Part shown: positions 1-64,000 of the stretch, piece by piece
How positions within the stretch are numbered: the stretch's first letter is position 1
Layout of the letters: each line of letters begins with the position of its first letter
Assembly (NCBI GenBank): GCA_021735645.1
Contig: JAIPGP010000007.1
Location: 36 to 64,035 of the forward strand
Origin: Candidatus Cloacimonadota bacterium
GTDB taxonomy: Bacteria > Cloacimonadota > Cloacimonadia > Cloacimonadales > TCS61
DNA: 64,000 bases
Direction of reading: 5' to 3'
Notes under the pieces: model-generated
What the model was told of the DNA's origin: nothing
Seen by the model: only the letters and a program-made list of their open reading frames with translations
The model's database searches: none
Program-made: the position numbers and the translations under genes

Positions 1-365
1 AATAAGTGGATTAAGCTATAATGTAAACCTTTTTGGTTCTGGCTTGTCCAGGTTAGGATTTCACAAATAGCACCAAGTTTCTGGCACAGAATAAGATAGA
101 AAATAATAATAAATATAAAAAATATTCACTGATCATTTTCTAACTTCTCTGTACTCAGAACCTTAGCACTCTATGCAAAAGCCTACTGCATAAAATGGGT
201 TTATTTGATATAACAAAAATTTTAATAAAGCAGAAAGTGTCTATAAATAATAACCGGCAGATAGATAATTCAGATTAGCGTTACGCAGCTGAATCAATCA
301 GACCGAATTTCAGTCAGCAGACGGACTAATCAATTAGTTAACAGGCGATTAAGCAAAGAAAAGTA

Positions 366-394
366 TTGACATATTTGCCGGTATAAACTATCAA
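366..394 (+). promoter_or_regulatory. candidate sigma70-like promoter (TTGACA-17 nt-TATCAA) for the LruC-domain gene
   Basis: TTGACA lies at 366-371, then a 17-nt spacer, then TATCAA at 389-394. This is about 30 nt upstream of the GGAGA Shine-Dalgarno (416-420) and ATG 425. The promoter consensus of this lineage is unknown. Confidence 0.3.
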
Positions 395-424
395 GTATTA
401 GTAGTAATATTACATGGAGAAAAA

Positions 425-1753
425 ATGATAAAAAAAATGAGATTAGTAGTGTTTTTGGCAGCAATTATGCTGATTTTTGGTTGTACATCAAATGATCCGA
501 TGCCATCTTCACAAGCACAAAACATGGAAGATCTGGAAATACCAGATGGATTTGACTGGGACTTCACAAAAATTGTAGAAGTAGAACTTTTTGCCCATGA
601 CACTGAGAATAATCCAGTTCAGGGAGTAGAAGTATCTCTTTATAAGACCCAGAATAATCTGGCATTCAAAATGTCAACTAACCCCATTGGAAGATTAAAG
701 ACCAGTATCACGATGCCGGAGTCAGACAATTCAGTAATTCTGGAATTTGACGGGCAGCAGGTATCCGTGCCAGTGACAGGGAATTCAGTTTATTATGAAA
801 TGACAGTGAATCCAGTAAGAGAGAACCGCGATCGTGGTGGTGACGTGTATGTACCTGGCTATACTTCGGTTTATACTTTGATGTTTGAAGATAACTGGCC
901 AGTCAAGGGAGATTATGATTTCAATGATATGGTAGTGGAATCCAAGTGTCATTTACGCTATGAAGGTTCCGGGGCAACCAATTATCTGAATTATATCGAA
1001 GCAGAAGCAACAGTAATAGCATCAGGTGCCACTTATCATAATGGCTTCAATATCATCTTTGAGACCACAGCTTTTCCGGATATTTCGTTAGGTGATATAA
1101 TAACCTATAGCGCTTATGATTCAGAAGGGCAATTACCAATGACTTCTGAAGAAGTAACTGCTGCTTATGGCACAGAGTTGATCTGGGGTATGGGTACCTC
1201 TGATCATATGCAGTTTAAATTTTTTGATGATATAAATGACGTAATGTCTCCTCCTCAAGGCTATCTGGCAATGAATACTGATAGTAGAGCTCCCTGGGTA
1301 AATCCCATCAAAATCAAGATGAAAATCGACTATGCCGAAACACATCTTATACTATATTCAAATGAAGTAATTGATTTAACTCAATTAAATCCCTATATCA
1401 CAGTTGATAATAATCCTGGCTACGAGATTCACCTTCCAGGTGAATTTGTTACAGACAATTTTAGTCAATCGGCATTATTTGGCACTGGAGATGATTTCGG
1501 TGGATCCTTTACCACAGCAGAAGGATATTCCTGGGGTTTGAAGCTGGAAGGAATACTGGAGTATCCCAAAGAACAGGTAGATATAATCCAGGCATATCCA
1601 CGACTTGCTCAATATTTCGCCGGGGAACTGAGCATATTTGAGAAATGGTGGAGACCTCATCCAGACCCAGATCACTTAGAAGGGAAAGTTTATGATCGAG
1701 GCGATATGACAGCAGATGATCAAGAGAATTATGATTATCATCCACCGGAATAA
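425..1753 (+). CDS. LruC domain-containing lipoprotein (DUF4842-type)
   Basis: 442-aa ORF with a GGAGA SD upstream of the ATG. The N-terminus MIKKMRLVVFLAAIMLIFGC carries a lipobox (IFG|C). FEDNWPVKGDYDFNDMVV matches the signature I recall for LruC-domain proteins. A strong terminator follows. Confidence 0.75.
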   Translation: MIKKMRLVVFLAAIMLIFGCTSNDPMPSSQAQNMEDLEIPDGFDWDFTKIVEVELFAHDTENNPVQGVEVSLYKTQNNLAFKMSTNPIGRLKTSITMPESDNSVILEFDGQQVSVPVTGNSVYYEMTVNPVRENRDRGGDVYVPGYTSVYTLMFEDNWPVKGDYDFNDMVVESKCHLRYEGSGATNYLNYIEAEATVIASGATYHNGFNIIFETTAFPDISLGDIITYSAYDSEGQLPMTSEEVTAAYGTELIWGMGTSDHMQFKFFDDINDVMSPPQGYLAMNTDSRAPWVNPIKIKMKIDYAETHLILYSNEVIDLTQLNPYITVDNNPGYEIHLPGEFVTDNFSQSALFGTGDDFGGSFTTAEGYSWGLKLEGILEYPKEQVDIIQAYPRLAQYFAGELSIFEKWWRPHPDPDHLEGKVYDRGDMTADDQENYDYHPPE

Positions 1754-1775
1754 ATAAAAGAATTTATCACAAAAT

Positions 1776-1806
1776 AAAAAACCCGCTTTGGCGGGTTTTT
1801 TATTTT
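1776..1806. terminator. bidirectional intrinsic terminator between convergent genes
   Basis: The sequence is aaaaaACCCGC-tttg-GCGGGTtttttatttt. A GC stem is flanked by an A-run on one side and a T-run on the other. It sits between the stop of 425..1753 (+) and the stop of 1828..2451 (-). Confidence 0.8.
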
Positions 1807-1827
1807 GTACTTATTTTTTTTATCTGT

Positions 1828-2451
1828 CTAAATGATCCGGGTAATAATATCCATTAATGAGAACCCTATCTGAGGTGGTAAACTGGAATCGTGATTGATC
1901 CTCATGCTGCGGGGCAATTCTATATGCAGGGTATTCCAGCGTTTATCAGTAACCGTTTTAGAGTATTGTGCCGTGAAATATATCTTTTCATAATCACCGG
2001 ATATAGTCAGGTGTGCCAGTTCCGGCACTTTTGATGTTTCAGCGAGCAGTTTTTCGGCAAAAACTTTGCCAAATTCGGGGTTATAGGGCCCCGAAGAGAT
2101 TTCAATATCAAAGGCGGCATTTCTGGAGCCATGTCCATGAACTTCAATTACTAGATCAGGGTTCATGCTTTCTATAAAGCGAAAATAATCTGAACCTTCT
2201 TCTTTATTCGGGTCAAAGAAATAGCGGCTGGCAATAATGCATGAACATTGGAGTTCCTGAGCCAGATAACTGCCGAGAAAGCCGGCATTTTCATCAGCAT
2301 TTCTATCACAAAGCATCCGCAATATGCCTCTGGGAGCATGATGAGGAACAGCTACTACAATATTACTGTCGGATACAATATCGGTCAGCAGGAGAGGGTT
2401 CAATTTATCACTAAGATAATTAGCCCATTTATAATTAAATTTATTATTCAA
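1828..2451 (-). CDS. putative zinc amidohydrolase of the N-formylglutamate amidohydrolase / PghP-like fold (candidate gamma-glutamyl hydrolase)
   Basis: 207-aa ORF, the last gene of the pgs operon, starting 8 nt after the preceding stop. Motifs VPHHAPRG, DENAG, SRYFFDPNK and IEVHGHGS resemble the His/Asp(Glu)/His metal site and D-x-N-[RK] motif of FGase-type hydrolases. The assignment is from memory of those families. The ORF itself is solid; the function is tentative. Confidence 0.55.
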   Translation of the reverse strand: MNNKFNYKWANYLSDKLNPLLLTDIVSDSNIVVAVPHHAPRGILRMLCDRNADENAGFLGSYLAQELQCSCIIASRYFFDPNKEEGSDYFRFIESMNPDLVIEVHGHGSRNAAFDIEISSGPYNPEFGKVFAEKLLAETSKVPELAHLTISGDYEKIYFTAQYSKTVTDKRWNTLHIELPRSMRINHDSSLPPQIGFSLMDIITRII

Positions 2452-2459
2452 AACATTCC

Positions 2460-3494
2460 TTATTTTAGATGAATATCATACAAGAAGGTGATACCGGTTT
2501 TCCAGAAACTGTATTCCTTATCATCAATAACTGATGGGACAGGTGATTCAGTGTTTCGGAAACCATATTCAGCTTTCAGGACAAGAGCCAGATTCTTATG
2601 CAGTGATTTATATATACTGGTCTTAATGGAATGAATATAATCATTGCGTCCGTAATGATAAGTATCAATTTCATACTCGGAGTCAAAATATCGGGTTTCA
2701 AGCTGGTAACTGAGATTTAAAGTAGTTTTTAAGGGCATTTTTTTAAATTTGAGATCGCAACTATAAATATTTGACTGATAGGACGCATCCTTGATCACAT
2801 CTATCAGCTCTGGTTCGGCAAAAGCCTCTTCTGCATCAGCATCAGAGAGCCTCCAGCCATACCGGCAAAGCAGCTCAAACCTGCTTACAGGCTGCCAGTT
2901 CATATAAATATTAGAAGTGATGATGCCAGCATCATACTCAGTGAACCACTTATTGAAAAATAATTGTGAATATTGCAGTCCATACCTGAAGGTAAGATTT
3001 TTATGCATATCCCACTTAAGATCAGCAGTATAATAATTCTTACTATACTCAAATTTGTGATATTCATCATCAATTACACTATGATATTGTCTGACATAAA
3101 TCTGCGGGTAATAGTAATATTTAAAGCTCAGGTCCAGCTTCCGGTTAAAATACTGCCTGATCCCGAATGAGAGATAGCCAGTATCTTTGACGGAATTTTC
3201 CAGATATTTATCAAAACTGAGTCTTAGTTCATCAATCTGAGTATGACCATTAAAGAAGTAGTTTTTTAATTTAAATGAATAAGTCATATTCATGATCATA
3301 TCGTCAAGAGCTGAGATCAGATATTTTTCCGGATTATCATTATTGAGAAATTCGTCCTGATCATCCCCGGATAGCAGGACCACATTACTATCATACTCGA
3401 ATCCAATATCAATTCCACTATCAAGAGTGATCTTGCGAGACCATAAAGAGATCATGGTTAAAAGTATCAGAGTAACTAAAAGAAATCTTTTCAT
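2460..3494 (-). CDS. secreted Tyr-rich protein, probable outer-membrane beta-barrel
   Basis: 344-aa ORF with signal peptide MKRFLLVTLILLTMISLWS. It has an N-proximal FEYDSNV motif, an alternating aromatic/polar pattern throughout, and many Y/N/D residues. It starts 1 nt after the upstream stop, so it is probably co-transcribed with the pgs genes. Confidence 0.55.
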   Translation of the reverse strand: MKRFLLVTLILLTMISLWSRKITLDSGIDIGFEYDSNVVLLSGDDQDEFLNNDNPEKYLISALDDMIMNMTYSFKLKNYFFNGHTQIDELRLSFDKYLENSVKDTGYLSFGIRQYFNRKLDLSFKYYYYPQIYVRQYHSVIDDEYHKFEYSKNYYTADLKWDMHKNLTFRYGLQYSQLFFNKWFTEYDAGIITSNIYMNWQPVSRFELLCRYGWRLSDADAEEAFAEPELIDVIKDASYQSNIYSCDLKFKKMPLKTTLNLSYQLETRYFDSEYEIDTYHYGRNDYIHSIKTSIYKSLHKNLALVLKAEYGFRNTESPVPSVIDDKEYSFWKTGITFLYDIHLK

Positions 3495-3495
3495 A

Positions 3496-4362
3496 CTATT
3501 TTTTTCCTACAGCTGATTTTGAGATATATAATCTGTATAATATTCCTTGAGGCTGTGAATCCACTATTTTTACGGTATGCTTACCTTTAGGGATATTGAT
3601 GATATTAATTTTACCCTGGGTCACAATGCTGCTGCTGTCAGCGAGGCAGGAAGTGGAATAAGGCAGAGAATCCGCTGCTTCCAGAATTTCTTTATCATCC
3701 AGGTATGCTTTCCAATTAAAGGAAAGATTTTCTACTTTATCAACGATTAACCGATTAATGATCTTAAGATTAAGCGGTCCCTGGAGATCAAGAGCAATGC
3801 CATTATAGTTACCCTGATAATAGGTATAAACCTTGTCATTTACCAGGATATCGAGGCTGTTATCATAATAATCTGGCGGATAGGCAATGTAATCTGTATC
3901 TGTTTTATGTTTTTTTACCTTCCTGGTATCAGGATTAACTTTAACGAGCATCGGATGACCTGAGGAATTATTGATAACCAGTTTTTTTCCTGGTAAGGTA
4001 AGATAAAATCTATAACTGTTCCAGGACGAAACCTTATCTCCATTAACTCCCCGGGAAATATTACTGAATCTAATATTCCTGCTAACCTTATGTGATTCTC
4101 CGTCATAAACTGCATCATAAAAATACTGGGAATCAGCGACGGCATTTGTGATGAGACGGCTGATGACAGTAATGCTGTCTGGAGCTGATGTTTCCCAGCT
4201 ATATTTCTCACCCGGCATTAGTTTTATGTATTTATAAAGCTTTCCACTGGATGAATTAAATACATAATACTTTTTTTGTTTTTGGCTGGCATTTACAACC
4301 ATGATCACCATCAAAACAAAAATCAATAGAAATATTACTTTTTCTCTGGTTATATTTTTCAT
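3496..4362 (-). CDS. hypothetical signal-anchored/secreted protein of the pgs operon
   Basis: The ORF track gives 3496..4386, overlapping the upstream gene by 23 nt. I prefer ATG 4362 (MKNITREKVIFLLIFVLMVIMVVNA|SQ), which is 1 nt after the upstream TGA and has GAGG upstream. I recognised no domain. Confidence 0.6.
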   Translation of the reverse strand: MKNITREKVIFLLIFVLMVIMVVNASQKQKKYYVFNSSSGKLYKYIKLMPGEKYSWETSAPDSITVISRLITNAVADSQYFYDAVYDGESHKVSRNIRFSNISRGVNGDKVSSWNSYRFYLTLPGKKLVINNSSGHPMLVKVNPDTRKVKKHKTDTDYIAYPPDYYDNSLDILVNDKVYTYYQGNYNGIALDLQGPLNLKIINRLIVDKVENLSFNWKAYLDDKEILEAADSLPYSTSCLADSSSIVTQGKINIINIPKGKHTVKIVDSQPQGILYRLYISKSAVGKK

Positions 4363-4363
4363 A

Positions 4364-5464
4364 TCAGGCATTAACCTCATCATCACGTAATTTCATCTGA
4401 CTATGATCAAAAATGATCACAATTGAGATAAGAGCTATCAATATAAACAGCGAAATGATAGCTATTGTAACATTATACCTTTCATCCACAAACATGCTTC
4501 CGATTCCAACTTCAGGAATTGGCACCGGTGCCTGAGGTAATTCATAACTGCGGGCTATCCTGGTTACATCAGCCAAATGAATGATGGGTGTGCCATTTTC
4601 AGCGAATTCAAACATGGTGCCCTTGCGAGGAATATTATTATTATGAATATTCCTGTGATAGCCATCAGTGATCAATCTGCCATTAATAGAAGACCCGATT
4701 GAGGATAATCCACCACCGATATTTATATAGGCATCATATTTTTTATAACTTTCACGATAAATATCCATCTTTTTCCTGATATTTCCATCCAGATCATTTT
4801 CACGAACCAGGGTTACTCCGTTTCTTTCAATAGCCTTCAAGATCATATCTCTACCCAGGACATTCAATCCCCTTCCCAGGTCTCTGCCACCACCTATCGA
4901 GGCAGCTTTTGTCTTATAGGGGAAAATTCCCTCATTATATAGAAATGACTCCATATCCAGCCAGGTGAATTCCGGGTCAGTTGCCCCAAACATGGAAGCT
5001 CCTACAGAATTGATGCTTACAACTTTTAATCCTAATACCTTTGCCGCCGAATAAATGGCAATATTGATAGCAGGATACGAGCTGGTGGAACTAACGGCGA
5101 TTCGATCACCTTCAGAAAGTTTAGCCTTTTTGAATAAGGAAATAATCACCGCCGCATAATTAGGGTTCAAGCTGGTTAATTTACCTTCCAGGGAACCTCT
5201 ATCAGTAGTAATCGGTGTTTCTTTGAGACCAATAATACCACTTTGATTGGGATCATTTTCCGGGTCACAATAAGCTCCACAAAAAGTACGATATTCACTT
5301 AGAGCATCTGTAGCCTGCTTCATCAGCTGGGCTGCTTCCATCTTTTCTGAATAATCCTTCTCTTTGATGAACATGCGTGAGTTATTTACCCAGATAAACA
5401 ACAAGATGGAAATAATAAATAAAATTATTAAACTTAAATTAGACTTTGCACTTGGTACAAACAT
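4364..5464 (-). CDS. poly-gamma-glutamate system protein (non-PgsA third component), bitopic membrane protein
   Basis: 366-aa ORF starting 10 nt after pgsC. An N-terminal TM (LSLIILFIISILLFIWV) and a C-terminal TM (VTIAIISLFILIALISIVIIF) flank a ~300-aa domain. It occupies the PgsA/CapA slot but lacks the GD..GR, NNH, HWG.E and GHHPH motifs I recall for PgsA. This fits the family named 'poly-gamma-glutamate system protein'. The family call is by position and topology only. Confidence 0.55.
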   Translation of the reverse strand: MFVPSAKSNLSLIILFIISILLFIWVNNSRMFIKEKDYSEKMEAAQLMKQATDALSEYRTFCGAYCDPENDPNQSGIIGLKETPITTDRGSLEGKLTSLNPNYAAVIISLFKKAKLSEGDRIAVSSTSSYPAINIAIYSAAKVLGLKVVSINSVGASMFGATDPEFTWLDMESFLYNEGIFPYKTKAASIGGGRDLGRGLNVLGRDMILKAIERNGVTLVRENDLDGNIRKKMDIYRESYKKYDAYINIGGGLSSIGSSINGRLITDGYHRNIHNNNIPRKGTMFEFAENGTPIIHLADVTRIARSYELPQAPVPIPEVGIGSMFVDERYNVTIAIISLFILIALISIVIIFDHSQMKLRDDEVNA

Positions 5465-5474
5465 ATTCCTGCCC

Positions 5475-5930
5475 TTACATTATTGAAATTAATTCACCGC
5501 CAAAGACAATATTGATCATTAATCTAACCAATACTGCGGCGACAAACATAACGGTTAAAGTTCTGGTGATGCCCTGTTTTGCCATGGCATTTGCTATCAA
5601 TCCCGGGATAATATAACCAATTACATTCACGGAGTAATCTGCCGGAATTCCCGAATAAATTCCATAAGTTCGCACCAGCCAGCCAAATATAAAGCCCAGC
5701 AGGATAGAGATCACCATACGGCGGCGCCCATATATGAACATGACCTTTCCCAGCAGTTTAACTATCAGATATACGGCAAAACTTATTATCAGAGTCCCCA
5801 GTATCGTCCAGGGCTGATGTAAAAACATGGCAATATATCCCGCAACTACTATACCTCCGGCTGTTGTACCAAAGGTTTCCAGAAAGAATAAACTTACTAA
5901 TACTCCTAAACCAATAGCAGCTTCAAACAT
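5475..5930 (-). CDS. pgsC: poly-gamma-glutamate biosynthesis membrane protein PgsC/CapC
   Basis: 151-aa polytopic membrane ORF. The N-terminus (GLGVLVSLFFLETFG..AGGIVVAGYIAMFLHQP) and GYIIPGLIANAMAKQG align by eye with B. subtilis PgsC (149 aa, ...GIIVPGLIANTIQRQG...). It starts 2 nt after pgsB. Confidence 0.85.
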   Translation of the reverse strand: MFEAAIGLGVLVSLFFLETFGTTAGGIVVAGYIAMFLHQPWTILGTLIISFAVYLIVKLLGKVMFIYGRRRMVISILLGFIFGWLVRTYGIYSGIPADYSVNVIGYIIPGLIANAMAKQGITRTLTVMFVAAVLVRLMINIVFGGELISIM

Positions 5931-5932
5931 TA

Positions 5933-7093
5933 TTAATTACTCCTCTCTTTGAAATAATCGACAATTGGACCTCCATTACCGCCAATATTACCTATACCGA
6001 AAACCAGAATCTTTTCTGGCTCTAAAGTACATATTTCTTTAACCAGTTCATCACCCTTACACCAGCCCAGTGGGAAAATCTTTTCGGCAGGAATCCCATG
6101 CCCGGTGGCGTAATTGTGAATCGTCAGTTCCTGATCACCAATCAGGAATAAACCATTAAACTTATGTGTACCCAGCATTTCCGTAAGCTGCCGGGAACGG
6201 TACATACGGTCTGCTCTCGTATTCAGTACAATAGCGACACCCGGAACCTCAGAATGAATTTTATGGATATATTCCATAAGAACGAAAGTGGATTCGGGAT
6301 CATTGGCAGCAAAGGAATGAGCAAAGTATAATTCTTTACCATTCACTTTATATTTAAAAATCTCCGTTGCTCCAATATCGGGAATGGAATTATACATTCC
6401 CTTTATCGCAACTTCTTTTTCTACTCCACAGCGTCGGCATACTTCCAGAGATAATGCCAGATTATCCTTATGCTCTATCCACTTGAAACCACGCATATCT
6501 TCATCTGTGATATTTTCTTTGCTCACATACTCAAATTCCGTATGTCGGTGGTCTGCCACTTTTTTCATCAGCGGGAATACTTTATTTTCAGAAGTTAAGA
6601 TAATCCCGTGATCAGGAATTGTATTACACATTGATAATGTAACATTTCTTAAACCGGGACCCATCACATCCAGATGATCCGGCCGTGAATTTGTGATCAC
6701 TCCGATGGTGGATTTCACCATCTTGTGCTCAGTTGTCCACTGATACTCAGGCGTAACTGCCATACATTCCAGCACCAGGTAATCAATATTCCTTTTGGCG
6801 GCAAATTTGATGATCTTCAATTGTTCCCTGATATTTGCCCCAAATAGACGCACAATTGCCCTTTCTCTGCCACTGGGATAAATTATCCGTGGTGCTGAAC
6901 CGGTAGTTTTAGCAATCACGCGATAGTTCCCGGCTCGCAGTCCGGCAGCAATCAAACGGGTAACGCTTGATTTTCCACGTGTTCCATTCACATGGATTAT
7001 CTGGGGAATTTTTTTCCGGTTTCGCCTGTGATCCCAGTACTCATGTACACCCCAGCCAATGAGAAGCAATAATCCGATAATTAAACCTAACAT
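5933..7093 (-). CDS. pgsB: poly-gamma-glutamate synthase PgsB/CapB (Mur-ligase-like amide ligase)
   Basis: 386-aa ORF. An N-terminal membrane helix is followed by the P-loop HVNGTRGKSSVTRLIAAGL, typical of PgsB/CapB and Mur/FolC ligases. Its length is close to B. subtilis PgsB, and pgsC follows directly. Confidence 0.85.
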   Translation of the reverse strand: MLGLIIGLLLLIGWGVHEYWDHRRNRKKIPQIIHVNGTRGKSSVTRLIAAGLRAGNYRVIAKTTGSAPRIIYPSGRERAIVRLFGANIREQLKIIKFAAKRNIDYLVLECMAVTPEYQWTTEHKMVKSTIGVITNSRPDHLDVMGPGLRNVTLSMCNTIPDHGIILTSENKVFPLMKKVADHRHTEFEYVSKENITDEDMRGFKWIEHKDNLALSLEVCRRCGVEKEVAIKGMYNSIPDIGATEIFKYKVNGKELYFAHSFAANDPESTFVLMEYIHKIHSEVPGVAIVLNTRADRMYRSRQLTEMLGTHKFNGLFLIGDQELTIHNYATGHGIPAEKIFPLGWCKGDELVKEICTLEPEKILVFGIGNIGGNGGPIVDYFKERSN

Positions 7094-7107
7094 ACTTCCT
7101 TTTTTAT

Positions 7108-7139
7108 TCAGCAGGGGAAAGCCAGCTTTCCCCTGCTGA
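7108..7139 (-). terminator. perfect 14-bp GC-rich hairpin after C25 paralog A (terminator/attenuator-like, no U-tract)
   Basis: TCAGCAGGGGAAAG-ccag-CTTTCCCCTGCTGA lies 7 nt below the stop at 7146. On the minus-strand transcript it is followed by AAUAAAAAAGG (the pgsB SD region), not a U-run. Confidence 0.35.
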
Positions 7140-7145
7140 GATTAT

Positions 7146-10100
7146 TTATTTCATTAATACGCATTTCTTAGTAGTAGTGTGCCGCTTAGATTTCAGTTTA
7201 TAGAAATATACGCCACTACTAACTTGATTATTATTTTCGTCTCTGCCATTCCAGACCCTGTCATAACTCCCTACCTGCAGATAACAGGCAACTATTGTCT
7301 TCACCTTAGCTCCCTTAATATTATATACTGCCAGTTCTATTTCAGCAGCCTGCGGCAGTGAGAAACTGAACATGGTCTCAGGGTTAAATGGGTTAGGATA
7401 ATTTGCCCTGAGTATGGGCATTCCCGCAATAAGGTCAGCTTCATCAGTTCCTGTGAAACTATCAGGAGGTTCTGTGGTGTATTTAATAGCCAGACCAGCC
7501 TGCAGAGGAGTTGCAGAAGCAGGATAAAGACTGGCATGAGAATATAATACACCATCTTCCTGGTGAGGTCCTTCTATACCAATTGTACAGAAATTATCAT
7601 CATAATCAGGGTTATTAACTGTGTTATAATTCACCTGAATAATGCCATTACCGCTATCAGTGGGATAGCCCGTCGGGTCATAGAGCACGATTTCAAAGAG
7701 TTCTACAGAAAGACTATCTTCACGGTTTACCGCATTACTCCATTCTATCACGAAATAGTCTGCAGCAGTATTATAATAGTAGCAAAGCCGTATATCTTCC
7801 ACTCCATCACCGGCACCGATCAGATCATCCCAGTAGGCACATACCTGAGCATCTGCGCCCAGCGCACTCGGTATGATCCAGTTACGGAAATAATGCTGCC
7901 AGGTTGTCTTAAAGGAAATCCAGCCATTTGAACATACCGTTAAACTGTCATACACTTCGCCAAAATAAGTGAAATCAAAAGGAATATCAATATTATTAGA
8001 CTGATCGTCGCTCATTAAGATCACATCTCCCGGTCCACCTTCATCAGGATCAATCTCTTCCCAGAAATATACCGGGGCTTCATTATAAGCAGTATCAAAA
8101 CTGTCATAAGCATAATATCCGCCCAGACATGGTCCGGTGGGGTCTGTATTGGTTACTACACCTATTGTAATATAGAAAGTAGTTTCATATATTCTGCCGG
8201 CCTCATCTTCCAGATGCAGATATATTCCAGCATCTCTGCCATTGAAACCATCCGCTTCAGCAGTGAGATTAAATACTGCTTCAGCACTCGCTCCAGCAGC
8301 CAGATCATTCAAAGAGGCAGTAGCATTATTTACCGTTAAAGCAGTAGTGGCAGAAGTGATCGTAGCTGTCAGGTTAGTAGCTGTCACGCTGCTGGTATTG
8401 GCAATTGTCACTGTAATATCAGAAGTTTCTCCTGGTTCCAGCACGCCATTAGCATCATTAACCACAATTTGACCTGGTATTAAGACAAAATTGGCAACTG
8501 TAAGCGGGAATTTTATCACATTATCAATACCGTCAAATGTCATAAAGAAGGATAATTCATAGCCATTCAGGCATTCACCGGAGATAAGCATCTCAACCGA
8601 TACAGTTGCTGAAGAGCCGGGGTCAAGAGTCCCGAATTCAAAGTCTTCGGAAAGAATCTCTGCCATACCGGTCAATTCAGAGAGTTCTGCCAGGAAAGGA
8701 CTGCTTTCGCTGCCTTGATTAGTAAGAGTAATATCCACAGTAACTGAAGAACCAGCTAAGATTTCGCTGGCAGGCACAACAGCCGTGATCACCGGGTCTA
8801 TAGCTGCTTCTGATACTTCCACACTGGCAAATAATGGCAGATGGTTTACAGCGGTTACCGTTACATCAATATTCCCTTCTGTCTCTGCATTAAAATATAA
8901 TGTAGCAGAATGATCTCTCACAAATTCTGTGACCAGAAATTCATCACCTTTACGTGCCGTTACCATTCCATTGGCTATTTCAGGAATATATATGTCCAGG
9001 TAGCCCTGACCCAGGCAGATTTCTGCTGGCAGGTCACAGCTCATTGGGGCAGGAGTTTTTGTCCACATGCACAAAGACGGGTCTCCGAGAATATTATAGA
9101 CATAAAAATAGAATTCCACAAAATCACCAGTGCCATGAATCAAAGGAAAGCTTTCATAAAGCTCCATTTTTCCACGCAGCACTGCTGTACCAAAGGTATG
9201 AATACCTTCGTCCAGCAAACCTTGATAAAACCCGCCAAATATGGCATTATTATATTTAGTTTTTGTATTTAGATCAGAAGGCCCTACAAATACCACACCA
9301 CCCTTAGGATTAGAGGTATTTCCCGCCGTCAGCCAGAGCTCTCCAAAGCAGGGGTCCACGTTTACATTGGCAAAATCTCCCGTATTACAGACAATAGAAG
9401 TCATCACAGGGAGATACAAGCCGTTTGTGAGTTCTAATATATTTTCAGTATGGAAATAAGGATAGTTCCAGCCCCAGACATTACCCCAGCCACGGTAGGT
9501 TACTATACCCGCACCAGCATTAATAGCATTTTTAATTTCTGTTGTACCGGGGTAAGTGGGATAGTCTGGCCACCAGTAATATATTTCCGTTATATCATCA
9601 TAGCCATAATCGGCAGCTTTTTCTGCCAGCCACATACTGGTAGTCACTGGGGTTTCAGGAATAATATAATCACCATAGTTTCCTGCTACCACTACCATTC
9701 TCTCAAACCAGCCCGGATCATCCATATACGGTGTTTTTTCATAGAGGAGAACCTTGGAAATAATGGTATTCAAATTATCTGCCTGGTCAATAGAGAAGCG
9801 TCCCACTATCATTTCAGGGAAATAATCATCGCCATCCAGTAAAGTGTAGGGATGATCAGTCACATCATTTTCGGATGAGTGATAATAAGAAGGAACCGCA
9901 AATACCCCACTCACGTCACCGATTATCAGCAGATAATCCGGCGGGTGTTCTTCAGTGTCATATACATTCTGAATATAGTTTTTTATCTCAGTTACAGAAT
10001 TGCCAATATCACTCTTCAATACTACTTCGGTGGCAATACCGCGCTCATTTTTCCAGTTCGTAAAATAGCTCAGATTATTCAGCCCTGTATGCGAAATGAT

Positions 10101-10607
10101 CAGCATTTTGGCAGGCATCTCGCTCAGGTTGCGTAAATATGATGTTTCATAATTATCTACAATTTTACTATACAAAGGGGCAAAAACAGAAGATATTGAG
10201 TCAAAAGTCTCTATTTCGCCTTCTGCCTGCAATCTGATTACAGCATTATCAAGTACAAAATTATTCCCTGCTTCTTCGCCTCTCGTTTCTATACGGATAC
10301 GGTGCATGATCAAATCACGCATCACCATGGTTTCTTCCAGCTCGATTCTCCCGGAGGCCAGGCTGAGTCCACTTTCTAGCAGATTGCCGGTATTATCAAA
10401 CAGGCTCACATTAGAATTGAGCAATTCCAGACTCACTTCCCGGGCAGGAAATGCCACGGTGCTGTAATATACTCCATTTTCGGCAGAAAATTCACTGCTG
10501 TTTGTGAGGTGAATATCAAGATGATCAAGGGCAGGTTCATAACTAATTGCTGCATTCATGTAGAATGCCAGCATTAGAAGAAATATAATAATGAAATTCC
10601 GCTTCAC
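7146..10607 (-). CDS. peptidase C25 (gingipain) family protein with T9SS C-terminal sorting domain, paralog A
   Basis: 1153-aa ORF with a GTG start and AAGGAG SD. Signal peptide MKRNFIIIFLLMLAFYMNA. The core VTYRGWGNVWGW...LPVMTSIVCNTGDF...NILGDPSL aligns by eye with the RgpB catalytic region. The C-terminus NYPNPFNPETMFSF..AVYNIKGAKV..GVYFYKLK..KKCVLMK is a type-A T9SS CTD. Confidence 0.8.
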   Translation of the reverse strand: MKRNFIIIFLLMLAFYMNAAISYEPALDHLDIHLTNSSEFSAENGVYYSTVAFPAREVSLELLNSNVSLFDNTGNLLESGLSLASGRIELEETMVMRDLIMHRIRIETRGEEAGNNFVLDNAVIRLQAEGEIETFDSISSVFAPLYSKIVDNYETSYLRNLSEMPAKMLIISHTGLNNLSYFTNWKNERGIATEVVLKSDIGNSVTEIKNYIQNVYDTEEHPPDYLLIIGDVSGVFAVPSYYHSSENDVTDHPYTLLDGDDYFPEMIVGRFSIDQADNLNTIISKVLLYEKTPYMDDPGWFERMVVVAGNYGDYIIPETPVTTSMWLAEKAADYGYDDITEIYYWWPDYPTYPGTTEIKNAINAGAGIVTYRGWGNVWGWNYPYFHTENILELTNGLYLPVMTSIVCNTGDFANVNVDPCFGELWLTAGNTSNPKGGVVFVGPSDLNTKTKYNNAIFGGFYQGLLDEGIHTFGTAVLRGKMELYESFPLIHGTGDFVEFYFYVYNILGDPSLCMWTKTPAPMSCDLPAEICLGQGYLDIYIPEIANGMVTARKGDEFLVTEFVRDHSATLYFNAETEGNIDVTVTAVNHLPLFASVEVSEAAIDPVITAVVPASEILAGSSVTVDITLTNQGSESSPFLAELSELTGMAEILSEDFEFGTLDPGSSATVSVEMLISGECLNGYELSFFMTFDGIDNVIKFPLTVANFVLIPGQIVVNDANGVLEPGETSDITVTIANTSSVTATNLTATITSATTALTVNNATASLNDLAAGASAEAVFNLTAEADGFNGRDAGIYLHLEDEAGRIYETTFYITIGVVTNTDPTGPCLGGYYAYDSFDTAYNEAPVYFWEEIDPDEGGPGDVILMSDDQSNNIDIPFDFTYFGEVYDSLTVCSNGWISFKTTWQHYFRNWIIPSALGADAQVCAYWDDLIGAGDGVEDIRLCYYYNTAADYFVIEWSNAVNREDSLSVELFEIVLYDPTGYPTDSGNGIIQVNYNTVNNPDYDDNFCTIGIEGPHQEDGVLYSHASLYPASATPLQAGLAIKYTTEPPDSFTGTDEADLIAGMPILRANYPNPFNPETMFSFSLPQAAEIELAVYNIKGAKVKTIVACYLQVGSYDRVWNGRDENNNQVSSGVYFYKLKSKRHTTTKKCVLMK

Positions 10608-10656
10608 ATTTACTCCTTAGTTTCTCTGATCATGATATCCATTTCACTTTATTATC

Positions 10657-10685
10657 CAGCAGGGGAAAGCTGGTTTCCCCTGCTG
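10657..10685 (-). terminator. 12-bp GC-rich hairpin after C25 paralog B (copy of the 7108 hairpin)
   Basis: CAGCAGGGGAAA-gctgg-TTTCCCCTGCTG lies 8 nt below the stop at 10693. It has the same stem as 7108..7139, so it belongs to the duplicated unit. There is no U-tract. Confidence 0.35.
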
Positions 10686-10692
10686 AGATTAT

Positions 10693-13600
10693 TTATTTCA
10701 TCAATACGCATTTCTTGGTAGTAGTATGCCGCTCAGTTTTCAGTTTATAAAAATACACGCCACTACTTACCTGGTTATTACTTTCATCTCTGCCATTCCA
10801 GACCTTGTCATGATTTCCAGCTTCCAGATATCCTGAAACAATGGTTTTCACTTTTGCTCCCTTGATATTATAAACTGCCAGTTCAATATTGGCAGCCTGG
10901 GGCAGTGAGAAACTGAAAGTAGTTTCAGGATTAAAAGGATTAGGATAATTCGCCATTAGAACAGGCATTTCAGGTAACAGATTTTCATCTTCACCGGTAA
11001 AATCATCCGGAGCTTCTGTAGTATATTTAATTGCCAGTCCGTTTTGCAGCGGAGTAGCTGATGCCGGATAAAGATCGGCATGAGAATATAATACACCATC
11101 TTCCTGATGAGGTCCTTCTATACCTATGGTAGAGTAATTATCATCATTATCAGGATTATTAATAGTATGATAATTCACCTGAATAATACCATTTCCACTA
11201 GTGGTTTGATGTTCTGCCGGATCATAAAGCACTATTTCAAAAAGCTCAACTGAAAGATTATCTTCGCGGTTCACTGCATTGCTCCATTCAATCACGAAAT
11301 AATTTTCAGCAGTATTATAATAATAGCAAAGCCGTATATCTTCCACACCTCCGCCAACACCGATCAGATCATCCCAGTAGGCACATACCTGAGCATTTGC
11401 ACCCAGTGCGCTCGGTATGATCCAGTTACGGAAATAACTCTGCCAGGTTGTCTCAAAAGATATCCAGCCATTAGAACATACCGTTAAACTGTCATATACT
11501 TCGCCAAAGTAAGTGAAATCAAAAGGAATATCAATATTATTGGACTGATCATCCGTCATTAATATCACTTCTCCCAGACCACCTTCTTCGGGATCAATCT
11601 CTTCCCAGAAATATTCCGGGGCTTCATTATAAGCAGTATCAAAACTGTCATAAGCATAATATCCGCCCAGACATGGTCCGGTGGGGTCTGCATTGGTTAC
11701 TACACCTATTGTTAAATAAAAAGTAGTTTCATATATTCTGCCGGCATCATCTTCCAGATGCAGATAGACTCCAGCATCCCTGCCATTAAAGCCACCAGCT
11801 TGGGCAGTAAGATTAAATACTGCCTCAGCACTTGCTCCACCCGTCAGATCACCCAGAGAGGCAGTAGCATTATTAACCGATAAAGCAGTAGTGGCAGAAG
11901 TGATCGTAGCTGTCAGGTTAGTAGCTGTCACGCTGCTGGTATTGGCAATTGTCACTGTAATATCAGAAGTTTCTCCTGGTTCCAGGACGCCATTAGCATC
12001 ATTAACCACAATTTGACCTGGCATTAAGACAAAATTATCAACAGTAAGCGGGAATTTAATCTCATTATCAATGCCGTCAAATGTCATAAAGAAAGATAAT
12101 TCATAGCCATTCAGGCATTCACCCGAGATAAGTAAATCTACCGATACAGTTGCCGAGGAGCCGGGGTCAAGAGTCCCGAATTCAAGGTCTTCTGTAAGTA
12201 TTTCTGCCATACCGGTCAATTCAGAGAGTTCTGCCAGGAAAGGGCTGCTTTCGCTGCCTTGATTAGCAAGGGTAATATCCACAGAAACTGAAGAGCCAGC
12301 TAATATTTCGCTGTCAGGCACAACAGCCGTGATCACCGGATCGATGGCTGCTTCTGATACTTCCACACTGGCAAATAGTGGCAGGTGATTTACAGCGGTT
12401 ACCGTTACATCTATATTTCCTTCTGTCTCTGCATTAAAATATAATGTAGCAGAATGATCTCTCACAAATTCTGTTACCAGAAATTCATCGCCTTTACGTG
12501 CCGTTACCATCCCATTGGCTATTTCAGGAACATATATATCCAGATAGCCTTGACCCAGACTGATTTCTGCTGGCAGGTCACAGCTCATTGGAGTGGGAGT
12601 CTTAGTCCATATACTCAAAGAAGGGTCTCCCAGAATATTATAGACATAATAATAGAATTCCACATTATCACCCGCACCATGGTTCAAAGGGAAGCTTTTA
12701 TAAAGTTCTGTTTTTCCGCGCAGCACCGCAGTACCAAAGGTATGAATACCTTCGTCCAGCAAGCCTTGATAAAACCCGCCAAAAATAGCATTATTATATC
12801 TGGTTTTAGTATGCAGATCAGAAGGACCTACAAATACCACACCACCCTTGGGATTAGAGGTGTTACCGGCGGTCAGCCAGAGTTCTCCAAAGCAGGGGTC
12901 CACATTAGCATTGGCAAAATCCCCCGTATTACAGACAATAGAAGTCATCACAGGGAGATACAAGCCGTTTGTGAGTTCTAATATATTTTCAGTATGGAAA
13001 TAAGGATAGTTCCAGCCCCAGGCATTACCCCAGCCACGGTAGGTTACTATACCCGCACCAGCATTAATAGCATTTTTAATTTCTGTTGTACCGGGGTAAG
13101 TGGGATAGTCTGGCCACCAGTAATATATTTCCGTTATATCATCATAGCCATAATCAGCAGCTTTTTCAGCCAGCCACATACTGGTTGTTACTGGAGTAGT
13201 AGGAGGAGGTGGAGTATCGCTATAGTTCCCAGCTACTATAACCATCCGCTCAAACCATCCTGGGTCTGTCATATATGGTGTTTTTTCATAATGGAGAACC
13301 TTGGAAACAATAGTATTCAAATTATCTGACTGGTCAATAGAGAAGCGTCCCACTATCATTTCAGGGAAATAATCATCGCCATCCAGTAAAGTGTAGGGAT
13401 GATCAGTCACATCATTTTCGGACGAATGATAATACGAAGGGACAGCAAATGCCCCATTCACGTCACCGATTATCAGCAGATAATCCGGCGGGTGTTCTTC
13501 AGTGTCATAAATATTCTGAACATAGTCTTTTATCTCAGATACTGTATTGCCAATATCGCTTTTCATCACTACTTCCGTAGCAATACCACGCTCATTTTTC

Positions 13601-14154
13601 CAATTTGTAAAATAGCTGAGATTATTCAATCCGGTATGCGAAATAATCAGCATCTTGGCTGGCATCTCGCTCAGGTTGCGTAAATAAGAGGTATCATAAT
13701 TATCTACAATTTTACTATATAAAGGGGCAAACACAGAAGAAACTGTTTCAAAAGTCTCAATTTCGCCTTCTGCCTGCAATCTGATTACAGCATTATCAAG
13801 AACAAAATTATTCCTGGCTTCTTCGCCTCTTGTTTCTATACGGATACGGTGCATGATCAAATCACGCATCACCATGGTTTCTTCCAGCTCAATTCTCCCG
13901 GAAGCCAGGCTGAGTCCACTTTCTATCAGATTGCCGGTATTATCAAACAGACTCACTTCAGAATTGAGCACTTCCAGGTTGACTTCCCGGGCAGGAAATG
14001 CCACTGTACAGTAATATACTCCGTTTTCGGTTGCCAATTCGCTGCCGTTTGTGAGTTGAATATCAAGATGATCAAGGGCATTTTCATAGCTGACAGCAGC
14101 ATTAAGCATGCCTGCCAGTACCAGCATAACTATTATAAATAACTTATGTTTCAT
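10693..14154 (-). CDS. peptidase C25 (gingipain) family protein with T9SS C-terminal sorting domain, paralog B
   Basis: 1153-aa ORF with an ATG start and AAGGAGA SD. It is collinear with paralog A along its full length with high identity by eye. It has the same RGWG / IVCNTGDF / LGDPSL motifs and the same kind of T9SS CTD. Confidence 0.8.
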   Translation of the reverse strand: MKHKLFIIVMLVLAGMLNAAVSYENALDHLDIQLTNGSELATENGVYYCTVAFPAREVNLEVLNSEVSLFDNTGNLIESGLSLASGRIELEETMVMRDLIMHRIRIETRGEEARNNFVLDNAVIRLQAEGEIETFETVSSVFAPLYSKIVDNYDTSYLRNLSEMPAKMLIISHTGLNNLSYFTNWKNERGIATEVVMKSDIGNTVSEIKDYVQNIYDTEEHPPDYLLIIGDVNGAFAVPSYYHSSENDVTDHPYTLLDGDDYFPEMIVGRFSIDQSDNLNTIVSKVLHYEKTPYMTDPGWFERMVIVAGNYSDTPPPPTTPVTTSMWLAEKAADYGYDDITEIYYWWPDYPTYPGTTEIKNAINAGAGIVTYRGWGNAWGWNYPYFHTENILELTNGLYLPVMTSIVCNTGDFANANVDPCFGELWLTAGNTSNPKGGVVFVGPSDLHTKTRYNNAIFGGFYQGLLDEGIHTFGTAVLRGKTELYKSFPLNHGAGDNVEFYYYVYNILGDPSLSIWTKTPTPMSCDLPAEISLGQGYLDIYVPEIANGMVTARKGDEFLVTEFVRDHSATLYFNAETEGNIDVTVTAVNHLPLFASVEVSEAAIDPVITAVVPDSEILAGSSVSVDITLANQGSESSPFLAELSELTGMAEILTEDLEFGTLDPGSSATVSVDLLISGECLNGYELSFFMTFDGIDNEIKFPLTVDNFVLMPGQIVVNDANGVLEPGETSDITVTIANTSSVTATNLTATITSATTALSVNNATASLGDLTGGASAEAVFNLTAQAGGFNGRDAGVYLHLEDDAGRIYETTFYLTIGVVTNADPTGPCLGGYYAYDSFDTAYNEAPEYFWEEIDPEEGGLGEVILMTDDQSNNIDIPFDFTYFGEVYDSLTVCSNGWISFETTWQSYFRNWIIPSALGANAQVCAYWDDLIGVGGGVEDIRLCYYYNTAENYFVIEWSNAVNREDNLSVELFEIVLYDPAEHQTTSGNGIIQVNYHTINNPDNDDNYSTIGIEGPHQEDGVLYSHADLYPASATPLQNGLAIKYTTEAPDDFTGEDENLLPEMPVLMANYPNPFNPETTFSFSLPQAANIELAVYNIKGAKVKTIVSGYLEAGNHDKVWNGRDESNNQVSSGVYFYKLKTERHTTTKKCVLMK

Positions 14155-14167
14155 ATTTTCTCCTTGT

Positions 14168-16456
14168 TTATCTGATCAGGATCATTTTACGGTTTATAAT
14201 TTCTGAATCGGTTTTTAACTGATAGAAATATACACCGCTGGCTGTTGTCTGTCCGGCATTGTTTCTACCGTCCCAGCTTATAGTATATTTTCCGGCAGGT
14301 ACAGTTTCTGATACCAGTGAGCGGACCTTTTGTCCCCTCAGGTTATAGACACTAAGTTCCACTTCACCAGCCTGAGAAATAGAATAATCTATTTTACAAG
14401 TTCCTATTCTGCTATTATTTGCATAAAATGGATTAGGATAACTCACGCCCAGGGCAGTTACTGCCGGCAATTCACTTTCCTGCTGGTCAACTGCTGTAGC
14501 AGAAACCAGCTTCATCTCGCCTATCCACCAGCCGGGATCATCAAGGCTGTCATCTGTGCTCAGCCTAAAGCGTATCCGTGAATATGTATCCACATAATCA
14601 CTCAGATCAATGTAATCATACTTCCAGCTTCTCACACCGGACAGGGTTTTCACCTGCTGCCATATATCACTGCCGTCAGGTTTGATCTCAATATAGCAGA
14701 AATCATAACCGTGCTCTGTATGATAGTTGTTCATAACCTTCAAACTCAGTTCACTGGCACCATGCAAATTGAAGAAGCCTTCAATTTCCAAAGTGCTTTC
14801 TGATGAATTTTGATAAAAACGGTTGGGTGTATCTTTTGCGGCAGGAACGCCATAAATAGGATCTGCACCAATATACCAGTCACCATCCACAACCCACTGT
14901 GAGAAATCACCGCTCCAGTCCTCGCTGAACAGCACTACTTCCGGCTCCATAACAATATTATAATTATTCTCACCTGCTGCCAGATCAATACTGACAAATT
15001 TAGTGGTATAGCCTTCTGCACTTAGCACAAATTCTGCTGTTCCTTCCCACCAGTCGATTTCATAATTCTGCTCATCTACCGCAACACCAAATATTTCATC
15101 ACCCATTTCATGAAGAACTATAATAGACAAGGGTGTTGGTGTTCCAGAAAACGATACTGACCCGGATAAAGTTGCATCTGCCAAAGGCTGCAAAGCCACA
15201 TCACGGACTGTCTGTACCATATTGCTCACATAGACTGATTGAACATTATCTGCATAACCTTTCTTGCGGACATGCAAAGTATAACTTCTCGCTGCACAAA
15301 TCCACCAGTAGCGCCCATAAAGTTCATCACTAAAACGGGGAGTGAAGGAAGGGGCATTTCTTTCTTCAATTATATATTCTGCCTGAAGAGGTTCTCCAGT
15401 TACAGCATCAGTGATAATACCCTTAAGCAGGGCTTTATCGTCGGATTGATAACCCAATACCCGGTTCATCATATGATAAGGTGCCACCTTGCAGCGCTCA
15501 ATGGTATCCAGCAGAATCTCGGGTCCCGGCTGCAAATTAGAGGTTCCCGCCTCAATCTCAAACTGCAAAGTGCCATATTCATTATAAAACCAGTCATGAG
15601 CTTTGGAATTTCTGCCTTCGGTCGGAAAGGGCTGGTAATATCCCGAACCGGTCTGATTTTCAATCATATAAGCTATTGTAGCAGCATAGGCAGCATTAAA
15701 TTCCAAATCCACGCAAGGCTTCTGTTGCTCCCAGTTCCAGGGATAATATACCTTCTCGGAAAGATTACCCGTTCGCGATGAATGCCAGGCTATTGAAAGG
15801 ATAAAGTGCTGCTCATCTGCGAGTTGTTTCACATACTGCGCTTCCGGTTCTGAAAAGGGTGAAGGTCCCCGGTAGTAATCATAAAGTTCATTACCGCCAG
15901 GAGTATATAATGTATCACTGTGTACCCAGTTGAAGTCATAATTCCGGTTCAGGTCCACTCCATCAACATCATGTCCGACACCTACCACAAAATCAAATAT
16001 GCCATTGTTATTTGTATCAGACTTATTCTTACGGTATGATGTATCCCATTCATCGGTTACCACCTGTAATCCTTCGGGATTATGGGTCGGTACTATCCAG
16101 ATTTCTATATTATTTATCAATGTAGTGTAATAGGTAGTATTGTGGTATAACAGCATTTCATGGATCATAGCCATACAGATTTCCACACCCATAACTTCTT
16201 CGGCATGGCACTGTCCCAAAAACAGGACTGCGGGTTCATCTTCATCTACTGTCACGTTATCAGATATCTTCACAGCTAATACGGGCAACCCATCTGTGGC
16301 AGTCACACCCAGTTCACGTACCATCATTATATCGGGATACTGCTGCTGCAGCGAATCCAGTTCAGCAGCAATTTCTGCATTATTATGATATATCGGGTCA
16401 AGTCCCCAGATATTCAGGACTGCCAGCAATATCATCAGCAATATTATTCTTTTCAT
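14168..16456 (-). CDS. M14 family zinc carboxypeptidase with T9SS C-terminal sorting domain
   Basis: 762-aa ORF with a signal peptide. It has the HxxE zinc motif (GQCHAEEVMG), NPEG, NRNYDFNW, and IAWHSS (the third zinc ligand region). A carboxypeptidase-regulatory-like segment follows (GIITDAVTGEPL). The C-terminus SYPNPF...LSVYNLRGQKV...GVYFYQLK is a CTD. Confidence 0.8.
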   Translation of the reverse strand: MKRIILLMILLAVLNIWGLDPIYHNNAEIAAELDSLQQQYPDIMMVRELGVTATDGLPVLAVKISDNVTVDEDEPAVLFLGQCHAEEVMGVEICMAMIHEMLLYHNTTYYTTLINNIEIWIVPTHNPEGLQVVTDEWDTSYRKNKSDTNNNGIFDFVVGVGHDVDGVDLNRNYDFNWVHSDTLYTPGGNELYDYYRGPSPFSEPEAQYVKQLADEQHFILSIAWHSSRTGNLSEKVYYPWNWEQQKPCVDLEFNAAYAATIAYMIENQTGSGYYQPFPTEGRNSKAHDWFYNEYGTLQFEIEAGTSNLQPGPEILLDTIERCKVAPYHMMNRVLGYQSDDKALLKGIITDAVTGEPLQAEYIIEERNAPSFTPRFSDELYGRYWWICAARSYTLHVRKKGYADNVQSVYVSNMVQTVRDVALQPLADATLSGSVSFSGTPTPLSIIVLHEMGDEIFGVAVDEQNYEIDWWEGTAEFVLSAEGYTTKFVSIDLAAGENNYNIVMEPEVVLFSEDWSGDFSQWVVDGDWYIGADPIYGVPAAKDTPNRFYQNSSESTLEIEGFFNLHGASELSLKVMNNYHTEHGYDFCYIEIKPDGSDIWQQVKTLSGVRSWKYDYIDLSDYVDTYSRIRFRLSTDDSLDDPGWWIGEMKLVSATAVDQQESELPAVTALGVSYPNPFYANNSRIGTCKIDYSISQAGEVELSVYNLRGQKVRSLVSETVPAGKYTISWDGRNNAGQTTASGVYFYQLKTDSEIINRKMILIR

Positions 16457-16497
16457 AGTCTCACCTGTTCCCTGTCTTTTGTACGTTAGGACTGTGA

Positions 16498-19400
16498 TTA
16501 CTTCATCCTGATCATTTTTTTAGCTGTACTGGTAAAGTGCTTATTACTGAATTGATACATATAGATTCCACTTGCTGCCAGTTTACCATTCTTATCACAA
16601 CCATCCCAGTACACACGATTTGAAGTAGCTTCGAGGCTTCTCACTTTCTGACCCTTCACGTTGAATATCTCCACTTTGGCATCCTGAAGCAGGTTTCTGT
16701 TCAGTTCAAAGCTGAGAATTGTTCCATTACGGAAAGGATTTGGATAATTAGTCAGGTTAATGTCAATCATTTCATCAATTTCATTAATGTCCTGAGCATT
16801 ACCACCTGTCTGATCAAGTTTCTGGGCATAGATATTATAAATATCGGTTTTACCAGAAGAGCGGAAATCGCTCCAGATCACATAGGAATAGCGATTACCA
16901 TCAGTAACTGCTACCGGATTCTGCTGATTCTTGATAGCCGCACAGATCACTAAACCATCATTGGACCAGCCTGCCGCTAAATTTCCATCCAGATCATACT
17001 TTTTGGCAAATAGATTTATGTCATTTTCCTGTACTACATCATCCCAATAAACCATAATCGTATTGTCCAGGAAACTGAAAGCTGGATTTGCCTGCTGATT
17101 TGGCTTCACTGCTACCGGCACGCCTCCTGCTTCCCATTGCTCATTACCATCCAGATCATATTTCTGCATATAAATATCATAATCAAGGCTGTCTCGCATA
17201 TCATTCCAGATCAGATATATGTAATCATTATAATACTCCATCTGGAAACCAGACTGGTCATGTATTTCCTCTACAAAAGGAATCCCATCGGCTTCCCATA
17301 ATATTTCACCATCAGAATTGATCATCTGACCATAAATATCGCCATCTACTCCAGTTCTCAGGTCTTCCCACATCACCAGCAATCCGTTTGGTGTCATCAC
17401 TCCCTGAGGATTTAACTGATTTGCAGCTGCACCACAAATCCGAATACCGTTTTCTGCCCAGTTTTCTGAAATCTCACCATCATCATTCAGCTTATTTACA
17501 TAAATATCATAATCGGGAAACGCCTGAAGCTCCCAGATAAAATAATTTTCTACGATATCGCGCAGGACATCATCGCCATCGTTTTCGCCAACTACTACTC
17601 CTTCCTCATCCCACTGAATTACTCCGTCAATTACCTTCTGGGCACATACCTGGAATACAGGATTCATGAAATCTTCATTCTCATCTGACCAGCCATAATA
17701 TACGGCATCTCCCATCACGGATAAATGAGCATCATGATGATTTGTATCAAATACACTTAACTGAACTCCCATATCTCCCCAAAGATGATTCCCTGCGGCA
17801 TCTACCAACTGTGTATAGGTTTTCAGCATTTCACCACGTAACTCTTCCCAGACTAAAACTGCATTATCTCCCATCAGTTCACACTGCATAAATTCCTGAT
17901 TTGCTCCTGTCATCTCTGTGATCGGAATACCATCTTCGATTAAGCCAAAACTACCATCATTATTCATAATTTGAACATAAATCTGACTGGCTACTACAGA
18001 TTTCCGCGTGTCTTTCCAGAAAAGCATCCGGCTGTCTGGCTTGCCCAGCATCCGGTAATTTGTGCCATCACCGCAAAGCCCGTAAAACACTTCTGCTCCA
18101 TTAGCTTCCAAAAGCATATTGCCATCACCATCTACTAACTGCTGACGGATACCTACAGAACCGGTACGCTCATCACTCCAGATCAGATATATTTGATTGT
18201 TAGCATCTTTTTTGATCAATGGTGCACTCTGGAGACCAAAAGCATCGCATACAATGCGTCCATTAGTTTCCAGCAAAGCATCACCACTGCCATTAAAATG
18301 CTGAATATAGATGTTTTCCTGAGGGTGATCTGCTTCCCTGCCATCATCCCAGATGATCCAGCAGCCTCCGCTTTCATCGCCCACCAGACGGGGATTCAAT
18401 TGATGATAATCTTCCATACAGACTACTTCCCCGCTGGGGTCCCACATAAGTGTGCCATCTAAACTTACCTTCTGGACATATAAATCGGCATAATCACCAT
18501 TATTACGCATATCTTCCCAGGTTATCAGTGCTCCGCCATCGGAAGCTGTTGTGATCCGTGGATTAGTCTGATCTGCGGCACCTGCATATATCTCTACATC
18601 TTCAGCCCAAAGTATACTACCGGCTAAATTTATCCGGTTCGCATAAATATCTCCACCTTCATCCTGACGACGGTCCCGCCATGTTACGATAAATCCGCCT
18701 GTTCCATCAGGAGCTATTTTGGCACTTTCCTGTATCGCCGGTGCATCGCATAATACCGTTCCATTGTTATCCCAAAGATAACTGCCATCTGCCGCTATAC
18801 GCTGCATATAAAGATTTTGATTGTTTGGCTCCCGCTCATCATGCCATACACAGATTGCTCCACCTTCACCGTCTTCCCAGAATGTATGCTGCGTCTGAGC
18901 TCCGTTTGCTGATATTATGGGATTGCCATCTACTTCCCAGCCTGCTGCTATACTGCCATCTGCCAAGATATGTGTTCCGAATATATCAGAACCACCCTGA
19001 ATCCGGTCATCGAGCCAGATTATATAAGCTCCGCCATCTGTATCACTTACAATATTCAATGAAATCTGGATTTCTTCTGCCAGACATAAGGGCACGCCAT
19101 CTTCCGCCCACATTAAATTCCCGTCACCATCCAGTTTCTGGGCATAAATATCACCGGCAATCTCATTCCGGAAATCGACCCAGGCAAATATAGTCTCATC
19201 ATCTGCGCCATTCATTACTACAATGTCTTCCTGACGGTCTATCACGCCATTGATCAATACACCGCCATTACCCCACATGAGGTTACCATCACTATCTACT
19301 CTCTGGGCAAATACATCACGGTCACCCCGGCGGGTATCACTCCAGGTATATACACAGCCACCATCCGGCAGCGTGATAGCGCTCCTGAACCACTCGATAT

Positions 19401-19503
19401 TTACTCCCTGGCGCACAGGAACTCCATCTTCCTGCCATTCTATCTGGCCAAACAATGTCGCCAGACCTATCAATATTACCACTATTAAAAATGCTTTTCT
19501 CAT
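16498..19503 (-). CDS. secreted repeat protein (16 x ~57-aa propeller-like repeats) with T9SS C-terminal sorting domain
   Basis: 1001-aa ORF with a signal peptide. I counted 16 occurrences of the unit W.[DE].R..(3-8)..[DN][IL][YF].Q[KR][ILV]...G...W...G. The C-terminus NYPNPFRNGTILSF..IFNVKGQKV..GIYMYQF is a CTD. Confidence 0.7.
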   Translation of the reverse strand: MRKAFLIVVILIGLATLFGQIEWQEDGVPVRQGVNIEWFRSAITLPDGGCVYTWSDTRRGDRDVFAQRVDSDGNLMWGNGGVLINGVIDRQEDIVVMNGADDETIFAWVDFRNEIAGDIYAQKLDGDGNLMWAEDGVPLCLAEEIQISLNIVSDTDGGAYIIWLDDRIQGGSDIFGTHILADGSIAAGWEVDGNPIISANGAQTQHTFWEDGEGGAICVWHDEREPNNQNLYMQRIAADGSYLWDNNGTVLCDAPAIQESAKIAPDGTGGFIVTWRDRRQDEGGDIYANRINLAGSILWAEDVEIYAGAADQTNPRITTASDGGALITWEDMRNNGDYADLYVQKVSLDGTLMWDPSGEVVCMEDYHQLNPRLVGDESGGCWIIWDDGREADHPQENIYIQHFNGSGDALLETNGRIVCDAFGLQSAPLIKKDANNQIYLIWSDERTGSVGIRQQLVDGDGNMLLEANGAEVFYGLCGDGTNYRMLGKPDSRMLFWKDTRKSVVASQIYVQIMNNDGSFGLIEDGIPITEMTGANQEFMQCELMGDNAVLVWEELRGEMLKTYTQLVDAAGNHLWGDMGVQLSVFDTNHHDAHLSVMGDAVYYGWSDENEDFMNPVFQVCAQKVIDGVIQWDEEGVVVGENDGDDVLRDIVENYFIWELQAFPDYDIYVNKLNDDGEISENWAENGIRICGAAANQLNPQGVMTPNGLLVMWEDLRTGVDGDIYGQMINSDGEILWEADGIPFVEEIHDQSGFQMEYYNDYIYLIWNDMRDSLDYDIYMQKYDLDGNEQWEAGGVPVAVKPNQQANPAFSFLDNTIMVYWDDVVQENDINLFAKKYDLDGNLAAGWSNDGLVICAAIKNQQNPVAVTDGNRYSYVIWSDFRSSGKTDIYNIYAQKLDQTGGNAQDINEIDEMIDINLTNYPNPFRNGTILSFELNRNLLQDAKVEIFNVKGQKVRSLEATSNRVYWDGCDKNGKLAASGIYMYQFSNKHFTSTAKKMIRMK

Positions 19504-19515
19504 TTCATTACTCCT

Positions 19516-20571
19516 TTATAAATTCACTATTTTATATTTATATATACCGTAGCGCGTGCCAGCATAGAGATAGTTTCCATGGATTTTGACCTTATAAGTA
19601 TATCCTATCTCACTATCATCTATCCGCTGTAAACGCCTGATTTCTCCCTGGGGTCCATTAAATAAATAAATTCCACCGCTTGTGGATGCCAGGGCAAATA
19701 CATTCAACTCCGTATTTACTACTATATCTGATGCCAGTCCTGTTGTATCATAATTAAAAAGCTCTACCGGATTATTTATATCCGCAATATCGAATACCTG
19801 AATACCCTCTTCCCGGTTCCCTAAATAGGCAATATTGTCAACAACCTTGACAGCAATTGTTTGTCCAATTGTGCCTACACTGCCAATCGGTGGAAATGTA
19901 ATAATATTTCCTTCTATATCTTTTTCCACTACCTGCAATCCTAATTGATAACTGGCGCAATATATACTACCGGTCTCATAATCTTCGTTAAAATCCGCTA
20001 CATCATTAGCAAAATCACCTGAACTCTCGCCTACGAAATTCCAGAACGCTCCTCCACCTGCAGAGACAAATCTACCAGTATAATACAGAGTCTCCTGATT
20101 TAACCAGTGAAATCTGAATTGTGTACTGTCAATAGAGGTTACATTTAAAACTGTTATACCATTAGAATTACCAGAATGCCACCATTTTTCTACCGGGTTA
20201 CTTTTATCTGCTATGTTATATAACAGGATTCCTGCGTGAGTTCCATATCTATTGTACACAAGCAACCCATTACTGGCTTCATCAACAGCTATCAGTCTAA
20301 AATTTATAGATATATCTTCTGTATAGCGAGTTATTAACACATCAGTAGCATTATCCCAGATTGAAAACCCTGCTTCATCCTCGGCTACATATACATAGCC
20401 ATCTGTTACCTGTAGATCACTTACATAGCCATCTGTGGGGTAAACTGCCTGCAATTCCAGATATACCGGATCATCATCTGCTGTCTCAGGGTCATTTGGC
20501 TGTGCACACCCCGTAAACAGCACTAATATCATGCATATCAACACCAGCAAAAATAAAATTCTGAACTTCAT
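19516..20571 (-). CDS. LVIVD-repeat beta-propeller lipoprotein
   Basis: 351-aa ORF with lipobox LFTG|C. Repeated motifs such as GYVYVAEDEAGFSIWD, IAYLGNREEGIQVFDIADINNPVEL and YLYAGTRYGIYKYKI are of the LVIVD-repeat type. Its stop is 12 nt from the next gene's start. Confidence 0.65.
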   Translation of the reverse strand: MKFRILFLLVLICMILVLFTGCAQPNDPETADDDPVYLELQAVYPTDGYVSDLQVTDGYVYVAEDEAGFSIWDNATDVLITRYTEDISINFRLIAVDEASNGLLVYNRYGTHAGILLYNIADKSNPVEKWWHSGNSNGITVLNVTSIDSTQFRFHWLNQETLYYTGRFVSAGGGAFWNFVGESSGDFANDVADFNEDYETGSIYCASYQLGLQVVEKDIEGNIITFPPIGSVGTIGQTIAVKVVDNIAYLGNREEGIQVFDIADINNPVELFNYDTTGLASDIVVNTELNVFALASTSGGIYLFNGPQGEIRRLQRIDDSEIGYTYKVKIHGNYLYAGTRYGIYKYKIVNL

Positions 20572-20673
20572 TTCTATCTATCCTCCAACTTTATCCTGTT
20601 TTTCTTTTAATACTATCAAGCATTATCTATTCCAATAATCAAAATAATTCTAACCGCTGGAGATTCACGTCTT

Positions 20674-22491
20674 TTAATCCCTCTCGACCTTCAATACTTC
20701 CAGAAATGCCTCTTGAGGAACCTGCACGCTGCCTATCTCTTTCATCCGCTTCTTGCCTTCTTTCTGCTTCTCCAGAAGTTTGCGTTTTCTCGTAATATCA
20801 CCGCCATAGCATTTTGCGGTTACATCTTTTCTTACTGGATTGATCGTGCTTCGCGCTATAATCTTGGAGCCAATGCTTGCCTGTAGTGCTACTTTATATA
20901 ACTGTCGAGGGATTACTTCCTGCAGTTTCTCAGTTACGCTCTTACCCCAGCTGTAGGCTTTGCTTTCATGGCAGATAAAACTCATGGCATCCACTTTCTC
21001 GCTGTTGATCAAAATATCCACTTTCACCACTGCTGACCGCTGATACCTTTTAAATTGATAGTCCAGCGAGGCATAACCGCGGCTCACGGATTTCAATTTA
21101 TCATAAAAATCAAAGATGATCTCTATCAAAGGCAGATCATATTTCAATGATAACCGCTTCTCGTCTATGTACTGCAAATCAGTCTGCACACCTCGCCGTT
21201 CCTGGCAAAGCTTCATGATATTGCCCACATATTCCGCAGGTACTATGATCTCCACGTCCATTATAGGCTCTTCTATAAAATTCACCCGCACCAGGTCAGG
21301 CATATCAATGGGATTATAAATAATTATTTTCTCACCATTGGTCAGATGAATATTAAACCGCACACTGGGTGTGGTTGCTATTATCTGCACATTGAATTCT
21401 CTATATAATCGCTCTTTGAATATCTCCAGATGCAGCATTCCCAGGAACCCGCAGCGGAATCCAAAGCCTAACGCTAAAGAACTTTCCGGCTCATAAGTTA
21501 AGGCATAATCATTTAATTTCAGTTTGGCTATGCTGTCCCGCAGATCACCGTAATCCTCCTTGTCCAAAGGGAATATGCCGGAATATACCATCGGCTTCGG
21601 CTCTTCAAAACCCGGTAATGCCTCAGAGCAGCCACCCTTCTGAGTAGTTATCGTATCGCCTACCCGGGCATCTGCCACCTCCTTGATCCCGGAAATTATG
21701 TAACCCACTTCTCCAGCGGTTAAAAATGTCTGCTCTTCGAATTTTATTCCCAGATAACCAATTTCTTCTATTTTAAATTCTTTTTTATTAGAGAACAGCC
21801 GGATCATATCGCCCCGGCGTAGCCTGCCGTCAAACACCCTCACCAGCACCACTACACCCCGGTAGGGATCAAAGTAGGAGTCAAAGATTAGTGCTTTCGC
21901 CGGAGCATCTATTGTGCCCTTAGGCTGAGGTATTTTTTCCACTACCCCACGTAATAACTCATCTATTCCGATGCCCTGTTTGGCGCTTATGCGAAATATT
22001 TCGGATTTGGTTACGCCCATTGTCTCTTCTATTTCATGGGAAGTGCCATCTACATCTGCTTTGGGTAAGTCTACCTTATTGATCACTGGAATTATCTCCA
22101 GATTGTTCTCCAGTGCCAGATACATATTGCTCATCGTCTGTGCCTCAATCCCCTGTGCTGCATCTACCAGTAACAATGCCCCTTCACAGGAAGATAAACT
22201 CCGCGAAACTTCATAAGAAAAATCTACATGACCCGGTGTATCTATCAGATTTAAGATATATGTTTTACCCTCATATTTATAAGGAAGCCGGATAGCATGT
22301 GACTTGATCGTGATTCCGCGTTCCCGCTCCAGATCCATGTCATCAAGCACCTGATCCAGCTGCTTGCCATGCACAATTACACCTGTCTCCTCCAGCATCC
22401 GGTCTGCCAAAGTAGATTTTCCATGATCAATGTGAGCGATTATGCAAAAATTCCGTATCCGCTCCTGAGCTATCTCTATGTTCTTTGCCAA
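20674..22491 (-). CDS. lepA: translation elongation factor 4 (LepA)
   Basis: 605-aa ORF with a TTG start and AAGGAG SD 7 nt upstream. It has the GTPase motifs IIAHIDHGKSTL, DTPGHVDF and NKVD. Length and C-terminal region are typical of LepA. Confidence 0.95.
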   Translation of the reverse strand: MAKNIEIAQERIRNFCIIAHIDHGKSTLADRMLEETGVIVHGKQLDQVLDDMDLERERGITIKSHAIRLPYKYEGKTYILNLIDTPGHVDFSYEVSRSLSSCEGALLLVDAAQGIEAQTMSNMYLALENNLEIIPVINKVDLPKADVDGTSHEIEETMGVTKSEIFRISAKQGIGIDELLRGVVEKIPQPKGTIDAPAKALIFDSYFDPYRGVVVLVRVFDGRLRRGDMIRLFSNKKEFKIEEIGYLGIKFEEQTFLTAGEVGYIISGIKEVADARVGDTITTQKGGCSEALPGFEEPKPMVYSGIFPLDKEDYGDLRDSIAKLKLNDYALTYEPESSLALGFGFRCGFLGMLHLEIFKERLYREFNVQIIATTPSVRFNIHLTNGEKIIIYNPIDMPDLVRVNFIEEPIMDVEIIVPAEYVGNIMKLCQERRGVQTDLQYIDEKRLSLKYDLPLIEIIFDFYDKLKSVSRGYASLDYQFKRYQRSAVVKVDILINSEKVDAMSFICHESKAYSWGKSVTEKLQEVIPRQLYKVALQASIGSKIIARSTINPVRKDVTAKCYGGDITRKRKLLEKQKEGKKRMKEIGSVQVPQEAFLEVLKVERD

Positions 22492-23050
22492 TTACATTCT
22501 CCTTCGTTCAATTCTGAACCTTTCAAATTTTATTCAAGTTCTCTCCTGTCAATCTAAATTATTCTCTGACACAAAATTATGGCATTGCTACAATTTAATC
22601 ATGTAGCTTAATCCTCCCGGATTAAGCATTAGGTTCCATCAAACTGGAAAGTTTGATCTACTTAGATGTATGCCTGATATACGTACTATATAGATATTGT
22701 AGTCCTGATAGAGCTAATATAAGTAGTAACTCTGTTCCATACTCCTGTAACCCACAGGGAAGCCACTCGGATGCTACAGGGAGAGTATAGTGGACTGAAT
22801 ATTTACGTAGGATATTTATTTGCAGTTTAATATGCTTTTATAGCCTCAAAAAAAGGAGGATTTTTTATTTTGGAACGACTTGGACAATATTTATCGTCGA
22901 AGAAAACGTATTTTATATTAAGTAACAATAGTTCTAATTATCAGATGTTTAATGGTTTAATAAGTGAGAGGAAGTCAGCTTATTTCAAATATTTTCTTAA
23001 TCTGATATATTAAATAAATTATTTCTTGTGCCAATAAGTATTTTAGAATG

Positions 23051-23322
23051 CCAGACCAGGGATGGTCTGGATACGTAGAAACTCAGACCAGGGATGGTCT
23101 GGATATGCAGAAACTCAGACCAGGGATGGTCTGGATACGTAGAAACTCAGACCAGGGATGGTCTGGATATGCAGAAACCCAGACCAGGGATGGTCTGGAT
23201 ACGCAGAAACCCAGACCAGGGATGGTCTGGATACGTAGAAACCCAGACCAGGGATGGTCTGGATACGTAGAAACTCAGACCAGGGATGGTCTGGATACGC
23301 AGAAATCCAGACCAGGGATGGA
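23051..23322. repeat. 32-bp tandem repeat, 8 full + 1 truncated unit, each carrying the hairpin CCAGACC-agggat-GGTCTGG
   Basis: The CAGACC register falls at 23052, 23084, 23116, 23148, 23180, 23212, 23244, 23276 and 23308. The 19-nt hairpin core is identical in all units. The 13-nt linker (atacgtagaaact) varies at 4 positions, always by transitions. Confidence 0.95.
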
Positions 23323-23496
23323 TAGGCACACCCGCCACTGAGTCCACCATGTCCACTGCGTCTTGTTTAGTTCTGGAATGGAAATTGCATTGTATTCATT
23401 TTAGATGGGGTATGGGTACAAAATAGAGGCTTTATCGTATAAAACCTGTAATTATTTTTGACAATGGGAGATAATATGTTAACGGAGGCTGCTAGT

Positions 23497-26352
23497 ATGA
23501 AAACAAAAATCACAATATTATTTTTCCTTGTGTTACTTTCTTATGCCCTGAATGCCCAATTGCAGTGGCAGACTGGCGGAATGCCGGTGAATGTGGATTA
23601 TCCTCTTTACTGGTATGATGAAAGTGGAGCAGTAGTTGATGAGATCAGTTATTATGTCTGGAGTGAATCACAAACAGGGGATCCTGATCTTTATATGCAG
23701 GCTTATAATGTTAATGGTGTGGCAATCTGGCAATCTGATCTGCTGATCTGTGAGGCAGCCAAATATCAAGGTCGGAGTCAAGTGATAGCAGCCAGTGATG
23801 GTAATCTAATAGTTGGCTGGCATGATACACGCAATATTCCGGGGTTATATTTTGGCGATGGTTATGAGATTTATCTGCAAAAGGTGAGTCCCGCCGGTGA
23901 AATTTTGTGGGGTGCAAACGGAGTATGTGTGTCAGATTGCTACCCTTATACTTATCGGCTGATCAGCGATGACCAAGGCGGTTGTTATCTGAGCTTTCGC
24001 TGTGGAGACGGCAATGGGAATTACATCAATTTCTGGCATTATAACTCTGAAGGAGTCTGCTGTCCGAATTGGGAAACAGGGATCTCACTTGATGTAGAAT
24101 TTTATGATTATGAAATGATCACGGATGGCAATGGCAATCTGGTGATCTACTACCCTGAGGAATCTGTTAACAAATTAACCAAGCTTTCACCTTTAGGTGA
24201 ATTTATCTGGGAAGGAATTATAATTACAGATTATTATGCTTCTAAAACTTATCTTTTTCAGCAGGGTGATACTCTGGACATGATCTTTAGGGTAAGTAAT
24301 GAAATCTTCCTGCAAAAGATAGATCTAACCGGTTCAGCAGTTTTTGATGAACCTCTTTTACTTTTGAGCAGTCCTATCTATATCAGTTCCTTCATAGTAA
24401 CTTCGTCTATTGACAGCTATTATATCTATTTCTATCAATATGATACAGGTAACACAGTAATAAAAATTGATTCTGCAGGAGAAGAGCTCTGGAGTAATTA
24501 TCTGAATTCTGATTATAGCTATAGTGGCATTTATGGCATGGGAAATGGTAATTTTCGTCTTTGGCGTCGAGGTTCAATTACTGTCACTCTTTGGGAGTAT
24601 GACAGTGACGGAGAATTATACAGTCCTGAAGAAGGCTGGTGGGATTATGAGAGTGAGACAAATACCTGGGGCTGCATGTTCGGGGTATTTTCAGGCGGAA
24701 ATATCACCAGTTGCGGTTGGCGGCTGATGAATGATGACCCTGAGAATGAAATACTCACCTGCCAGATAATCAATGAATCCGGACAGGCAGTTTGCGGAGA
24801 AGAAGGCAGTGAAATCAGCCGGGGACGGAATAGCAGTCTGTTCTGCGAGAATGTGTATAAGGTAAATGATCTGGAAGCAGTATTTTTGGAATCATACTAT
24901 TTGAATGAAAGGCGAATGGTGATGAAGCTGTTTAACGAGGACGGCAATGTTGTGGGTGCTTCCGCAGGAATGCAGATATCATCACCTGAGGCGGATTATA
25001 GTCAAACTCTGGGTGTTATTGAAGAGAGGATTTATTTTGTAATGGAAGTTCCTGACCCGGAGACTTCCGGTCCTGAATTCCTATATTTGAATGCTGTGGA
25101 TTTCAGTGTAGAGCCGGAACTGGTTTGGGGTGAGGATGGAATATTTTTAGGAGAAGGTGAATTCATTAATACAAATATCAATATGACGACAATTCCTGAT
25201 GAGGACAATGCTCTGCTCTTTACCTGGAATCTGGATAGTCCCCATGGATATGCCCGAGTCCAGAAAATGGTTAATGATGAGTTTGTTTGGGAAGAGGGAG
25301 GAATTATTTATCCCTGGGCAAATTCTGATACACACTGGATAGTCGCTTATCATGACTATATTTTCCGGATGACCAGTTGGGGAAGCGGTTATTTCCTGAG
25401 CCGGGTTGATGAAAATGGAGAGATGATGTGGGATGAAGAAGTTCCATTCAATATTACGGCAATGGCTGATTATCCTACAGGTATTCCTCAGACAGATGGC
25501 AATATGCTTTTTCTAGTGGCAGAGCATACAACTTTTGGCATGCAACTGCTGGAATATCGTATTACCCCTGAAGGAGAAAATCTATCCAGCGACATGGGTG
25601 ATATTGTCTCCTTTTTGCAGGAAGCAGATGAACTTACGATCACTGATTTAGGGGATAGTTATGCCATCTTTACCAGGCAGGATGATGATAATATGAAGTT
25701 CCGCAGATTTAATTATGACGGCACAGCCCTCAACCATCCTGTAGACATTCCCGGCTATGAATATTACGATATAGATGACGTGCGGATATTGAATGAACAT
25801 CTGCTGATATTCTCGCACCTGCAATGGGGAGCTCAACAGATCACAGTGGTTGATTTTGAGGGTATAGCCAGCGAACTGCTGCCCCAGAACCCTTATCAAT
25901 ACCTGGAATATAGTAATTACTGGCTTGGCTCTTTTACCTGCATAGATGGAGATGACATCTATTTCTGCTGGATAGACGGCAAAGCCTCAGAAAGACCTGA
26001 TGAAGGTGAATACGGCATGAGCTGGTATATGCAAAAGTTACGCATTCCCACAACGGTCACTTCTGAAGATGAAATCCAGTCAACCATCAAATTGCAGTTA
26101 TCACCAAATCCTTTTAATCCGGACTTAAAAATTTCCTGGGACACAATAAATATGAAAGAAGAAAAAGTAAAAGTAGCTGTTTATAACGTGAAAGGACAGC
26201 AGATCAGAACCTGGCAAACAGATTCTGCCAGAGACAATATCACCTGGGATGGGAAAAACCAGCGGGGACTCTCCTGCTCAACAGGTATTTATTTTGTACG
26301 CATAATATCTGGCAGAAAAAGCGTCAGCAACAAAGCAGTGCTGCTCAAATAG
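23497..26352 (+). CDS. secreted repeat protein with T9SS C-terminal sorting domain (divergent paralog of 16498..19503)
   Basis: The ORF track starts at TTG 23458. I prefer ATG 23497 (MKTKITILFFLVLLSYALNA|Q), which has GGAGG 7-8 nt upstream. The N-terminal repeats (VWSESQTGDPDLYMQAYNVNGVAIW, GWHDTRN..YEIYLQKVSPAGEILW) match the repeat family of the 1001-aa protein. The C-terminus LSPNPFNPDLKISW..VAVYNVKGQQI..GIYFVRI is a CTD. Confidence 0.75.
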   Translation: MKTKITILFFLVLLSYALNAQLQWQTGGMPVNVDYPLYWYDESGAVVDEISYYVWSESQTGDPDLYMQAYNVNGVAIWQSDLLICEAAKYQGRSQVIAASDGNLIVGWHDTRNIPGLYFGDGYEIYLQKVSPAGEILWGANGVCVSDCYPYTYRLISDDQGGCYLSFRCGDGNGNYINFWHYNSEGVCCPNWETGISLDVEFYDYEMITDGNGNLVIYYPEESVNKLTKLSPLGEFIWEGIIITDYYASKTYLFQQGDTLDMIFRVSNEIFLQKIDLTGSAVFDEPLLLLSSPIYISSFIVTSSIDSYYIYFYQYDTGNTVIKIDSAGEELWSNYLNSDYSYSGIYGMGNGNFRLWRRGSITVTLWEYDSDGELYSPEEGWWDYESETNTWGCMFGVFSGGNITSCGWRLMNDDPENEILTCQIINESGQAVCGEEGSEISRGRNSSLFCENVYKVNDLEAVFLESYYLNERRMVMKLFNEDGNVVGASAGMQISSPEADYSQTLGVIEERIYFVMEVPDPETSGPEFLYLNAVDFSVEPELVWGEDGIFLGEGEFINTNINMTTIPDEDNALLFTWNLDSPHGYARVQKMVNDEFVWEEGGIIYPWANSDTHWIVAYHDYIFRMTSWGSGYFLSRVDENGEMMWDEEVPFNITAMADYPTGIPQTDGNMLFLVAEHTTFGMQLLEYRITPEGENLSSDMGDIVSFLQEADELTITDLGDSYAIFTRQDDDNMKFRRFNYDGTALNHPVDIPGYEYYDIDDVRILNEHLLIFSHLQWGAQQITVVDFEGIASELLPQNPYQYLEYSNYWLGSFTCIDGDDIYFCWIDGKASERPDEGEYGMSWYMQKLRIPTTVTSEDEIQSTIKLQLSPNPFNPDLKISWDTINMKEEKVKVAVYNVKGQQIRTWQTDSARDNITWDGKNQRGLSCSTGIYFVRIISGRKSVSNKAVLLK

Positions 26353-27035
26353 TAAAAAGAATATTGAGACAGCAGGCAGAATTGACTTAAGCTTTTTTGA
26401 GGTTGGCGGGTAAGTCGCTTAAGTCAATCCAATGAGTACATTCAGAACACCTGACCTCAAAGATATTAAAATGACCCCAATTTTACAATAATCTTTAACT
26501 CAATTTTACCAAAGACTACTGCTAAAAAAATATTAAAATAATGGGTATGTATTTGCAAAAAAGGGGCGAAAATGTAATTTAATGAGTTAAAAGCATGCTA
26601 AACAATAAAATAAGACGTTACATTTGGGTCACATTTTATTTGAGAACTGTAATGTGTTATTTAAGAGTGAATAGTGAAGAAATAATTGTAGAAAGATGCT
26701 TTTTTTTAATAATATAAATAGTAGGGGTAATCTTCAAAAAACGCAAAAAGAGTAAGATTTAGTTGTAATTAATATTATTGCAGGGAGTTATGATCTTACT
26801 CTTTTCTATCTATAACAAGCTGGAAGTTTTTCTTTAAGCAGCACAAAGCATCTTTCGACATATCTTTGATGGATTGTTAAGCATTACCTCATAAACATCT
26901 GTGACTTTTAACTTGTTCTTTTAAGTTCTATCTGCGTTGTTCATCGCTTCAATATCAACGGATATTTAAGCTCTTCACATCTTGATATAATTCAACCCAC
27001 TTTATGCAGTAGGATTTCACAAAGTGGGTTTAAAG

Positions 27036-27055
27036 CCAGACCTGTGATGGTCTGG
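27036..27055. repeat. orphan copy of the CCAGACC-N6-GGTCTGG hairpin
   Basis: CCAGACC-tgtgat-GGTCTGG has the same 7-bp arms and loop length as the 23051 array, with a different loop sequence. A 10-bp-stem hairpin precedes it (AACCCACTTT...AAAGTGGGTT, 26994..27030). Confidence 0.7.
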
Positions 27056-27176
27056 AGCCAATGGGGAATAGGGCAGTTTGATAAAATATTTAGAAAAAAA
27101 CTTTACAAAAAAAAGTCTCTTGGCAAAGAGGCACTATGTCGTCCGGACAATAAAGACATAAAAGAAGGAGGTAATT

Positions 27177-27344
27177 ATGGCAGTAAAAATAAGTGATGAT
27201 TGCGTTGGATGCGGAGCATGCGTGGCAGTGTGCCCGGTTGAAGCATTATCGATCGAAGATGATGTAGCAGTATGTGATGGAGATACATGTGTAGATTGCG
27301 GAGCCTGCGTAGGCGAATGCCCTGTAGAGGCTATTAGTTTATAG
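27177..27344 (+). CDS. 2x[4Fe-4S] ferredoxin (55 aa)
   Basis: My own translation is MAVKISDDCVGCGACVAVCPVEALSIEDDVAVCDGDTCVDCGACVGECPVEAISL*. It has two CxxCxxCxxxCP motifs, an AAGGAGG SD at 27164-27170, and a terminator directly downstream. The listed 27134..27355 (-) ORF is its antisense shadow. Confidence 0.9.
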   Translation: MAVKISDDCVGCGACVAVCPVEALSIEDDVAVCDGDTCVDCGACVGECPVEAISL

Positions 27345-27367
27345 TCTTTTTCCAATGCGAAATGATG

Positions 27368-27397
27368 GAGCCGGCTTTGTGCCGGCTCTTTTTTTTT
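27368..27397. terminator. intrinsic terminator between the convergent ferredoxin and M42 peptidase genes
   Basis: GAGCCGGC-tttgt-GCCGGCTC is followed by a run of nine T. It lies 24 nt after the ferredoxin stop and immediately before the M42 gene stop at 27400. Confidence 0.8.
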
Positions 27398-27399
27398 AA

Positions 27400-28425
27400 C
27401 TATTTCAGATAGGCAGCCAGCAGTTTCAGGGTATTTTCCACAGCTTTAATATGAGAGCGTTCATAGCCGTGTGAAGCAGCTACTCCTGGACCTATCAGAG
27501 CATGTCTAAGGTCATATCCTGCCCTCAGGGATGCTTCCACGTCACTACCGTAATAGGGATAAATATCTACGGCAAAATCCAGTTTGTTTTCTTCTGCCAC
27601 TTCTATCAGCTTACTGGTGATATCATAGTCATAAGGACCGCCGGAGTCTTTGGCACAAATAGAAACAACCAGTTCATCTGTGGAAAGGTCATCACCAACA
27701 GCACCCATATCAACTGAAATCATTTCCTGCACGTCAGCAGGTAATCCGCTGCTGCCACCATGCCCGACTTCTTCGTAGGAAGTAAAGAGCAGAGAAAGCT
27801 TGCGTTTGAGCTTAAATTCTCCATCAATTATCATTTTTGCCAGAGCCAGCAGGATAGCTGCAGACAGTTTATCATCCAGATGACGGGATTTGATAAAGCC
27901 GGATTCTGTAACGCGGGTACGCGGATCAAAGGAGATAAAATCACCGGCAGAAATGCCCAGCTTTTGCGTTTCTTCGGCTGATTTCACAATTTCATCAATC
28001 ACAAGTTCCACTGTGCTGTCATTCCGTTTTTCAGTAGCAAGGTCTTTATTTACATGAGCAGCAGGCTCACAGAGATGCATTGTACCGGAAAATTCTTTTC
28101 CTTTACGGGTATGGATAGTCACATTTTCATTTTCGATATTCTGGAAAGGGAAGCCGCCAATAGTGGTGAGCCGGAGTCTGCCATTAGGTTTCACTGCTCT
28201 AACCATACCGCCCAGGGTGTCTATATGGGCAGCCAGCACCAGATGGTCGCCTTCCCCACCTAAAGTTACCAGCACGGAACCTTTATTGGTTTTATGAGGA
28301 ATATAGCCCAGATCAGTGATAGTACCCAGCAAGTATTCCGTAACTTTTGCCGTGAAGCCGGAAGGACTGGGAATAGAGCAAAGAGCTTTCATTTGCTCAA
28401 CAGCGTAATCGGTAAAAGAATTCAT
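27400..28425 (-). CDS. M42 family metallopeptidase (glutamyl aminopeptidase / FrvX-YsdC type)
   Basis: 341-aa ORF. Motifs LAAHIDTLGGMV, SRHLDDK, YEEVGHGG and ISVDMG, plus the length and layout, are typical of the M42 family. Confidence 0.8.
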   Translation of the reverse strand: MNSFTDYAVEQMKALCSIPSPSGFTAKVTEYLLGTITDLGYIPHKTNKGSVLVTLGGEGDHLVLAAHIDTLGGMVRAVKPNGRLRLTTIGGFPFQNIENENVTIHTRKGKEFSGTMHLCEPAAHVNKDLATEKRNDSTVELVIDEIVKSAEETQKLGISAGDFISFDPRTRVTESGFIKSRHLDDKLSAAILLALAKMIIDGEFKLKRKLSLLFTSYEEVGHGGSSGLPADVQEMISVDMGAVGDDLSTDELVVSICAKDSGGPYDYDITSKLIEVAEENKLDFAVDIYPYYGSDVEASLRAGYDLRHALIGPGVAASHGYERSHIKAVENTLKLLAAYLK

Positions 28426-28438
28426 GATTATTCTCCTT

Positions 28439-30616
28439 TTAATTTACTTCTATAATGCTATTAATTTTAAGAAGTGAGTTTTTTAGTCTTTTTAGCTGGT
28501 TTCTATCTTTGATTTCCAGCAGTAATTCCATTTCTTCATGGTCACCGGATAGTTGTGAAGAACTGGTGAGGGTAGTGATCTTAAATTTTGCCAGGAGGGA
28601 AGTGATCTCATAATTCAATTTTGGTCGCGGCAGGGCAATAATTGATAGTCTGGCAACCATAAAATCCTTTTCATTAGAGCCTTTCTGCCAGTGCAGGTGC
28701 ATGAGTCTTTCCGGCTCTCTTTGGCAGAGTTGAATAAAAGCAGGATTAGGGCAATCCTTTTTATGCACACTAAGTCCACGTCCCCGGGTGATATAGCCGA
28801 TTATATCGTCGCCGGGCAGGGGGTTGCAGCAACGGGCAAAATGAACCATGAGATTCTCCAGACCTTCTATCTCAATAAATGACTTTGAAGATTCACTGGA
28901 ATACTTCCGGTCGAGACCAGGTAAAGTGGTGCTTTGCGGAGGTTCTTTGTCCGGTGATAGAATATCCAGCACCTTTTCCATCATCAGATTACCCTGTCCC
29001 AGATCGGCGAATAAGTTTTTCTGCCCGGAATATTTCAGCTTAACGGCTAATTCATTTACCGCCTGCTCATTCAGCTTGAAATCATTTTTTTTGATTTCTT
29101 TCTCAAAGATGCTTTTTCCCAGAGAAATAGCATCTTCCGTTTCCTGTTTACGAAACCAGGAGCGAACCCGTTGTCTGGCTCGAGGAGAACTGAGAATTTC
29201 TATCCAGTCGCGGCTGGGTTTCACATTTCTGGCAGTTTTTATTTCCACCAGATCACCATCATTCAATTGCTGGCGCAGGGAAGCATGCTTGCCATTTACT
29301 CTGGCAGACAGGCAGTGCAGTCCAATATCTGTGTGAACAGCGAAAGCAAAATCAAGTGGAGTAGAGCCTATAGGCAATTCCACATATTCATCAGCAGGTG
29401 TTTTCACGATTATCTTATCACGAAAGAATTTTTCTTTCAGGACATTAATAAATTCTTCGGGCTGCTCCTGCTGGTAAAGGTTCAATAAATCCCTCAGCCA
29501 GTTAACCTGTTCCTCATATTCTTTATCCGGTTTAATCACAGAGAGTTTTTCCGGGTTTTGCGAATCAATAAATCCTTTATATTTCCAGTGAGCTGCGGAA
29601 CCTTCTTCTGCCTCAAAGTGCATCTTTTCAGTCCTGATCTGAACTTCAATTTTACTACCCTCAGCGGCGACAATTACCTGATGCAGGGAGCTGTAGCCAT
29701 TTGGTTTTGGCTGTGTAATATAATCTTTATAGGTGTTTGCCAAAGGTTGATAATGAGTATTGATCAGTCCTAAAACGGAAAAGCAGTCTTCAACACTACT
29801 GGTGATAATCCTGATGGCATAATAATCATTAATCTCGTTATAATTGATATTAAGCTGCACTTTTTTACGGAAAATCGACCAGAAATGTTTACTGCGTCCA
29901 AATATCCGGGCAGAAAGATTTTCGTCTGCCAATAATGTCTGAACCTCCTGTACAAAGGCTTCAATATATGCATCACGGATAGATTTTTTTTCATTAATCA
30001 TGGCTTGAAGTTCATGATATATATCAGGATAGAGATATTTCAGGCAAAGGTCTTCCAGTTCACGCTTAATATTCTGCAAACCAAAGCGGATCGCCAGGGG
30101 AATATATATTTCCAGAGTTTCCTGAGCAATCTCTATCTGCTTGTGTTCATTCAGATGCTGCAGAGTCCGCATATTATGCAGCCGGTCAGCAATTTTGATA
30201 AACACAACGCGCACATCATTTGTGATAGCAAGCAGCAGTTTACGGTAGTTTTCCGCTTTCTGGAAAGATTTCCCTGTTGAATAGGGCAGATAGCCAATTT
30301 TAGTGACTGCATCCACCAGATAGCTGATTTCACTGCCAAACTCATTAGTGATGTCAGCAGCAGTTATATCCGTATCTTCGACAACATCATGCAAAATACC
30401 AGTACAAACAGCCGAGGCGTCCAATCCCAGACCGGCAATGATCACAGCTACAGTGAGAGGATGAATGATATAATTTTCTCCAGATTCGCGTTTCTGGTTT
30501 TGGTGTGCCTTACCTGCCAGCAGAACAGCTTTCCTGATAGCCGTCAGATCAAGCTGAGGATTAACTGCCGCTAAAACATTATAAAAATTCTCACTGTTTA
30601 TTTTCTGGTATTCCAT
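28439..30616 (-). CDS. rel: bifunctional (p)ppGpp synthetase/hydrolase (RelA/SpoT homolog)
   Basis: 725-aa ORF. It has the HD hydrolase motif HPLTVAVI...ILHDVVEDT, the synthetase region with GYSSLHQVIV, a TGS-like segment (VKTPADEYVELPIGSTPLDFAFAVHTDIG) and a C-terminal ACT-like region. Confidence 0.92.
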   Translation of the reverse strand: MEYQKINSENFYNVLAAVNPQLDLTAIRKAVLLAGKAHQNQKRESGENYIIHPLTVAVIIAGLGLDASAVCTGILHDVVEDTDITAADITNEFGSEISYLVDAVTKIGYLPYSTGKSFQKAENYRKLLLAITNDVRVVFIKIADRLHNMRTLQHLNEHKQIEIAQETLEIYIPLAIRFGLQNIKRELEDLCLKYLYPDIYHELQAMINEKKSIRDAYIEAFVQEVQTLLADENLSARIFGRSKHFWSIFRKKVQLNINYNEINDYYAIRIITSSVEDCFSVLGLINTHYQPLANTYKDYITQPKPNGYSSLHQVIVAAEGSKIEVQIRTEKMHFEAEEGSAAHWKYKGFIDSQNPEKLSVIKPDKEYEEQVNWLRDLLNLYQQEQPEEFINVLKEKFFRDKIIVKTPADEYVELPIGSTPLDFAFAVHTDIGLHCLSARVNGKHASLRQQLNDGDLVEIKTARNVKPSRDWIEILSSPRARQRVRSWFRKQETEDAISLGKSIFEKEIKKNDFKLNEQAVNELAVKLKYSGQKNLFADLGQGNLMMEKVLDILSPDKEPPQSTTLPGLDRKYSSESSKSFIEIEGLENLMVHFARCCNPLPGDDIIGYITRGRGLSVHKKDCPNPAFIQLCQREPERLMHLHWQKGSNEKDFMVARLSIIALPRPKLNYEITSLLAKFKITTLTSSSQLSGDHEEMELLLEIKDRNQLKRLKNSLLKINSIIEVN

Positions 30617-30732
30617 TATAACCTCAACGTCCAGCCATAATATTCAAATTTCTCAGTCAAGTAATATAAAAAAATATAATTTTTCTTGCCTGCTGGCGTG
30701 TAATTTGAAATATATCGAAACGACAGATTTAA

Positions 30733-31845
30733 ATGCTGATAATCAGAAAAGACAAGGAGGCAATGGTGAGTGTATTTAGGAAAAAGCCAGTGCAAAAGCG
30801 AAGTATATGGCAGAAGTTATGGAAAAAGCAGATACCGGAAAACCTGATCATTGAAATTAATAACCTGCTGGCAGAGAAATCGATAATGGAAGCCTCTCAA
30901 TTAGATATAAAAGCAATCTGCCAGCGTTATGATGCCGTTACGCTGGCAAAAACTCAACGCCGGCTACTGGGCTATTATCATCTCTATCTTCAGGAATGCC
31001 TGGACGATAAAAAACTCACTGACCAGGAAATTGCTGAGCTTGCCAGACTGAAACTGCTTTTGGGTCTATCAGACCGGATGATCAAAGAAATCCATTCTGC
31101 AGTAGTGACCAGGCTATTCAGTAAGGAAGTAGGTCGCAGTCTCAGTGATGGCACATTAGATGAGGATGAGCAGAATTTTTTGGATAAACTGAGTGAGAAT
31201 CTGCTGCTTTCCAAAGAGAGAACAGATGAGATACTTGCCAGCCAGGCGAATAAGAAAATTGGTGAAAAGCTGGAAGAGATCATGGAAGATGGCAGAATTA
31301 CCCCGGAAGAAGAGGACGAATTTAAAGTATTAATCCAAAATCTGGGTTTACAGCCGGAAATGACTGCTCAGACTCAGGAAGCCTATGAAAGATACAAAAT
31401 CTACTGGCAGTTAGAAAATGAGCCTTTACCCCAGATAACAATTGATATTCAACTGCGTAACAAAGAGACTGCCTGCTTTACTGCACCGGCAAAATGGTTT
31501 GAATCTTCTAAAAAGACCCGGGATAAAAACTTTAATATGCTCTCTGGTCAAATCAAGCTTCCGGGCAAGGAATCCTGGGAAACCGGCTATCTGGGAGAAG
31601 TAGAAGATACCGACGAAAACTGGGTTTTGGTAGATACCGGAAAAATGATACTGACAAATCTGCACCTTATCTTTATCGGAAAAGATGGACGTAAGTCTAT
31701 GGAAATTAAAGATATAACAAATTTTGTGCCCTATTCTAATGGAATGAGGATAGAGCGTGAAAAAGCGATTTCTGTTATTCTGGAAATGCCTAAACGGTCA
31801 GACTTCCTGGCTGTGATCCTAAACCGAGTGATCAGCGAATTATAA
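30733..31845 (+). CDS. hypothetical protein (E/K-rich helical N-half, small beta-rich C-terminal domain)
   Basis: 370-aa ORF. AAGGAGG at 30754-30760 suggests the real start may be ATG 30763 or GTG 30766. I did not confidently recognise any domain. Confidence 0.5.
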   Translation: MLIIRKDKEAMVSVFRKKPVQKRSIWQKLWKKQIPENLIIEINNLLAEKSIMEASQLDIKAICQRYDAVTLAKTQRRLLGYYHLYLQECLDDKKLTDQEIAELARLKLLLGLSDRMIKEIHSAVVTRLFSKEVGRSLSDGTLDEDEQNFLDKLSENLLLSKERTDEILASQANKKIGEKLEEIMEDGRITPEEEDEFKVLIQNLGLQPEMTAQTQEAYERYKIYWQLENEPLPQITIDIQLRNKETACFTAPAKWFESSKKTRDKNFNMLSGQIKLPGKESWETGYLGEVEDTDENWVLVDTGKMILTNLHLIFIGKDGRKSMEIKDITNFVPYSNGMRIEREKAISVILEMPKRSDFLAVILNRVISEL

Positions 31846-31860
31846 ATAAATGGAGACCGT

Positions 31861-33519
31861 GTGAAGAATAATATAAACCCGACCGAAACTTCCTCCTGGC
31901 AGAAACTGCATTTGCATTTTCAGTCGATGAAAGATTTCGATATGCGAAGCGAATTTAACCGTGATCAAGACAGGTTCCAGAAATTCTCTTTAAGCTGGAA
32001 TGATCTGCTGCTGGATTTTTCCAAGAATCTGATAACATCAGAAACCATGAGCCTTCTTGTTAACCTGGCAAATGAATGCCAGCTAAAAGATGCTATTGAA
32101 GAAATGTTTACAGGTGAACGCATAAATGTAACCGAGAACAGGGCAGTGCTGCATACAGCTTTGCGAAACCAGGATACAGAACCGGTGTATGTGGATGGAA
32201 AAGATGTGATGCCACAAATTAACAGTGAATTAGCCAAAATGAAAATATTCGCTGATAAAATCTACTCCGTAACCTGGCTGGGCTGTAGTGGAAAACCAGT
32301 TACAGACCTGGTAAATATCGGGATTGGCGGTAGTGATCTTGGTCCCAAAATGGTCTGCGAAGCACTAAGGTTCTTTGGAAATCCTCAGTTAGAAGTGCAC
32401 TTTATCTCCAATATTGACGGCACACACATAACAGAAACGCTTAAAAAACTGAATCCGGAAACCACACTTTTTATGATAGCTTCCAAAACGTTCACAACTC
32501 AGGAAACCATGACAAATGCTCAGACTGCCCGAAGCTGGTTCCTGCAGAATGAGCGTACTGAAGCTGATATTGCCCGTCATTTTGTGGCTATTTCCACGAA
32601 TAAACGAGCTGTGCATGACTTTGGCATAGACCCTGCCAACATGTTTGAATTCTGGGATTGGGTTGGCGGCAGATACTCGCTCTGGTCAGCTATTGGCTTA
32701 CCTGTAATGTGCTATACCGGTTATGATAATTTCAGCGAATTACTAAGGGGCGGCTGGCAGATGGATAAGCATTTTCGTCAGACAGAATTTGCAGCTAATA
32801 TCCCCGTGATCTTAGCCCTGATCAGCATCTGGTATAACAATTTTTATGGAGCGGAAACTGAAGCAGTGCTGCCCTATGAACAATATCTGCATCGTTTTCC
32901 AGCTTATCTTCAGCAGAGCAATATGGAAAGTAACGGCAAGGAATGTGACCGCAATGGCAATAGCATCAGCTATAAAACCGGACCAATTATCTGGGGCGAA
33001 CCCGGCACTAACGGGCAGCATGCCTTTTATCAATTGATCCATCAGGGTACCAGATTGATACCCTGCGATTTCCTGGCTGGAGCGGAATCAAACAATCCTA
33101 TTGGTGATCATCACCTCAAGCTGCTGGCTAATTTCTTTGCCCAGACAGAAGCCCTACTGATGGGAAAATCACCTGCTGAAGTGAAAACTGAGCTGCTGGC
33201 TCAAGGCAAAACAACAGCAGAAATCAAAGCTCTCCTGCCCTTTAAGGTCTTCAAAGGCAATAAACCCACTAATTCCATAATATATAAAAAATTAACTCCC
33301 AGAGTCCTGGGCAATCTCATTGCCATGTATGAACATAAGATATTTGTGCAGGGCATTATCTGGAATATCTACAGCTTTGACCAGTGGGGCGTGGAACTGG
33401 GCAAACAACTCGCCGGCAGGATCTTACCAGAACTGCGGACTGACGAAAACGTCACTAATCACGACAGCTCCACAAATAGCCTGATAAATGCCTGCCGAGC
33501 GATGAGAAAAGAGGAATAA
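31861..33519 (+). CDS. pgi: glucose-6-phosphate isomerase
   Basis: 552-aa ORF with a GTG start. It has the signature motifs [10 protein letters not shown] and SKTFTTQET, and the C-terminal region with [17 protein letters not shown]. Confidence 0.95.
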
Positions 33520-33530
33520 ATTATTAGAAG

Positions 33531-35861
33531 ATGATTATCCGGGCAGCTCCCTGCACTTTGTTACTGCCGGTTCTGGGTTGGGTTGCGGGTCTGATTGCCG
33601 GACAATACTTTCATATTCCAGTTTCCGGACTTATCATTCTGATCTGCCTGAATATTATTATTCTATATCTCTTAAAATACAATTCCAGACTGCTGCTGCT
33701 GCTCATCTTCCTGCTTGCTGTCCTGCGTCTGCAGATTGCAGAGACAAAGCCTTCCAATCATCTTGATAAGATCATGGCACCCTATTCTCAGGTAGAAACA
33801 TCACTTACCGGCACAATTTCCCGGCTTGTTTCTACTAATTATTCATCCTATTTATACCTGCTGAAAGTGAAAACCATTGATAATTCACCTGTGCATGGCT
33901 CTATCTACCTGCAAACTGACAGCAGATTTATGCCCGGGGACTGGATAAAAGGTGATGTGAAGATAGAAAAGATAGAAGGACCACGCAATCCGGGACAGCC
34001 AGATAAAAGAAACTCATATAAATATCGACGTATCAGTGGCAGGGGAACAGTCAACGGGGAAATGCAATTGCTGACAGAACATAAGCCCGGGATCTTCCCT
34101 AAACTGGCAAATGCTATAGAAAGAAGACTGCAAAAACGCTTAGGCACAGCAGCAGAATATGCCCTTGCTGTCACCCTGGGAAAAACAGGTGAAACAGACT
34201 GGCAATTCCGGAAATCAGTCCGCAGAGCAGGACTCAGTCATTTATTTGCAGTAAGCGGCTTACATATCGGCATGGCAGCTTTGCTGTTTATCGGTCTTCT
34301 CACACTCATCTTTCCGCGCCGTCCAGCCCGTATCATTCTTATTTTTCTACTGATAATCTACGGCTTTTTATGTCAGTGGACGCCCTCTGTTTCCCGCGCT
34401 ATTCTCATGCTTGCGTTTTACATCATCTGCCAGCTTCTGGAAAGGCCAGTGAACCTGAACCAGATCCTCCTCTTCAGCCTGCTGGTGATTACTCTGACAG
34501 ACCCGTTTCAGATATTTTCTGCCGGCTTGCAGCTCAGCTTTGCAGCTACGCTCGTACTCGTGAACCTTTCCCCTATCCTGGAGCAAAAATTATTCCGCAA
34601 TCACCTCAATCGGTTCAAGACACTCATTCGCAGATTAGGGCAAACCCTCCTGCTCACTATTTCCGTTATCCTGTTCATAGCTCCGCTAAGTCTGGCAAAT
34701 TTCGGGGAATTCTCCGGTAATGCCATCTTTACGCTTATCCCGGCATCAATAATCTTTGCTCTACTCCTGCCGCTTTCCTTTATTCTGATCATTCTACCCT
34801 GGGGCTGGCAGCCTTTTGCCCAGAGCTTCAAATTTTTCCTCTTCCTCTTCGATAAATGGCTGGAGCTGACCGCCAGTCTCCCTCTGTATCTGCAAAACAT
34901 AAATTTGAAATTCTGGCAGGTTTTCTGCCTTTACTTACTACTGCTGCTCATTATCCTGTTCCTCAAACGCCGCTCAAAAGTGCAGGCAGTTCTCTGCCTC
35001 CTCCTCATTCCTGCGGTATTTATCTTGCCCAAATTCCACACCGAAAATAGCAGTTCCCTCAAAATAAGCTGCCTGGATTGCGGGCAGGGAGACCTCTGCC
35101 TGATGGAACTTCCCAGTGGCGAGAAACTGCTGATAGACACAGGACCTCCCGTTGATCAGGGTGGCAATGCCTCATTGAGTCTTCTACCCTGGCTGGCTGA
35201 GCGGGCGATCGGCGAGCTTGATCAGGTGATCATAACGCATGCCCATGATGATCATTATGGCGGGTTGCTGGCGATATTTGACGCCTTGAACGTGAAATCT
35301 GTTGTCACAGGCAAAGACTTCTGGCAGGACATTGATGATATTGAGATATATTCTGCTTTTCAAAATGAAAAATCACGCTATATTACTATCAGAGATACTA
35401 TGAGTATTTACTACGGCGAAACCAGGCTGCAGTTCCTGCATCCCGATTCCTTATTTGGCACAACGAAGCAAAATAATAAGTCACTGGTAGTCAAACTTAC
35501 CTATCATGATTTCACTGCCTTATTCACAGGTGACATCGAAACTGAAGCAGAAGACTGGCTGCTCTGCCACTATCGGCAGTATCTGGACTGTGATTTTTTG
35601 AAAGTTCCGCATCATGGCAGCATTTCTTCCAGCGGCTCAGAATTTATTGATGCTGTAAGTCCTGTCCTTTGTTTTATCCCTGCCGGAAAAGGCAACCGTT
35701 TCCAATTTCCTCATCAAACAGTAGTAAACCGCTACAAATTCCTGGGGGATAAACTGCTAATTGCTGCTAATGATGGTGCTATGCTATTGCAAACTGACGG
35801 CTTCCAGATCCGCTGCCAGATCATGCTCCGAGACTCTACTATCCACCTCAATTGTCAATAA
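33531..35861 (+). CDS. comEC: DNA internalization-related competence protein ComEC/Rec2
   Basis: 776-aa polytopic membrane ORF. It has the competence-domain motif GLSHLFAVSGLHIG and a C-terminal metallo-beta-lactamase domain (ITHAHDDHYGG ... KVPHHGS). Confidence 0.9.
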   Translation: MIIRAAPCTLLLPVLGWVAGLIAGQYFHIPVSGLIILICLNIIILYLLKYNSRLLLLLIFLLAVLRLQIAETKPSNHLDKIMAPYSQVETSLTGTISRLVSTNYSSYLYLLKVKTIDNSPVHGSIYLQTDSRFMPGDWIKGDVKIEKIEGPRNPGQPDKRNSYKYRRISGRGTVNGEMQLLTEHKPGIFPKLANAIERRLQKRLGTAAEYALAVTLGKTGETDWQFRKSVRRAGLSHLFAVSGLHIGMAALLFIGLLTLIFPRRPARIILIFLLIIYGFLCQWTPSVSRAILMLAFYIICQLLERPVNLNQILLFSLLVITLTDPFQIFSAGLQLSFAATLVLVNLSPILEQKLFRNHLNRFKTLIRRLGQTLLLTISVILFIAPLSLANFGEFSGNAIFTLIPASIIFALLLPLSFILIILPWGWQPFAQSFKFFLFLFDKWLELTASLPLYLQNINLKFWQVFCLYLLLLLIILFLKRRSKVQAVLCLLLIPAVFILPKFHTENSSSLKISCLDCGQGDLCLMELPSGEKLLIDTGPPVDQGGNASLSLLPWLAERAIGELDQVIITHAHDDHYGGLLAIFDALNVKSVVTGKDFWQDIDDIEIYSAFQNEKSRYITIRDTMSIYYGETRLQFLHPDSLFGTTKQNNKSLVVKLTYHDFTALFTGDIETEAEDWLLCHYRQYLDCDFLKVPHHGSISSSGSEFIDAVSPVLCFIPAGKGNRFQFPHQTVVNRYKFLGDKLLIAANDGAMLLQTDGFQIRCQIMLRDSTIHLNCQ

Positions 35862-35867
35862 CCCGGC

Positions 35868-35939
35868 AATAACCCAGAACAACAAAGCACATACCCACAT
35901 TTTATTGTGAGATTGTGCTTTGTTGTTCTGGGTTATTGG
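35868..35939. repeat. perfect 25-bp inverted repeat (long hairpin, 22-nt loop) immediately after comEC
   Basis: CAATAACCCAGAACAACAAAGCACA (35868-35892) is the exact reverse complement of TGTGCTTTGTTGTTCTGGGTTATTG (35915-39). No U-tract follows. The 9-mer CAATAACCC also occurs at 35857 and spans the comEC stop. Confidence 0.85.
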
Positions 35940-35973
35940 TGGTATGGGAGCTAAGTAATTGGGGATTATGGGA

Positions 35974-36007
35974 CTTATAGGTCTTATAGGTCTTATAGGA
36001 CTTATAT
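35974..36007. repeat. 9-bp microsatellite CTTATAGG[T/A] x ~3.7
   Basis: The sequence is cttataggt cttataggt cttatagga cttatat, preceded by a degenerate copy (gattatggga). It is intergenic, between comEC and the end of the giant-protein operon. Confidence 0.85.
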
Positions 36008-36050
36008 TTGCTGGTAGCGAGAAAATGGATTGTTACAGGGAACCCTTTTC

Positions 36051-36084
36051 ATAAAAAAGAAAAGCCGGAACTATAGTTCCGGCT
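36051..36084 (-). terminator. intrinsic terminator of the giant-protein/OmpA operon
   Basis: On the minus strand, AGCCGGAA-cuauag-UUCCGGCU is followed by UUUCUUUUUUAU. It lies 24 nt after the stop of 36108..38402. Confidence 0.85.
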
Positions 36085-36107
36085 CTTCAATCTCTCTCAC
36101 TCAAGCA

Positions 36108-38402
36108 TTACTGCTGCAGGATTTTGATTTCAATCCTTCGATTTTTAGCTCTGCCTTCAAAGGTATCATTTTTAGCGATAGGATTAGCGGAGCCATATCC
36201 TGTAGCAATCAGTCTATCTTCGGAAATACCAGCTGAGATCAGGTATGTGATAACTGCCTCAGCGCGTCTTTGCGAAAGATCAATATTATCGGTTTCGTTA
36301 CCGGTATTATCTGTGTAGCCGCAGATTTCGAGTTTCATTTTAGGATTAGCGATCATTTGAGCAGCCAGTTTGTTCAGTGATGGGTATGATTCGCGGGAGA
36401 GCACGGCTATGCCGGATTCGAAAAAGATATTTTCGAGAATACCGGTTTTCATACTTTCAACTTCCAGAATTTTGATTTCGATACGGCGGTTTTTCTCTCT
36501 ACCTTCCTTAGTATCGTTAGAAGCTATAGGATTAGCTTCTCCATAACCTTTTGCTCTAAGAACAGTAGGGTCAATATCTTTATTAATCAGATAATCGACA
36601 ACAGACTGAGCTCTTTTCTGTGAAAGCATAATATTATTGATTTCATCACCTACATTATCAGTAAAGGCAGCGATTTCTATTTTGACCGCGGGGTTATTGT
36701 TGAGCAGTTCTGCGAGCATATCGAGGCAAGCTTTACTGTAGGAGTTGATATCAACTTTCCCGGAAGCGAAGCCAACACATCCCAGCACGCCCTCTTTTAT
36801 AGAGCCGCTTTCCAGAATTTTAAGCTCAATCCGGCGATTCTTAGCGCGTCCTTCATCTGTTTTGTTAGTGGCAATCGGATAATCATATCCATACCCGACA
36901 GCATGTATATTTTCCGCCGGAATTCCCTTATTAACAATATAATTTTTAACAGCTTCAGCTCTGTAAAGAGAAAGCTTTCTATTGTACTGTTCTTCGCCGG
37001 TAATATCGGAGTGTCCTGCAATTTCGATTTTTGTGTCACCATATTCGGCGAGTACAGCAGCTACATTATCCAGAGTGCTATATGATTCCGGTTTAATAAC
37101 AGAACTATCATAATCAAAATTGATACTGAAGCGAGCGAAATCCAGCTTTGTGAGCATGATATTGAAATCAGTGATATCGTCTTCGCCGACATCCAGATAG
37201 CCCTTTTCAACAAAATAGTCATCAGCATTTACCAGATATTCATAAGTTTCACCCTTTTCCAGGTAGACTTCGAAGTAGCCATCAGCGTCAGTTATTACAG
37301 ACTCAGAATAGTCTTCTTCACCAACCATTTTCCAGTCGAGACGGGCAGAAACGGGTTTTCCCATTTCGTCCATCAGGTTGCCGGAAATCATAACGATAGT
37401 AACTTCCTCAGGAATAACTTCCGGTTCAATATAAGCAGTATCAATTATGGTCTCATAGATAATGACAGGTTCCGGAGCGGGTCTTTGTTCATCATCCCAG
37501 GGTCGGAAAACAAATGAGAACTGGTGTGTATCATTGAAAAGCTCATCATATTCTTCATTAATATAGGCATAATTAAACTCAATCCAGCGAATTTTAAGAC
37601 CAAAGCCAGCGGTAAAATGACCATTTCTAAGTCCGAGTCGGAGACCACCTTTAGTATTATTCAGGAAGCTGTCTTCTTCGTAAACCGGCATTATCCAGTT
37701 CCAGTATTCAGTACCCAGAGCGAGATTGAGTTTTTCGCCAGTTTCACCATACAGATCGGCAGCAACGGTTAGGTATTCATAAGGCATCCAGGCAGAGCCG
37801 ATATTATACTGCATTGGCACAGCCTCGCCGGCTATTTCAGATGAATAGAGGTCGCGCATCATTAGAGCGATTTTGAGGTTATATTTGGCAATCATATAGT
37901 TAAATCCCAGATCAATGCCAAATCCTGACTCAGTATCTTCATCAATAGTCGAAAGATAATATTTGAGTGTGATTCCGGCGTTAACACCTTTATAGGCATT
38001 TGCGTAACTGAGAGCCAGATTATTTTCACCGCTATTGAAATCGCCAGTAAAGTTATCAAATTCATCATAGCCTTCCAGGTCATTAAGACCGGCACTCATC
38101 CAGCTCAGGGCAATAGCCCCGAAATCGTATTTTTGTCCGAGGGCAAAATAACTGAGGCTGCGGTCAAGACCCAGATCATTCATAGTCGTGGCAAATTCAT
38201 AGGTATTCAGGAAGTTCAGGTTAGCGGGATTCCAGTAGGCGGAATTCACATTATCGAGACTGGCAGTAACGGCCCCTGCCATACCCATAGCTTTAGCATC
38301 AGTACCCATTTTCAAATATGAGGCTGCGTGATTATTATCAGCAGAAAGCATCCATGAAACCATCAGGATAACGAAGATAATTATTGTTGTCTTTTTCATC
38401 AT
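36108..38402 (-). CDS. outer-membrane protein: FadL/PorV-like beta-barrel + carboxypeptidase-regulatory-like domain + three OmpA-family peptidoglycan-binding domains
   Basis: 764-aa ORF with a signal peptide. The N-terminal motif GTDAKAMGMAGAVTASLDNVNSAYWNPANL is of the FadL/PorV barrel type. The C-terminus has three OmpA_C-like units, each ending NRRIE[LI]KIL (...GHSDITGEEQYNRKLSLYRAEAV..., ...FTDNVGDEINNIMLSQKRAQSV..., ...GYTDNTGNETDNIDLSQRRAEAV...). It starts 8 nt after the upstream stop. Confidence 0.8.
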   Translation of the reverse strand: MMKKTTIIIFVILMVSWMLSADNNHAASYLKMGTDAKAMGMAGAVTASLDNVNSAYWNPANLNFLNTYEFATTMNDLGLDRSLSYFALGQKYDFGAIALSWMSAGLNDLEGYDEFDNFTGDFNSGENNLALSYANAYKGVNAGITLKYYLSTIDEDTESGFGIDLGFNYMIAKYNLKIALMMRDLYSSEIAGEAVPMQYNIGSAWMPYEYLTVAADLYGETGEKLNLALGTEYWNWIMPVYEEDSFLNNTKGGLRLGLRNGHFTAGFGLKIRWIEFNYAYINEEYDELFNDTHQFSFVFRPWDDEQRPAPEPVIIYETIIDTAYIEPEVIPEEVTIVMISGNLMDEMGKPVSARLDWKMVGEEDYSESVITDADGYFEVYLEKGETYEYLVNADDYFVEKGYLDVGEDDITDFNIMLTKLDFARFSINFDYDSSVIKPESYSTLDNVAAVLAEYGDTKIEIAGHSDITGEEQYNRKLSLYRAEAVKNYIVNKGIPAENIHAVGYGYDYPIATNKTDEGRAKNRRIELKILESGSIKEGVLGCVGFASGKVDINSYSKACLDMLAELLNNNPAVKIEIAAFTDNVGDEINNIMLSQKRAQSVVDYLINKDIDPTVLRAKGYGEANPIASNDTKEGREKNRRIEIKILEVESMKTGILENIFFESGIAVLSRESYPSLNKLAAQMIANPKMKLEICGYTDNTGNETDNIDLSQRRAEAVITYLISAGISEDRLIATGYGSANPIAKNDTFEGRAKNRRIEIKILQQ

Positions 38403-38410
38403 GCACCCCC

Positions 38411-41400
38411 TTATTCCTTAATCGCCAGTTTGACGATTTTCTCCAGGGCTTTAGCCCCGACATCATCTTTTCCGGTTATATGTGCGAAATACACCCCTCG
38501 AGCCAGCTTAGTACCGGCGGTGGAGCCATTCCAGCCTTTAGTATAACCCATCCAGTTAATCTCATTAACACCTCTTCCCTGGAAATCTTTTGAGCATACT
38601 TTTCTACCGGCAAAGTCATAAATATCAATTGAAATATCAGCTAAAGGCGTAATAGTATTAATCACAAAATTTGTGCCTGTAACTGTGTTCATCGGGTTAG
38701 GATAGCAGTGAATATCATCGCTGCCGAGGTAAACAATGCTGACATTGAAAACCTGCATGGTAGAATCAGACGGGTCATAAGCGGTAATTTCAAAGTTATT
38801 GGTACCTGTCCAATCAGGCAGTCCCGAGAAAGTAGCAGTTTTAAGATCCGGCAGGAAAGTAAATGGGATGAGTTGAATATCAGGATCGCTGATATCGGTA
38901 GTATTTTCAATATTGATAGTAACTTCAGTTACCACGTTATTATCCACATCAGTGATGAAATCATTGAAATCAACCTCAAGCTGGTTATCGCCAACAATCT
39001 GGAAATCATTAAAAATGGAGATGACAGGAGCATCATTAACGGGATAAACTTCAACCAGGAAAGTATCTCGAACAGAATACAGATATCGATCATAGCAAAC
39101 AATGATAACTGGAGAGACCTGCATAGTGTAACTATTGGGGATAGAGATAATATTCATGATACTATCAGAAATAGCCACGGCAAAATTTTGTGAAGAAGAG
39201 CTGATACTGTATTCGAGATTACTTTGAGGAGTGTTGTCAATGAAATATGAATTAAGATTAAAGCTTTGGATCGGGAAATCTTCCTCCAAGGTCTGATCGA
39301 GCATGATAAGAGAATCATTAAGAGATGGGAAATCATTATTAACCGTACCGGAGAAAACAGCAGGGAAGAAGTTACCGCCTGGGGAATGGAATTCGAATTC
39401 ATCGAGTTCAACCACATCCTGTTCATATTCAGTAGAAACATATTTAAATTCAATGTTAATCAACGAGCCAATACCAAAAAGAGGATTAGTAAAATCATGT
39501 TCTATATAAATAGACCTCTCACCAGCAACCACTCTGGTAGTATCCCCGAGAGTACCTTCAAAATTAAAACCGAGGAATTCCAAAACAGTTGGATCAAAAT
39601 TTAACCAGAACTCGAAACCATAAATTTCCCAGTTTTCCAGAAGGATATTGACATTAACGGGAACAAGGAATTCTTCGCCCGGTTCAAGACCATCCAGGAA
39701 GGGAAGAGTGATAACTACATCGCCTATATCTGGAAAGCCTTCTTCAGGTATCAAAGTAATATTAACAATATCTGAACTGACAATTATCCCATCAGTAACA
39801 TGGAAGGCAACATTTTCATTTACATTCCAGGAGTCATCCACAATAGTAATAGTTAATCCATCAACAATAAAATCATTAATCAAATCATTTCCATCCACAT
39901 ATAGAGTAAGTGAATCACCATCAACATCATAGATATAACTGCTCAGGTCAAAAGTTTCCTGACTATTTTCAAGTCCGATAATACTGGGTGGAAGGTTGAT
40001 AAAGGGAGGATCATTAACCGGTTGTACAACGATGAGAACGGAATCAGTAGCTGTGAGACGCGTTGCATTATCATCTACAGTGAAATAGATCACTTCTTCA
40101 CCATTCCAGTTCATGTAACCTGCCATAATCACAGACAGACCTTGAATATATACCTGGATATTCTGATTACCGGTAACAGTAAGCGTGAGTGGGTCGTTAT
40201 CCACATCAGTAATATACTGAGCCAGATTAAAAGAGCTAACTTCATCTTCCACAAGCAGGAACTGATCTGGAAGAGTAATAAGTGGAGGATCATTAACAGG
40301 ATTAATAACCACTCTCATATTATCGATATTGCTGAGCAGTAGATCATGGACGGTAAATTCTACAAATTCGTAGCCCGTCCAGTCAGTTTCAGCGAGGATA
40401 GTAACATTCAGACCATCAGTTTCAACAATCAGGTGATCGCTGCCCTCCGAAGTTATATAAAGATCAGAATAATCATTATCAACATCATTGACGTAATTTG
40501 TGAAATCCAGAAGCAAAGAGTCACCCTCATTAACATTGACGCTGACAGGTAAATTGATGGTGGGGGCATCATTAACGGAATTAACAATCACCAGAACATC
40601 ATCGGAATCCTGCAGTCTGGCACCATCTTCATAAACAGTGAACGTGAGATTTTCTGTCCCGAACCAGTTTGCTATTGCTGAGAAGGTTACTTCAAGATCA
40701 ATAATATCAGCAATAATATTGGTATTTCCGGAAACCATAAGTGACAGGTCTTCTAAAGGAGTATCAATATCAGAAATATATGATGAGAAATCTCTTTCAT
40801 GAGTATTATCTTCATTAAATCTGAATTGAACAGGTAAATTAATCACAGGGGCATCGTTGATCGGCGTAACAATCACATTCACTTCATCATCATCAGTAGC
40901 CCGTGTTATCTGGTCGCTGACATAGAATGTGATGTCTTCATTACCATTCCAGTTAGCACCAGCAGTGAATGTAACCATGTACTGATTATAGGTGATATTG
41001 ATATTAACCGCATTTTGTGAAGAAAGCATGAGATTATCACCATCAACATCATTAATATACTGTCCGAAATCAACCACCAGACTTAAATCTTCACCAAAAC
41101 TGAAAGAATCAGGAAGATCTATTGTGGGGGCATCATTTACAGCAGCAACAATAAGATTCACATTATCAGAATCAATGCCACCGGCATTATCATTAATCTG
41201 GAATGAAATATTTACTGTGCCATTGAAATTAGGAACAGGAGTAAATGTAACCTGAGTTCCAGTGATATTGATGCCTACATTAGGATAGGTTCCCACAGAA
41301 GTGATTGTAATATCATCAATGACATTATCAATCAGAGTAATATATTCAGTGAAATCAACTACAAGAGCAGTATCTTCCACCGCATTGAAAGCATCAGGAA

Positions 41401-44400
41401 ATTCCAATACTGGCGGGTCATTTACAGGTGTAAAACTAACTTGAGCATCTTCAGAAGCATAATACTGACCGTCAGCAACAGTGAATTCATGTGGTTCCGA
41501 GCCAAACCAGTTGAGATTTGGAATAAAAGTAACCTGATATTCGTTCACAATAATCTGGACATTATCTCCTTCAGAGACAATGATTATAAGGTCTTCGGAA
41601 TCAATATCTGAGATGTAGGGTGTGAAATCAACGACCCCTTGCATGTCTTCCAGGAATGAGAAACCTCCAACAGGCAAATTAATCTGAGGCGGATCATTTA
41701 CAGCGGCTACATTCACGAGCACGGAATCTGAGTCGAGTAAACGTCCGGTCTGGTCACTCACATAGAAAGTAACCATTTCGGCACCGAACCAGTTTTCATC
41801 GCCAATAATATGAACTTCCAGAGGGTCAGTTACGCCATAAGAAATATTCAGGAATTGGGTATCATCATTTAAGATTATGATAACATCATTATCATAATCG
41901 CTGGCATAATTGCTGAAATCAGAGATAAATTCAACATCTTCCTGTAATAGAAATTCAGGAGGCAACAGCAATTGAGGAGGATCATTAACGGGAGTAACAT
42001 TGACCACAAAACCCTGTGAAACTGTTTGAGATTCGGGGTCATTGGCAATGATAATAATTCCAGCCTGTCCATACCAGTTCAAGAGAGAAGAAATCGTCAG
42101 GATAGAATCATCAATTTGAGCAATAACCTGAGCTGAATCATACTGGGCAGTATATTGCAGAGGGTCACCATCCTGATCATAGAAATATTCATTAAGATCA
42201 AAGGAGAAATCGGCGAAATCCTCGAGTTTATTAAAATCAGGGATATCCTGAATAACTACCGGGGGATAATTAACAGAAATCACGGTGATCAGCGTAGAAT
42301 CAACAGCAGTTAGTCCGCCATTATCAGTAGCATAGAAGAAGACAGTTTTTTCACCGAACCAGTTTTGGGCAGGCATGATAGTGACCACGCCATTCAAGAT
42401 GGAAATATTAAAGTTATTTTCTCCAGGTTCCAGAAATGAATAAACCAGAAAATCTGTGACTGTCAGGTTTAATTCCGGATCGGTATCATAATCAGCGAAT
42501 ACATTATTCAAGTTAATGGAACTATCTGAGCTGTTTTCCATGATTTCCAGATCAGGCAGTGGATTTTGCACATATGGTGGAGTATTAACAGGGGTTACAT
42601 AAACCATCACGGTATCAATATCAATAGCCCTTCCTACCATATCATTCACAGAGAACACGAGGGCTTCATAGCCATTCCAATTTGGTAAAGCGCTCAAATT
42701 AACCATTGTCCCGGCAATTTGAGGGAAGATATAATCAGTTTCATTAACGAGATTTATAGTTAAAATATCAAAGTCAATATCAAAAATGAACTGACTGAAA
42801 TCTATAGCCAGGTCAGAATTTTCCGGGAAAGAGAAGCCTTCATCAGGGAGATTAATACTGGGAGTATCATTAACTGGGATGACTGTAACATTAAAGACTT
42901 CTTCCACAAAAATAGCTCCATCATTAACAGAGATAGTAAACTGTTCCGTACCGTTCCAGTTTTGAGGTGCAGTAAATGTGGCGATTCCATTGATAAAGAC
43001 GGCATTGATATTAGGTACTGGAGCATTGGCATTCAAACTGATAAACAGGGAGTCACTATCGATATCGGAGATATAACCATTTCCCAGATTGAAATTAACC
43101 ATCAGAGAAGCATCTTCCAGGAAAGAGAAGCCTTCATAAGGTAGATTAATCACTGGAGCGTCATTAACGGAATTAACAATAACTACTGTACTGTCAGAAT
43201 TATAATAGTCATATCCGGGAGCATAAATAGTGAAAGTGATAGTTTCTGAGCCAAACCAGTTGGCAGCAGCCGATAAAGCTACTTGATTAGTAAGAGAATC
43301 AATCTGAACAATCACGTTTTGATTTCCCTCAGCAGAAAGATAGACCTGAATATTACTATCATTATAGATGTATTGATTGAAATCAACATTAATTGAGCTG
43401 TCTTCATTGAAAGAGAAGGAAGCTGGCAAATAGATAACCGGCATCGTAGTATCATCAGTAACAATGATATCTACCGCATCATCAGAAGTATCTTGTCCAT
43501 CATCTACCGTGAAAGTGATTCTTTCCACTCCCAGCCATTCATTAGTGGTAAATGTAACCTGCAAGCCATTAATTACAACACCAACATTCACATTACCCGA
43601 ATATGATAAAGAAAGTGGATCACCATCGAGATCAAAGACATAATTAATAAAATTGACATTATAGCTCTGGTTAGGATTGAAAACAAATTCCAGAGGCAGA
43701 TTTATCTGGGGAGGGTCATTGATGGGGATGACGCTGACATTAACATTATCTTCTGCGATAAACTCACCATCTGAAACATAAAAAGTCATAACTTCAAAAC
43801 CGTTCCAGTTATAATCTGGGGTAAAAGTAACCATCAATCCCTCAATACTGACATCAATATTTTCATTTCCTGCAACTGACAAGAAGAGAGAATCGCTGTC
43901 ATCGGTTATATACTGGTTGAAATCGCGCGTTAGTATTTGATCTTCATTAAAGGAGATCACAGGAGGAAGCTCAATCACAGGAGGGTCATTCGCGGGCAGC
44001 ACGAAAACTTCAGTAGTATCAGAGACAATTGCTCTTCCCTGGTTATCGTCAGCGGAGAAAACGAGTATTTCGGAACCAAACCAGTTTTCTAATGCACTGA
44101 AAGTGACCATAAGCTGATCAATATCCACAATTACATTTTGATTACCTGATACAGAAAGAGTAATTGTATCCAGGTCAATATCAAAAATATACGGGGCAAA
44201 GTCAACTTGCAGGGACTGATCTTCATGCAATGTATAGGAATCCTCAATATCCATAACAGGGGGATCATTTAAAGGATAAACGATGATCTCGACTTCATCA
44301 TCAGACATTTGGGTTTCATCATAAACTGTGAAAGTGATCATTTCTGAGCCATTCCAATCAGGCAGTGGCACAAATTCAACAACCAGACCAGTAATATTAA

Positions 44401-46108
44401 CCTGAACATTAATACCTTCCGCAGCCAGGTTCAGGATTTCACTATCAACGTCATACACGTATCCTTCAGCTTCAAAATCTACAGTGATACTGGTATCTTC
44501 ATCTAACTCGAAATAATCTGGTAACTGGATAACCGGTGCATCAGGCACAGAAATTACATTAATAGTAACGTCATCGGAATCAGAAAGACCCGAAGTATCC
44601 ATAACAGTGAAAGTGATCAGCTCTGATCCGAACCAGTTTTGCGGGGCAGTGATATTAAAAACAGCTGGAGCAATAGTAAAGAAATTCAATTCGATATTGC
44701 CAGAGAAGTAGATATTAAGCTCAGAATCATCAACATCGCTGATAAAATCAGTTAAATCCAGCATCAGGTTTTCATCTTCATTAAAGTGATACTCATCCTG
44801 GGGGATATTGATAACCGGGGCGTCATTTTCAGGTTCTATCACAATTTCCACAAAATCATTATCGGTAAGGCGTGACATTTCATCTGAAATAACAAAATTA
44901 AGCACTTCCGAGCCAAACCAGTTATCATCCGGGATCAGAGTCACGGAAAAGCCGTCAATTTCGACAGATATATTATCATTATCGGTGACAGTAAGAGTAA
45001 GCTCAAGATTATCAATATCAGAAATATACTGAGCTAGATCAAGAGTTTCCGGATTATCTTCTGTCATAAAATACTGCGTAAAGGGGATATCAATCACAGG
45101 TGCATCATTTACCGAGTTCACAGTAACCAGCACCTCCTGAGTAGAACTTGCGCCAAACACATCAGTAGCCTCAAAAGTGACCGTTTCTGAACCATACCAG
45201 TTGGCGGGAGCAGAGAATTGCACAACTAAGCCGGCAATTTCAATGATGACATCTTCAGTCTGATAGGCAGAAAGAACATCAATCATATCTCCTTCGGGAT
45301 CAGAGATGTAATTAGAAAAGTATTCGATAAGATCCTGATCCTCATCAAAGTTGAAGCCCAGAGGAGGGAACAGAAATACAGGAGGATCATTGACGGGTTC
45401 CACAGTAATGGTAACCAGTGTTTCTTCTCCGTTAAGCACGCCATCTGAAGCCTGATAGGAGAAGTAATCCACACCAAAGAAATTGGTATCAGGCTGATAG
45501 GTGAAAGCGCCATCACTATTAAACAGTAATACACCATGAACAGCATCAGTGATCAGAAGAGCCGTTAGATTGAGACCATCTGGATCGAAGTCATTAGCCA
45601 GGACGCCATTTTCAGCATCAATACTAAGTAACATATCTTCTGAAACAGTATAATCATCGGGTTGTGAGACGGGTGGCAAATCCGCCGGAGCATATAGCTG
45701 ATATGGCTCATAAAGCGAACCTGCAGCCGAATTATCTGCGAAATAAACCAGTGAATCACCTTCGCATTCATATACTAAATCTGTGTCAGCATCATAGATC
45801 ATAAAACTGATAATTTCCTGAGCCGAAGATTCAGCATTACTGCGGACAGTAAGATACCACATAGCATACGGACCTACCTGGTCCCAGACAGCAATAGCAC
45901 GACAATCACTAACACCACCGGGTCCAAATGCTGCCAGAATGTTTTCGGGATTATCGCGATTAAACTCTTGCTCATATAAGGAAACTTCAGCATAGACCTG
46001 CATATTGTACTGATTACCTGTCATTGGAGTCCAAATTGGTGGATCAGCAAACATCAGGCAGGTAAGTACTAAAGCAAAAGCAAATAATAATATTTTTTGT
46101 TTATACAT
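38411..46108 (-). CDS. giant surface protein: N-terminal shared module, ~20 tandem-95/cadherin-like repeats, cohesin-like domain, variant T9SS C-terminal domain
   Basis: 2565-aa ORF with signal peptide MYKQKILLFAFALVLTCLMFA. There are about 20 repeat boundaries of the V-N-D-[AP]-P-[VQTLF]-[IL] type at ~95-100 aa spacing. A cohesin-like segment sits at nt ~39340-39733. The C-terminus CYPNPMN...IDIYDFAGRKV...GVYFAHI is CTD-like. Confidence 0.8.
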   Translation of the reverse strand: MYKQKILLFAFALVLTCLMFADPPIWTPMTGNQYNMQVYAEVSLYEQEFNRDNPENILAAFGPGGVSDCRAIAVWDQVGPYAMWYLTVRSNAESSAQEIISFMIYDADTDLVYECEGDSLVYFADNSAAGSLYEPYQLYAPADLPPVSQPDDYTVSEDMLLSIDAENGVLANDFDPDGLNLTALLITDAVHGVLLFNSDGAFTYQPDTNFFGVDYFSYQASDGVLNGEETLVTITVEPVNDPPVFLFPPLGFNFDEDQDLIEYFSNYISDPEGDMIDVLSAYQTEDVIIEIAGLVVQFSAPANWYGSETVTFEATDVFGASSTQEVLVTVNSVNDAPVIDIPFTQYFMTEDNPETLDLAQYISDIDNLELTLTVTDNDNISVEIDGFSVTLIPDDNWFGSEVLNFVISDEMSRLTDNDFVEIVIEPENDAPVINIPQDEYHFNEDENLMLDLTDFISDVDDSELNIYFSGNIELNFFTIAPAVFNITAPQNWFGSELITFTVMDTSGLSDSDDVTINVISVPDAPVIQLPDYFELDEDTSITVDFEAEGYVYDVDSEILNLAAEGINVQVNITGLVVEFVPLPDWNGSEMITFTVYDETQMSDDEVEIIVYPLNDPPVMDIEDSYTLHEDQSLQVDFAPYIFDIDLDTITLSVSGNQNVIVDIDQLMVTFSALENWFGSEILVFSADDNQGRAIVSDTTEVFVLPANDPPVIELPPVISFNEDQILTRDFNQYITDDSDSLFLSVAGNENIDVSIEGLMVTFTPDYNWNGFEVMTFYVSDGEFIAEDNVNVSVIPINDPPQINLPLEFVFNPNQSYNVNFINYVFDLDGDPLSLSYSGNVNVGVVINGLQVTFTTNEWLGVERITFTVDDGQDTSDDAVDIIVTDDTTMPVIYLPASFSFNEDSSINVDFNQYIYNDSNIQVYLSAEGNQNVIVQIDSLTNQVALSAAANWFGSETITFTIYAPGYDYYNSDSTVVIVNSVNDAPVINLPYEGFSFLEDASLMVNFNLGNGYISDIDSDSLFISLNANAPVPNINAVFINGIATFTAPQNWNGTEQFTISVNDGAIFVEEVFNVTVIPVNDTPSINLPDEGFSFPENSDLAIDFSQFIFDIDFDILTINLVNETDYIFPQIAGTMVNLSALPNWNGYEALVFSVNDMVGRAIDIDTVMVYVTPVNTPPYVQNPLPDLEIMENSSDSSINLNNVFADYDTDPELNLTVTDFLVYSFLEPGENNFNISILNGVVTIMPAQNWFGEKTVFFYATDNGGLTAVDSTLITVISVNYPPVVIQDIPDFNKLEDFADFSFDLNEYFYDQDGDPLQYTAQYDSAQVIAQIDDSILTISSLLNWYGQAGIIIIANDPESQTVSQGFVVNVTPVNDPPQLLLPPEFLLQEDVEFISDFSNYASDYDNDVIIILNDDTQFLNISYGVTDPLEVHIIGDENWFGAEMVTFYVSDQTGRLLDSDSVLVNVAAVNDPPQINLPVGGFSFLEDMQGVVDFTPYISDIDSEDLIIIVSEGDNVQIIVNEYQVTFIPNLNWFGSEPHEFTVADGQYYASEDAQVSFTPVNDPPVLEFPDAFNAVEDTALVVDFTEYITLIDNVIDDITITSVGTYPNVGINITGTQVTFTPVPNFNGTVNISFQINDNAGGIDSDNVNLIVAAVNDAPTIDLPDSFSFGEDLSLVVDFGQYINDVDGDNLMLSSQNAVNINITYNQYMVTFTAGANWNGNEDITFYVSDQITRATDDDEVNVIVTPINDAPVINLPVQFRFNEDNTHERDFSSYISDIDTPLEDLSLMVSGNTNIIADIIDLEVTFSAIANWFGTENLTFTVYEDGARLQDSDDVLVIVNSVNDAPTINLPVSVNVNEGDSLLLDFTNYVNDVDNDYSDLYITSEGSDHLIVETDGLNVTILAETDWTGYEFVEFTVHDLLLSNIDNMRVVINPVNDPPLITLPDQFLLVEDEVSSFNLAQYITDVDNDPLTLTVTGNQNIQVYIQGLSVIMAGYMNWNGEEVIYFTVDDNATRLTATDSVLIVVQPVNDPPFINLPPSIIGLENSQETFDLSSYIYDVDGDSLTLYVDGNDLINDFIVDGLTITIVDDSWNVNENVAFHVTDGIIVSSDIVNITLIPEEGFPDIGDVVITLPFLDGLEPGEEFLVPVNVNILLENWEIYGFEFWLNFDPTVLEFLGFNFEGTLGDTTRVVAGERSIYIEHDFTNPLFGIGSLINIEFKYVSTEYEQDVVELDEFEFHSPGGNFFPAVFSGTVNNDFPSLNDSLIMLDQTLEEDFPIQSFNLNSYFIDNTPQSNLEYSISSSSQNFAVAISDSIMNIISIPNSYTMQVSPVIIVCYDRYLYSVRDTFLVEVYPVNDAPVISIFNDFQIVGDNQLEVDFNDFITDVDNNVVTEVTINIENTTDISDPDIQLIPFTFLPDLKTATFSGLPDWTGTNNFEITAYDPSDSTMQVFNVSIVYLGSDDIHCYPNPMNTVTGTNFVINTITPLADISIDIYDFAGRKVCSKDFQGRGVNEINWMGYTKGWNGSTAGTKLARGVYFAHITGKDDVGAKALEKIVKLAIKE

Positions 46109-46193
46109 CCCGTACCTCCAAATTTATTTTTTTCTTCATTTTTATTCCTTTATCTAATAATTCACTTCTAACCTTTTATAATAATTTTATCTG

Positions 46194-46224
46194 TGTCCGG
46201 GCTGCTTTTTGGGCAGCCCGGACA
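46194..46224 (-). terminator. GC-rich hairpin between giant genes (attenuator-like, no U-tract)
   Basis: tgTCCGGGCTGC-tttttgg-GCAGCCCGGAca lies 18 nt after the stop at 46242. An A/U-rich sequence follows, not a U-run. Confidence 0.3.
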
Positions 46225-46241
46225 ATCTGGTGAATGAGCAA

Positions 46242-49200
46242 TTACTTGATCATCACCATTTTACGGGTCGCTGAATACTGAGAGGTACTAATCGAATAGA
46301 AATAGATGCCACTGGCGACCTGATTTCCATTGTCATTAGTTCCGTCCCAGACGACAGAATATGATCCAGCTTCCCTTGGTTCTCTCACGAGAGCCTTTAT
46401 CTTCTCTCCTCTCAAATTGAAGATATTTAAGGTAACGTAATCCTGAGCAGCTAATTCAAAGCAGATAGTAGTTTCAGGATTAAACGGATTAGGATAGTTT
46501 TGATTAAGGGCATTTACGGGAACAATCTCATGTTCCTCTTCCTCAACTGGATAGAAAACAGCCAGATAAGGTTCAAAGGGAGATCCGATCTTAGAATCAG
46601 CCTGGAATGTAATCATATCAAGACTTGTGTTTTCGATATTGTTTTCATCCAGAAGGCGAATATAGAGAGGATCACCGGCATTATCACCTACAATAGTGAA
46701 ATACCAGAAGCCCTGATCAAGATATTCACTTTCCTGCCAGATACCATGAGCCCGGCAGTTATCATCAGCATCGAAAATTCCCATGGCTCTTCCTTCAGCC
46801 CATTCAAATGTTTCGTCATTATATTCAGCCGATAGCATGAGGATCATGTTATCCGAATTTCCAGGAATAATTTCCCATTCAGCGGGTGAATTATCCGGCA
46901 TAGAAATAGAATAGTTCTGGTTTCTGGTAACAACCGGATAGAGAGGATAAACCAGGACATCCGGGTTTTCCATCTGAATCTTGTAGCCAATACCAGGTGC
47001 CATGGTTTGAAGATCACCAAACCAGATGCCATTACCTACTTCTGGGAAGTATTCAGCTGATTGGGTTTGATTTTTAACGATTTGGACATTATCGAGAATT
47101 GAGAAGAGTGCTGAAGACAAAGAATCTATTTCAGGTGGATAATACGCAATCCAGTTCCAGTCAGCGATCATCTCAATAGGAGTATCAGACATAATGCGGT
47201 TACCAGTTAGCGAGAATCCTGGAGCAGGGTCAGTTACATTCACCAGGTAACCTCCGCCATCGATAATAAACTCTAAATCACCAAACCAGCCATATAAATC
47301 AGGATAGTAGTCAGCAGACTCAGTTTGATATTTTACGGTGTTAACATTATCACCTAAAGGTCCAAATACATATCCCAGGGAATAATCTTCCGGCTGAACA
47401 TAGAAAGAAATCCAGTTCCACATGACATTAAGATCAAGGTATTGAGTAATAGTGTAGGTAATATCAACCAGGAATGTATCAGAGACGGTGGCACGATTGA
47501 CGTTATCATCTGCCGTAACGATTACCTGAGAAACGCCATACCAGTTTATAATCGAAGATATAGAGAGCAATCCATCTGATTCAGTAGCGCTAATTTCCTG
47601 ATCATTGAAATCAACATAGTAGGTTAACATATCTCCATCAACGTCATAGAAATGATCTGAAAGCACAATATCAAATGGAGCGAAATTGATTTCTACATAC
47701 TGATCAGGGATTGGAGTCTGGACTACAGGAGCATCATTAACTGGAATAATCTGGAAATTCACAATATCAGAAGTACTAGCCATGTAAGAATCATAGACAG
47801 TGAAAGTGATATTTTCATCGCCATTCCAATCAGGATATGGAGCAGTTACCGTAGCAAAGTGAGTAACCGGATTGATATCAACATTCAAGTCCACATTTCC
47901 TGAATACTCCCAGATCAGGGTAGGATCGGGATCATCAACATCAGTGATATAATAATTCAGATTAATCGGATTAAAGAGGTTTCCTTCCAGTATCTGCTGG
48001 TCAGGGATGAGGAACTGGAAGAATGGTACATCATTAACAGGATTCACAACAACATTGACAGTGTCATAGACAACAAATCTTGATTCATCGGTCAGTGAGA
48101 AAGTGATAATCTCTGTACCAAACCAGTTCACATCAGCCGAGAAAGTAACAATCGTGCCCACAATGTCAATAATGACATGATTTGCACCTAAGGCATTCAG
48201 TTCCAATTCCTCTGGAGGAGTATCTATATCACAAACACAACCTTCATCAATTAAGTCAATAACCAGGGAAGTATCTTCGTCAAAATCGTACTGGGGAGGT
48301 AGCATTAAAAGAGGTGGATCATTCACTGGAGAAACATTCATAATAAAGATATCAGAGGCTGAAAGACGATTATAACCATCCTCAGCAACAACAGTGATTT
48401 CGGTATTTCCATTCAGGTTAAGAATACTGCTAATCTCGAGCAGATTATCCTGAATATCCAGCATCACGATAGAATCCGCAGCAGTGGCGGAATAAGAGAG
48501 TAAGTCCCCATCGACATCAGCAAAATACAGATTTAGATCAATGGAATACGTCTCAAAATCCTCATCACGGAATTGATCAGAAATGTTGCTAACAAGATAG
48601 GGAGGATCATTTACTCCATTAACTGTTACCAGGAAAGTATCAGTAACAACTAACCTGCAAAGCTGATCTGAGGCAAATATCGTTACTTCTGTGACACCAG
48701 TCCAATCCGGAACTGAATGAATCAGCATTTCTGAGCCATTTAGCATCAGGGCAATATGCAGATTATTAAAGGTAGCATTATAAAACAATTGATCACATTC
48801 AATATCACCAAAGTTTTGAGCCAAATCATAAGAATAAGGTGCAAAATCTTCAGTAAATTCCAGATCATCCAATGGAGTTATAATATATGGAGGATCATTG
48901 ACGGGCATAACGACTACATGGATAGTATCAGTAACAACAGCTCTACCCATCAGGTCATCTGCTGTGATATAAGCATCAAAAGGACCAAACCAGTTTTCAA
49001 CAGCCGTAACGGTCATTATATTGCCAGCAATATTCACAATGCCATTCGGGTCAGAGACCATAGCAGAATATGAAAGTAAATCTCCATCAACATCGAAGAA
49101 CTTTGTATCCAGATCAACAGGGTCTGAGACAGTATCCTCATTAATTATGATATCTTCCAAAGCGGTTAAAACCACAGGAGCATCATTAACCGGATAAACA

Positions 49201-52200
49201 GTAACAACAAACTCATCAGTAACAAAAGCTCTGAGCTGCTGATCATTTGCTGTTACCGAGATAATTGTCTCACCATTCCAGTTATCAATTGAAGTTATTT
49301 CCAGGAGATTTCCGATGACATTAGCAGTAATTTCCGAAGCTGTATAATCAACAGAATATACTAAGCCATTATCATCATCGGCAAAGTATTCATTCAGATT
49401 GATGTATTGATTATCGAAGTCTTCAAAATAGAACCTGTCAGGGAGCGGAACAGCAATATAAGGAGGGTCATTAACAGGATTAACCGTTAACTGGAATTGA
49501 TCAGTAACAGAAAGTCTGTCATGACCGTCATTTGCTGTGACGCTAATATTAGTGAGACCATTCCAGTTAAGCACTGGAGCGATCTCGAGAACTGTACCAT
49601 TCAAAACCACATCGACATTATCTGAATTGAAGTCTATACTATATTCAAGTACAGCATCATCAACATCGGCAAAATAACCAGCGAAATCGATAGTGAAGGG
49701 CTGGAAATCTTCATCTCTGGTAATATCATCAAAATAATTGACGATATATGGCGGATCGTTAACAGGTTCCACAATCACATCAAATACATCAGAAACAAGA
49801 TAACGATAATCATCCTGAGCACTAACCGTAATTGGTGTTGTGCCATACCAGTTTTCTTGAGGAGTAAAATACAAGTTTGGATAAGAAATAGTCACAACAA
49901 TATTTTGAGTTTCATAAGAGGCAGAATACTGCAGAACATCGCCATCTACATCAGCAAAATAATCATTCAAGTTGATAACTTGAGTAGGAGCATCCTCCAG
50001 AATATACTGGTCAGGAATAGGAGTAACTGTAGGTGCATCATTCACAGGATTAACAATCACATTCACATAATCATTAGAGAATTCGGGACCATTGGCATTG
50101 GAAACGATGAAATTGATCATTTCTGAACCATTCCAGTTGGGATAAGCTCCCAAAGTAACATTTAAACCGCTGACATCAACCGTAATCATGCTATTATCTT
50201 CAGCGGTAACTACCAGGTCAAAGCCATCTGGATTACTGATATATGATGCAAAATTAACATCAAGAGTTTCATCTTCATCAAAAGAGAAAGAAGTCGGAAG
50301 AGTGATTGTGAGAGCGTCTGCTTCTGGCAGAACTATAACCGTAACCATATCTTCGGCATTATACTCACCATCGAAAACATTGAAAGTAACAAATTCGGTG
50401 CCATTCCAGTTTTCAAGATTTGAGAAAGTAACCATCAGCCCATCAATATCAATCAAGACATTAGTATTACCATTAGCAGTTAATATAAGTATATCACTAT
50501 CTACATCAGTGATATACTGGTCAAAATCAATTACCAGAATATTATCTTCATAGAACGCGATAGAGTCAGGTAAGGCGATAGTTGGAGGGTCATTTACGGG
50601 CTGAATATTTACCCAGAATGCATCCTGCGCAGTGGCTCTGACGCCATCATCGGCAGTTACAGTTATTTCGACATTACCGGACACGTTGGGCAGGGGAGAA
50701 ATATATAAAGTTCCATAAGAAATATAAGCCTGAATGATATTAGCATCTAATTCAACTGAGAATGACAGAGTATTATCATAATCATAGAAATGTGCATTAA
50801 GATTTATATCGAAAGCAGTAAAATCTTCAAAAACATTATAATCATCTATAGGATCAGACACAAATGGCGGATCATTAACCGGCTGAACAATGATCAGGAA
50901 AGTATCAGAAGCGGGATCATTTAAGGGGACATTGTCAGAAGCATAAACAGTAACCGAGGCATTGCCATTCCAGTTAAAGACAGAATTAACGGTCATTACG
51001 TTTCCAACGATAGAAATACCTATCTGACTGGAATTATAATCTGCCGTGTATGTTAAAAGATCATTTTCCGGATCAGAGAAGTAAGTGCTCAGATCAATAT
51101 CGAAAGGTATAAAATCCTCAAGTTTATTATAATCATCCATAGGTGAAACCAGAACTGGAGGGTCATTAACCGGCATAACTTCAATCGTAAATGTATCAGA
51201 AGCTGTCAACCTCAGACCGAATTCATCCTGAGCAGTTACCGTGACATCAACCAAACCATTCCATTGAGGTACGGAAGAAATTGTCATGATCTCATCAACG
51301 ATATTAATAACGACAGTATTTTGAGTACTCAGAGAAGCTGAAAATGATAATATATCATTATCGACATCAGCAAAATAATCATATAAGTTCAGACTGAAAT
51401 CAGCAAAACCTTCTTCTTTTAACTGATCCGGGATAAACTCATACACATATGGAGGGTCGTTAACAGGGTTAACTATAGCATTAAAAGTATCAGAAATTTC
51501 ACCGTAGGCATCTGCTGCGATAACGGTAATTGGTGAAGTTCCAAACCAGTTCGTAACTGGCTGGAAATAGAGCATATTATCAACGATCCAGGCATTCATT
51601 TGCATATTATTGAATTGAACAGTATAAACCAGAGGGTCATTATCATAGTCATAGAAGAAATTATTCAGGTTTCTGCTGATAGCAGCTGCGTCTTCCTGCA
51701 TAGGAGTATCTGGTAAAGGGGTGATAACAACTGGAGGGTCATTAACTTCCGAGACAGTGATCTGGAAATTATCACTGGTAGTAAAGCGGGTGAAATCATC
51801 ACTTGCTGAAACAACAACGTTGGTGGTGCCTGTCCAGTTTGGCACAGAGTTGATAGTCAATAATGTATCAACAATAGAAATGAGAACATGATCATTATTG
51901 AACTGAACGCTATAAGTAAGGGAAACATTATCAACATCCGTGAAATAATCCAATAAATTGATCTGATAATCTACGAAATCTTCTGTTAAGAAAAGATCGG
52001 GGAATTCAATAATCAATTCAGGAGGATCATTAACAGGATTAACTGTAACATTAACAGTGTCATAAACCGTATATTCCGCATCACTGGCAGAGAAAATTAT
52101 CGTCTCAGTACCAAACCAGTTTGGCTGATTGGTGATAGTAACAAGACCATATCCATCAATAGCTATATTTAGATTGATATTATTTGAGAATCCATATTCT

Positions 52201-53297
52201 AATACATCTCCATCCGGATCAGAAAAAATATAGCCCAGGCTGAGATGTTCATCTGATGTATCCTCATTAAACGAGAAATCAGGAATTGGATTTGCCACAA
52301 CAGGTGGATCATTTACGGAAGTAACTTCCACAGGGACAGTATCTGAAGCAATTGCTCTGGCAGTATTATCATTAATAGTAAATGTGATGTATTCAATTCC
52401 ATTGAATCCGCTCTGGGGGGTGAAAGTTACATTATATCCGGTAATAGAAACCTGAATTTGCTGATTATTAGAATATGACAAGGTCAGGATAGTATTATCG
52501 ACATCAAATATATATTCTGTGAAATCAACCTGATAGACAGTATCTTCCTGGAAGGAGAAACCTTCATCCGGTAAGTTAATAGTCGGTGGATCATTCACCG
52601 GCTGTACTTGGATTTCCACAAGAGCATTTGAAGTTTCATAATCACCATCGGTAGCATAATATTCAAAGAAATCATTACCGAAATAATTTAGATTCGGCTG
52701 ATAAGTAAAAGAGCCGTCATCATTGAAGTTAAGCACGCCATTATCGACATCAGCAGCAAGTACGACCCAGAATTCGTCCAGATAATCCAAGTTAATATAA
52801 TCATTGATAAGCACTCCAGATTCCGTAGAGATATAAAGGAGTGAATCTTCATAAGCGCCATACATATCATCAATGACATATGGTATGGTAAGCAGGAAAG
52901 TATCATCATAAGAGCCAATAACAATATTATCGACAAACATTGAACTTTCCCGGCAATCCAGAACCTGATCACCTGCCGCATCATAGATTTTGTAAGTAAT
53001 GATTTCATTATCTCCGGGTTCAGCATTGCTGACGATAGTCATGTACCAGAGCTGGTACTGGTTATATTCATTCCAAAAGGCAATAGCCCGGCAATCACTT
53101 TCACCACCAGGACCAAAGGCAGCAACGATATTTTCCGGATTTGAGTTTGTGAAATACTGAGCCATGAAATCAACTTGAGAATAGACCTGCATGCTATACT
53201 GAGTTCCAGGAATTACCTCCCATTCTGGAGCTACAGCAGCTAAACTCACAAACAAGACCAAAAAAACGACTAAACCAACGCATTTTAACATTTTCAT
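46242..53297 (-). CDS. giant surface protein: N-terminal shared module, ~18 tandem-95/cadherin-like repeats, duplicated NWNWI domain, C-terminal shared module, T9SS C-terminal sorting domain
   Basis: 2351-aa ORF with a signal peptide. There are about 18 VNDPP/VNDAP repeat boundaries. The C-terminus NYPNPFNPETTICF..LNIFNLRGEKI..GIYFYSIS..KMVMIK is a CTD. Confidence 0.8.
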   Translation of the reverse strand: MKMLKCVGLVVFLVLFVSLAAVAPEWEVIPGTQYSMQVYSQVDFMAQYFTNSNPENIVAAFGPGGESDCRAIAFWNEYNQYQLWYMTIVSNAEPGDNEIITYKIYDAAGDQVLDCRESSMFVDNIVIGSYDDTFLLTIPYVIDDMYGAYEDSLLYISTESGVLINDYINLDYLDEFWVVLAADVDNGVLNFNDDGSFTYQPNLNYFGNDFFEYYATDGDYETSNALVEIQVQPVNDPPTINLPDEGFSFQEDTVYQVDFTEYIFDVDNTILTLSYSNNQQIQVSITGYNVTFTPQSGFNGIEYITFTINDNTARAIASDTVPVEVTSVNDPPVVANPIPDFSFNEDTSDEHLSLGYIFSDPDGDVLEYGFSNNINLNIAIDGYGLVTITNQPNWFGTETIIFSASDAEYTVYDTVNVTVNPVNDPPELIIEFPDLFLTEDFVDYQINLLDYFTDVDNVSLTYSVQFNNDHVLISIVDTLLTINSVPNWTGTTNVVVSASDDFTRFTTSDNFQITVSEVNDPPVVITPLPDTPMQEDAAAISRNLNNFFYDYDNDPLVYTVQFNNMQMNAWIVDNMLYFQPVTNWFGTSPITVIAADAYGEISDTFNAIVNPVNDPPYVYEFIPDQLKEEGFADFSLNLYDYFADVDNDILSFSASLSTQNTVVINIVDEIMTISSVPQWNGLVDVTVTAQDEFGLRLTASDTFTIEVMPVNDPPVLVSPMDDYNKLEDFIPFDIDLSTYFSDPENDLLTYTADYNSSQIGISIVGNVMTVNSVFNWNGNASVTVYASDNVPLNDPASDTFLIIVQPVNDPPFVSDPIDDYNVFEDFTAFDINLNAHFYDYDNTLSFSVELDANIIQAYISYGTLYISPLPNVSGNVEITVTADDGVRATAQDAFWVNIQPVNDPPTIALPDSIAFYEDNILVIDFDQYITDVDSDILILTANGNTNVLIDIDGLMVTFSNLENWNGTEFVTFNVFDGEYNAEDMVTVIVLPEADALTITLPTSFSFDEDETLDVNFASYISNPDGFDLVVTAEDNSMITVDVSGLNVTLGAYPNWNGSEMINFIVSNANGPEFSNDYVNVIVNPVNDAPTVTPIPDQYILEDAPTQVINLNDYFADVDGDVLQYSASYETQNIVVTISYPNLYFTPQENWYGTTPITVSAQDDYRYLVSDVFDVIVEPVNDPPYIVNYFDDITRDEDFQPFTIDFAGYFADVDDAVLEYSIDFNSDNVDVVLNGTVLEIAPVLNWNGLTNISVTANDGHDRLSVTDQFQLTVNPVNDPPYIAVPLPDRFYFEDFDNQYINLNEYFADDDNGLVYSVDYTASEITANVIGNLLEITSIDNWNGETIISVTANDQQLRAFVTDEFVVTVYPVNDAPVVLTALEDIIINEDTVSDPVDLDTKFFDVDGDLLSYSAMVSDPNGIVNIAGNIMTVTAVENWFGPFDAYITADDLMGRAVVTDTIHVVVMPVNDPPYIITPLDDLEFTEDFAPYSYDLAQNFGDIECDQLFYNATFNNLHIALMLNGSEMLIHSVPDWTGVTEVTIFASDQLCRLVVTDTFLVTVNGVNDPPYLVSNISDQFRDEDFETYSIDLNLYFADVDGDLLSYSATAADSIVMLDIQDNLLEISSILNLNGNTEITVVAEDGYNRLSASDIFIMNVSPVNDPPLLMLPPQYDFDEDTSLVIDLIDEGCVCDIDTPPEELELNALGANHVIIDIVGTIVTFSADVNWFGTEIITFSLTDESRFVVYDTVNVVVNPVNDVPFFQFLIPDQQILEGNLFNPINLNYYITDVDDPDPTLIWEYSGNVDLNVDINPVTHFATVTAPYPDWNGDENITFTVYDSYMASTSDIVNFQIIPVNDAPVVQTPIPDQYVEINFAPFDIVLSDHFYDVDGDMLTYYVDFNDQEISATESDGLLSISSIINWYGVSQVIVTADDNVNRATVSDTFLVDITYTITQYLDLNVMWNWISFYVQPEDYSLGYVFGPLGDNVNTVKYQTESADYYPDLYGWFGDLEFIIDGGGYLVNVTDPAPGFSLTGNRIMSDTPIEMIADWNWIAYYPPEIDSLSSALFSILDNVQIVKNQTQSAEYFPEVGNGIWFGDLQTMAPGIGYKIQMENPDVLVYPLYPVVTRNQNYSISMPDNSPAEWEIIPGNSDNMILMLSAEYNDETFEWAEGRAMGIFDADDNCRAHGIWQESEYLDQGFWYFTIVGDNAGDPLYIRLLDENNIENTSLDMITFQADSKIGSPFEPYLAVFYPVEEEEHEIVPVNALNQNYPNPFNPETTICFELAAQDYVTLNIFNLRGEKIKALVREPREAGSYSVVWDGTNDNGNQVASGIYFYSISTSQYSATRKMVMIK

Positions 53298-53334
53298 TTC
53301 AATAAACCCCCTCGATTGAGTTAATTTTCATCAA

Positions 53335-53361
53335 GCTGATAGCCCTGTATGGGCTATCAGC
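53335..53361 (-). terminator. GC-rich hairpin between giant genes (attenuator-like, no U-tract)
   Basis: GCTGATAGCCC-tgtat-GGGCTATCAGC lies 12 nt after the stop at 53373. The SD (GAGGGGG) and start of the next gene follow it. Confidence 0.3.
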
Positions 53362-53372
53362 CAATAATATTA

Positions 53373-56300
53373 TTATTTTATGATGATCAATTTACGATGC
53401 AATGAAGTACCAGCCGATTTAAGGTGATAGAAATATAGACCAGCAGCAACTGAATTTCCCTTGCTGTCAGTTCCATCCCATTCAGCCACATGGAAACCAG
53501 CATCTTGAACTTCATTAACAATATCACACACTTTTTGTCCCTTAATGTTATAAAGAGACAATACTATTTGACCTGTAACGGGTAAACCATACCTGAAACT
53601 GGTACAGTAATCTCTATCCCCAGTTTTCAGACTAAACGGATTAGGATAGTTTTGATTTAGAATATAACTGTCTGGCACATCCAGGTCTTCACCACCTTCA
53701 GTAATATTGAATTCAATTGAGAGCAGATTATAAGGATTACCTAACTTAGTATCAGCATTAAAAATCAGCTCATATTCACTAATATGTTCAAAACCTTCAG
53801 AGTCATAATAAACAAAGTGAAGTGGTTCATTTTCTATATTACCTACAATAGTGAAGTACCAGAAACCATAATTCAGTTGCGGCACAAATTGCCAGTATCC
53901 ATTGCTTCGACAATTACCATTAATATCAAATACAGCACAGGAGACATCATTCAATGGCATAATATTACCAGAAGGGGTTGTCATCTGAGCCATAGCGATC
54001 ATGTTATCTTCCGTACCGGGCATAATCTCCCAGCGTAAAGAAGAATTCTGAATTTTGAATTTTGAATTTTGAGAGCTTCCATCCTGTGCATTTCGAGTCA
54101 CCAGTGCAGGATATATGAGCTCATCGGATTGGGTTAATTTTACTTTATAACCTACTCCGGGCTGCATAGTATCAAGGTCACCGAGCCAGAGATCCCAATC
54201 TGGATAGTAATCGGCAGAATGCTGTTGATCTTTCACGGTTTCCACATTATCCAGAATTGAAGCAAGTGCATTACTTAAGCTGTCTGGTGAATGCGGATAA
54301 TACGCTATCCAGTTCCAGTCCTCTAACATCTCAATTGGAGTGGAAGCAGGTATAACAGAGCCGTTTACAACGAATTCCTGGAATCCCTGGTTCATTTGAA
54401 CCAGATATCCCTCTCCATCAGTTACATAATCCAGATCACCCATCCAATCATTATATTCAGGAATGTACAGGGAAGATTGGGTCTGGTTTTTAACTACGTT
54501 AACATTATCACTTAAAGGATCAAAGACTCCATTTAAACTTGTATCTTCCGGATGAACATTAAATGAAATCCAGTTCCAGTTTTCAATCAGGTCAAATACC
54601 TGCATACCGCCCATAGCTACATAAACCATAAAAGTATCACTAACTGCAGAACGATATATACCATCTTCAGCAGTTACCACAACTTCGGTTTCACCATACC
54701 AGTTAAGAACAGAAGAAATTGTCAGTAATTCCTGGTTGATCAATGCTGAAATCTGGAGAGGCTCGTAATCTACCATATAGGTTAATTCATTATCCACATC
54801 CTGGAAGTAATCACTAAGATTGACATCGAATGGATCGAAATCTTCTATAAGATAATAATCGGGTATCTCCTGAACTAGCACGGGATCATCGTTAACTGAA
54901 TTTACAATAACATTCACGCTATCAGTAGCTGTTAACCTTGTTTGCATATCATCTACAGTGAAATAGATAACTTCATTTCCATACCAGTTTTCCGGTGCTG
55001 AGAAAGTTACTACCAGTTGATCAATAACAATATTGATATTCACATTGCCATCTACATACAGCTGTAATTCCGGTGAATCAACATCGGAAATGTATGATGC
55101 AAAGTCTTCGATCAATTGCTCATCTTCATTAAAAGTGAAGAAATCTGGTAAAACAATCTCTGGTGGATCATTAACATTTATTACTTCGATAGTAACTGTA
55201 ACTGCTGGTGAATTGACATCACCATCATAAGCCATATACTCAAAATAGTCAAAGCCGACAAAGCCTGGGTCTGGAGCATAAATAAACGCACCAGAAGCCT
55301 GCAGACTAAGAGTTCCATTAGTTACGTCACCATTCGGTGCTAATACAGCAGTGAGAAGTAAAGGATAATTATCATCAGTATCATTAGCAAGAACTCCCAT
55401 ATCAGTATTAATAATCAGGATACTATCTTCTAATACAGTATAAGCATCAGGTAAAGCAACAGGAGTCAGATTTCCATAGGAAGCTACGCTAACTACGGTA
55501 CTGTCACGATTGCTTGCACCTTGATTATCTGTAACGGTTAAAGTAACTGGAGTCGTGCCAGCTGGGAATGAAGCTGCTACTATTTCACCTTCAGCAGTTT
55601 CTCTATTTCTATCTCTGGAAGTAGTGCCGGAATCCCAGCTCCATAGCCAGGATACAATTTCACCATCCAGATCATAAGATCCGCTGCCATCAAGAGTGAT
55701 TATGGCTGTATCTGTGGTATCAGCAACTCCATTATAAGTACCACCAGCATCAGCTACAGGATTATCATTAACTGAGTTAATTATGATATCTGCATAAGTG
55801 ATCCCGGAATAAGTCTCCCCGTCAAAGGCAGTGTAACTGAATTGGTCAGTACCAAAATAGTTTAGCTGAGGAATATACTCAAATGAGCCATCAGAATTCA
55901 GACTAACCAGACCATGCAGAGTGCCGTCTATTAATACTGCTGTCAATGTTTCAGGATAATCGTCATCAGTATCATTAGCAAGAACTCCCAGATCAGCGGA
56001 AATAGTTAATATGACATCTTCATCTGTTTCGTATTGATCAGATACAGATACAGGTAACTGATTATTATAAGAAGCGACTCCTACTAAGGCTGTATCTGTG
56101 TCAATTGCCCCTTCAGAATCAGTTACAGTAAGAGTAACGATAGTAGTGTTAACCGGGAAACTAATTGTAACAATTTCGCCTTCGGCTGAACCATCTGACC
56201 ATGACCACTGATAACTGACAATCGAGTTTTCCACATCATAACTTCCGGAGGCGTCTAAAGTGATCAGAGCAGTGTCAGATTGATCTGCCTGGCCATTGTA

Positions 56301-59300
56301 TGGACCTCCAGCATCCGCAACCGGTTCATCGTTGATGGAATTAATCGTGATCACTACTTGAGTAAGTGGTGATAAAGTCTGTCCATCATAAGCTGCATAA
56401 GTGAAAGTATCTGTTCCATTGAAATTGCTTTCAGGAGTATAGATAAAGGAACCATCAGAATTCAGTATCAAGGTTCCATTTGCTGGATCATCAAGCAGAA
56501 CTGCCTGCAGAGCTTCGGGGAAATCGTCATCAGTATCATTTGCCAAAACTCCCATTTCGGCATCTACATTCAGGATATCATCCTCATTTGTCTCATAAGC
56601 ATCATTAATTGCAACAGGTATTTGATTATTATACTGAGCAACTCCCACCAGGGCAGTGTCTGTATCCGAATCTCCACTATCATCTACTACTGTCAAAGTA
56701 ACAATCGTAGTACCAACCGGGAATACCGCTTCCAGGATCATACCTGTAGCGATATTGTTTCCACCCCAGGTCCACTGGTAAAGGACGATAGAGCCATCAA
56801 GATCATAACTTGAGCTGGCATCGATAGTTACTGTGGCATAACCATTATTATCTGCCGTTGTCTGATAAGGACCTCCAGCGTCAGCAACTGGTAGATCATT
56901 GACGGATTCAACGTTGATAGTTACTAATACTACATTAGAGAAGGTTTGACCATCATACAGGTAGTAGGCAAATTGATCAACGCCATTAAAATTGGTGTCA
57001 GGAATGTAAGTGAAAGCTCCATCCCAACCATCTACATCGTAGATCAAAGTACCATTTGAAGTACTATCCGCTAAAACAGCCACTAACCTTCCCGGGTAAC
57101 CATCGTCAGTATCGTTAATCATGATACCCATTGATGTGCTAACAACCAGACTTTGATCCTCCATTGTATAGAAAGAATCCGCAACGGCTATAGGAGCGAT
57201 ATTAATATAATCAGAAATTCCCACAGGGCTGGAATCTGTATCAGTGGCACCATTATTATCAGTAACTGTAAGATACACAATAGTTGGGCCAAATGGGAAT
57301 ATTCCAGTTGCCGTAACTCCTGAAGCTGTGATGGTATCATTCCAGGTCCACAGATAAGAGATTATCTCTCCATCCAGATCATAAGAACCAGATCCGTCCA
57401 GGGTGATTTCTGCAAACCCGGAAACATCTATTTGCCCGGAATAGGGACCATTTGCATCTGCAACAGGCGGGTCATTTACTGGAATAATATTTATAAGAAC
57501 TAATGCTTCTTCAGAATAATCGATCCCATCGTAAGCCATATATCGGAATCTATCCTGACCAGAGTAGTTTTGCACTGGAGTATATATGAATGAACCATCA
57601 GCATTGAATTCAAGGCTACCATGTATCACATTATCTGTAAGTACAGCACTAAGTGAATCTGGCCAGCCACCCGGGACAGTATCAATGTCATTAATCAATA
57701 CTCCATTAACTGTGGTAACAAGTAATTGATTATCTTCATCAATTTCATAATTATCACCAATTGCTACAGGGGGTTCATTTTCCATGGAGATAACTTCAAC
57801 AGTAAATTCCGAGGAACCAATTCCACCGTCATCATCTGTTACAACAAGAGTTACAGTTTGGAGACCTACTTCAAAGGCATAAGTAAATAGCTCTGCCTCA
57901 GAAATTACATTACTGTTAAATATCCACTGGTAAGAAACAATCTCTCCATCAAAGTCATAAGAACCGGAACCATCCAGCGTCACGTCTGCCAGGCCAGTTA
58001 AATCTGCCTGAGCAATATAAGGTCCTCCAGGAACAGCTACAGGTAACATATTAGTATAGGCATTTATGGTTAGATAAAGAGTATCACCTGGAGCTGAATA
58101 TGTATATTCATGAACATAGCACATGAAATCAGCACTTTCATCCCATACTGCGAAATAAATGACCTCAGGGTAATCACCCAAAATATTAAAGGTGGTAAGT
58201 CCCAGAGAGCCATTGTATGTAACTTCGCCTTCACCTCGAGGAATTCCATTCAAGTCAAATGCCCCAACCATATCACCAGTAGCCGCAGGCAGGTCATCAA
58301 TAAAGACAGTGCAAACAGCAGTAGTGAAATCATCCCAGATGTTTGGATTTATATACCAGGGATAATCTGGCAGATTGGGTCTGGGATATCGAGTAGCTGC
58401 TATTGGTAATTCATCAGGCGGGTAACCAATATCAAAACCAGGATTTGTATATGTGCTAAAAGCTACGCTAAGCACTTCATCTGCACTGGCATCCCAAACA
58501 GCAAAGCGAACCAATTCTACCACTTCTCCCTGAATGTTCATAGTTACATGAGCACTGATTTCGCGTTGTCTGCCATCATCAATATGATATACACTGGCAA
58601 CAGCTCTACACTGATTACCCACAAAAGCAGCCACTTCATCACCTACAGCTGCCGGCTCTTCGTCTATTGTCACAATACCATAAGCTACTGTACTATTTGA
58701 ATAAGTAACAACCTCCCAAGGTCTTGGGAAGATGTGTGGAGGTTGAGCCTGAGCACCCACAGTTACAATTGCTTCATCCGAATCAGTCGCTCCGGCATTA
58801 TCTGTAACCGTAAGATCAACATTATATATCCCAATTGGGAATACAACGGTCACCATTTCACCAATTGCAGAAAGTCTGGATCTGGCAAATGAAGAAGCAT
58901 TGATCTGCAATTCATTGGGCGGATAACCTATGTCTCCCCCAGGATCTGTCATATAGGTATTGCCTACAGAGTAAACCTGGTCATTACTGTAATCCCAAAC
59001 GGCAAACTGAACCTGCTCTACTGCTTCACCTTGAATATTAAGAGTAACTCGGGAAATTAAGTCTCTCGTGTTTTTGGATCTGACTCTTCTACTTGTATCA
59101 AGAGTGACATTTGCGACACCACGACATTCATTACCTACAAAGGCAGCAACCTGATCGCCAGCACCTGCCGGTTCACCATCTATTGTGACTATTCCATAAG
59201 CTATTGTGCTATTAGTGTATACTACAGGAGTCCACGGTCTTGGGAATATAACGACACCGCCGCCCTCCCAGTTCCAGTAATAGCTCACAATATCACCGTC

Positions 59301-62300
59301 CATATCATAAGAACCGGAGCCATCGAGTGTAACTTCCGCATAACCATCCTGTGCCTGTTCAAAATAATCCTCACCAGCATCAGCTACCGGAGGAATGTTT
59401 TCAGATAAAATAGTAACTATTGTGACATCTGAAGCTGTATCGCCATCATTATCAGTTACTGTCAAAGTAACTTCATATTCTCCAGGCAGGAAATCATAAC
59501 TGGGGGATTCACCATAAATACAGATTTCATCTGTTGATTCAGAATAAGCAGCAATGGGCAACAAGTTGGGCGGATACCCAATATCATAGCCAGGATTTGT
59601 CATAGTAGTGTAATACACGGATACCACTTCATCCTCACTGACATCATATACGGCAAATTGCACCAGTTCTACAGATTCACCCTGAATATTTATACTTACA
59701 ATAGAGGTTCGTGCATCGTCAGTAACGTAACCTATCCCTCTACATTCATAGTTTACAAATGCTCCCACTTCGTCACCCGGTGAAGCCGGATTACCATTAA
59801 TGGTAACTTCACCATAAGCAAGTGTAGTATTTGTATAAATTACTTCATTCCATGGTCTTGGAAATTCTGTTCTCATAGCGATAGTTTTACTAGCCCTGCT
59901 GTTGGAAACAGCAGCGATTGGTAATAAATCAGGAGGATAACCAATATCATAACCAGGATTGGTCATAGTAGTGTAATATACAGATACTACTTCTGCTTCA
60001 CTGGCATCATATACAGCAAAATGCACCAGTTCTACAGATTCACCCTGAATATTTAAACTTACAATAGAGGTTCGTGCATCGTCAGTAACATAACCGATTC
60101 CTCTACATTCACCATCTACAAACGCTCCCACTTCATCACCTGGTGAAGCTGGATTACCATTAATAGTTACTTCACCATAAGCAAGTGTAGTATTTGTATA
60201 AATTACTTCATTCCATGGACGCGGGAAACTACTTCCTGTTCCAGGAGTTCCTCCCCAACACCATTCATAGTTAACAATCTCACCATCAATATCATAACTG
60301 CCGGAGCCATCAAAATTGACTGTTGCTATTCCTGTTTCGATTGAAGCAATTTCTTCATAAGGTCCTCCAGCATCTGCTACTGGCGGATAATTGTATTCGG
60401 TAACTGTCACGGTTGTCAAATCTGAATCAGTTGCACCTCTATCATCAGTTACAGTAAGAGTAACAAAATAAGTACCTACAGGATAGTAAACCAGGGGATT
60501 AACTCCGGTAACACAATTATAGTTTGTCACAGTTGAAGCTGCAATAGGTAATAAGTCTGGAGGTAAACCAATATCGCCGCCAGGATGAGTTTGAGTAGTA
60601 AATGTTACGCTTAGCACTTCATCTTCACTGGCATCATAAACTGCAAAATTGACAGTTTCTACAGATTCACCCTGAATATTCATGCTAACTATTGATAAAC
60701 CTTCATTCATGGCAACATCCCCAACACCACGGCATTGATTATTAATAAATGCACCTACCTGATCTTCTAAATCAGCATTAGCACCATCAATAGTAACTCT
60801 TCCATAAGCTACAGTGCTATTAGTATAATACACTGGTTGCCAGGGTCTTGGGAAACTTCTGCTGCGGCTTAGACCCATATCAAGCCGATTGCTTGAAAGA
60901 GCAGCCAAAGGAATCAAATCTGGCGGGAATCCAATATCGCCCCCAGGATCTGTTTGAGTATAATAATTAACTCCATATACAGCATTTGCACTTTGATCAT
61001 AGACAGCAAAATGTACTGTCTCAATGGTTTCACCCTGAATATTGAGTGTCACAATAGACTCTGTCCTATTAAGTGTAACAAACCCGACGCCGCGGCATTC
61101 ATTGTTAATAAATGCACAAACTTCGTCTTCTTCTGCAGCCATCAATCCATCAATTGTCACTCTTCCGTAAGCTACAGTGCTATTAGTGTAATTTACAACA
61201 TTCCAGGGTCTCGGGAAAGCATAAGAATAAGACCCGTTGGTAGATACGGCATTAATTGGCAGGAAATCCGGAGGATAGCCTATATCATTACCTGGATTAG
61301 TCTGAGTATAATATGAAACAGACCAAACCTGATTTTCGCTATAATCAAAGACAGCAAAGTTCACTGTTTCTTCAATTTCTCCCTGGATATTGAAAGTTGA
61401 ATATGAATGATTATTATCAATAAAAACTGATCCAATTGCCCTGCATTCACTTCCAACAAAAGCACCAACCTGATCACGAATTGTCGCGTTTTCACCATCA
61501 ATTGTTACACGGGAATAAGCTACTGTGCTGTTAGTGTAATTCACAACAGTCCATGGACGTGGGAATATTGCACTTCCACCACCCAGCCAGCACCATTCAT
61601 AATTTACAATAGAGCCATCCAGATCATAAGAACCACTGCCATCAAGTTGTACACCAGCTACACCACCAGTTTCTGCTACAGCTTCATAAGGACCATTGGC
61701 ATCTGCTACTGGAATGTAGTTATAATCATTAATAGTTACTGTTGTTTGATCAGTAGCTACTGCTCCATCATCATCTGTTACCGTCAAGGTTACTTCGTAA
61801 GTTCCGGTTGGGAAATAGACATCAACATATTCACCTTGAACACAATTTAAGATATCAGATTGTATTTCACTTGATGCGGCAATTGGTAATAGATTCGGAG
61901 GATATCCGATATCATGTCCCGGATTAGTCATCGTGGTATATACTACCTGCAATACTTCATTCTCACTTTCATCCCAGACAGCAAAATTCACTATTTCAAC
62001 GGTTTCACCCTGAATATTCAAACTCACTATAGAGGTTCGAACATCATCTGTGACAGTTCCTGTGCCACGGCATTCATCGCCTACAAAAGCTCCTACTTCA
62101 TCACCAGGAGATGCCGGGAAACCATTTATAGTTACTTCTCCATAAGCTACTGTGCTATTGGTATAATTAACAACAGCCCAGGGACGCGGGAATTCATTAC
62201 GATTTAAGGAGCCGGAAGCAGCTATAGGCAGAAGATCTGGCGGGTAACCAATGTTATATCCCGGATTAGTGAAAGTGCTGAATGAAACACCTGCAATCTC

Positions 62301-64000
62301 TCCTACGCTGGCATCCCATACTGCAAAATTTACTAATTCAACTGATTCTCCCTGAATGTTCATGGATACTATTGACTGACCATCATTATCAACCACATAA
62401 CCTACTGATCTACATTCACCATCAACGAAAGCTCCCACTTCATCTCCAGGAGATGCCGGGATTCCATCTATAGTTACTTCCCCATATGCCACAGTACTAT
62501 TTGTATAATTAACAACATTCCATGGACGTGGGAAGACCTGAACACCTTGTGAATAACCAGATGTATAAGAAGCAATTGGTAATAAATCCGGTGGATAACC
62601 AATATCATTTCCCGGGTCTGTTTGTGTATAGTATGAAACCTGACAGATTTCATCTTCACTAACATCATACACGGCAAAATGAACTATTTCTGGTTCTTCA
62701 CCCTGAATATTCATAGTTACCAATCCATCGCTATTCTGGATATTTACATATCCTATACCTCTGCATTCACCATTAATAAATGCACCTACTTCATCATATT
62801 CTGCTGCATTTTCACCATCAATAGTGACAACGCCATAAGCTATGGTACTATTGGAATATACTACCGGTAGCCAAGGTCTCGGATAAAATTCTGACCCTTG
62901 ACCATACCAGCACCATTCATAATTTACTATCTCGCCATCCAAATCATAAGACCCGCTACCATCAAGGTTAATAAGTCCCAGTCCATTGAAATCCGCATCT
63001 TCCTGATATGGGCCATCTGCATCCGCAACAGGTGCATAATTATGTTCTATTACAGTTACAACTGTAGTTTCACTATCAGTGGCTCCATCATCGTCTGTTA
63101 CGGTCAATGTCACTTCATATTCGCCTATCGGGAACAATACATCCAGAGTTTCACCTGTAAAACAATTGGCAAGTACTGGTATTATCTCCGTTGCTGCTGC
63201 AATTGGCAGTAAATTCGGAGGATAACCAAGATCATTACCAGGACTGGTCATTGTAGTATAAGAGACTCCGATCACTTCATCTACACTACTGTCATAGACG
63301 GCAAAGTGGACTGTCTCGGCTAGTTCGCCCTGGATATTCATACTGCTGATCGATTGACCTTCAATAAGCTCTATGTAACCTATTCCTCGACATTCTGTCC
63401 CGACAAAAACGCCTACCTGATCTTCCACTGCAGCTAATTCACCATCTATGGTTACATTACAATAAGCTACTGTGCTGTTGGTGTAATTTACTACACTCCA
63501 GGGACGTGGAAATTCGGTGCGTGAATGTGATAATTCTAATCCTCTGGAACTGCTGGCATGTACAGGAAGCAAATTGGGAGGATATCCAAGATTTCCACCT
63601 GGCATAGTTTGGGTTGTAAAAGCTACATTATAAACTGCATCCATACTGGCATCATAAACTGCAAAATTGACTGTCTCAATGCTTTCACCCTGAATATTCA
63701 TTGTTGTAATTGTGATTCCATCATTTAATACAATGCTTCCAGTACCTCTACATTCTGAACCTACAAAAACACCAACTTCATCATTTACTGATGCTGAAAC
63801 CCCATCTATTGTTACTTCACAATATGCTACTGTGGTATTAGTATAGGTTACTACATCCCAGGGACGCGGGAATCCACCTGGTATTGTTCCACCACTACTG
63901 ATTGCTGCTATGGGCAGCATATCAGGTGGATAGCCGATATCATTACCCGGATTGCTCATGGTGCTATAGGATACTCCATATACGGCATTAGCACTCAGAT
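53373..64000 (-). CDS. giant surface protein, 5'-truncated by the window edge: >=14 FPRPW...CRG modules interleaved with PKD-like domains, alternating PKD/cadherin-like pairs, tandem-95 repeats, duplicated NWNWI domain, C-terminal shared module, T9SS C-terminal sorting domain
   Basis: The ORF track starts at Met 63959. The frame stays open to nt 64000 and reads ...LSANAVYGVSYSTMSNPGNDIGYPP, which is the tail of a further repeat module. So the true start is outside the window and the protein exceeds 3541 aa. The C-terminus NYPNPFSLK...LSLYNIKGQKV...GLYFYHLK...KLIIIK is a CTD. Confidence 0.85.
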   Translation of the reverse strand, partial: LSANAVYGVSYSTMSNPGNDIGYPPDMLPIAAISSGGTIPGGFPRPWDVVTYTNTTVAYCEVTIDGVSASVNDEVGVFVGSECRGTGSIVLNDGITITTMNIQGESIETVNFAVYDASMDAVYNVAFTTQTMPGGNLGYPPNLLPVHASSSRGLELSHSRTEFPRPWSVVNYTNSTVAYCNVTIDGELAAVEDQVGVFVGTECRGIGYIELIEGQSISSMNIQGELAETVHFAVYDSSVDEVIGVSYTTMTSPGNDLGYPPNLLPIAAATEIIPVLANCFTGETLDVLFPIGEYEVTLTVTDDDGATDSETTVVTVIEHNYAPVADADGPYQEDADFNGLGLINLDGSGSYDLDGEIVNYEWCWYGQGSEFYPRPWLPVVYSNSTIAYGVVTIDGENAAEYDEVGAFINGECRGIGYVNIQNSDGLVTMNIQGEEPEIVHFAVYDVSEDEICQVSYYTQTDPGNDIGYPPDLLPIASYTSGYSQGVQVFPRPWNVVNYTNSTVAYGEVTIDGIPASPGDEVGAFVDGECRSVGYVVDNDGQSIVSMNIQGESVELVNFAVWDASVGEIAGVSFSTFTNPGYNIGYPPDLLPIAASGSLNRNEFPRPWAVVNYTNSTVAYGEVTINGFPASPGDEVGAFVGDECRGTGTVTDDVRTSIVSLNIQGETVEIVNFAVWDESENEVLQVVYTTMTNPGHDIGYPPNLLPIAASSEIQSDILNCVQGEYVDVYFPTGTYEVTLTVTDDDGAVATDQTTVTINDYNYIPVADANGPYEAVAETGGVAGVQLDGSGSYDLDGSIVNYEWCWLGGGSAIFPRPWTVVNYTNSTVAYSRVTIDGENATIRDQVGAFVGSECRAIGSVFIDNNHSYSTFNIQGEIEETVNFAVFDYSENQVWSVSYYTQTNPGNDIGYPPDFLPINAVSTNGSYSYAFPRPWNVVNYTNSTVAYGRVTIDGLMAAEEDEVCAFINNECRGVGFVTLNRTESIVTLNIQGETIETVHFAVYDQSANAVYGVNYYTQTDPGGDIGFPPDLIPLAALSSNRLDMGLSRSRSFPRPWQPVYYTNSTVAYGRVTIDGANADLEDQVGAFINNQCRGVGDVAMNEGLSIVSMNIQGESVETVNFAVYDASEDEVLSVTFTTQTHPGGDIGLPPDLLPIAASTVTNYNCVTGVNPLVYYPVGTYFVTLTVTDDRGATDSDLTTVTVTEYNYPPVADAGGPYEEIASIETGIATVNFDGSGSYDIDGEIVNYEWCWGGTPGTGSSFPRPWNEVIYTNTTLAYGEVTINGNPASPGDEVGAFVDGECRGIGYVTDDARTSIVSLNIQGESVELVHFAVYDASEAEVVSVYYTTMTNPGYDIGYPPDLLPIAAVSNSRASKTIAMRTEFPRPWNEVIYTNTTLAYGEVTINGNPASPGDEVGAFVNYECRGIGYVTDDARTSIVSINIQGESVELVQFAVYDVSEDEVVSVYYTTMTNPGYDIGYPPNLLPIAAYSESTDEICIYGESPSYDFLPGEYEVTLTVTDNDGDTASDVTIVTILSENIPPVADAGEDYFEQAQDGYAEVTLDGSGSYDMDGDIVSYYWNWEGGGVVIFPRPWTPVVYTNSTIAYGIVTIDGEPAGAGDQVAAFVGNECRGVANVTLDTSRRVRSKNTRDLISRVTLNIQGEAVEQVQFAVWDYSNDQVYSVGNTYMTDPGGDIGYPPNELQINASSFARSRLSAIGEMVTVVFPIGIYNVDLTVTDNAGATDSDEAIVTVGAQAQPPHIFPRPWEVVTYSNSTVAYGIVTIDEEPAAVGDEVAAFVGNQCRAVASVYHIDDGRQREISAHVTMNIQGEVVELVRFAVWDASADEVLSVAFSTYTNPGFDIGYPPDELPIAATRYPRPNLPDYPWYINPNIWDDFTTAVCTVFIDDLPAATGDMVGAFDLNGIPRGEGEVTYNGSLGLTTFNILGDYPEVIYFAVWDESADFMCYVHEYTYSAPGDTLYLTINAYTNMLPVAVPGGPYIAQADLTGLADVTLDGSGSYDFDGEIVSYQWIFNSNVISEAELFTYAFEVGLQTVTLVVTDDDGGIGSSEFTVEVISMENEPPVAIGDNYEIDEDNQLLVTTVNGVLINDIDTVPGGWPDSLSAVLTDNVIHGSLEFNADGSFIYTPVQNYSGQDRFRYMAYDGIDYSEEALVLINIIPVNDPPVADANGPYSGQIDVSGFAEITLDGSGSYDLDGEIISYLWTWNDTITASGVTATGIFPFGPTIVYLTVTDNNGATDTDSSPVGISDYINIAPIAVADSFYTMEDQSLVVSTSMGIMINDTDDGYPGRLVAVLADSTSNGTLIYDVDGWDGAFTYIPDTNFNGVDQFAYYLYDGQTFSNVVLVTINVESVNDLPVADAGGPYQTTADNNGYATVTIDASSSYDLDGSIVLYQWTWGGNNIATGMILEAVFPVGTTIVTLTVVDDSGDSDTDTALVGVAQYNNQIPVAINDAYETNEDDILNVDAEMGVLANDTDDDFPEALQAVLLDDPANGTLILNSDGSFIYTPESNFNGTDTFTYAAYDGQTLSPLTQVVITINSINDEPVADAGGPYNGQADQSDTALITLDASGSYDVENSIVSYQWSWSDGSAEGEIVTISFPVNTTIVTLTVTDSEGAIDTDTALVGVASYNNQLPVSVSDQYETDEDVILTISADLGVLANDTDDDYPETLTAVLIDGTLHGLVSLNSDGSFEYIPQLNYFGTDQFSYTAFDGETYSGITYADIIINSVNDNPVADAGGTYNGVADTTDTAIITLDGSGSYDLDGEIVSWLWSWDSGTTSRDRNRETAEGEIVAASFPAGTTPVTLTVTDNQGASNRDSTVVSVASYGNLTPVALPDAYTVLEDSILIINTDMGVLANDTDDNYPLLLTAVLAPNGDVTNGTLSLQASGAFIYAPDPGFVGFDYFEYMAYDGDVNSPAVTVTIEVINVNDPPEIVLPDFFTFNEDEQLIEDFASYISDVDSPELQLYVDGNVNINIVIDQLVVTFSAPENWYGNEVIYFTVDDMQTRLTATDSVNVIVNSVNDDPVLVQEIPDYYLIEDFDPFDVNLSDYFQDVDNELTYMVDYEPLQISALINQELLTISSVLNWYGETEVVVTAEDGIYRSAVSDTFMVYVAMGGMQVFDLIENWNWISFNVHPEDTSLNGVFDPLSDNVNVVKNQTQSSLYIPEYNDWMGDLDYVTDGEGYLVQMNQGFQEFVVNGSVIPASTPIEMLEDWNWIAYYPHSPDSLSNALASILDNVETVKDQQHSADYYPDWDLWLGDLDTMQPGVGYKVKLTQSDELIYPALVTRNAQDGSSQNSKFKIQNSSLRWEIMPGTEDNMIAMAQMTTPSGNIMPLNDVSCAVFDINGNCRSNGYWQFVPQLNYGFWYFTIVGNIENEPLHFVYYDSEGFEHISEYELIFNADTKLGNPYNLLSIEFNITEGGEDLDVPDSYILNQNYPNPFSLKTGDRDYCTSFRYGLPVTGQIVLSLYNIKGQKVCDIVNEVQDAGFHVAEWDGTDSKGNSVAAGLYFYHLKSAGTSLHRKLIIIK

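Follow-up and report, generated by a model that had tools for sequence, protein, structure and literature searches.

Six closely packed minus-strand ORFs lie between positions 1828 and 7093 of the window, the 64,000-nucleotide stretch of a Candidatus Cloacimonadota contig analyzed here (Table 1). An ORF check bore out this set as first annotated, coordinates and junctions included. From pgsB to P6 the junctions are 2, 10, -23, 1 and 8 nt, the overlap becoming a 1-nt gap if the fourth gene starts at ATG 4362. That gene encodes 296 aa (3496-4386) or 288 aa (3496-4362), and the shorter version, which we use, is the one picked by an independent gene caller and agrees with the N-termini of homologues. 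Between the end of P6 and a convergent LruC/DUF4842 gene (425-1753) we found a terminator-like hairpin, in agreement with the terminator previously placed at 1776-1806; it plausibly serves both the operon and the convergent gene as a bidirectional terminator. The upstream end does not mark a clean beginning of the operon: a C25-like gene on the same strand lies only 52 nt from pgsB, and the same-strand array extends as far as 20571, headed by the gene of an LVIVD-repeat lipoprotein. The 52-nt gap holds a GC-rich hairpin, after which the transcribed strand carries an A-rich rather than a U-rich tract, and a second copy of this hairpin lies at 10657-10685 (four arm matches against 0.01 expected).

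Table 1. Features of the pgs locus and its surroundings in the window
Feature	Position	Strand	Length	Basis or description
Terminator-like hairpin	1769..1808	.		Stem of 18 pairs (6 of them GC) with a 4-nt loop, flanked by an A-run and, on the opposite side, a T-run
P6, zinc-amidohydrolase-fold protein	1828..2451	-	207 aa	Structure model, Foldseek
P5, predicted outer-membrane beta-barrel	2460..3494	-	344 aa	AlphaFold model, Foldseek, signal peptide
P4, secreted periplasmic protein	3496..4362	-	288 aa (from ATG 4362)	Signal peptides, internal repeat
P3, 'poly-gamma-glutamate system protein'	4364..5464	-	366 aa	TIGR04332
pgsC, synthase membrane subunit	5475..5930	-	151 aa	TIGR04011, PF14102 CapC
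pgsB, poly-gamma-glutamate synthase ligase subunit	5933..7093	-	386 aa	TIGR04012 equivalog
GC-rich hairpin	7107..7140	.		Gap between C25-like gene and pgsB
C25-like type IX secretion cargo protein	7146..10607	-	1153 aa	Peptidase_C25 (5e-62), Por_Secre_tail, CARDB
C25-like tandem paralogue	10693..14154	-		89% identical to the 7146..10607 gene
M14 zinc carboxypeptidase with type IX secretion C-terminal domain	14168..16456	-	762 aa	Peptidase_M14 (5.6e-39), Por_Secre_tail
LVIVD-repeat lipoprotein	19516..20571	-	351 aa	Lipobox LFTGC; LVIVD (1.2e-6)

The first two genes are genuine pgsB and pgsC, as the first-pass annotation had it, both products scoring above curated HMM cut-offs: PgsB matches TIGR04012 with 397 bits (6e-119; cut-off, 222.7), and PgsC matches TIGR04011 with 116.8 bits (7.8e-34; cut-off, 96.45) as well as PF14102 CapC (3.5e-33). 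PgsB has an N-terminal membrane helix (TM 1-19) and a cytoplasmic Mur-ligase-like domain (Mur_ligase_M, 1.3e-8) that carries the P-loop HVNGTRGKSS (NGTRGKSS), while PgsC has four hydrophobic helices. The third gene, P3, is not new but already catalogued, matching TIGR04332 with 313 bits (2e-93; cut-off, 100) in a family of 1,224 representatives at E<=1e-3. The TIGR04332 protein has been named 'PgsF' in Gram-negative and Cloacimonadota poly-gamma-glutamate (PGA) operons (bioRxiv 10.1101/2025.11.11.687785), and the Francisella 'CapA' FTT_0807 bears the same annotation (PMC5362203). The claim that the 366-aa protein is not PgsA/CapA held, as neither P3 nor any of 40 family members matches PGA_cap, which rules it out as a PgsA/CapA homologue; no relative of P3 was found in the PDB either. 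P3 fills PgsA's place in this operon.

Membrane helices at residues 8-26 and 334-352 of P3 enclose a domain of about 300 aa. The positive-inside rule was uninformative for the first helix. In P3-P4 fusions, the second P3 helix leads into a linker rich in Arg and Lys and then a helix resembling a signal peptide, and this layout, together with the signal peptide that unfused P4 has of its own, suggests that the P3 domain faces the periplasm. P4 had been described as permanently signal-anchored, which is at odds with the cleavable-type signal peptide of most homologues. It consists of two homologous beta-rich repeats of about 115 aa (hhalign, 99.3%, E 1.2e-20) and has no match in Pfam, NCBIfam or the PDB. 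For P5, the description as a secreted, beta-barrel-like protein was supported by a signal peptide and by an AlphaFold model with 14 strands (pLDDT 77, moderate confidence; 12 sequences), whose top Foldseek match is OmpG (2x9k, E 1.8e-11, TMt 0.67-0.71), with CymA and FadL also among the best. The strands are amphipathic in pattern, many homologues end in Phe, and the predicted lumen is only marginally basic (K+R 18, D+E 16). P5 matches no Pfam outer-membrane protein family and no PDB sequence, and has conserved motifs of its own (YDxN, FTEYD, DPxHAGR, EKDY). The monomeric porins OmpG and CymA have the same barrel fold and strand number at 9-12% identity, but P5 occurs strictly in an operon with a polymer synthase. 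It is a candidate channel through which PGA could cross the outer membrane.

Among about 80 genome loci seeded with P3, 70 have the order pgsB-pgsC-P3-P4-P5; they span several FCB phyla (Cloacimonadota, Bacteroidota, Ignavibacteriota, KSB1 and Marinimicrobia), and the exceptions are mostly truncated contigs. In the converse test, with P5 as the seed, each of the 33 metagenome loci that had 4.2 kb or more of DNA upstream contained pgsB, pgsC, P3 and P4, in a set where P5 identity drops to 22% and GC content varies from 27 to 61%. In both surveys P5 was always adjacent to pgs genes. With HMM scores above the cut-offs and a gene order repeated in dozens of independent loci, the operon is far beyond chance. 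P3 is fused to P4 in four independent clusters (P0162, P0174, P0182 and P0189), one of which has an NCBI record, and P4 is fused to P5 in L086. A P3-P5 and a P3-P4-P5 fusion, one each in P0229 and P0253, were each seen once, on short contigs from metagenomes, and may have arisen through misassembly or a frameshift. Two loci from other diderm lineages (L092 and L093) are genuine three-gene TIGR04332 loci in which neither P4 nor P5 lies within 10 kb; therefore, P4 and P5 are not universally required, and the window carries a distinct five-gene sub-type. The six-gene unit initially proposed stands in part: P4 and P5 are syntenic with pgsBC-P3 and fused to P3, but P6 is not a member, leaving a unit of five genes.

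This unit is not self-contained, contrary to the initial proposal, as the C25-like protein and the LVIVD lipoprotein are conserved neighbors. A C25-like gene lies immediately upstream of pgsB in 39 of the 58 loci with enough DNA, across phyla. Motif alignment of the window's copy revealed a retained Cys and a Trp at the catalytic-His position (YRGWG), which is Trp or Glu in the different lineages. The M14 carboxypeptidase keeps its position in related Cloacimonadota loci (L005 and L007). The LVIVD lipoprotein is homologous over its full length to its counterpart in L044 (BLASTP E 2e-8), both having the mature N-terminus xPNDPE; a gene for such a lipoprotein follows P5 in Bacteroidota-type loci and is found in 33 of 40 non-Cloacimonadota loci. 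Bacteroidota-type loci, like L091, also contain a gene of the HGSNAT-type membrane acyltransferase family.

Compared with the monoderm PgsBCA(E)/CapBCADE systems of Bacillus, PgsB and PgsC of the window are orthologous by curated equivalog models, and the third gene likewise encodes a membrane-anchored protein with an extracytoplasmic domain. However, P3 is of another family than PgsA/CapA and has two membrane helices instead of one, the window adds two genes whose products are apparently a periplasmic and an outer-membrane protein, and no homologues of PgsE, CapD or PgdS were identified in its cassette. Three-gene Gram-negative loci, namely Francisella capBCA and the Cloacimonadota 'CapB, CapC, PgsF' (bioRxiv 10.1101/2025.11.11.687785), match the first three genes of the window in kind and order. 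The PGA capacity of Cloacimonadota has already been proposed in that 2025 preprint, which found the capB/capC cluster to be near-ubiquitous in the phylum and took DAPI-stained material around enriched Cloacimonadota to be PGA. These descriptions of pgsB-pgsC-TIGR04332 end at three genes, whereas P4 and P5 always follow in the window and in about 100 further loci. What is new here are these two undescribed genes, joined to PGA synthase genes and probably taking the polymer across the outer membrane.

The operons for alginate (Alg8/44-AlgK-AlgE), PNAG (PgaCD-PgaB-PgaA) and cellulose (BcsAB-BcsC) each pair an inner-membrane polymerase or translocase with a partner in the periplasm and a barrel in the outer membrane that is dedicated to the system. 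The window shares this operon logic as a functional analogy only: its proteins showed no relationship to these secretion systems in sequence or family, the beta-rich repeats of P4 are not TPRs, P5 has 14 strands against 16-18, the polymer would be a polyamide instead of a polysaccharide, and no c-di-GMP receptor was seen. An outer-membrane-adapted PGA system, as first suggested, is the best reading given the strict synteny of P4 and P5 with pgsBC-P3 and their fusions to P3. We consider it probable that the locus encodes PgsA-less synthesis and secretion of PGA of the TIGR04332 type, extended by a pair of proteins that take the polymer across the outer membrane, that is, a five-gene form of a known polymer system in which P4 and P5 plausibly constitute the export module. 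We infer PGA as the product, its export, and the roles of P4 and P5 in it. PgsB, an ATP-dependent amide ligase, would polymerize glutamate with PgsC and P3 and move the chain through the inner membrane; periplasmic P4, built of two repeats, would accept or guide the chain, and the P5 barrel would let it exit through the outer membrane. The C25-like protein, lacking the catalytic His, and the LVIVD lipoprotein may act on the polymer at the surface or keep it there.

It is also conceivable, if rather unlikely, that P4 and P5 are part of the PGA machinery without forming a conduit, P5 being an outer-membrane anchor or docking site that keeps the polymer on the surface as a capsule or an uptake porin for glutamate or gamma-glutamyl peptides, with PGA exiting otherwise. 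The lumen of P5 is not clearly electropositive, the folds nearest to it are those of porins for general or substrate-specific uptake, and the surface neighbors (C25-like, M14 and LVIVD proteins) suggest that polymer is handled at the surface; moreover, the three-gene diderm loci lack P4 and P5, so another exit route for PGA must exist there. However, P4 and P5 are strictly co-linear with the inner-membrane P3 and occur fused to it, which favors a trans-envelope assembly over an uptake porin, and the P4-P5 fusion consists of a periplasmic domain and then a C-terminal barrel, as in the exporters PgaA and BcsC.

Somewhat less probable still is a product other than free PGA, a gamma-glutamyl chain carried on or transferred to an acceptor such as a lipid, glycan or surface protein. 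Here the C25-like protein would be transpeptidase-like or a binding partner, comparable to CapD, which anchors PGA in Bacillus anthracis. Its adjacency to pgsB across phyla with the Cys retained would suit this reading, as would the HGSNAT-type gene, but replacement of the catalytic His by Trp or Glu according to lineage argues against conserved catalysis, the neighbor is absent in about a third of loci, and PgsB scores as a PGA synthase equivalog. Francisella also speaks for this reading, as free PGA has, to our knowledge, not been demonstrated there. The capBCA locus of that genus, with its TIGR04332 'CapA' (PMC5362203), is required for virulence.

The FGase/PghP-like nature first ascribed to P6 was supported at the level of fold, the model (pLDDT 95.2) matching FGase (2q7s, E 3e-6), PghP (3a9l, TM 0.60, rmsd 3.8 A) and a PGA hydrolase of phage Bobb (TM 0.61). 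P6 and PghP, the gamma-PGA hydrolase of phage PhiNIT1, are both 207 aa long, but identity to PghP and to N-formylglutamate amidohydrolase is 12-13%, and no HMM match to PF05013, PF05908 or PHROGs was found. Nine residues are invariant (H37, H38, D53, E54, E103, H105, H107, H176 and E178), among them His, Asp/Glu and His residues on strand ends that would correspond to the zinc-binding ones of PghP and FGase. No signal peptide or membrane helix is predicted, so the extracellular trimming previously proposed is unlikely; P6 is predicted to be cytoplasmic, whereas PghP works extracellularly. P6 was present in 6 of about 80 P3-seeded loci, all close relatives of the window, and in none of 80 P5-seeded loci; homologues with 45% identity occur among unrelated genes, and the 300-member family consists mostly of stand-alone genes away from pgs genes. 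P6 is thus an accessory gene limited to the window's own clade. That all six genes form one functional unit with P6 dedicated to trimming or releasing exported PGA is very improbable: the 8-nt spacing from P5, the common terminator, the closeness of its fold to a phage PGA hydrolase and the order retained in L005, L006, L011 and L012 are outweighed by its predicted location, its lack of sequence-level membership in the hydrolase families, its mostly unlinked family and its absence from at least 64 five-gene loci. In the favored mechanism, P6 joined the locus recently within this clade and may cleave gamma-glutamyl oligomers inside the cell, recycling them or clearing stalled product.

Poly-gamma-glutamate (PGA) genes in this window belong to a conserved unit of five genes, pgsB-pgsC-P3-P4-P5, and the sixth, P6, is a clade-restricted addition. 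The first-pass annotation had proposed a six-gene system on the minus strand, and an ORF check of the window bore out all six ORFs at their positions (see table), with intergenic gaps, 5′ to 3′ along the operon, of 2 (pgsB to pgsC), 10 (pgsC to P3), 1 (or a 23-nt overlap), 1 and 8 nt. An independent gene caller starts P4 at ATG 4362 (288 aa), and the N-termini of its homologues agree.

Features of the operon and its surroundings in the window
Feature	Positions	Strand	Match or remark
LruC-domain / DUF4842 gene	425-1753	plus	lipoprotein-like N-terminus
Hairpin	1769-1808		18 pairs, A-run and T-run flanks
P6	1828-2451	minus	PghP/FGase fold
P5	2460-3494	minus	predicted barrel
P4	3496-4362	minus	secreted, two repeats
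P3 (gene 3)	4364-5464	minus	TIGR04332, 'poly-gamma-glutamate system protein'; 313 bits vs cut-off 100; model positions 2-307 of 307
pgsC (gene 2)	5475-5930	minus	PgsC, TIGR04011; 116.8 bits vs cut-off 96.45
pgsB (gene 1)	5933-7093	minus	PgsB, TIGR04012; 397.2 bits vs cut-off 222.7; model positions 4-380 of 380
Hairpin	7107-7140		GC-rich
C25-like gene	7146-10607	minus	PF01364, 5.1e-62
Hairpin	10657-10685		GC-rich
C25-like gene, second copy	10693-14154	minus
M14 carboxypeptidase	14168-16456	minus	type IX secretion domain
GH43-like protein	16498-19503	minus	type IX secretion domain
LVIVD-repeat lipoprotein homologue	19516-20571	minus

A scan seeded on P3, using one genome per species, found a relative in 511 genomes, and the best 80 loci were examined, with the presence of the six proteins at each scored by iterated profile HMMs. 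Among these 80, pgsB-pgsC-P3-P4-P5 was found at 64 loci and the same five genes with P6 appended at 6, the remainder having other arrangements, mostly on truncated contigs. By label, the 80 loci come from Cloacimonadota, Bacteroidales/Bacteroidota, Ignavibacteriales, KSB1, Neomarinimicrobiota and Auribacterota. For the converse test, metagenomes were scanned with P5 as the seed, which gave 80 loci ranging in P5 identity from 57% to 22% and in GC from 27% to 61%; pgsB, pgsC, P3 and P4 were all present in 33 of the 33 loci in which the DNA upstream extends for 4.2 kb or more, and P6 was present in none of the 80. The same proteins are also found fused: P3-P4 fusions form four independent clusters (P0162, P0174, P0182 and P0189, one with an NCBI record and one on a 957-kb contig), a P4-P5 fusion of 636 aa is encoded in locus L086, and a P3-P5 fusion (P0229) and a P3-P4-P5 fusion (P0253, locus L090, 1212-3944) were seen once each, both on short contigs. 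In two distant three-gene TIGR04332 loci from other diderms (L092 and L093), P4 and P5 were absent within 10 kb at E<=1. Taken together, the loci from both scans, the fusions and these three-gene loci lead us to describe the unit as a five-gene sub-type of a PgsA-less PGA system, and the proposal of a conserved six-gene unit does not hold, as P6 occurs in 6 of the best 80 P3-seeded loci and in no P5-seeded locus.

The gene set is kept more strictly than the gene order. In a minority of metagenome loci (L113, L116, L128 and L139), P5 lies upstream of pgsB and not after P4. Two Auribacterota-like loci (L047 and L084) carry pgsB-pgsC-P3-P4 with P5 undetected in the flank and several small same-strand ORFs (150-230 aa) following, and the barrel may have been replaced there. 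Within the fusion proteins a signal-peptide-like helix is retained, at which signal peptidase could cleave.

The PgsB P-loop, NGTRGKSS (residues 36-43), is of the Mur-ligase type, with a Mur_ligase_M match of 1.3e-8, and PgsC (TIGR04011 / PF14102) has four hydrophobic helices. P3 is encoded directly after these two genes, an order shared by the compared loci L005-L093 and L094-L173. The first-pass annotation had suspected that the third protein is not PgsA/CapA, and this proved correct: PGA_cap matches were absent from P3 and from 40 relatives at E<=1, ruling out a divergent PgsA/CapA. Nor is P3 a new family, as TIGR04332 is already catalogued, also goes by the name 'PgsF' and is large (1224 cluster representatives at E<=1e-3), and a weak SIS_2 match (E 0.025) was not repeated across it. 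The Francisella gene FTT_0807, 'capA', is annotated in the same way, as TIGR04332 (PMC5362203). Profiles of P3, P4 and P5 found no meaningful match among PDB sequences.

A membrane helix lies at each end of P3 (8-26 and 334-352), and the topology of the protein was read from fusion architecture, the positive-inside rule being ambiguous at helix 1. In P3-P4 fusions, an Arg/Lys-rich linker comes after the second P3 helix and leads into a signal-peptide-like helix ending in Ala-x-Ala. Because the fusions have this arrangement and unfused P4 is secreted, the P3 domain would face the periplasm. The domain of Bacillus PgsA also faces outward.

P4, P5 and P6 had no match in Pfam or NCBIfam. P4 carries a signal peptide, of the classical cleavable type in most homologues, followed by two homologous repeats of ~115 aa (hhalign 99.3%, E 1.2e-20). 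P5 also has a signal peptide, and its predicted model, of moderate confidence (pLDDT 77), consists of 14 antiparallel strands in which hydrophobic and polar faces alternate. Its best fold matches in the PDB are OmpG (TM 0.67-0.71 on target), CymA, FadL and classical porins, with 362 matches to PDB porins at E<=1e-3. With its signal peptide and the closed, amphipathic, antiparallel barrel of the model, P5 is a predicted outer-membrane beta-barrel. In the window it ends in YDIHLK; of ~75 homologues, 26 terminate in F and 6 in Y, and L and K are frequent final residues too. The lumen appears only marginally basic, with 18 basic and 16 acidic residues by a charge count on the moderate-confidence model. 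A homologue 72% identical to P5 (P0125) has a precomputed match to PF26895.1 in a protein database, so that a Pfam accession may already exist for the barrel family.

We propose that a complex of PgsB, PgsC and P3 would polymerise glutamate and move the chain across the inner membrane, that P4 would bridge the periplasm, and that P5 would provide a conduit through the outer membrane. This organisation parallels that of the synthase-dependent exopolysaccharide systems (AlgK/AlgE, PgaA, BcsC) as an analogy only. No homology between them was found; P4 is not a TPR protein, neither P4 nor P5 matched TPR or related Pfam domains, and the P5 barrel is predicted to have 14 strands, not 16-18.

Work on PGA has been carried out almost wholly in Bacillus, an organism without an outer membrane, and we found no worked-out account in the searchable literature of how diderms pass this large polyanion across theirs. 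The presence of PGA genes in Cloacimonadota and the TIGR04332 family were already known, and published PGA loci from Gram-negative bacteria or Cloacimonadota list three genes. The searchable literature yielded no mention of the P4-P5 pair, of its strict association with pgs genes or of the fusions, and a literature search for the name 'PgsF' gave no other PGA-related paper among the matches listed. P4 and P5 are nominated for outer-membrane crossing by synteny that holds whichever of P3 and P5 is the seed, and by naturally occurring fusions. Loci of the five-gene type are spread widely over Cloacimonadota, Bacteroidota, Ignavibacteriota and related phyla, in bacteria of anaerobic digesters, sediments and lakes; the question of outer-membrane crossing is therefore directly testable. 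The system bears on how flocs and biofilms form and on syntrophy in anaerobic digesters, and it offers parts for PGA secretion by Gram-negative production hosts.

P6, taken in the first-pass annotation for a hydrolase that trims the polymer, has a very confident model (pLDDT 95), whose top fold matches are N-formylglutamate amidohydrolases (2q7s, E 3.1e-6, TM 0.52) and the phage PGA hydrolase PghP, followed at lower rank by Amidase_3 and M14 carboxypeptidases. Compared with PghP (3a9l), a protein of equal length, it gives TM 0.60/0.60 and an rmsd of 3.8 Å over 208 columns, and with the PGA hydrolase of phage Bobb a TM of 0.61. The likeness is one of fold only, and membership of either family at the sequence level is ruled out: neither P6 nor 32 family members matched PF05908 (PghP) at E<=5, none matched in PHROGs, and P6 had no sequence match to PF05013 (N-formylglutamate amidohydrolase). 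Nine His, Asp and Glu residues are invariant in the family, with invariant His, Asp/Glu and His residues on strand ends, and of the invariant positions H38, E54, H105/H107 and E178 are candidates, picked by invariance and not by superposition, for a PghP-like His-Glu-His zinc site. Neither a signal peptide nor a membrane helix was detected in P6, which argues against a PGA hydrolase with access to extracellular polymer. That P6 is a conserved component of the system is also ruled out, as homologues at ~45% identity lie in unrelated neighbourhoods (L002, L003 and L004) and none of the 80 P5-seeded loci has the gene. The P6 family is a widespread one of stand-alone cytoplasmic proteins with the PghP/FGase fold, and P6 itself might most plausibly be a cytoplasmic gamma-glutamyl amidohydrolase that recycles or clears product. 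The family has at least 305 members, all labelled hypothetical and with no Pfam domain in any, including P0102, P0072 and P0018 in L002, L003 and L004, respectively.

Clustering of the ORFs flanking the loci revealed further conserved genes. A protein of 1150-1270 aa that combines a Peptidase_C25 domain with a type IX secretion domain at the C-terminus is encoded on the same strand immediately upstream of pgsB in 39 of the 58 loci with enough upstream DNA (12 of 19 labelled Cloacimonadota and 27 of 39 others). In 33 of 40 non-Cloacimonadota loci, P5 is followed by an LVIVD-repeat lipoprotein, whose window homologue stands at the head of a same-strand array that includes the GH43-like and M14 genes. 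As both neighbours are conserved, the system is not, as had been supposed, self-contained in 1828-7093. A GC-rich genome (L091) has these components in shuffled order, namely C25, P5, LVIVD, an HGSNAT-type membrane protein, pgsB, pgsC and a P3::P4 fusion, and LVIVD and HGSNAT genes lie close to the pgs genes there (1870-5599). In Bacteroidota-type loci (L035-L089), the genes after P5 encode the LVIVD lipoprotein, a membrane protein of HGSNAT_cat type (~370 aa) and a DUF3859-like lipoprotein (~414 aa).

At the presumed catalytic-His position, placed by the reference sequence of the gingipain RgpB, the C25-like proteins next to pgsB (L005-L089 and the window) have W (YRGWG, Cloacimonadota) or E (YRGEGW, Bacteroidota type), and the Cys is retained. 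A non-adjacent C25 paralogue in locus L005 has the canonical GHG and served as a control for the motif alignment within the data. The C25-like proteins are thus likely to be pseudo-peptidases or non-canonical enzymes, judging by these motifs, and a surface factor for binding or handling is more likely than a protease. The window carries a tandem duplication of this gene, the two proteins being 89% identical, in which the GC-rich hairpin after each copy is duplicated too; the gene is single-copy in related loci such as L005.

The recurrence of this putative pseudo-peptidase next to pgsB suggests a hitherto undescribed connection with type IX secretion, and C25-like and LVIVD neighbours of pgs genes were not found in the searchable literature. 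It is conceivable, if rather unlikely, that the cassette and its neighbours (the C25-like protein without its catalytic His, the LVIVD lipoprotein and, in some lineages, the HGSNAT-type membrane protein and an M14 carboxypeptidase) constitute an undescribed trans-envelope machine of the FCB group, in which a polyamide would be made, threaded through a dedicated adaptor in the periplasm and a barrel of 14 strands, and held or processed at the surface by type IX cargo. Such a machine would count as the first outer-membrane export route dedicated to a capsule polymer other than a polysaccharide, and would link PGA capsules to type IX secretion.

At one end of the operon, a terminator-like and plausibly bidirectional hairpin lies between the operon and a convergent gene, in agreement with the first-pass annotation. 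At the other end, pgsB is only 52 nt from the upstream same-strand C25-like gene, and the gap holds a GC-rich hairpin; on the transcribed strand the tract after this hairpin is rich in A and not in U. A promoter scan found no convincing sigma-70 promoter in this gap, and an Rfam scan of 1-24000 found no riboswitch or leader. The nearest relatives of the window are Ca. Stygibacter MAGs, and locus tags on its matching contig run from K9M99_01565 to 01575. The convergent gene, which encodes an LruC-domain / DUF4842 protein, likewise lies downstream of P6 in loci L001, L005, L006 and L012.

Follow-up and report, generated by a model that had tools for sequence, protein, structure and literature searches.

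A stretch of DNA of 64,000 nucleotides from a Candidatus Cloacimonadota bacterium (referred to here as the window) carries, between lepA and a divergently oriented gene for a T9SS cargo protein, a run of short hairpins repeated head to tail. The question that this locus raises is what the hairpins are, and whether they serve the genes on either side. An earlier note on this DNA had offered four roles without ranking them: iterated protein-binding sites (iterons or an operator array), a REP/BIME-like cluster, a multi-hairpin 5′ leader or sRNA, and a recombination hotspot.

Structure of the array and related elements in the window

Tandem Repeats Finder identified, at positions 23051-23321 of the window, a tandem repeat with a period of 32 and 8.5 copies (94% matches, 0 indels, score 465). 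A search of the window for CCAGACC-N6-GGTCTGG, allowing up to two mismatches, found the eight hairpins of the array plus one at 27036-27055, where 0.11 matches were expected; allowing three mismatches at most, the full 20-mer matched at 10 places, where 0 were expected. The repeat finding and these counts confirm the 8.5 hairpin units of 32 bp previously reported at 23051-23322. Folding showed the hairpin to have an 8-bp stem (CCAGACCA/TGGTCTGG) and a 4-nt loop that reads GGGA on the + strand. A single hairpin, as single-stranded DNA, had a minimum free energy of -8.3 (tag strand) and -8.5 kcal/mol, with z about -5. Eight complete 32-bp units, read here as REP units, lie head to tail at 23051..23306 on the minus strand. 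On that strand, which follows the REP convention, the unit is [C/T]GC[G/A]TAT-CCAGACCA-TCCC-TGGTCTG[G/A]-GTTTCT and comprises, in this order, a GT-containing tag region, the 8-bp stem, the 4-nt loop and a short tail; the single-stranded unit is GCGTATCCAGACCATCCCTGGTCTGGGTTTCT. The 8.5 units are all oriented alike and share one linker, and no inverted pair is present.

The first base of the 20-mer was C in five units and T in four, which leaves an invariant core of 19 nt. Four columns of the array vary (this base and three positions of the linker), always between C and T on the + strand. The description of the variation as transitions only was therefore correct, and that of an identical core of 19-20 nt holds for 19 nt. 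In units 2 and 4 the tag GTAT has become ATAT; the loss of the otherwise invariant GT suggests drift after amplification. The 12-nt linker between hairpins is itself repeated, without unique spacers, so that the array is indeed not a CRISPR array; the sole CRISPR match in Rfam (CRISPR-DR66, 22824-22876) lies outside it and scored 17.7 bits against a threshold of 45 (E = 4.5). The open reading frames that run through the array on both strands (23048-23341, +; 23147-23356, -) are artefacts, as had been supposed.

The ninth unit was said to be cut after the loop. It does stop there, continuing as GGATAGGCAC, but this continuation aligned with the right arm of the second of two hairpins in L004, a contig that carries a homologue of the cargo gene; the L004 hairpin corresponding to this unit of the window is CTTAATCAGGGATGATTAGGCTAC. 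In the terminal unit (23307..23330, minus strand), the left arm and loop come from the array hairpin, and the right arm and tag from a different one (CCAGACCAGGGATGG followed by ATAGGCAC on the + strand); judged from this alignment, the unit looks like a fusion of two hairpins rather than a simple cut. The right junction of the array was identical in L321, a contig from an independent Logan assembly of the same population that starts inside the penultimate unit. The copy number of 8.5 rests on one short-read MAG assembly, L321 confirming the right junction only.

Pattern search and folding identified one further, solitary copy of the hairpin, CCAGACC-TGTGAT-GGTCTGG, at 27036..27055 on the minus strand, about 120 nt upstream of a small 4Fe-4S ferredoxin ORF (27178-27345, +). 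Its 7-bp stem is that of the array, but two positions of the loop are changed and the GT tag is missing (the flank is GGCT). The orphan copy that had been taken as a sign of a dispersed element is real, and dispersal of the hairpin is borne out by the copies found in other MAGs (see below). Solitary REPs are viewed as decaying remnants (PMC3116915), and this copy, with its changed loop and missing tag, fits a decaying solitary REP.

Pattern and sequence comparison also recognized a complete REPIN (an inverted REP doublet) of a second family at 22603..22661 on the + strand, 390 bp to the left of the array. Its structure is GTAG-CTTAATCC-TCCC-GGATTAAG-11 nt-ATCAAACT-GGAA-AGTTTGAT-CTAC, with exact canonical GTAG…CTAC tags at both outer ends. 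The same architecture was present in the Cloacimonadota MAG JAIPGO01 (contig L189), where two of three hairpin matches fit the full REPIN pattern. The Logan contig L001, which carries lepA, ends inside the REPIN at 22603-22661. The element that forms the array was present at only two places of the 64-kb window, in addition to this second family, which leaves a high copy number in this particular genome presumptive and counts against reading the array as REPs.

A dispersed hairpin family and its association with RAYT genes

A scan of genomes, one per species, for CAGACCWGKGATGGTCTGG returned 99 stretches. Twenty-five of them came from JAIPGO01, seven from CAZAHZ01 (also Cloacimonadota), six from JAVCCT01 (Ca. 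Stygibacter frigidus, Cloacimonadota) and 15 from CAZRLK01, which is labelled Bradymonadales. The other 46 were single matches in unrelated taxa, mostly without the flanking tag, and look like chance; likewise, the loose pattern CCAGACC-N6-GGTCTGG gave, among the matches listed in viral contigs, single and apparently chance palindromes. JAIPGO01 contained 37 copies in the 19 of its 25 stretches that were examined. A scan of metagenomes with the core followed by NNAC gave 91 stretches, all with 31-43% GC. About 300 copies of the family were present in the 1.3 Mb of DNA fetched, and copies outside the window occur in either orientation. Both neighbours were resolved for 108 copies in low-GC loci; long ORFs contained 20 of these, in many cases spurious ORFs that cross repeat arrays, and the other 88 lay outside. 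The copy number in related MAGs, which the earlier note had suggested as a check, thus proved to be high, with many dispersed copies in three other Cloacimonadota MAGs.

To compare copies, these were oriented by the loop, the strand reading ATCCCT being equivalent to the minus strand of the window. Positions -4 and -3 before the 7-bp stem were G and T in 99% of copies, in every subfamily. The two bases after GT vary, so that the tag is relaxed to GTNN: Cloacimonadota have GTAT, GTAA, GTTT or GTTC, and the Bradymonadales MAG has GTGG or GTAG. The tag of the array family in Cloacimonadota is therefore GT[A/T]N and not the canonical GTAG, which counts against its being a REP. The ATCCCT loop was enclosed by a perfect 7-bp stem in 198 cases, against 0.06 expected. 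CCAGACC/GGTCTGG was the commonest stem (150 copies), followed by CAAGACC/GGTCTTG (20), TCAGGGC/GCCCTGA (17) and CCAGAGC/GCTCTGG (7), with GCAGGCC/GGCCTGC, CCAGGGC/GCCCTGG, CAAGACT/AGTCTTG and GTCAATC/GATTGAC found once each. These stem types, at least eight fully compensated variants, differ by paired substitutions while the loop stays constant; this pattern of compensation around a fixed loop indicates that the hairpin is selected for its structure.

Head-to-tail arrays are typical of the family. Their periods were 31 bp (contig L322), 40 bp (L160), 52-53 bp (L275), 60 bp (L323 and L324), 61 bp (L215), 64-65 bp (L163 and L188), 121 bp (L166) and 129 bp (L155); the unit that is repeated comprises the hairpin and a stretch of neighbouring DNA, which differs in length from array to array. 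A CRISPR-like reading of the 64-65-bp arrays of CAZRLK01 was discarded, since their ‘spacers’ are repeated too. The array in the window, with its 8.5 copies of 32 bp, had the highest copy number of the family arrays observed and one of the shortest periods (that of L322 is about 31). REPIN-like inverted doublets with short spacers were also common in relatives (L193, L148, L138, L245 and L323). A purely head-to-tail arrangement is reported to be under-represented in most known REP families (PMC3733652), which again weighs against a REP assignment.

REPs are mobilized by dedicated transposases (RAYTs), and the search for genes coding for such enzymes, also proposed earlier, was decisive. RAYT-like genes were found in six contigs, three (L245, L260 and L264) by searching every ORF of the fetched loci and three (L322, L323 and L324) added by looking up contigs. 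They code for proteins of 198-201 aa with HVH and YxxxNP motifs. These proteins scored 25.9-28.2 with Pfam Y1_Tnp, for which the gathering cut-off is 23. With NCBIfam REP_Tyr_transpos they gave E values of 5e-17 to 5e-19 (62-69 bits), which is under the equivalog cut-off of 80 and counts against the assignment. The best relative of solved structure was TnpA-REP of E. coli (4ER8; E = 2.9e-5, about 27 bits), whose HMH and YIYINPVKHG aligned with HVH and YVWHNPEKAG. Among 1842 homologues, many are named by JGI ‘REP element-mobilizing transposase RayT’. One homologue from a Ca. Cloacimonetes MAG, MCF7913163.1, is 74% identical; its accession lies 1962 numbers from that of the cargo protein of the window, MCF7911201.1, which suggests that both proteins belong to the same MAG. 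No RAYT gene was detected in the 64-kb window itself, either in a search of its ORFs or with an HMM built from 120 RAYT sequences, and this too argues against a REP origin of the array. When applied to the ORFs of the loci fetched up to then, the same HMM recognized only L245, L260 and L264, and none in the Bradymonadales loci.

In all six contigs the RAYT-like gene is abutted on both sides by hairpins of the family. In L245 and L264 the stop codon of the gene overlaps GTAA-CCAGACCATCCCTGGTCTGG. In L322, four units of about 31 nt (GCGTA[AT]-CCAGAGC..GCTCTGA-GTGTTT) lie head to tail after the stop codon; their layout is equal to that of the window unit on the minus strand, GCGTAT-CCAGACCATCCCTGGTCTGR-GTTTCT. 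In L323 and L324, at least nine tandem REPIN units of 60 nt lie upstream of the gene.

The array is thus most probably a tandem cluster of REPs, arranged head to tail, that forms part of a REP/RAYT system of Cloacimonadota, a reading to which we assign a probability of about 0.85. Among the four roles first offered, the REP/BIME-like cluster is the one favoured by the dispersal, the tag, the covariation and the RAYT linkage; in the strict sense of a BIME it fails, given the single orientation of the units.

The array and the genes that flank it

The gene lepA (20674-22491, -) was recognized by its Pfam domains GTP_EFTU and LepA_C. The gene on the other side (23497..26352, +) codes for a protein of 951 aa with a T9SS C-terminal sorting domain; MCF7911201.1, encoded in a Candidatus Cloacimonetes MAG, is identical to it. 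The ATG of the gene, at 23497, is 175 nt past the end of the array. The context described beforehand was therefore accurate in full, including lepA on the minus strand, the distance of about 175 nt to the cargo ATG and the ORFs on both strands through the array.

Homologues of the cargo gene were recovered on six further contigs, one of which (L003) duplicates another (L002). The approximately 125 nt directly upstream of the ATG are common to the window, L002, L004, L007 and L008. This block opens with TTCTGGAAT(R)(R)AAATTGCA, which has the -24/-12 spacing of a sigma-54 promoter. In the window it corresponds to a promoter-like block, TGGAATGGAAATTGCA, plus the leader of the cargo gene (23374..23496, +), and it is not part of the REP; the motif TGGAATGGAAATTGCA, at 23374-23389 and with sigma-54-type -24/-12 spacing, was unique in the window as an exact copy. 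Stopping 52 nt short of this conserved motif on its upstream side, the array leaves the block uninterrupted and sits in sequence that could not be aligned between relatives. No hairpin was present upstream of the cargo gene in L002/L003 (80% identity, lepA syntenic), L007 (57% identity, lepA syntenic) or L008 (Ca. Stygibacter frigidus). L004 (59% identity) contained exactly one unit, TCAGACCAGGGATGGTCTGGATACGCAGAA, and, 18 bases further on, a second hairpin, CTTAATCAGGGATGATTAGG-CTAC, which has the same loop on a different stem. The stretch between the second-family REPIN and the array (22662-23050, approximately 390 nt) gave only short, weak blastn matches against all fetched loci. Since orthologues with no unit or one unit keep the promoter and leader, the array is, on the evidence of these alignments, a recent, lineage-specific amplification and not a conserved regulator of the neighbouring genes.

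The same orthologues bear on the possibility that the cluster, whatever its origin, has been exapted, with its eight hairpins binding a host protein (gyrase, an IHF-like protein or an enhancer-binding protein) and so insulating or tuning the divergent lepA and sigma-54-like cargo promoters. We know of no host protein that binds this hairpin. The closeness of the array to the -24/-12-type motif would suit such a role, and a phasing of 32 bp, about three helical turns, would set all the sites on one face of the helix. For enterobacterial REPs and BIMEs, moreover, binding of IHF and gyrase has been reported (background cited in PMC3479197 and PMC3733652). However, four orthologues have the promoter-like block, and of these L002, L007 and L008 keep promoter and leader with no unit and L004 with just one. 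In addition, the family has hundreds of copies at unrelated intergenic sites and periods that range from 31 to 129 bp, so that a phasing of 32 bp is not one of its properties. We therefore consider an exapted function improbable. The operator or iteron array first offered as a role for the neighbouring genes is not supported by the comparison, and the idea that the sigma-54-like motif at 23374-23389 is served by enhancer sites in the array was given up because the orthologues keep the motif without the array.

A role at the level of RNA was considered as well, in which eight stable hairpins with GNRA-type (GGGA) tetraloops would form a protein sponge or a structured 5′ leader of the cargo mRNA. 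The binding site of CsrA/RsmE is CANGGANG, which the loop, CAGGGAUG, resembles; the array shares with the sponge RNAs CsrB and RsmZ the many repeated hairpins with GGA in the loop. The + strand of the whole array folds strongly (z = -7.5), and the change of the outer pair from C-G to U-G leaves it paired on the + strand only. A resemblance to TwoAYGGAY was weak and non-significant (E = 7). Against this, the minus strand folds almost equally well (z = -7.25), copies elsewhere occur in either orientation, and the array, which is absent from orthologues, is situated on the upstream side of the conserved promoter-like block. Rfam gave no match at the gathering threshold in the whole window and nothing usable at E ≤ 10 in 22492-23500. 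A scan of 22400-23600 for sigma-70 promoters and terminators found no terminator-like site, and promoter-like sites were no more common than in shuffled sequences. Neither tRNA nor tmRNA genes were found in the window, and tblastn with CsrA from E. coli and B. subtilis detected no csrA in it. The array differs from CsrB and RsmZ in that no csrA was found in the window, in that it is not conserved at its locus and in that it is explained by a DNA element, the linkage to a DNA transposase accounting for the hairpin without recourse to RNA. The CsrA-sponge idea, which arose from the loop, was dropped in view of the dispersal and the RAYT linkage; the multi-hairpin 5′ leader or sRNA of the earlier note likewise finds no match, terminator or excess of promoters, and we regard an RNA element as highly improbable.

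A plain minisatellite produced by slippage and unrelated to any mobile element could account for units that are 94% alike and differ by transitions only, and for a copy number that varies among relatives (0, 1 and 8.5). Yet an identical, tagged hairpin is dispersed over many genomes, covaries in its stem and flanks RAYT genes, which makes this explanation, too, very improbable. Slippage may well have been the route by which the unit multiplied, the unit itself still being a REP.

Under the REP reading, the array is most likely a passenger at this locus, either selfish or neutral, that sits where the divergent intergenic region varies, and it probably regulates neither lepA nor the T9SS-cargo gene. 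Nothing points to such a regulatory role: the array is not conserved alongside the promoter and leader, it probably lies outside both transcripts, and the region scanned had no terminator-like site and no excess of promoter-like sites.

Formation of the array and comparison with known REP systems

The mechanism envisaged draws on work with E. coli TnpA-REP (PMC3479197) and on the model summarized in PMC3733652. The element is a DNA segment of about 26-32 nt made up of a tag with invariant GT, the 8-bp stem, the constant ATCCCT/TCCC loop and a short tail. By analogy with E. coli TnpA-REP, the hairpin would fold as single-stranded DNA and become the substrate of a dedicated HUH/tyrosine transposase, the RAYT, which may recognize hairpin and tag, cut at or near the tag, and copy or move the element. 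The array of the window would then have arisen by eightfold reiteration of a single resident unit and about 12 nt next to it. The reiteration could have come about by reinsertion of REP-to-REP circles excised by the RAYT, or by slippage or unequal exchange between hairpin repeats; thereafter the units would have drifted by transitions, including those that removed the GT of the tag in two of them.

The closest parallels are the GTAG-tagged REPs and REPINs with their RAYTs, such as E. coli TnpA-REP/YafM and groups GI-GIII of Pseudomonas fluorescens SBW25. In these, an unpaired tag is followed by a stem-loop (PMC3733652); the Cloacimonadota element likewise is an extragenic hairpin with an 8-bp stem, a 4-nt loop and an unpaired tag 5′ of the stem. 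Both systems have dispersed copies in high number, inverted doublets, tandem clusters, a repeat-flanked transposase of the HUH/Tyr Y1 type and decaying solitary copies. They differ in the tag (GT[A/T]N in Cloacimonadota, GTAT in the window, instead of GTAG), in the loop, which in the Cloacimonadota family is invariant across stem variants, and in the preference of this family for head-to-tail arrays, which sets it apart from classical REPs. Similarity of the RAYT to E. coli TnpA-REP is also limited, at about 27 bits and with scores below the NCBIfam equivalog cut-off. Cloacimonadota (FCB group) were not among the host phyla of GTAG-REPs in a survey of 2013 (PMC3733652).

Tandem clusters of near-identical units made of a REP and flanking DNA have been described for other REPs and REPINs (Bertels & Rainey 2011, PMC3116915; Di Nocera et al. 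2013, PMC3733652). As in those cases, arrays of the present family adjoin RAYT genes (L322, L323 and L324); in contrast, the unit of the window is a single REP with a 12-nt linker, all units are head to tail and no RAYT is adjacent to them in the window. Enterobacterial BIMEs are also intergenic clusters of REP hairpins, but they alternate the orientation of the REPs and have defined inter-REP motifs, whereas the array has one orientation and one linker. The ends of IS200/IS605 elements share with the family a subterminal DNA hairpin and the recognition of single-stranded DNA by an HUH/Tyr enzyme of the Y1_Tnp family; the family hairpins, however, are short non-autonomous repeats and not the two ends of a transposon that carries the enzyme gene as a multi-copy unit.

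CAZRLK01, the genome labelled Bradymonadales, has 66-70% GC. It contained the identical 20-nt core with the tag GT[AG]G, in at least 36 copies with GC-rich flanks and in arrays of its own. REPIN-RAYT systems are considered to be vertically inherited (PMC5581495). An active REP-RAYT system that moves horizontally, in which the arrays of many periods (31-129 bp), that of the window among them, result from the excision and reinsertion of REP-to-REP circles by the RAYT and not from slippage, would run against that view; we think it unlikely, if less so than an exapted function. Transfer between Cloacimonadota and Bradymonadales is at this point hypothetical, since no RAYT was found in the fetched CAZRLK01 loci.

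Searches of the literature yielded no report of a REP/RAYT system for Cloacimonadota, nor, in full text, any paper with the hairpin sequence. Cloacimonadota and RAYT were mentioned together in a single paper, whose subject is a different one.

The array and its family leave the general understanding of REPs unchanged. They would add to Cloacimonadota a REP/RAYT system with at least two families of REPs. For annotation, the array and the artefactual ORFs through it are best labelled a repeat region, not genes or a regulatory RNA, and the array explains why assemblies of this population break at the locus. The invariant loop on compensated stems, the tendency to head-to-tail arrays and the identical copy in an unrelated high-GC lineage could make the family suitable for studying how RAYTs recognize and multiply their substrates.

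A second REPIN and the spacer preceding the array

The region between lepA (− strand, 20674-22491) and the hairpin array contains a complete REPIN (an inverted doublet of REP hairpins) of a second REP family (22603-22661, + strand). It reads GTAG-CTTAATCC-TCCC-GGATTAAG-11 nt-ATCAAACT-GGAA-AGTTTGAT-CTAC and is bounded by canonical tags (GTAG...CTAC). The same architecture was found again in the Cloacimonadota MAG JAIPGO01 (contig L189, at 1769 and 2034), and the independently assembled contig L001, from the window's population, is broken within this REPIN.

An AT-rich spacer of ∼390 nt (22662-23050) separates the REPIN from the array. It includes a 47-aa ORF with a TTG start (22870-23013, + strand), preceded by AGGAGG ∼9 nt upstream of the TTG. 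The spacer has no counterpart at the orthologous loci, and comparison with other loci revealed short weak similarities at most (L282 and L315). Within the array itself (23051-23322), the variable unit positions (1, 24, 26 and 32) were all C/T on the + strand, never G/A, and two of these changes abolish the tag GT, which is invariant elsewhere. This pattern could reflect strand-biased deamination or, with just four columns, chance.

A promoter-like block upstream of the T9SS-cargo gene

The T9SS-cargo gene (+ strand, ATG at 23497) is preceded by a promoter-like block and leader (23374-23496, + strand) that contains TGGAATGGAAATTGCA, with sigma-54-type −24/−12 spacing, followed by a leader of ∼105 nt that ends in GGAGG-N7-ATG. 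No further exact copies of TGGAATGGAAATTGCA were detected in the 64-kb window. The entire block is kept upstream of the cargo orthologues at L002, L004, L007 and L008. This conservation suggests that the secreted protein is under RpoN-dependent control.

Upstream of the orthologue in Ca. Stygibacter frigidus (L008, 7100-7285), inverted repeats of ∼40 bp (ctatagagactgttcaacctaagtaattgatatcgttgcaa and its reverse complement) enclose ∼100 nt, an arrangement that looks like a MITE.

REP elements in related and distant genomes

In the related contigs L323 (90-380) and L324 (140-740), tandem 60-nt REPIN units (at least nine; CAAGATCAAGATGATCTTG...GTAT-CCAGAGCATCCCTGCTCTGG) lie immediately upstream of a RAYT gene, the REP-associated tyrosine transposase. 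Downstream of its RAYT gene, L323 also carries a nucleotidyltransferase/HEPN pair.

Cloacimonadota-type REPs were also present in L154 (CAYPSP01, 'Dehalococcoidales', 38% GC, a 1995-bp contig; ttGTAAC-CAGACC...ggtggggg) and L165 (CAZLTA01, 'Planctomycetia', 34% GC; tGTATC-CAGACC...ggtttct). Their flanks are low-GC, as is typical of this REP type; both contigs probably derive from Cloacimonadota and ended up in other MAGs through mis-binning.

The MAG CAZRLK01, labelled Bradymonadales (66-70% GC), holds at least 36 copies of a 20-nt REP core identical to that of the array; here the core bears the tag GT[AG]G and sits beside a GCGCC-N3-GGCGC hairpin. Loci with this core include L141, L144, L160 (3179-3317), L163 (11-287), L188 and L206, among others, and tandem arrays have periods of 40 bp and 64-65 bp. 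No RAYT was found among the CAZRLK01 loci fetched. REP elements are regarded as vertically inherited (REPIN-RAYT systems, PMC5581495); given this supposed inheritance, a REP common to two phyla is unexpected.

Follow-up and report, generated by a model that had tools for sequence, protein, structure and literature searches.

The window analyzed here, a stretch of 64,000 nucleotides from a Candidatus Cloacimonadota bacterium, carries four consecutive genes on the minus strand, to which we refer as giants A, B and C and the anchor gene. Giant A (53373..>64000) is an ORF of more than 3541 aa, open at the window edge, and is followed by giant B (46242..53297, 2351 aa), giant C (38411..46108, 2565 aa) and the anchor gene (36108..38402, 764 aa), which starts 8 nt past the giant C stop codon. 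The gene sizes and the gaps of 75, 133 and 8 nt given in a preliminary description of this DNA agree with our ORFs, as do the GC hairpins it had placed in the two longer gaps: on the minus strand, the A/B gap (53298..53372, 75 nt) holds a 17-pair hairpin (-23.3 kcal/mol, z = -6.5) and the B/C gap (46109..46241, 133 nt) a 12-pair GC-rich one (-25.2 kcal/mol, z = -6.1), both without a T-tract. An intrinsic terminator on the same strand (36059..36088), consisting of a 13-15 bp stem and a T-run (-24.7 kcal/mol), lies 20 nt past the anchor stop; here too the description was right, as this is the best terminator-like site in the entire 35.8-64 kb region, terminator-like matches overall being no more frequent than expected by chance (11 vs 10.2 expected; 5 vs 5.8). 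The proposal that all four genes form one operon fared less well, because the hairpins in the A/B and B/C gaps are as stable as the final terminator. The four genes may be co-transcribed, and the 8-nt junction between giant C and the anchor gene is the only one that argues strongly for coupling.

Domains of the giants and of the anchor protein

Signal peptides had been attributed to all three giants, and those of giants B and C stand, while the N-terminus of giant A lies outside the window: its first residues belong to an ongoing repeat, and the source contig exceeds the window by only about 119 bp. The N-terminal part of giant A contains 13 copies of modA, a beta-sandwich module of about 90 aa, interleaved with PKD domains, and is followed by tandem-95/cadherin repeats, two modB ('NWNWISF') modules and one more modA. 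Giant B combines an N-terminal modA, about 18 tandem-95 repeats, two modB copies and a second modA, and its last 450 aa share 44% identity with the corresponding end of giant A. Giant C has an N-terminal modA, about 20 tandem-95/cadherin repeats and a cohesin domain (Pfam-matched part at 39548-39703, minus strand; PF00963, 27.1 bits vs a cut-off of 24.1). The unassigned module previously noted in the three giants is indeed common to them, with 14, 2 and 1 copies of modA in A, B and C, respectively, and none in the other proteins of the window. The tandem-95/cadherin-like repeats are likewise present in all three, with tandem-95 matches in 7, 18 and 20 stretches in the same order, and Big_9/Cadherin_4/5 matches in every giant.

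FlgD_ig/Por_Secre_tail-type CTDs are found at the C-termini of the giants, and the earlier statement that each ends in a T9SS CTD holds; these CTDs are, however, not equivalent. Clustering separates barrel-adjacent CTDs and that of giant C from ordinary cargo and giants A and B. When scored with HMMs for the two classes, trained without the window's giants, the CTD of giant A (53373-53663, minus strand) obtains 78 bits as class I vs 33 bits as class II, and that of giant B (46242-46517, minus strand) 104 vs 52 bits, while the CTD of giant C (38411-38713, minus strand) scores 75 bits as class II vs 31 bits as class I. Giants A and B thus score as the ordinary class, common to the C25 and M14 peptidases of the window, and giant C is the only one of the window's eight CTD proteins with a class II CTD. 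Library models still read the class II CTD as type-A-like, with FlgD_ig/Por_Secre_tail at or near threshold, and for this reason it could go to the general PorV after all and be cleaved.

The anchor protein begins (residues 1-300; 37503..38402, minus strand) with a signal peptide and a 14-strand FadL/PorV-type outer-membrane barrel of the PorV/PorQ family, which matches NF033709 just below the cut-off of 90 bits (82.6 bits, E 4e-23) and is nearer by sequence to PorQ (62.9 bits) than to PorV (34.7 bits), the equivalog cut-offs being 220 and 250. Its AlphaFold model (pLDDT 86, 14 strands) finds its best PDB fold match in PorV of the substrate-bound translocon (8gl6_F, E 7e-10, TM 0.71), and PorV is also the only significant PDB sequence match in a profile search (E 2.4e-5). 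Residues 301-420 (37143..37502, minus strand) comprise a Pro/Glu-rich linker and a CRD-like domain, the counterpart of the PorE CRD: positions 422-604 of the PorE profile NF052230 align to anchor residues 336-514, and CarboxypepD_reg gives a weak match (E 0.16) in the CRD-like region. Residues 421-764 (36108..37142, minus strand) form three tandem OmpA_C-like domains (PF00691, 229 bits), each retaining the xTD...R and NRRIE motifs and predicted to bind peptidoglycan. The barrel match, the fold and the three PF00691 domains together corroborate the previous assignment of this gene as a FadL/PorV-like barrel with three peptidoglycan-binding domains.

Conservation of the giant and barrel pair

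A search seeded with the barrel recovered the order giant, barrel, OmpA protein in all of the ten Cloacimonadota loci found (7 distinct), where the giant measures 1253 to >3318 aa over the sequence that the loci cover, the separate barrel 316-334 aa and the OmpA protein 630-830 aa. The latter has a TPR+PD40+CRD+OmpA layout and matches the PorE profile over nearly its full length (194-220 bits). A second search, in which the CTD pattern K[VL][AG]RG[TVA]YFA was scanned over metagenome contigs, yielded 67 usable loci, 65 of which have a barrel gene directly downstream, separated by a median of 10 nt. An OmpA protein comes after the barrel in 50 and three OmpA domains are fused to it in 4, while at the two loci that lack one, class I gives the CTD the better score. 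Cognate pairs outside the window's lineage number 67, and their barrels fall into 43 clusters when grouped at 90% identity, 20 at 70% and 8 at 50%. Wherever related loci were examined, the barrel gene is directly preceded by one that ends in a class II CTD, the number of giants further upstream being beyond the flanks covered. Giant C resembles the foreign giants only in the CTD of about 100 aa, and their passenger domains differ.

The barrel-CRD-3xOmpA fusion is conserved in five further contigs. In four of these it is full-length (763-769 aa) and 80-86% identical, with the neighboring giant only 44-72% identical, and in the fifth the barrel is 70% identical and a class II CTD again lies upstream. 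The idea of a functional tie between the barrel-OmpA gene and a neighboring giant CTD protein would have suffered if that gene were usually found alone; the pair is instead present at 10/10 barrel-seeded and 65/67 CTD-seeded loci, which favors the idea, even though the clear examples all come from one phylum, Cloacimonadota, and part of this synteny may be inherited rather than selected.

A possible carrier and anchor for giant C

Our preferred reading, which we consider probable, is that this is a T9SS surface-adhesin locus of a Cloacimonadota bacterium whose last two genes encode a cognate cargo and its carrier-anchor. Giant C would cross the inner membrane by Sec and then pass through the T9SS translocon. 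Its class II CTD would be caught by the extracellular loops of the dedicated barrel, and not by the general PorV, and would stay uncleaved and bound to it. The barrel would be tied to the cell wall through its own periplasmic tail, made of the CRD-like domain and the three OmpA_C domains. This would make giant C a static adhesin or fibre that is fastened across the outer membrane to peptidoglycan, and possibly a scaffold that bears a cohesin. Most relatives would divide this role between a separate barrel of 316-337 aa and a PorE-like protein (TPR + beta-propeller + CRD + OmpA); in the window's lineage the two are fused, and the barrel-binding TPR/propeller half has been lost. Such a loss fits, because the PorE WD40 domain probably contacts PorP, while OmpA_C is essential (PMC12773672). 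A barrel with a threefold OmpA tether is awkward for a carrier that docks on the translocon and then moves away. The window itself contains no T9SS core genes, and the presence of a T9SS in the phylum is taken from the literature and from the many CTD cargo genes of the window.

It is possible, even if rather unlikely, that the barrel serves only secretion, as a dedicated SprF-like shuttle or chaperone that extracts the very long giant C from the translocon, after which the cargo would be released or passed to a sortase-type attachment complex and the OmpA tail would only position the barrel. The synteny and the CTD classes apply equally to such a role, and type B carriers are required for secretion itself, in stoichiometric amounts (PMC12618676); a threefold peptidoglycan tether here, or a PorE-like partner in 50 loci, however, fits a fixed anchor better, and in F. 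johnsoniae it is the static substrates that are encoded next to PorE-like genes.

Somewhat more doubtful is the original proposal of a single four-gene fibre system, in which the one barrel-OmpA protein would hold all three giants after their export. The shared strand, the short gaps and the only canonical terminator at the end speak for it, as do modA and tandem-95 repeats common to the three giants and the C-terminal 450 aa common to A and B. Against it stand the gap hairpins, the peptidase-type class I CTDs of giants A and B, and the class II CTD found directly upstream of the barrel at all related loci examined. The idea of a surface protein held on a peptidoglycan-tethered barrel thus survives as the best reading for giant C, and not for giants A and B, which lack the barrel-associated CTD. 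According to our preferred reading, these two would take the general carrier route, like the window's peptidases, and would be paralogous neighbors, possibly partners, rather than clients of the barrel; given the modA they have in common with giant C and their shared strand, they may nonetheless be functionally coupled to the anchor.

True membership in the Bacteroidota type B pathway, with type B CTD cargo, a PorP/SprF-family barrel and PorE, is very improbable. Gene order and logic are alike, the CTDs give weak matches to CHU_C, the type B Pfam, and the PorE profile matches the anchor tail; at the level of sequence families, however, the locus falls outside this pathway, as TIGR04131 has no match at E <= 0.1, CHU_C scores 17-25 bits against a cut-off of 27 and equally on ordinary cargo, neither the window barrel nor its Cloacimonadota relatives match PorP/SprF (TIGR03519/PF11751), all of these barrels matching the PorV/PorQ family instead, and every PorE score is far below the 600-bit equivalog cut-off. 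Just as remote is a general OmpA/Pal-like tether or porin lying beside the giants by chance, since, even though the OmpA domains match many generic OmpA/Pal/MotB models and PorV/Q-family barrels fused to OmpA (14) or TPR (about 8) recur in other lineages among 38 long relatives, synteny contradicts it through the near-constant adjacency with one specific CTD subclass, the gaps of 8 nt here and 10 nt (median) in relatives, and a small CTD-bearing ORF just upstream of the more distant barrel-OmpA fusions too.

Comparison with known T9SS modules

The preliminary description knew of no system of such composition; a cargo with a cognate FadL-type carrier barrel and an OmpA_C partner has, in fact, already been described. 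Bacteroidota have operons of type-B-CTD cargo, PorP-SprF-like carrier and PorE, such as the static Fjoh_3952/3951/3950 (PMC12618676), and a PorE-PorP-PG1035 complex and SprB-SprF anchoring have been reported (PMC9143113). The locus looks like a fused, non-Bacteroidota variant of this known cargo/carrier/cell-wall-anchor module, with a barrel that appears dedicated to the adjoining giant C only; it is set apart by its phylum, its barrel family, its type-A-derived CTD subclass and the fusion.

The Flavobacterium johnsoniae operon Fjoh_3952/3951/3950 likewise encodes, in order, a large CTD surface protein, a cognate FadL-type 14-strand barrel and an OmpA_C peptidoglycan-binding protein; static anchoring of the cargo via carrier and cell wall has been proposed for such operons (PMC12618676, PMC9143113), and the third protein of the split Cloacimonadota loci has the four-domain layout of PorE, TPR-WD40-CRD-OmpA_C (PMC12773672). 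Those operons, however, belong to Bacteroidota and use a PorP/SprF barrel and a type B CTD, whereas here we find, in Cloacimonadota, a PorV/PorQ-family barrel and a type-A-derived CTD subclass, with the barrel and the CRD+OmpA half joined in one polypeptide that has three OmpA domains and no TPR/propeller. In PorE-PorP-PG1035 of Porphyromonas gingivalis, the barrel has a CTD protein bound at its outer face and an OmpA_C protein that binds peptidoglycan at its inner face, as we infer for the anchor protein, but that complex is part of the core machinery and has a small type B cargo, whereas the anchor would be a cargo-specific accessory beside a 2565-aa adhesin, and the contact of PorE, probably WD40-mediated, is here replaced by a covalent fusion.

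PorZ and PorU are held on PorQ and PorV, respectively, through uncleaved CTDs (PMC10947112, PMC10202324), and they offer a precedent for a PorV/PorQ-family barrel that permanently holds a surface protein via a non-type-B CTD, as the window barrel, by sequence nearer to PorQ than to PorV, would do; their clients, however, are machinery components and not giant adhesins, and PorQ and PorV have neither a peptidoglycan-binding tail nor a PorE-like partner gene. PorV (PDB 6H3I / 8GL6 chain F), the best structural match, binds type A CTDs via its extracellular loops (PMC10994853), but it is larger than the window barrel (367 vs about 280 residues), and it serves all type A cargo and is recycled, whereas the window barrel is cargo-linked and would be tethered to the cell wall.

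Layout of the locus and modules of the giants

The four minus-strand ORFs of 36108-64000 comprise, in transcription order, three giant genes, A (53373 to >64000; >3541 aa, with the frame open at the window edge), B (46242-53297; 2351 aa) and C (38411-46108; 2565 aa), followed by the 764-aa gene of an anchor protein (36108-38402), with gaps of 75, 133 and 8 nt between them. Because the frame of giant A is open up to the edge and its first residues are the continuation of an internal repeat, this gene is cut short where the contig stops, which leaves its signal peptide out of view; giant B, giant C and the anchor all carry typical signal peptides at their N-termini. The top terminator-like site of the region is found at 36059-36088, 20 nt past the anchor stop, with a 13-15-bp GC-rich stem and a T-run (-24.7 kcal/mol), and both long gaps hold hairpins lacking a T-tract (-23.3 and -25.2 kcal/mol, z about -6). 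Weak terminator-like sites in the region are, in total, no more numerous than expected by chance, the sigma-70 promoter scan is near chance as well (76 found vs 64 expected, and 28 vs 32), and scans of the region for tRNAs, Rfam families and DNA-level tandem repeats were negative. This layout agrees with the preliminary description as to the four genes and their gaps, the terminator at the very end and the hairpins of the two longer gaps; the signal peptides that it assigned to all three giants are seen in B and C, and not in A, whose N-terminus lies beyond the contig end.

On the other side of this terminator, just past a ComEC-like gene (33531-35861, plus strand), a 33-nt inverted repeat at 35867-35938 (91% complementary, 6-nt loop) is probably the terminator of that gene, opposing that of the anchor gene, and between these convergent terminators (35966-36010) there are overlapping TTATAGGTC-like 9-nt units at 9-nt spacing. 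Elsewhere in the window, a CapC-like gene (PF14102) adjoins a gene with a Mur-ligase middle domain at 5475-7093, a pair that by its domains resembles CapB/CapC of poly-gamma-glutamate synthesis.

According to Pfam and NCBIfam, all three giants contain tandem-95/Big_9/cadherin-like repeats, with PKD domains in A, and end in FlgD_ig/Por_Secre_tail-type domains, in keeping with the repeats and C-terminal domains (CTDs) of type 9 secretion system (T9SS) kind initially described for them. The unassigned module noted at that stage as common to the giants was recovered by an iterated HMM as a ~90-aa unit (modA), present in 14 copies in A, 2 in B and 1 in C, and in no other protein of the window. A second module (modB, 'NWNWISF') occurs as two tandem ~90-aa copies common to A and B, just ahead of the last modA and the CTD (46880-47447 in giant B; residues ~3132-3320 in giant A). 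Neither module has a match in Pfam. The AlphaFold model of modA (pLDDT 82) is a beta-sandwich without a PDB match at E < 0.001, the nearest matches being the CBM20 and CBM41 starch-binding domains (E about 0.02-0.03). We also considered modA as the element recognized by the barrel of the anchor, and discarded this idea, as the giants that adjoin barrels in ten related loci (L001-L010) do not carry it. Since A and B have modA and two further C-terminal modules in common, and modA is also found in C, a surface partnership of A and B with C is possible on the basis of these sequences. Giant C furthermore carries a predicted cohesin domain (39548-39703, residues ~2136-2187; PF00963, 27.1 bits, cut-off 24.1); a search for dockerins in giants A and B and in the peptidases of the window gave none. 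For Antarctic-lake Cloacimonadota, "cellulosome-like" assemblies built on cohesin and dockerin, with scaffoldins anchored by CTDs, have been put forward (PMC8542988).

A PorV/PorQ-type barrel with a predicted wall-binding tail

Residues 25-299 of the anchor align with nearly the full length of the PorV/PorQ profile NF033709 at 82.6 bits (E 3.8e-23, cut-off 90), against which its Cloacimonadota barrel relatives score 81.4-90.7 bits. When compared to the equivalog models, the barrel reaches 62.9 of the 220 bits required for PorQ, 47.7 of 325 for PorV2 and 34.7 of 250 for PorV. Membership of the PorP/SprF carriers was ruled out by the absence of matches to TIGR03519/PF11751, at E <= 10 for the window barrel; three Cloacimonadota relatives gave none at E <= 0.001. 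The alignment-based AlphaFold model of the barrel (pLDDT 86, pTM 0.81) has 14 strands, and its top PDB match is 8gl6_F, followed by FadL and TodX; a PDB profile search identifies chain F of 8GL6 as PorV of F. johnsoniae in the substrate-bound translocon. The barrel is therefore modelled as a FadL-type 14-strand fold that is structurally like PorV.

Past the barrel, residues 336-514 align to positions 422-604, the CRD+OmpA part, of the PorE profile NF052230 at 235.7 bits. PorE itself is a four-domain lipoprotein (TPR, WD40/PD40 propeller, CRD and OmpA_C) with a threshold of at least 600 bits, and membership was ruled out, given that the anchor holds only CRD and OmpA and that profile searches revealed neither TPR nor propeller in it. 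Three OmpA_C domains occupy residues 421-764 (three stretches totalling 229 bits), and each copy retains the peptidoglycan-site motifs xTD...LSxxRA and NRRIE, with the conserved Asp and Arg, so that both the matches and the site residues predict a peptidoglycan-binding tail. In 14-strand outer-membrane barrels both termini are periplasmic, which makes a C-terminal tail of this kind topologically sound. The FadL/PorV-like barrel with three domains of peptidoglycan-binding type first proposed for this gene stands.

A CTD class that accompanies the barrel

The CTD of giant B scores above the cut-offs of both TIGR04183 (28.3 bits, cut-off 23) and PF18962 (30.8, cut-off 27), and that of giant A above that of TIGR04183 (23.9 bits, with 27.4 bits for FlgD_ig), so that A and B qualify, at a curated cut-off, as predicted type A CTD cargo; giant C stays just below, with 20.9 bits for TIGR04183 and, for its isolated CTD, 25.6 bits for PF18962. 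Type B membership was ruled out for the giants, as none matched TIGR04131 at E <= 0.1 and CHU_C (PF13585) gave only 16.8-24.7 bits, under its cut-off of 27 and no higher than on the peptidases of the window (23-26.5 bits).

Alignment of the C-termini resolves two CTD classes. Class I (…YPNPFNPET…YN[IL][KR]G.KV…SG[IV]YFY…K..[LMI][IM]K) is carried by giants A and B, both C25 peptidases, the M14 peptidase and two other cargo proteins of the window. Class II (…YPNPa…IYDFAGKKV…K[VL][AG]RGxYFAR…EKVIKIAVK) is carried by giant C, alone among the eight proteins of the window that have a CTD, and by all giants whose gene immediately precedes that of a barrel. With HMMs of the two classes trained without the giants of the window, giant C scored 75 bits for class II vs 31 for class I, B 52 vs 104, and A 33 vs 78. 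The likeness between giant C and the foreign giants is confined to the CTD, the passenger domains coming from different families, which argues that the CTD class travels with the barrel and not with the passenger. The ordinary, class I cargo of the window (FlgD_ig/Por_Secre_tail CTDs) is encoded by a minus-strand cluster at 7146-19503, comprising two tandem 1153-aa paralogues of C25 (gingipain-like) peptidases whose CTDs are 84% identical, the M14 carboxypeptidase and a protein of 1001 aa, a stretch of which weakly resembles GH43, and by the plus-strand gene of a 964-aa protein at 23458-26352. Between lepA and the latter gene, about 970 bp (22492-23457) hold no ORF of at least 100 aa, tRNA or Rfam match.

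The closest database proteins to the window barrel are stand-alone Cloacimonadota barrels of ~318 aa, 36-41% identical. Barrel-based searches, among them a genome scan with 10 close sequences, returned 10 Cloacimonadota loci (7 distinct). In each of them a giant gene (up to 5692 aa), with a C-terminus similar to the CTDs of the window, lies upstream of the barrel gene, and downstream of it comes the gene of a 630-830-aa protein with the four-domain layout of PorE (TPR, PD40 propeller, CRD and OmpA). This third protein aligns to PorE nearly end to end, at only 194-220 bits (cut-off 600), and by sequence is PorE-like and not a PorE equivalog; in one Cloacimonadota subgroup (L091-L115, e.g. L091 7396-10110) it is about 900-930 aa long as opposed to about 650 aa. 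Searching metagenome contigs with the class II CTD motif alone gave 67 usable loci, 65 of which have an adjoining barrel, at a median cargo-to-barrel gap of 10 nt. In 50 the barrel lies directly downstream and an OmpA protein follows, in 4 it is fused to three OmpA domains (54 with an OmpA partner, separate or fused), in 7 the contig is cut after the barrel, and in 4 no OmpA protein follows; the 2 loci without a downstream barrel both score better as class I. Outside the lineage of the window this search yields 67 pairs of cargo and barrel, whose barrels group into 43 clusters at 90% identity and into 8 at 50%. These loci display a conserved adjacency of predicted CTD cargo, FadL-type barrel and OmpA_C domains, with a CTD subclass that appears specific to the pairing, and they speak against the possibility, raised in the preliminary description, that the barrel is usually found apart from giant CTD genes.

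The fusion seen in the window might be suspected of being a frameshift or assembly artefact, a possibility that is dismissed by the full-length protein being kept in five other contigs. In the four fused relatives, in fact, the anchors are 80-86% identical over their full length and the adjoining giants 44-72%, and an exhaustive search of representatives added one further fused lineage, with a 70% identical barrel and a class II CTD 11 nt upstream; both results indicate that the fusion is genuine and more constrained than the adhesin body. More distant barrels from Calditrichota and Bacteroidota are of PorV2 type and have unrelated context. The nearest Bacteroidota relatives, in particular, were rejected as members of the same system, as they match at ~75 bits, belong to PorV2 (NF052325) and lie in a different context of conserved, housekeeping-like genes, with no giants nearby.

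Periplasmic extensions do recur on PorV/Q-type barrels, with OmpA in 14 of 38 long relatives and TPR in about 8. Two distant barrel-OmpA fusions have small CTD-bearing ORFs immediately upstream, from which it appears that the pairing of a CTD protein with a barrel-OmpA protein may extend past giants and past Cloacimonadota. The ORFs ahead of these distant single-OmpA fusions (L163, 8892-13073, and P0016) are 189 aa (faintly matching CHU_C) and 130 aa (weakly matching FlgD_ig) long, and the L163 pair is flanked by Peptidase_S74 (fibre-chaperone) proteins. The relatives P0015 and P0016, which combine barrel, TSP3 repeats and OmpA, partially match the NCBIfam model of TraB, the outer-membrane exchange protein of Myxococcus (137 and 119 bits, C-terminal half only). 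These matches hint that barrels which partner adhesins and bear peptidoglycan-binding tails form a wider class.

Proposed route of giant C and comparison with known systems

For type A cargo, Bacteroidota rely on the general carrier PorV, whose extracellular loops bind the CTD within the SprA translocon and which then brings the cargo out (PMC10994853). Type B cargo uses cognate PorP/SprF-like barrels, which remain attached as anchors, and in operons with a PorE-like gene this complex is presumed static, with a tether to peptidoglycan (PMC9143113, PMC12618676). The CTDs of PorZ and PorU are not removed, and the two proteins stay permanently bound to PorQ and PorV (PMC10947112, PMC10202324), and a 2023 review suggested that cognate PorV-like barrels shield CTDs from cleavage. 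By analogy, we infer that the class II CTD of giant C would be captured by its own PorV/PorQ-type barrel and would stay uncleaved, holding the 2565-aa repeat protein on the surface, while the CRD-3xOmpA tail of the barrel would bind the cell wall. Giants A and B, since they have class I CTDs, would be expected to take the general carrier route, and the earlier proposal that all three giants are clients of the barrel is probably wrong. The fusion makes sense in light of the WD40 domain of PorE being its likely PorP-binding part, and OmpA_C its essential part (PMC12773672), as the anchor differs from PorE in having lost exactly TPR and WD40 and having kept CRD and OmpA, the latter now in three copies. 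At the genetic level, the fused protein supports a direct contact between carrier and PorE, and supports the TPR/propeller half of PorE as the carrier-binding part.

It is an active question how T9SS cargo comes to be released, LPS-linked, gliding or statically anchored, and to our knowledge the sorting to these fates has been studied almost only in Bacteroidota so far. In place of PorP/SprF and type B, a PorV/PorQ-type barrel is combined with a modified type A signal both in the window locus and in about 70 relatives of it, which suggests that cognate pairing of CTD and carrier is a general and evolvable principle of the T9SS. The main worth of these data lies, in our opinion, in comparative evidence that CTD and carrier are paired in a modular way beyond Bacteroidota as well, in a natural fusion that supports the contact of carrier and PorE, and in a simple predictive rule. 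Cloacimonadota are an uncultured, biotechnologically relevant phylum of anaerobic digesters and anoxic lakes, where a sequence rule (class II CTD plus adjoining barrel) now predicts surface-fixed giants, and the two-gene module is minimal and testable in Flavobacterium. A bolder reading, to which we give only tentative credence, would be that Cloacimonadota own a third class of cognate T9SS signal/carrier pair, arisen independently of type B/PorP and made of a type-A-derived class II CTD, a PorV/PorQ-family paralogue and a PorE-like wall tether; the fusion would then show a permanent, peptidoglycan-stapled socket, the sole role of the TPR/propeller half of PorE would be to hold CRD-OmpA to the barrel, and giant C would be the cohesin scaffold of a cellulosome-like or multi-fibre assembly that may recruit A and B.

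Full-text searches, of incomplete coverage, found no paper on the class II CTD of Cloacimonadota, its PorV/Q-type barrel or the fusion. The kind of system, namely a cargo, a cognate FadL-type carrier and a peptidoglycan-binding partner, is nonetheless one already described, so that the original claim of an undescribed composition was too strong; what appears to hold of the surface system then envisaged is its dedicated, wall-stapled anchor, and not the novelty of its kind. With Fjoh_3952-3950 the locus has in common the same adjacency of CTD cargo, FadL-type barrel and OmpA_C, and by this adjacency and its CTD subclass it would be of that functional kind. It differs from the Bacteroidota families in having neither a type B CTD nor a PorP/SprF match, in the PorE-like proteins not being equivalogs, and in a barrel that lies at the edge of the PorV/PorQ family.

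Follow-up and report, generated by a model that had tools for sequence, protein, structure and literature searches.

We analysed a window of 64 kb, meaning the whole stretch of DNA, from a member of the phylum Cloacimonadota. Positions 36108-38402 of its minus strand hold exactly one open reading frame, of 764 aa, as an earlier inspection of the letters alone (the sequence-only reading) had reported. Taken together, the ORF, its domain matches and its structure model describe a putative carrier barrel fused to a predicted peptidoglycan anchor. The protein starts with a signal peptide, read from the sequence (aa 1-21, 38340-38402; MMKKTTIIIFVILMVSWMLSA, followed by DNNH), and a lipobox Cys is absent from this signal peptide as read. 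The A-DNN(H/S) junction is kept in paralogs, with A21, N23 and N24 invariant (alignment A3). The signal peptide is followed by a predicted 14-strand outer-membrane barrel of the PorV/PorQ family with an N-terminal plug-like segment (aa 22-302, 37497-38339), assigned from the profile NF033709, the model, Foldseek and a family profile. A Pro/Glu-rich, presumably periplasmic linker (aa 303-335, 37398-37496), delimited in alignment A3 and modelled with low pLDDT at aa 316-332, leads to a CarboxypepD_reg-like 7-strand beta-sandwich (CRD; aa 336-417, 37152-37397), which the model, CarboxypepD_reg, the PorE profile and BLASTP identify as a homolog of the CRD of PorE-like proteins. The C-terminal part consists of three OmpA_C domains, at aa 426-531 (36810-37127), aa 539-648 (36459-36788) and aa 655-764 (36111-36440). 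All three match PF00691 and a custom HMM and retain the D-x7-N + RA motif. All these segments lie on the minus strand.

The motifs that the sequence-only reading had pointed out are present in the protein: the barrel motif GTDAKAMGMAGAVTASLDNVNSAYWNPANL at aa 33-62, the Pro-rich linker RPWDDEQRPAPEP at aa 300-312, and the unit ends of the form NRRIE[LI]KIL, which read NRRIELKIL, NRRIEIKIL and NRRIEIKIL. The structure prediction for which it had called is in agreement with this layout: the AlphaFold2 model (mean pLDDT 80.7) has 14 barrel strands (aa 69-299), with pLDDT mostly 85-96 in the strands, the 7-strand sandwich at aa 336-417 and three OmpA_C folds.

The operon to which the gene belongs ends with it; the gene before it, 8 nt away, encodes a 2565-aa adhesin. 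The 8-nt intergenic spacer between the adhesin stop codon and the ATG of the 764-aa gene (38403-38410, minus strand; GGGGGTGC) is Shine-Dalgarno-like, suggesting that the two genes are co-transcribed and translationally coupled. A strong intrinsic terminator-like hairpin (36059-36088, minus strand), with a 13-bp stem containing 7 GC pairs and a T-run, is located 20 nt past the stop codon and marks the end of the operon. The 2565-aa adhesin (38411-46108, minus strand) has a signal peptide and Big_9/cadherin-like repeats (Pfam Big_9 in 13 stretches, Cadherin_4 and Cadherin_5), and it is the candidate cognate cargo. It ends in a type IX secretion system (T9SS) C-terminal domain (CTD; 38414-38698, minus strand) of a barrel-associated subclass with the signature IYDFAGRK ... 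ARGVYFAH ... EKIVKLAIKE, assigned by TIGR04183, a subclass alignment and a reciprocal scan. Profile matches and CTD alignment identify two further giant adhesins on the minus strand: one of 2351 aa (46242-53297), which runs in the direction of the operon and bears a generic CTD (YNxxGxK / SGxYFY / KxxxxK), and one of at least 3528 aa (53373-63959) with PKD, Big_9 and cadherin-like matches, also with a generic CTD. CTD cargo genes are plentiful in the 64-kb window, and no T9SS core genes were seen in it.

Family placement of the barrel

The N-terminal 302 aa matched the PorV/PorQ family profile (NCBIfam NF033709) with 84.2 bits (E=1.2e-23; curated cut-off 90) over nearly the full length of the model (positions 2-324 of 326). 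Close relatives score above this cut-off (90.3 bits for the barrel of locus L009 and 156.8 bits for the fused protein of locus L006). When the structure model was compared with the PDB by Foldseek, its best match was PorV of F. johnsoniae (8gl6_F, E=5.7e-11, TM 0.61), and the PorV chains 8gl6_F and 6h3i_F were the top barrel matches; a FadL fold came behind PorV (E=1.3e-7, TM 0.42). In addition, the barrel-family profile matched the PorV sequence 6h3i_F with E=8.6e-30. The Toluene_X/FadL model (PF03349) gave 14.7-17 bits against a cut-off of 29.7 (E=0.002-0.011), and this match was limited to ∼55 residues around the N-terminal motif (aa 18-76). A FadL/TodX transporter was rejected because the Toluene_X match is partial and below the cut-off, the PorV-family E value is better and the FadL fold has the lower TM. 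The sequence-only reading had called the barrel PorV-like, and would have abandoned this for a barrel with FadL affinity and without PorV affinity; the profile search that it had proposed gave the opposite result (E=1e-23 for NF033709 versus E=0.002 for Toluene_X).

The same reading had also invoked PorV as the established shuttle of CTD cargo, and this part did not hold when the barrel was compared with the equivalog models. PorV proper (NF033710) was rejected with 36.7 bits against a cut-off of 250, and the Pfam PorV model (PF19572) had no match in the protein at E<=10. The best-scoring equivalog was PorQ (NF033711), which reached 64 bits against a cut-off of 220 in the N-terminal half only and was rejected as well. 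PorV2 (NF052325) gave 49.1 bits against a cut-off of 325; on Bacteroidota relatives from a genome scan, the same model gave 448-485 bits. The PorP/SprF family (TIGR03519, cut-off 90.55 bits) was rejected for the barrel, which had no match to it at E<=10. Judging from profiles and model, the barrel is a member of the PorV/PorQ superfamily rather than of FadL and is not an ortholog of PorV, PorQ, PorV2 or PorP/SprF.

The C-terminal domain of the adjacent adhesin

The CTD of the 2565-aa adhesin matched the type A model TIGR04183, which describes an Ig-like C-terminal sandwich of ∼70-90 aa (28.7 bits, cut-off 23). A type B CTD (TIGR04131 / CHU_C) was rejected, as CHU_C gave only 19.6 bits against a cut-off of 27. 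The CTDs that adjoin barrels have IYDFAG, ARGxYFA and KxAxK in common; they are 37% identical across fused and unfused cassettes, compared to 24% identity to the seven generic CTDs of the window. Within the window, this subclass occurs in the adjacent 2565-aa adhesin only: the 7 other CTD proteins do not have it, and none of the seven generic-CTD genes (0/7) is followed by a barrel gene. The same signature was found upstream of distant single-OmpA fusions, the barrels of which are 28-29% identical to that of the 764-aa protein. By these sequence comparisons, the adhesin CTD is a distinct subclass of the T9SS C-terminal domain. Its structure model, for which the MSA contained just 8 sequences of the window, has 7 strands and low confidence (pLDDT 64.6), and its fold matches were weak (PorU, a T9SS substrate CTD, FlgD and FnIII, none at E<=0.001).

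The CRD sandwich and the OmpA_C array

A CarboxypepD_reg-like domain had been proposed for the middle segment, which on its own matched the Pfam model weakly (E=0.017). The domain nevertheless proved real, as the segment forms a 7-strand sandwich in the model and aligns with the PorE CRD. Positions 422-604 of the PorE profile (NF052230) align to aa 336-514, in which the sandwich is contiguous with the first OmpA_C domain. Moreover, aa 329-531 are 35% identical over 209 aa (BLASTP, E=4e-33) to the CRD+OmpA_C C-terminus of the PorE-like protein of L009, which itself scores 220 bits on NF052230. These alignments indicate homology between the C-terminal half of PorE-like proteins and the segment made up of the sandwich and the first OmpA_C domain. 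The whole protein falls outside the PorE family, four-domain lipoproteins with TPR, WD40/beta-propeller, CRD and OmpA_C: it has the CRD and OmpA_C only and no lipobox, and the 235.7 bits that it scores on NF052230 (cut-off 600) are an overestimate caused by its three copies of OmpA.

[quoted passage not shown] The three copies are 47-51% identical to one another, and each has the D-x7-N...RA peptidoglycan-contact motif, in which the D-x7-N positions correspond to PorE D576 and N584, both needed for function (PMC12773672). That reading had called triple arrays uncommon, and among the best 120 matches from a database of 5.8 billion proteins at least three OmpA_C copies were indeed found only in 11 orthologous clusters, one of which has four; 108 of these 120 matches have one copy. 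Tethering to the cell wall is the natural reading of a CRD-like domain with three OmpA_C domains, which we infer to bind peptidoglycan.

Unfused cassettes and reciprocal scan

In five Cloacimonadota genomes (L008-L012), the barrel and the anchor are encoded by two separate genes, in the order giant CTD protein, barrel of 316-334 aa and PorE-like protein of 630-755 aa. These cassettes resemble the 764-aa gene and its adhesin in barrel family (36-41% identity), CTD subclass, PorE-type module and phylum. They differ from it in having two genes instead of one and in the PorE-like protein, which still has the TPR/propeller region at its N-terminus and contains only one OmpA_C domain. In alignment A3, the standalone paralogs stop at ...RF-COOH exactly where the 764-aa protein runs on as FRPW and the linker. 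Most Cloacimonadota are without the fused gene and have the unfused cassette in its place. Database annotation of the orthologs of the fused gene is just 'OmpA family protein'.

For the genome scan we used the narrower barrel alignment A3, the diverse barrel alignment A2 being too divergent. In the reciprocal metagenome scan, which started from the CTD subclass, a barrel gene was present 1-101 nt downstream in 65 of the 70 informative loci (those of the CTD subclass with enough downstream DNA), many of the 65 being redundant, from closely related Cloacimonadota in digester metagenomes. The barrels form 14 clusters at 70% identity and 4 at 50%. The CTD subclass and the barrel gene are linked (odds ratio of 31.6 and p of about 1e-14 in a Fisher test of CTD class versus downstream barrel). 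These values call for caution, as the loci are not independent of each other and the motif regex of this test filed five true subclass CTDs (YDFGG, YDFSG, FDFSG) as generic. The synteny could partly come from common descent. At L006, a distant fused homolog, the partners are small proteins whose CTDs look generic, and the Calditrichota and Bacteroidota barrel relatives (PorV2) do not adjoin CTD genes.

Comparison with known systems

Cognate shuttles can be encoded directly downstream of their cargo and form static complexes with PorE-like proteins (PMC12618676), cognate PorV-like barrels bind retained CTDs (PMC10202324), and type B cargo is anchored by PorP-like proteins, as in the PorP-PorE-PG1035 complex (PMC9143113). 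The Bacteroidota operons of this kind (P. gingivalis PG1035-PorP-PorE and F. johnsoniae Fjoh_3952-Fjoh_3951-Fjoh_3950) have the same order as the Cloacimonadota locus, i.e. an adhesin with a dedicated CTD, a cognate PorV-like barrel and an OmpA_C wall anchor with a CRD, and the same proposed outcome, a static wall-anchored adhesin complex (PMC9143113, PMC12618676). The contextual features of PorP/SprF are also found here, namely the 8-nt gap after the adhesin and, in the unfused cassettes, a PorE-like gene as the next gene. However, the barrel studied here is outside the PorP/SprF family (no TIGR03519 match), a single polypeptide contains both barrel and anchor, it lacks the TPR and beta-propeller of PorE, three OmpA_C domains replace one, and the host belongs to the Cloacimonadota. 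Because the cargo CTDs match the type A and not the type B model, the likeness to PorP/SprF would be an analogy of function and context and not one of family membership.

Two other proteins share single parts with the 764-aa protein. PorE of P. gingivalis (PG1058) has the homologous CRD and OmpA_C module, with its D-x7-N positions kept in all three copies of our protein, which differs in lacking the lipoprotein signal, the TPR and the WD40/beta-propeller and in its triplicated, barrel-attached OmpA_C. PorV of F. johnsoniae (PDB 6H3I and 8GL6, chain F) is likewise a 14-strand FadL-like barrel with clear profile homology, but it is only 16% identical to the barrel, has no OmpA_C domains and acts as a freely diffusing, recycled general shuttle. 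The P. gingivalis PorQ-PorZ pair is similar in that a PorV/PorQ-family barrel would hold a protein by a retained, uncleaved type A-like CTD (PMC10202324). PorQ nevertheless has no periplasmic extension, and our barrel falls far short of the cut-off for PorQ (220 bits); PorZ, for its part, acts as an A-LPS delivery factor and is not a giant adhesin.

Discussion

The context, an adjacent adhesin with its own CTD subclass, points to a carrier and anchor dedicated to this one adhesin, and thus the closest known analogue would be PorP/SprF with PorE, or PorQ-PorZ, and not PorV. We therefore regard the 764-aa protein as probably a T9SS carrier and anchor dedicated to one cargo, in which a carrier barrel is covalently fused to a PorE-type peptidoglycan anchor. 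The N-terminal 14-strand barrel of the PorV/PorQ family would be placed in the outer membrane and may bind and retain the special CTD of the 2565-aa adhesin as the adhesin exits the translocon, much as PorQ would hold PorZ and PorP/SprF-type barrels hold type B cargo. Since both termini of such a barrel are periplasmic, the C-terminal extension is predicted to lie in the periplasm, where the linker, the PorE-type CRD sandwich and the three OmpA_C domains, as putative peptidoglycan binders, would fasten the barrel to the cell wall in a non-covalent but multivalent manner. In this way a very long adhesin would gain a static, load-bearing attachment to the cell surface that does not depend on the LPS-sortase route. 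Even when pinned to the wall, the barrel would still have to meet the translocon.

An alternative is that the protein belongs to the core T9SS machine, as a Cloacimonadota equivalent of PorP-PorE that anchors the secretion apparatus to the wall and serves many cargos. In P. gingivalis, many type A cargos depend on PorP-PorE for their secretion (PMC12773672); here, a barrel and a PorE-type module are both present, and CTD cargo genes abound in the window. However, the fused form is confined to only about 11 clusters at 90% identity among the best 120 matches, related genomes have paralogous unfused cassettes that are each tied to their own giant adhesin, and the matching CTD subclass is on the adjacent adhesin and not on the 7 other CTD proteins of the window. 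A core role is thus unlikely.

It is quite improbable that the protein is a general envelope stabiliser, i.e. an OmpA-like tether between outer membrane and peptidoglycan with a 14-strand instead of an 8-strand barrel, to which the adhesin would be near by chance. This would leave unexplained the 8-nt coupling to the adhesin gene, an adjacency that is conserved over 14 barrel lineages (65/70 in the scan from CTD to barrel), the co-variation of CTD subclass with barrel presence and the narrow distribution, even though barrel and OmpA_C are arranged as in OmpA, one OmpA_C domain also occurs in 13 of the 149 closest representatives of the barrel family and the orthologs bear an OmpA annotation. 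This narrow distribution, together with the strict linkage to the operon, also makes it unlikely that the protein is the genome's only housekeeping OmpA, a role that the sequence-only reading had named as a threat to its proposal.

That proposal was a wall-tethered, PorV-like docking platform, of which the PorV-like barrel and the tethering stand while the role of general PorV shuttle falls away. For PorV proper, carrying type A cargo in general from the translocon to the PorU sortase while tethered to the wall, one could cite the best structural match, PorV, and the fit of the adjacent CTDs to the type A model TIGR04183. Such a role is very improbable, as the PorV equivalog score (36.7 bits versus 250) is below the scores on PorQ or PorV2, the Pfam PorV model has no match, pinning by three OmpA_C domains precludes shuttling, and most Cloacimonadota have the unfused cassette in place of this gene. 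One last possibility, that a wall anchor has been joined to a FadL/TodX-type channel that takes up hydrophobic compounds, can practically be dismissed, since the FadL fold match and the short Toluene_X match on the N-terminal motif are set against PorV-family scores some 20 orders of magnitude better and a genomic context of secretion cargo and not of catabolism.

In evolutionary terms, the gene is a fusion of a barrel gene and a PorE-like gene, which are separate in other Cloacimonadota, with loss of the TPR and beta-propeller half of PorE and gain of two extra OmpA_C copies. In P. gingivalis, it is through this half that PorE binds PorP. PorP is bound by the WD40 domain of PorE, and not by its CRD or OmpA_C (PMC12773672), and the loss of TPR and WD40 would be consistent with this once the two parts were covalently joined. 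In the case of SprF, the coupling partner of the carrier is determined by its periplasmic C-tail (PMC12635249).

More tentatively, and with a little less than even confidence, we suggest that Cloacimonadota and some unplaced metagenomic lineages possess a third branch of T9SS cargo sorting, in which a dedicated barrel of the PorV/PorQ family, itself coupled to the wall via a PorE-type module, recognises a type A-derived CTD subclass (IYDFAG…GxYFA…KxAxK) and keeps hold of it permanently. If this is true, it would be added to the type A/PorV-PorU and type B/PorP-SprF branches, the fused gene would serve as a 'Rosetta stone' from which carrier barrel and wall anchor can be read as a single load-bearing unit, and docking onto the barrel would be the sole purpose of the TPR/propeller half of PorE.

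The current view of T9SS adhesin retention without LPS linkage in Bacteroidota is built on PorP/SprF carriers, PorE and coupling through the C-tail. The naturally occurring covalent link between a carrier barrel and the half of PorE that binds peptidoglycan lends support to the proposed static complex of barrel and PorE, as well as to the idea that the PorE propeller is a mere docking module. The principle of cognate CTD and carrier would also extend past Bacteroidota, with different barrel and CTD lineages. A simple sequence signature may now predict wall-anchored giant adhesins in Cloacimonadota, uncultured syntrophs that are abundant in anaerobic digesters, an environment in which adhesion between cells and to substrates is probably important.

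A PorV-type barrel is fused to three OmpA_C domains

The 764-aa ORF lies exactly at its reported position (36108..38402, minus strand) and contains all the motifs quoted in the sequence-only reading. Its N-terminal 302 aa matched the NCBIfam model NF033709 'PorV/PorQ family protein' from end to end (E=1.2e-23, 84.2 bits against a curated cut-off of 90) and scored weakly on the equivalog models (PorQ, 64 bits; PorV2, 49 bits; PorV, 36.7 bits). The barrel did not match the PorP/SprF model in the NCBIfam search or the Pfam PorV model, and Pfam Toluene_X (FadL) reached 17 bits through the N-terminal motif only. In an AlphaFold2 model based on 55 homologs (mean pLDDT 80.7), the signal peptide and a short plug-like helical segment (aa 27-64) precede 14 β-strands (aa 69-299); a disordered, Pro-rich linker then leads into a 7-strand sandwich (aa 336-417), and the chain ends in three OmpA_C folds with short flexible linkers between them. 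Its top match in the whole PDB was PorV of F. johnsoniae translocon complexes (8gl6_F, E=5.7e-11, TM 0.61; also 6h3i_F), while FadL was a clearly poorer match (E=1.3e-7, TM 0.42); the barrel-family profile also matched the PorV sequence (E=8.6e-30). The profile scores and the fold match thus indicate a PorV-type and not a FadL-type barrel. The protein appears to belong to the broad PorV/PorQ superfamily, but its barrel is not orthologous to a characterised T9SS barrel; the curated models of the PorP/SprF, PorQ, PorV, PorV2, PorE and FadL families each ruled out membership. The earlier proposal is partly supported: a PorV-like barrel with a wall tether of three predicted peptidoglycan-binding domains stands, while PorV itself, the shuttle, turned into a fixed docking platform does not give the best reading.

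Pfam found three OmpA_C domains (229 bits), which a custom HMM placed at aa 426-531, 539-648 and 655-764. They are bona fide members of the family: all three retain the motif (S/T)D-x7-N…LSxxRA…NRRxE, in which the D-x7-N positions are the counterparts of PorE D576 and N584. In PorE, the double substitution D576A/N584A abolished function and single substitutions at either position behaved like the wild type (PMC12773672). The three copies are 47-51% identical to each other, so the array did not arise by recent duplication. An ortholog of 921 aa (P0009) carries a fourth OmpA_C domain after a Lys/Pro/Glu-rich spacer (…AAGSSARKNEPKKIQKPKPPVKPAPDNKQENQKPAEKMQEK…), indicating that copy number is still evolving in this clade.

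Residues 329-531, spanning the CarboxypepD_reg-like (CRD) sandwich and the first OmpA_C, aligned contiguously with the last 206 residues of a 642-residue protein from Cloacimonadota (35% identity, E=4e-33) that itself scored 220 bits on the PorE model, and positions 422-604 of the NCBIfam PorE profile aligned to aa 336-514. Both alignments indicate that the fusion carries the CRD and OmpA_C half of a PorE-like protein without the TPR and β-propeller half.

The extension starts at the point where standalone barrels stop

Searched exhaustively with HMMER, a set of 1.84 billion representative proteins yielded 4525 barrel relatives at E<=1e-3. Among the 149 closest representatives, 136 were standalone barrels of about 300 aa, 13 had a single C-terminal OmpA_C and none had more than one. 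Full-length relatives with three OmpA_C domains formed only 11 clusters at 90% identity among the best 120 matches, one of them with four copies and one annotated as Candidatus Cloacimonetes. In the alignment, the standalone paralogs stop with …RF-COOH, an aromatic end of the kind usual for β-barrels, exactly where the fusion has FRPW and then the linker; the extension is thus added onto the barrel at its periplasmic C-terminus.

The nearest Bacteroidota relatives found by tblastn (L015-L088; Flavobacteriia, Bacteroidales and others) were uniformly ~355-370 aa, and NF052325, 'putative type IX sorting system protein PorV2', gave 448-485 bits with the three that were scored; we found almost no literature on this family. 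Calditrichota members (L014, L020 and L075) had 323-352 aa, and L014, the one scanned, scored 196 bits on PorV2. They were preceded by genes for a small polytopic membrane protein and for ribulose-phosphate-epimerase-like proteins and not by a CTD gene; cargo linkage thus does not extend to every branch of the barrel family.

The barrel gene follows an adhesin with a distinct CTD

The fusion gene closes an operon. A spacer of 8 nt (GGGGGTGC) separates its ATG from the preceding stop codon, which ends the gene for a Big_9/cadherin-like repeat protein of 2565 aa. Its own stop codon is followed by a terminator-like hairpin with a 13-bp stem, and two further giant adhesins, one of 2351 aa and one of at least 3528 aa, are encoded further upstream on the same strand. 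The 64-kb window contains five more CTD cargo genes and no second barrel gene.

Each CTD of the three giant adhesins passed the type A model TIGR04183, and none gave a convincing type B match. For every adhesin located immediately before a barrel, we aligned the CTD with the window's generic CTDs. The former share the pattern IYDFAGxK … (A/G)RGxYFA(R/H) … EKxxKxAxK and the latter YNxKGxK … SGxYFY … KKxxxxK; the 2351-aa and >=3528-aa giants are of the generic type. CTDs from fused and unfused cassettes were 37% identical, as against only 24% with generic CTDs of the same window. The signature (KIYDFAGxFV, GVYLAHVV, ILKVAFKK) also occurred on the products of genes that immediately precede distant single-OmpA fusions, the barrels of which share only 28-29% identity with ours, and a weaker version (YDWNG, GVYLLRIV, KVAVWNER) in another lineage. 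The CTD of the candidate cargo is a type A-derived subclass and not type B.

The CTDs of fused-cassette adhesins (window 38414-38698, minus strand; L001 and L003) have two features that unfused-cassette CTDs lack, an inserted stretch (WMGYTKGWNGSTAG) and a longer tail (…KLAIKE/D), which may be an adaptation to the fused barrel. In an unplaced lineage (L006/L007; GCA_003552215.1, contig PUKF01000043.1, 5966-10903), two successive mini-cassettes flanked by Peptidase_S74 (tailspike-chaperone) proteins encode a 186-aa CTD protein and a 308-aa barrel, then a 189-aa CTD protein (54 bits to the PorZ C-terminus) and a 481-aa barrel-OmpA fusion; their CTDs look generic.

At the loci of its orthologs (69-81% identical), the fused gene again comes after the adhesin gene. 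The closest standalone paralog of the barrel (318 aa, 39% identical), in a 2.88-Mb Cloacimonadota genome, directly follows a 5692-aa Ig-repeat protein with a CTD and directly precedes a 755-aa PorE-like protein (209 bits on the PorE model), and four further Cloacimonadota species genomes have the identical three-gene order.

In the reverse direction, we scanned JGI metagenome contigs with patterns derived from the CTD subclass only. This gave 79 loci, 70 of them with enough downstream sequence; a PorV/PorQ-family barrel gene began 1-101 nt after the CTD gene in 65 of the 70, although these counts represent non-independent events, as the loci come largely from related Cloacimonadota. The barrels comprised four triple-OmpA fusions, one single-OmpA fusion and 60 standalone forms, nearly all of the last followed by a 590-930-aa protein with one terminal OmpA_C; the five loci lacking an adjacent barrel were the weakest CTD matches. 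Dereplication left 36 barrel clusters at 90% identity, 14 at 70% (CTD-gene adjacency in all 14) and 4 at 50%. The linkage persists to about 30% CTD identity in both fused and unfused forms.

A proposed dedicated carrier and wall anchor

Type B substrates require a cognate PorP/SprF-like barrel encoded immediately downstream, which remains bound and anchors the substrate at the surface, and a static complex anchored to the wall has been proposed for operons with a PorE-like gene (PMC9143113; PMC12618676). The CTDs of PorZ and PorU are retained because they are held by cognate PorV-like barrels (PMC10202324), and the periplasmic C-tail of SprF sets the coupling partner of the carrier, there the moving GldK track (PMC12635249). 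As the fusion fits this cognate-carrier and PorE logic in one polypeptide, we read it as a carrier and wall anchor dedicated to the neighbouring adhesin of 2565 aa. It would be a carrier barrel whose periplasmic C-tail consists of a PorE-type CRD and a triple peptidoglycan-binding array: the barrel would bind and retain the adhesin's CTD, the array would bind peptidoglycan, and the covalent link would make the docking half of PorE redundant. Three OmpA_C domains would raise peptidoglycan avidity, which would fit holding a filament >2500 residues long under load.

The protein would thus work similarly to PorP/SprF plus PorE, although by curated models it lies outside these families and its cargo CTD is type A-derived whereas that of PorP/SprF is type B. 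It would also resemble PorQ-PorZ with an added wall tether, although it lies outside the PorQ family. The principle of a cognate CTD, carrier barrel and PorE anchor is already known; novelty lies in the lineage, in the fusion and in the triple OmpA_C. In the searchable literature, the coverage of which is incomplete, we found no description of the barrel-triple-OmpA_C fusion or of the CTD subclass.

Other genes of the window

Tandem paralogs of 1153 aa each (7146-10607 and 10693-14154, minus strand) carry generic type A CTDs, which are 82% identical to each other; the two proteins are weakly similar to the PorU2-related N-terminal region and to Prc-like peptidases. The gene for a 351-aa LVIVD-repeat protein (19516-20571, minus strand) immediately precedes that for a 1001-aa CTD cargo protein (16498-19503, minus strand), which at its C-terminus resembles the PorU and PorZ CTDs. 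A poly-gamma-glutamate synthesis cluster (4364-7093, minus strand; pgsB, 386 aa; pgsC, 151 aa; 'poly-gamma-glutamate system protein', 366 aa) adjoins the CTD cargo genes, which suggests that this member of the Cloacimonadota encodes a surface polymer of capsule-like type. Finally, a 442-aa protein (425-1753, plus strand) contains a LruC domain (TIGR04456, E=3e-39), a family otherwise known from Leptospira lipoproteins.
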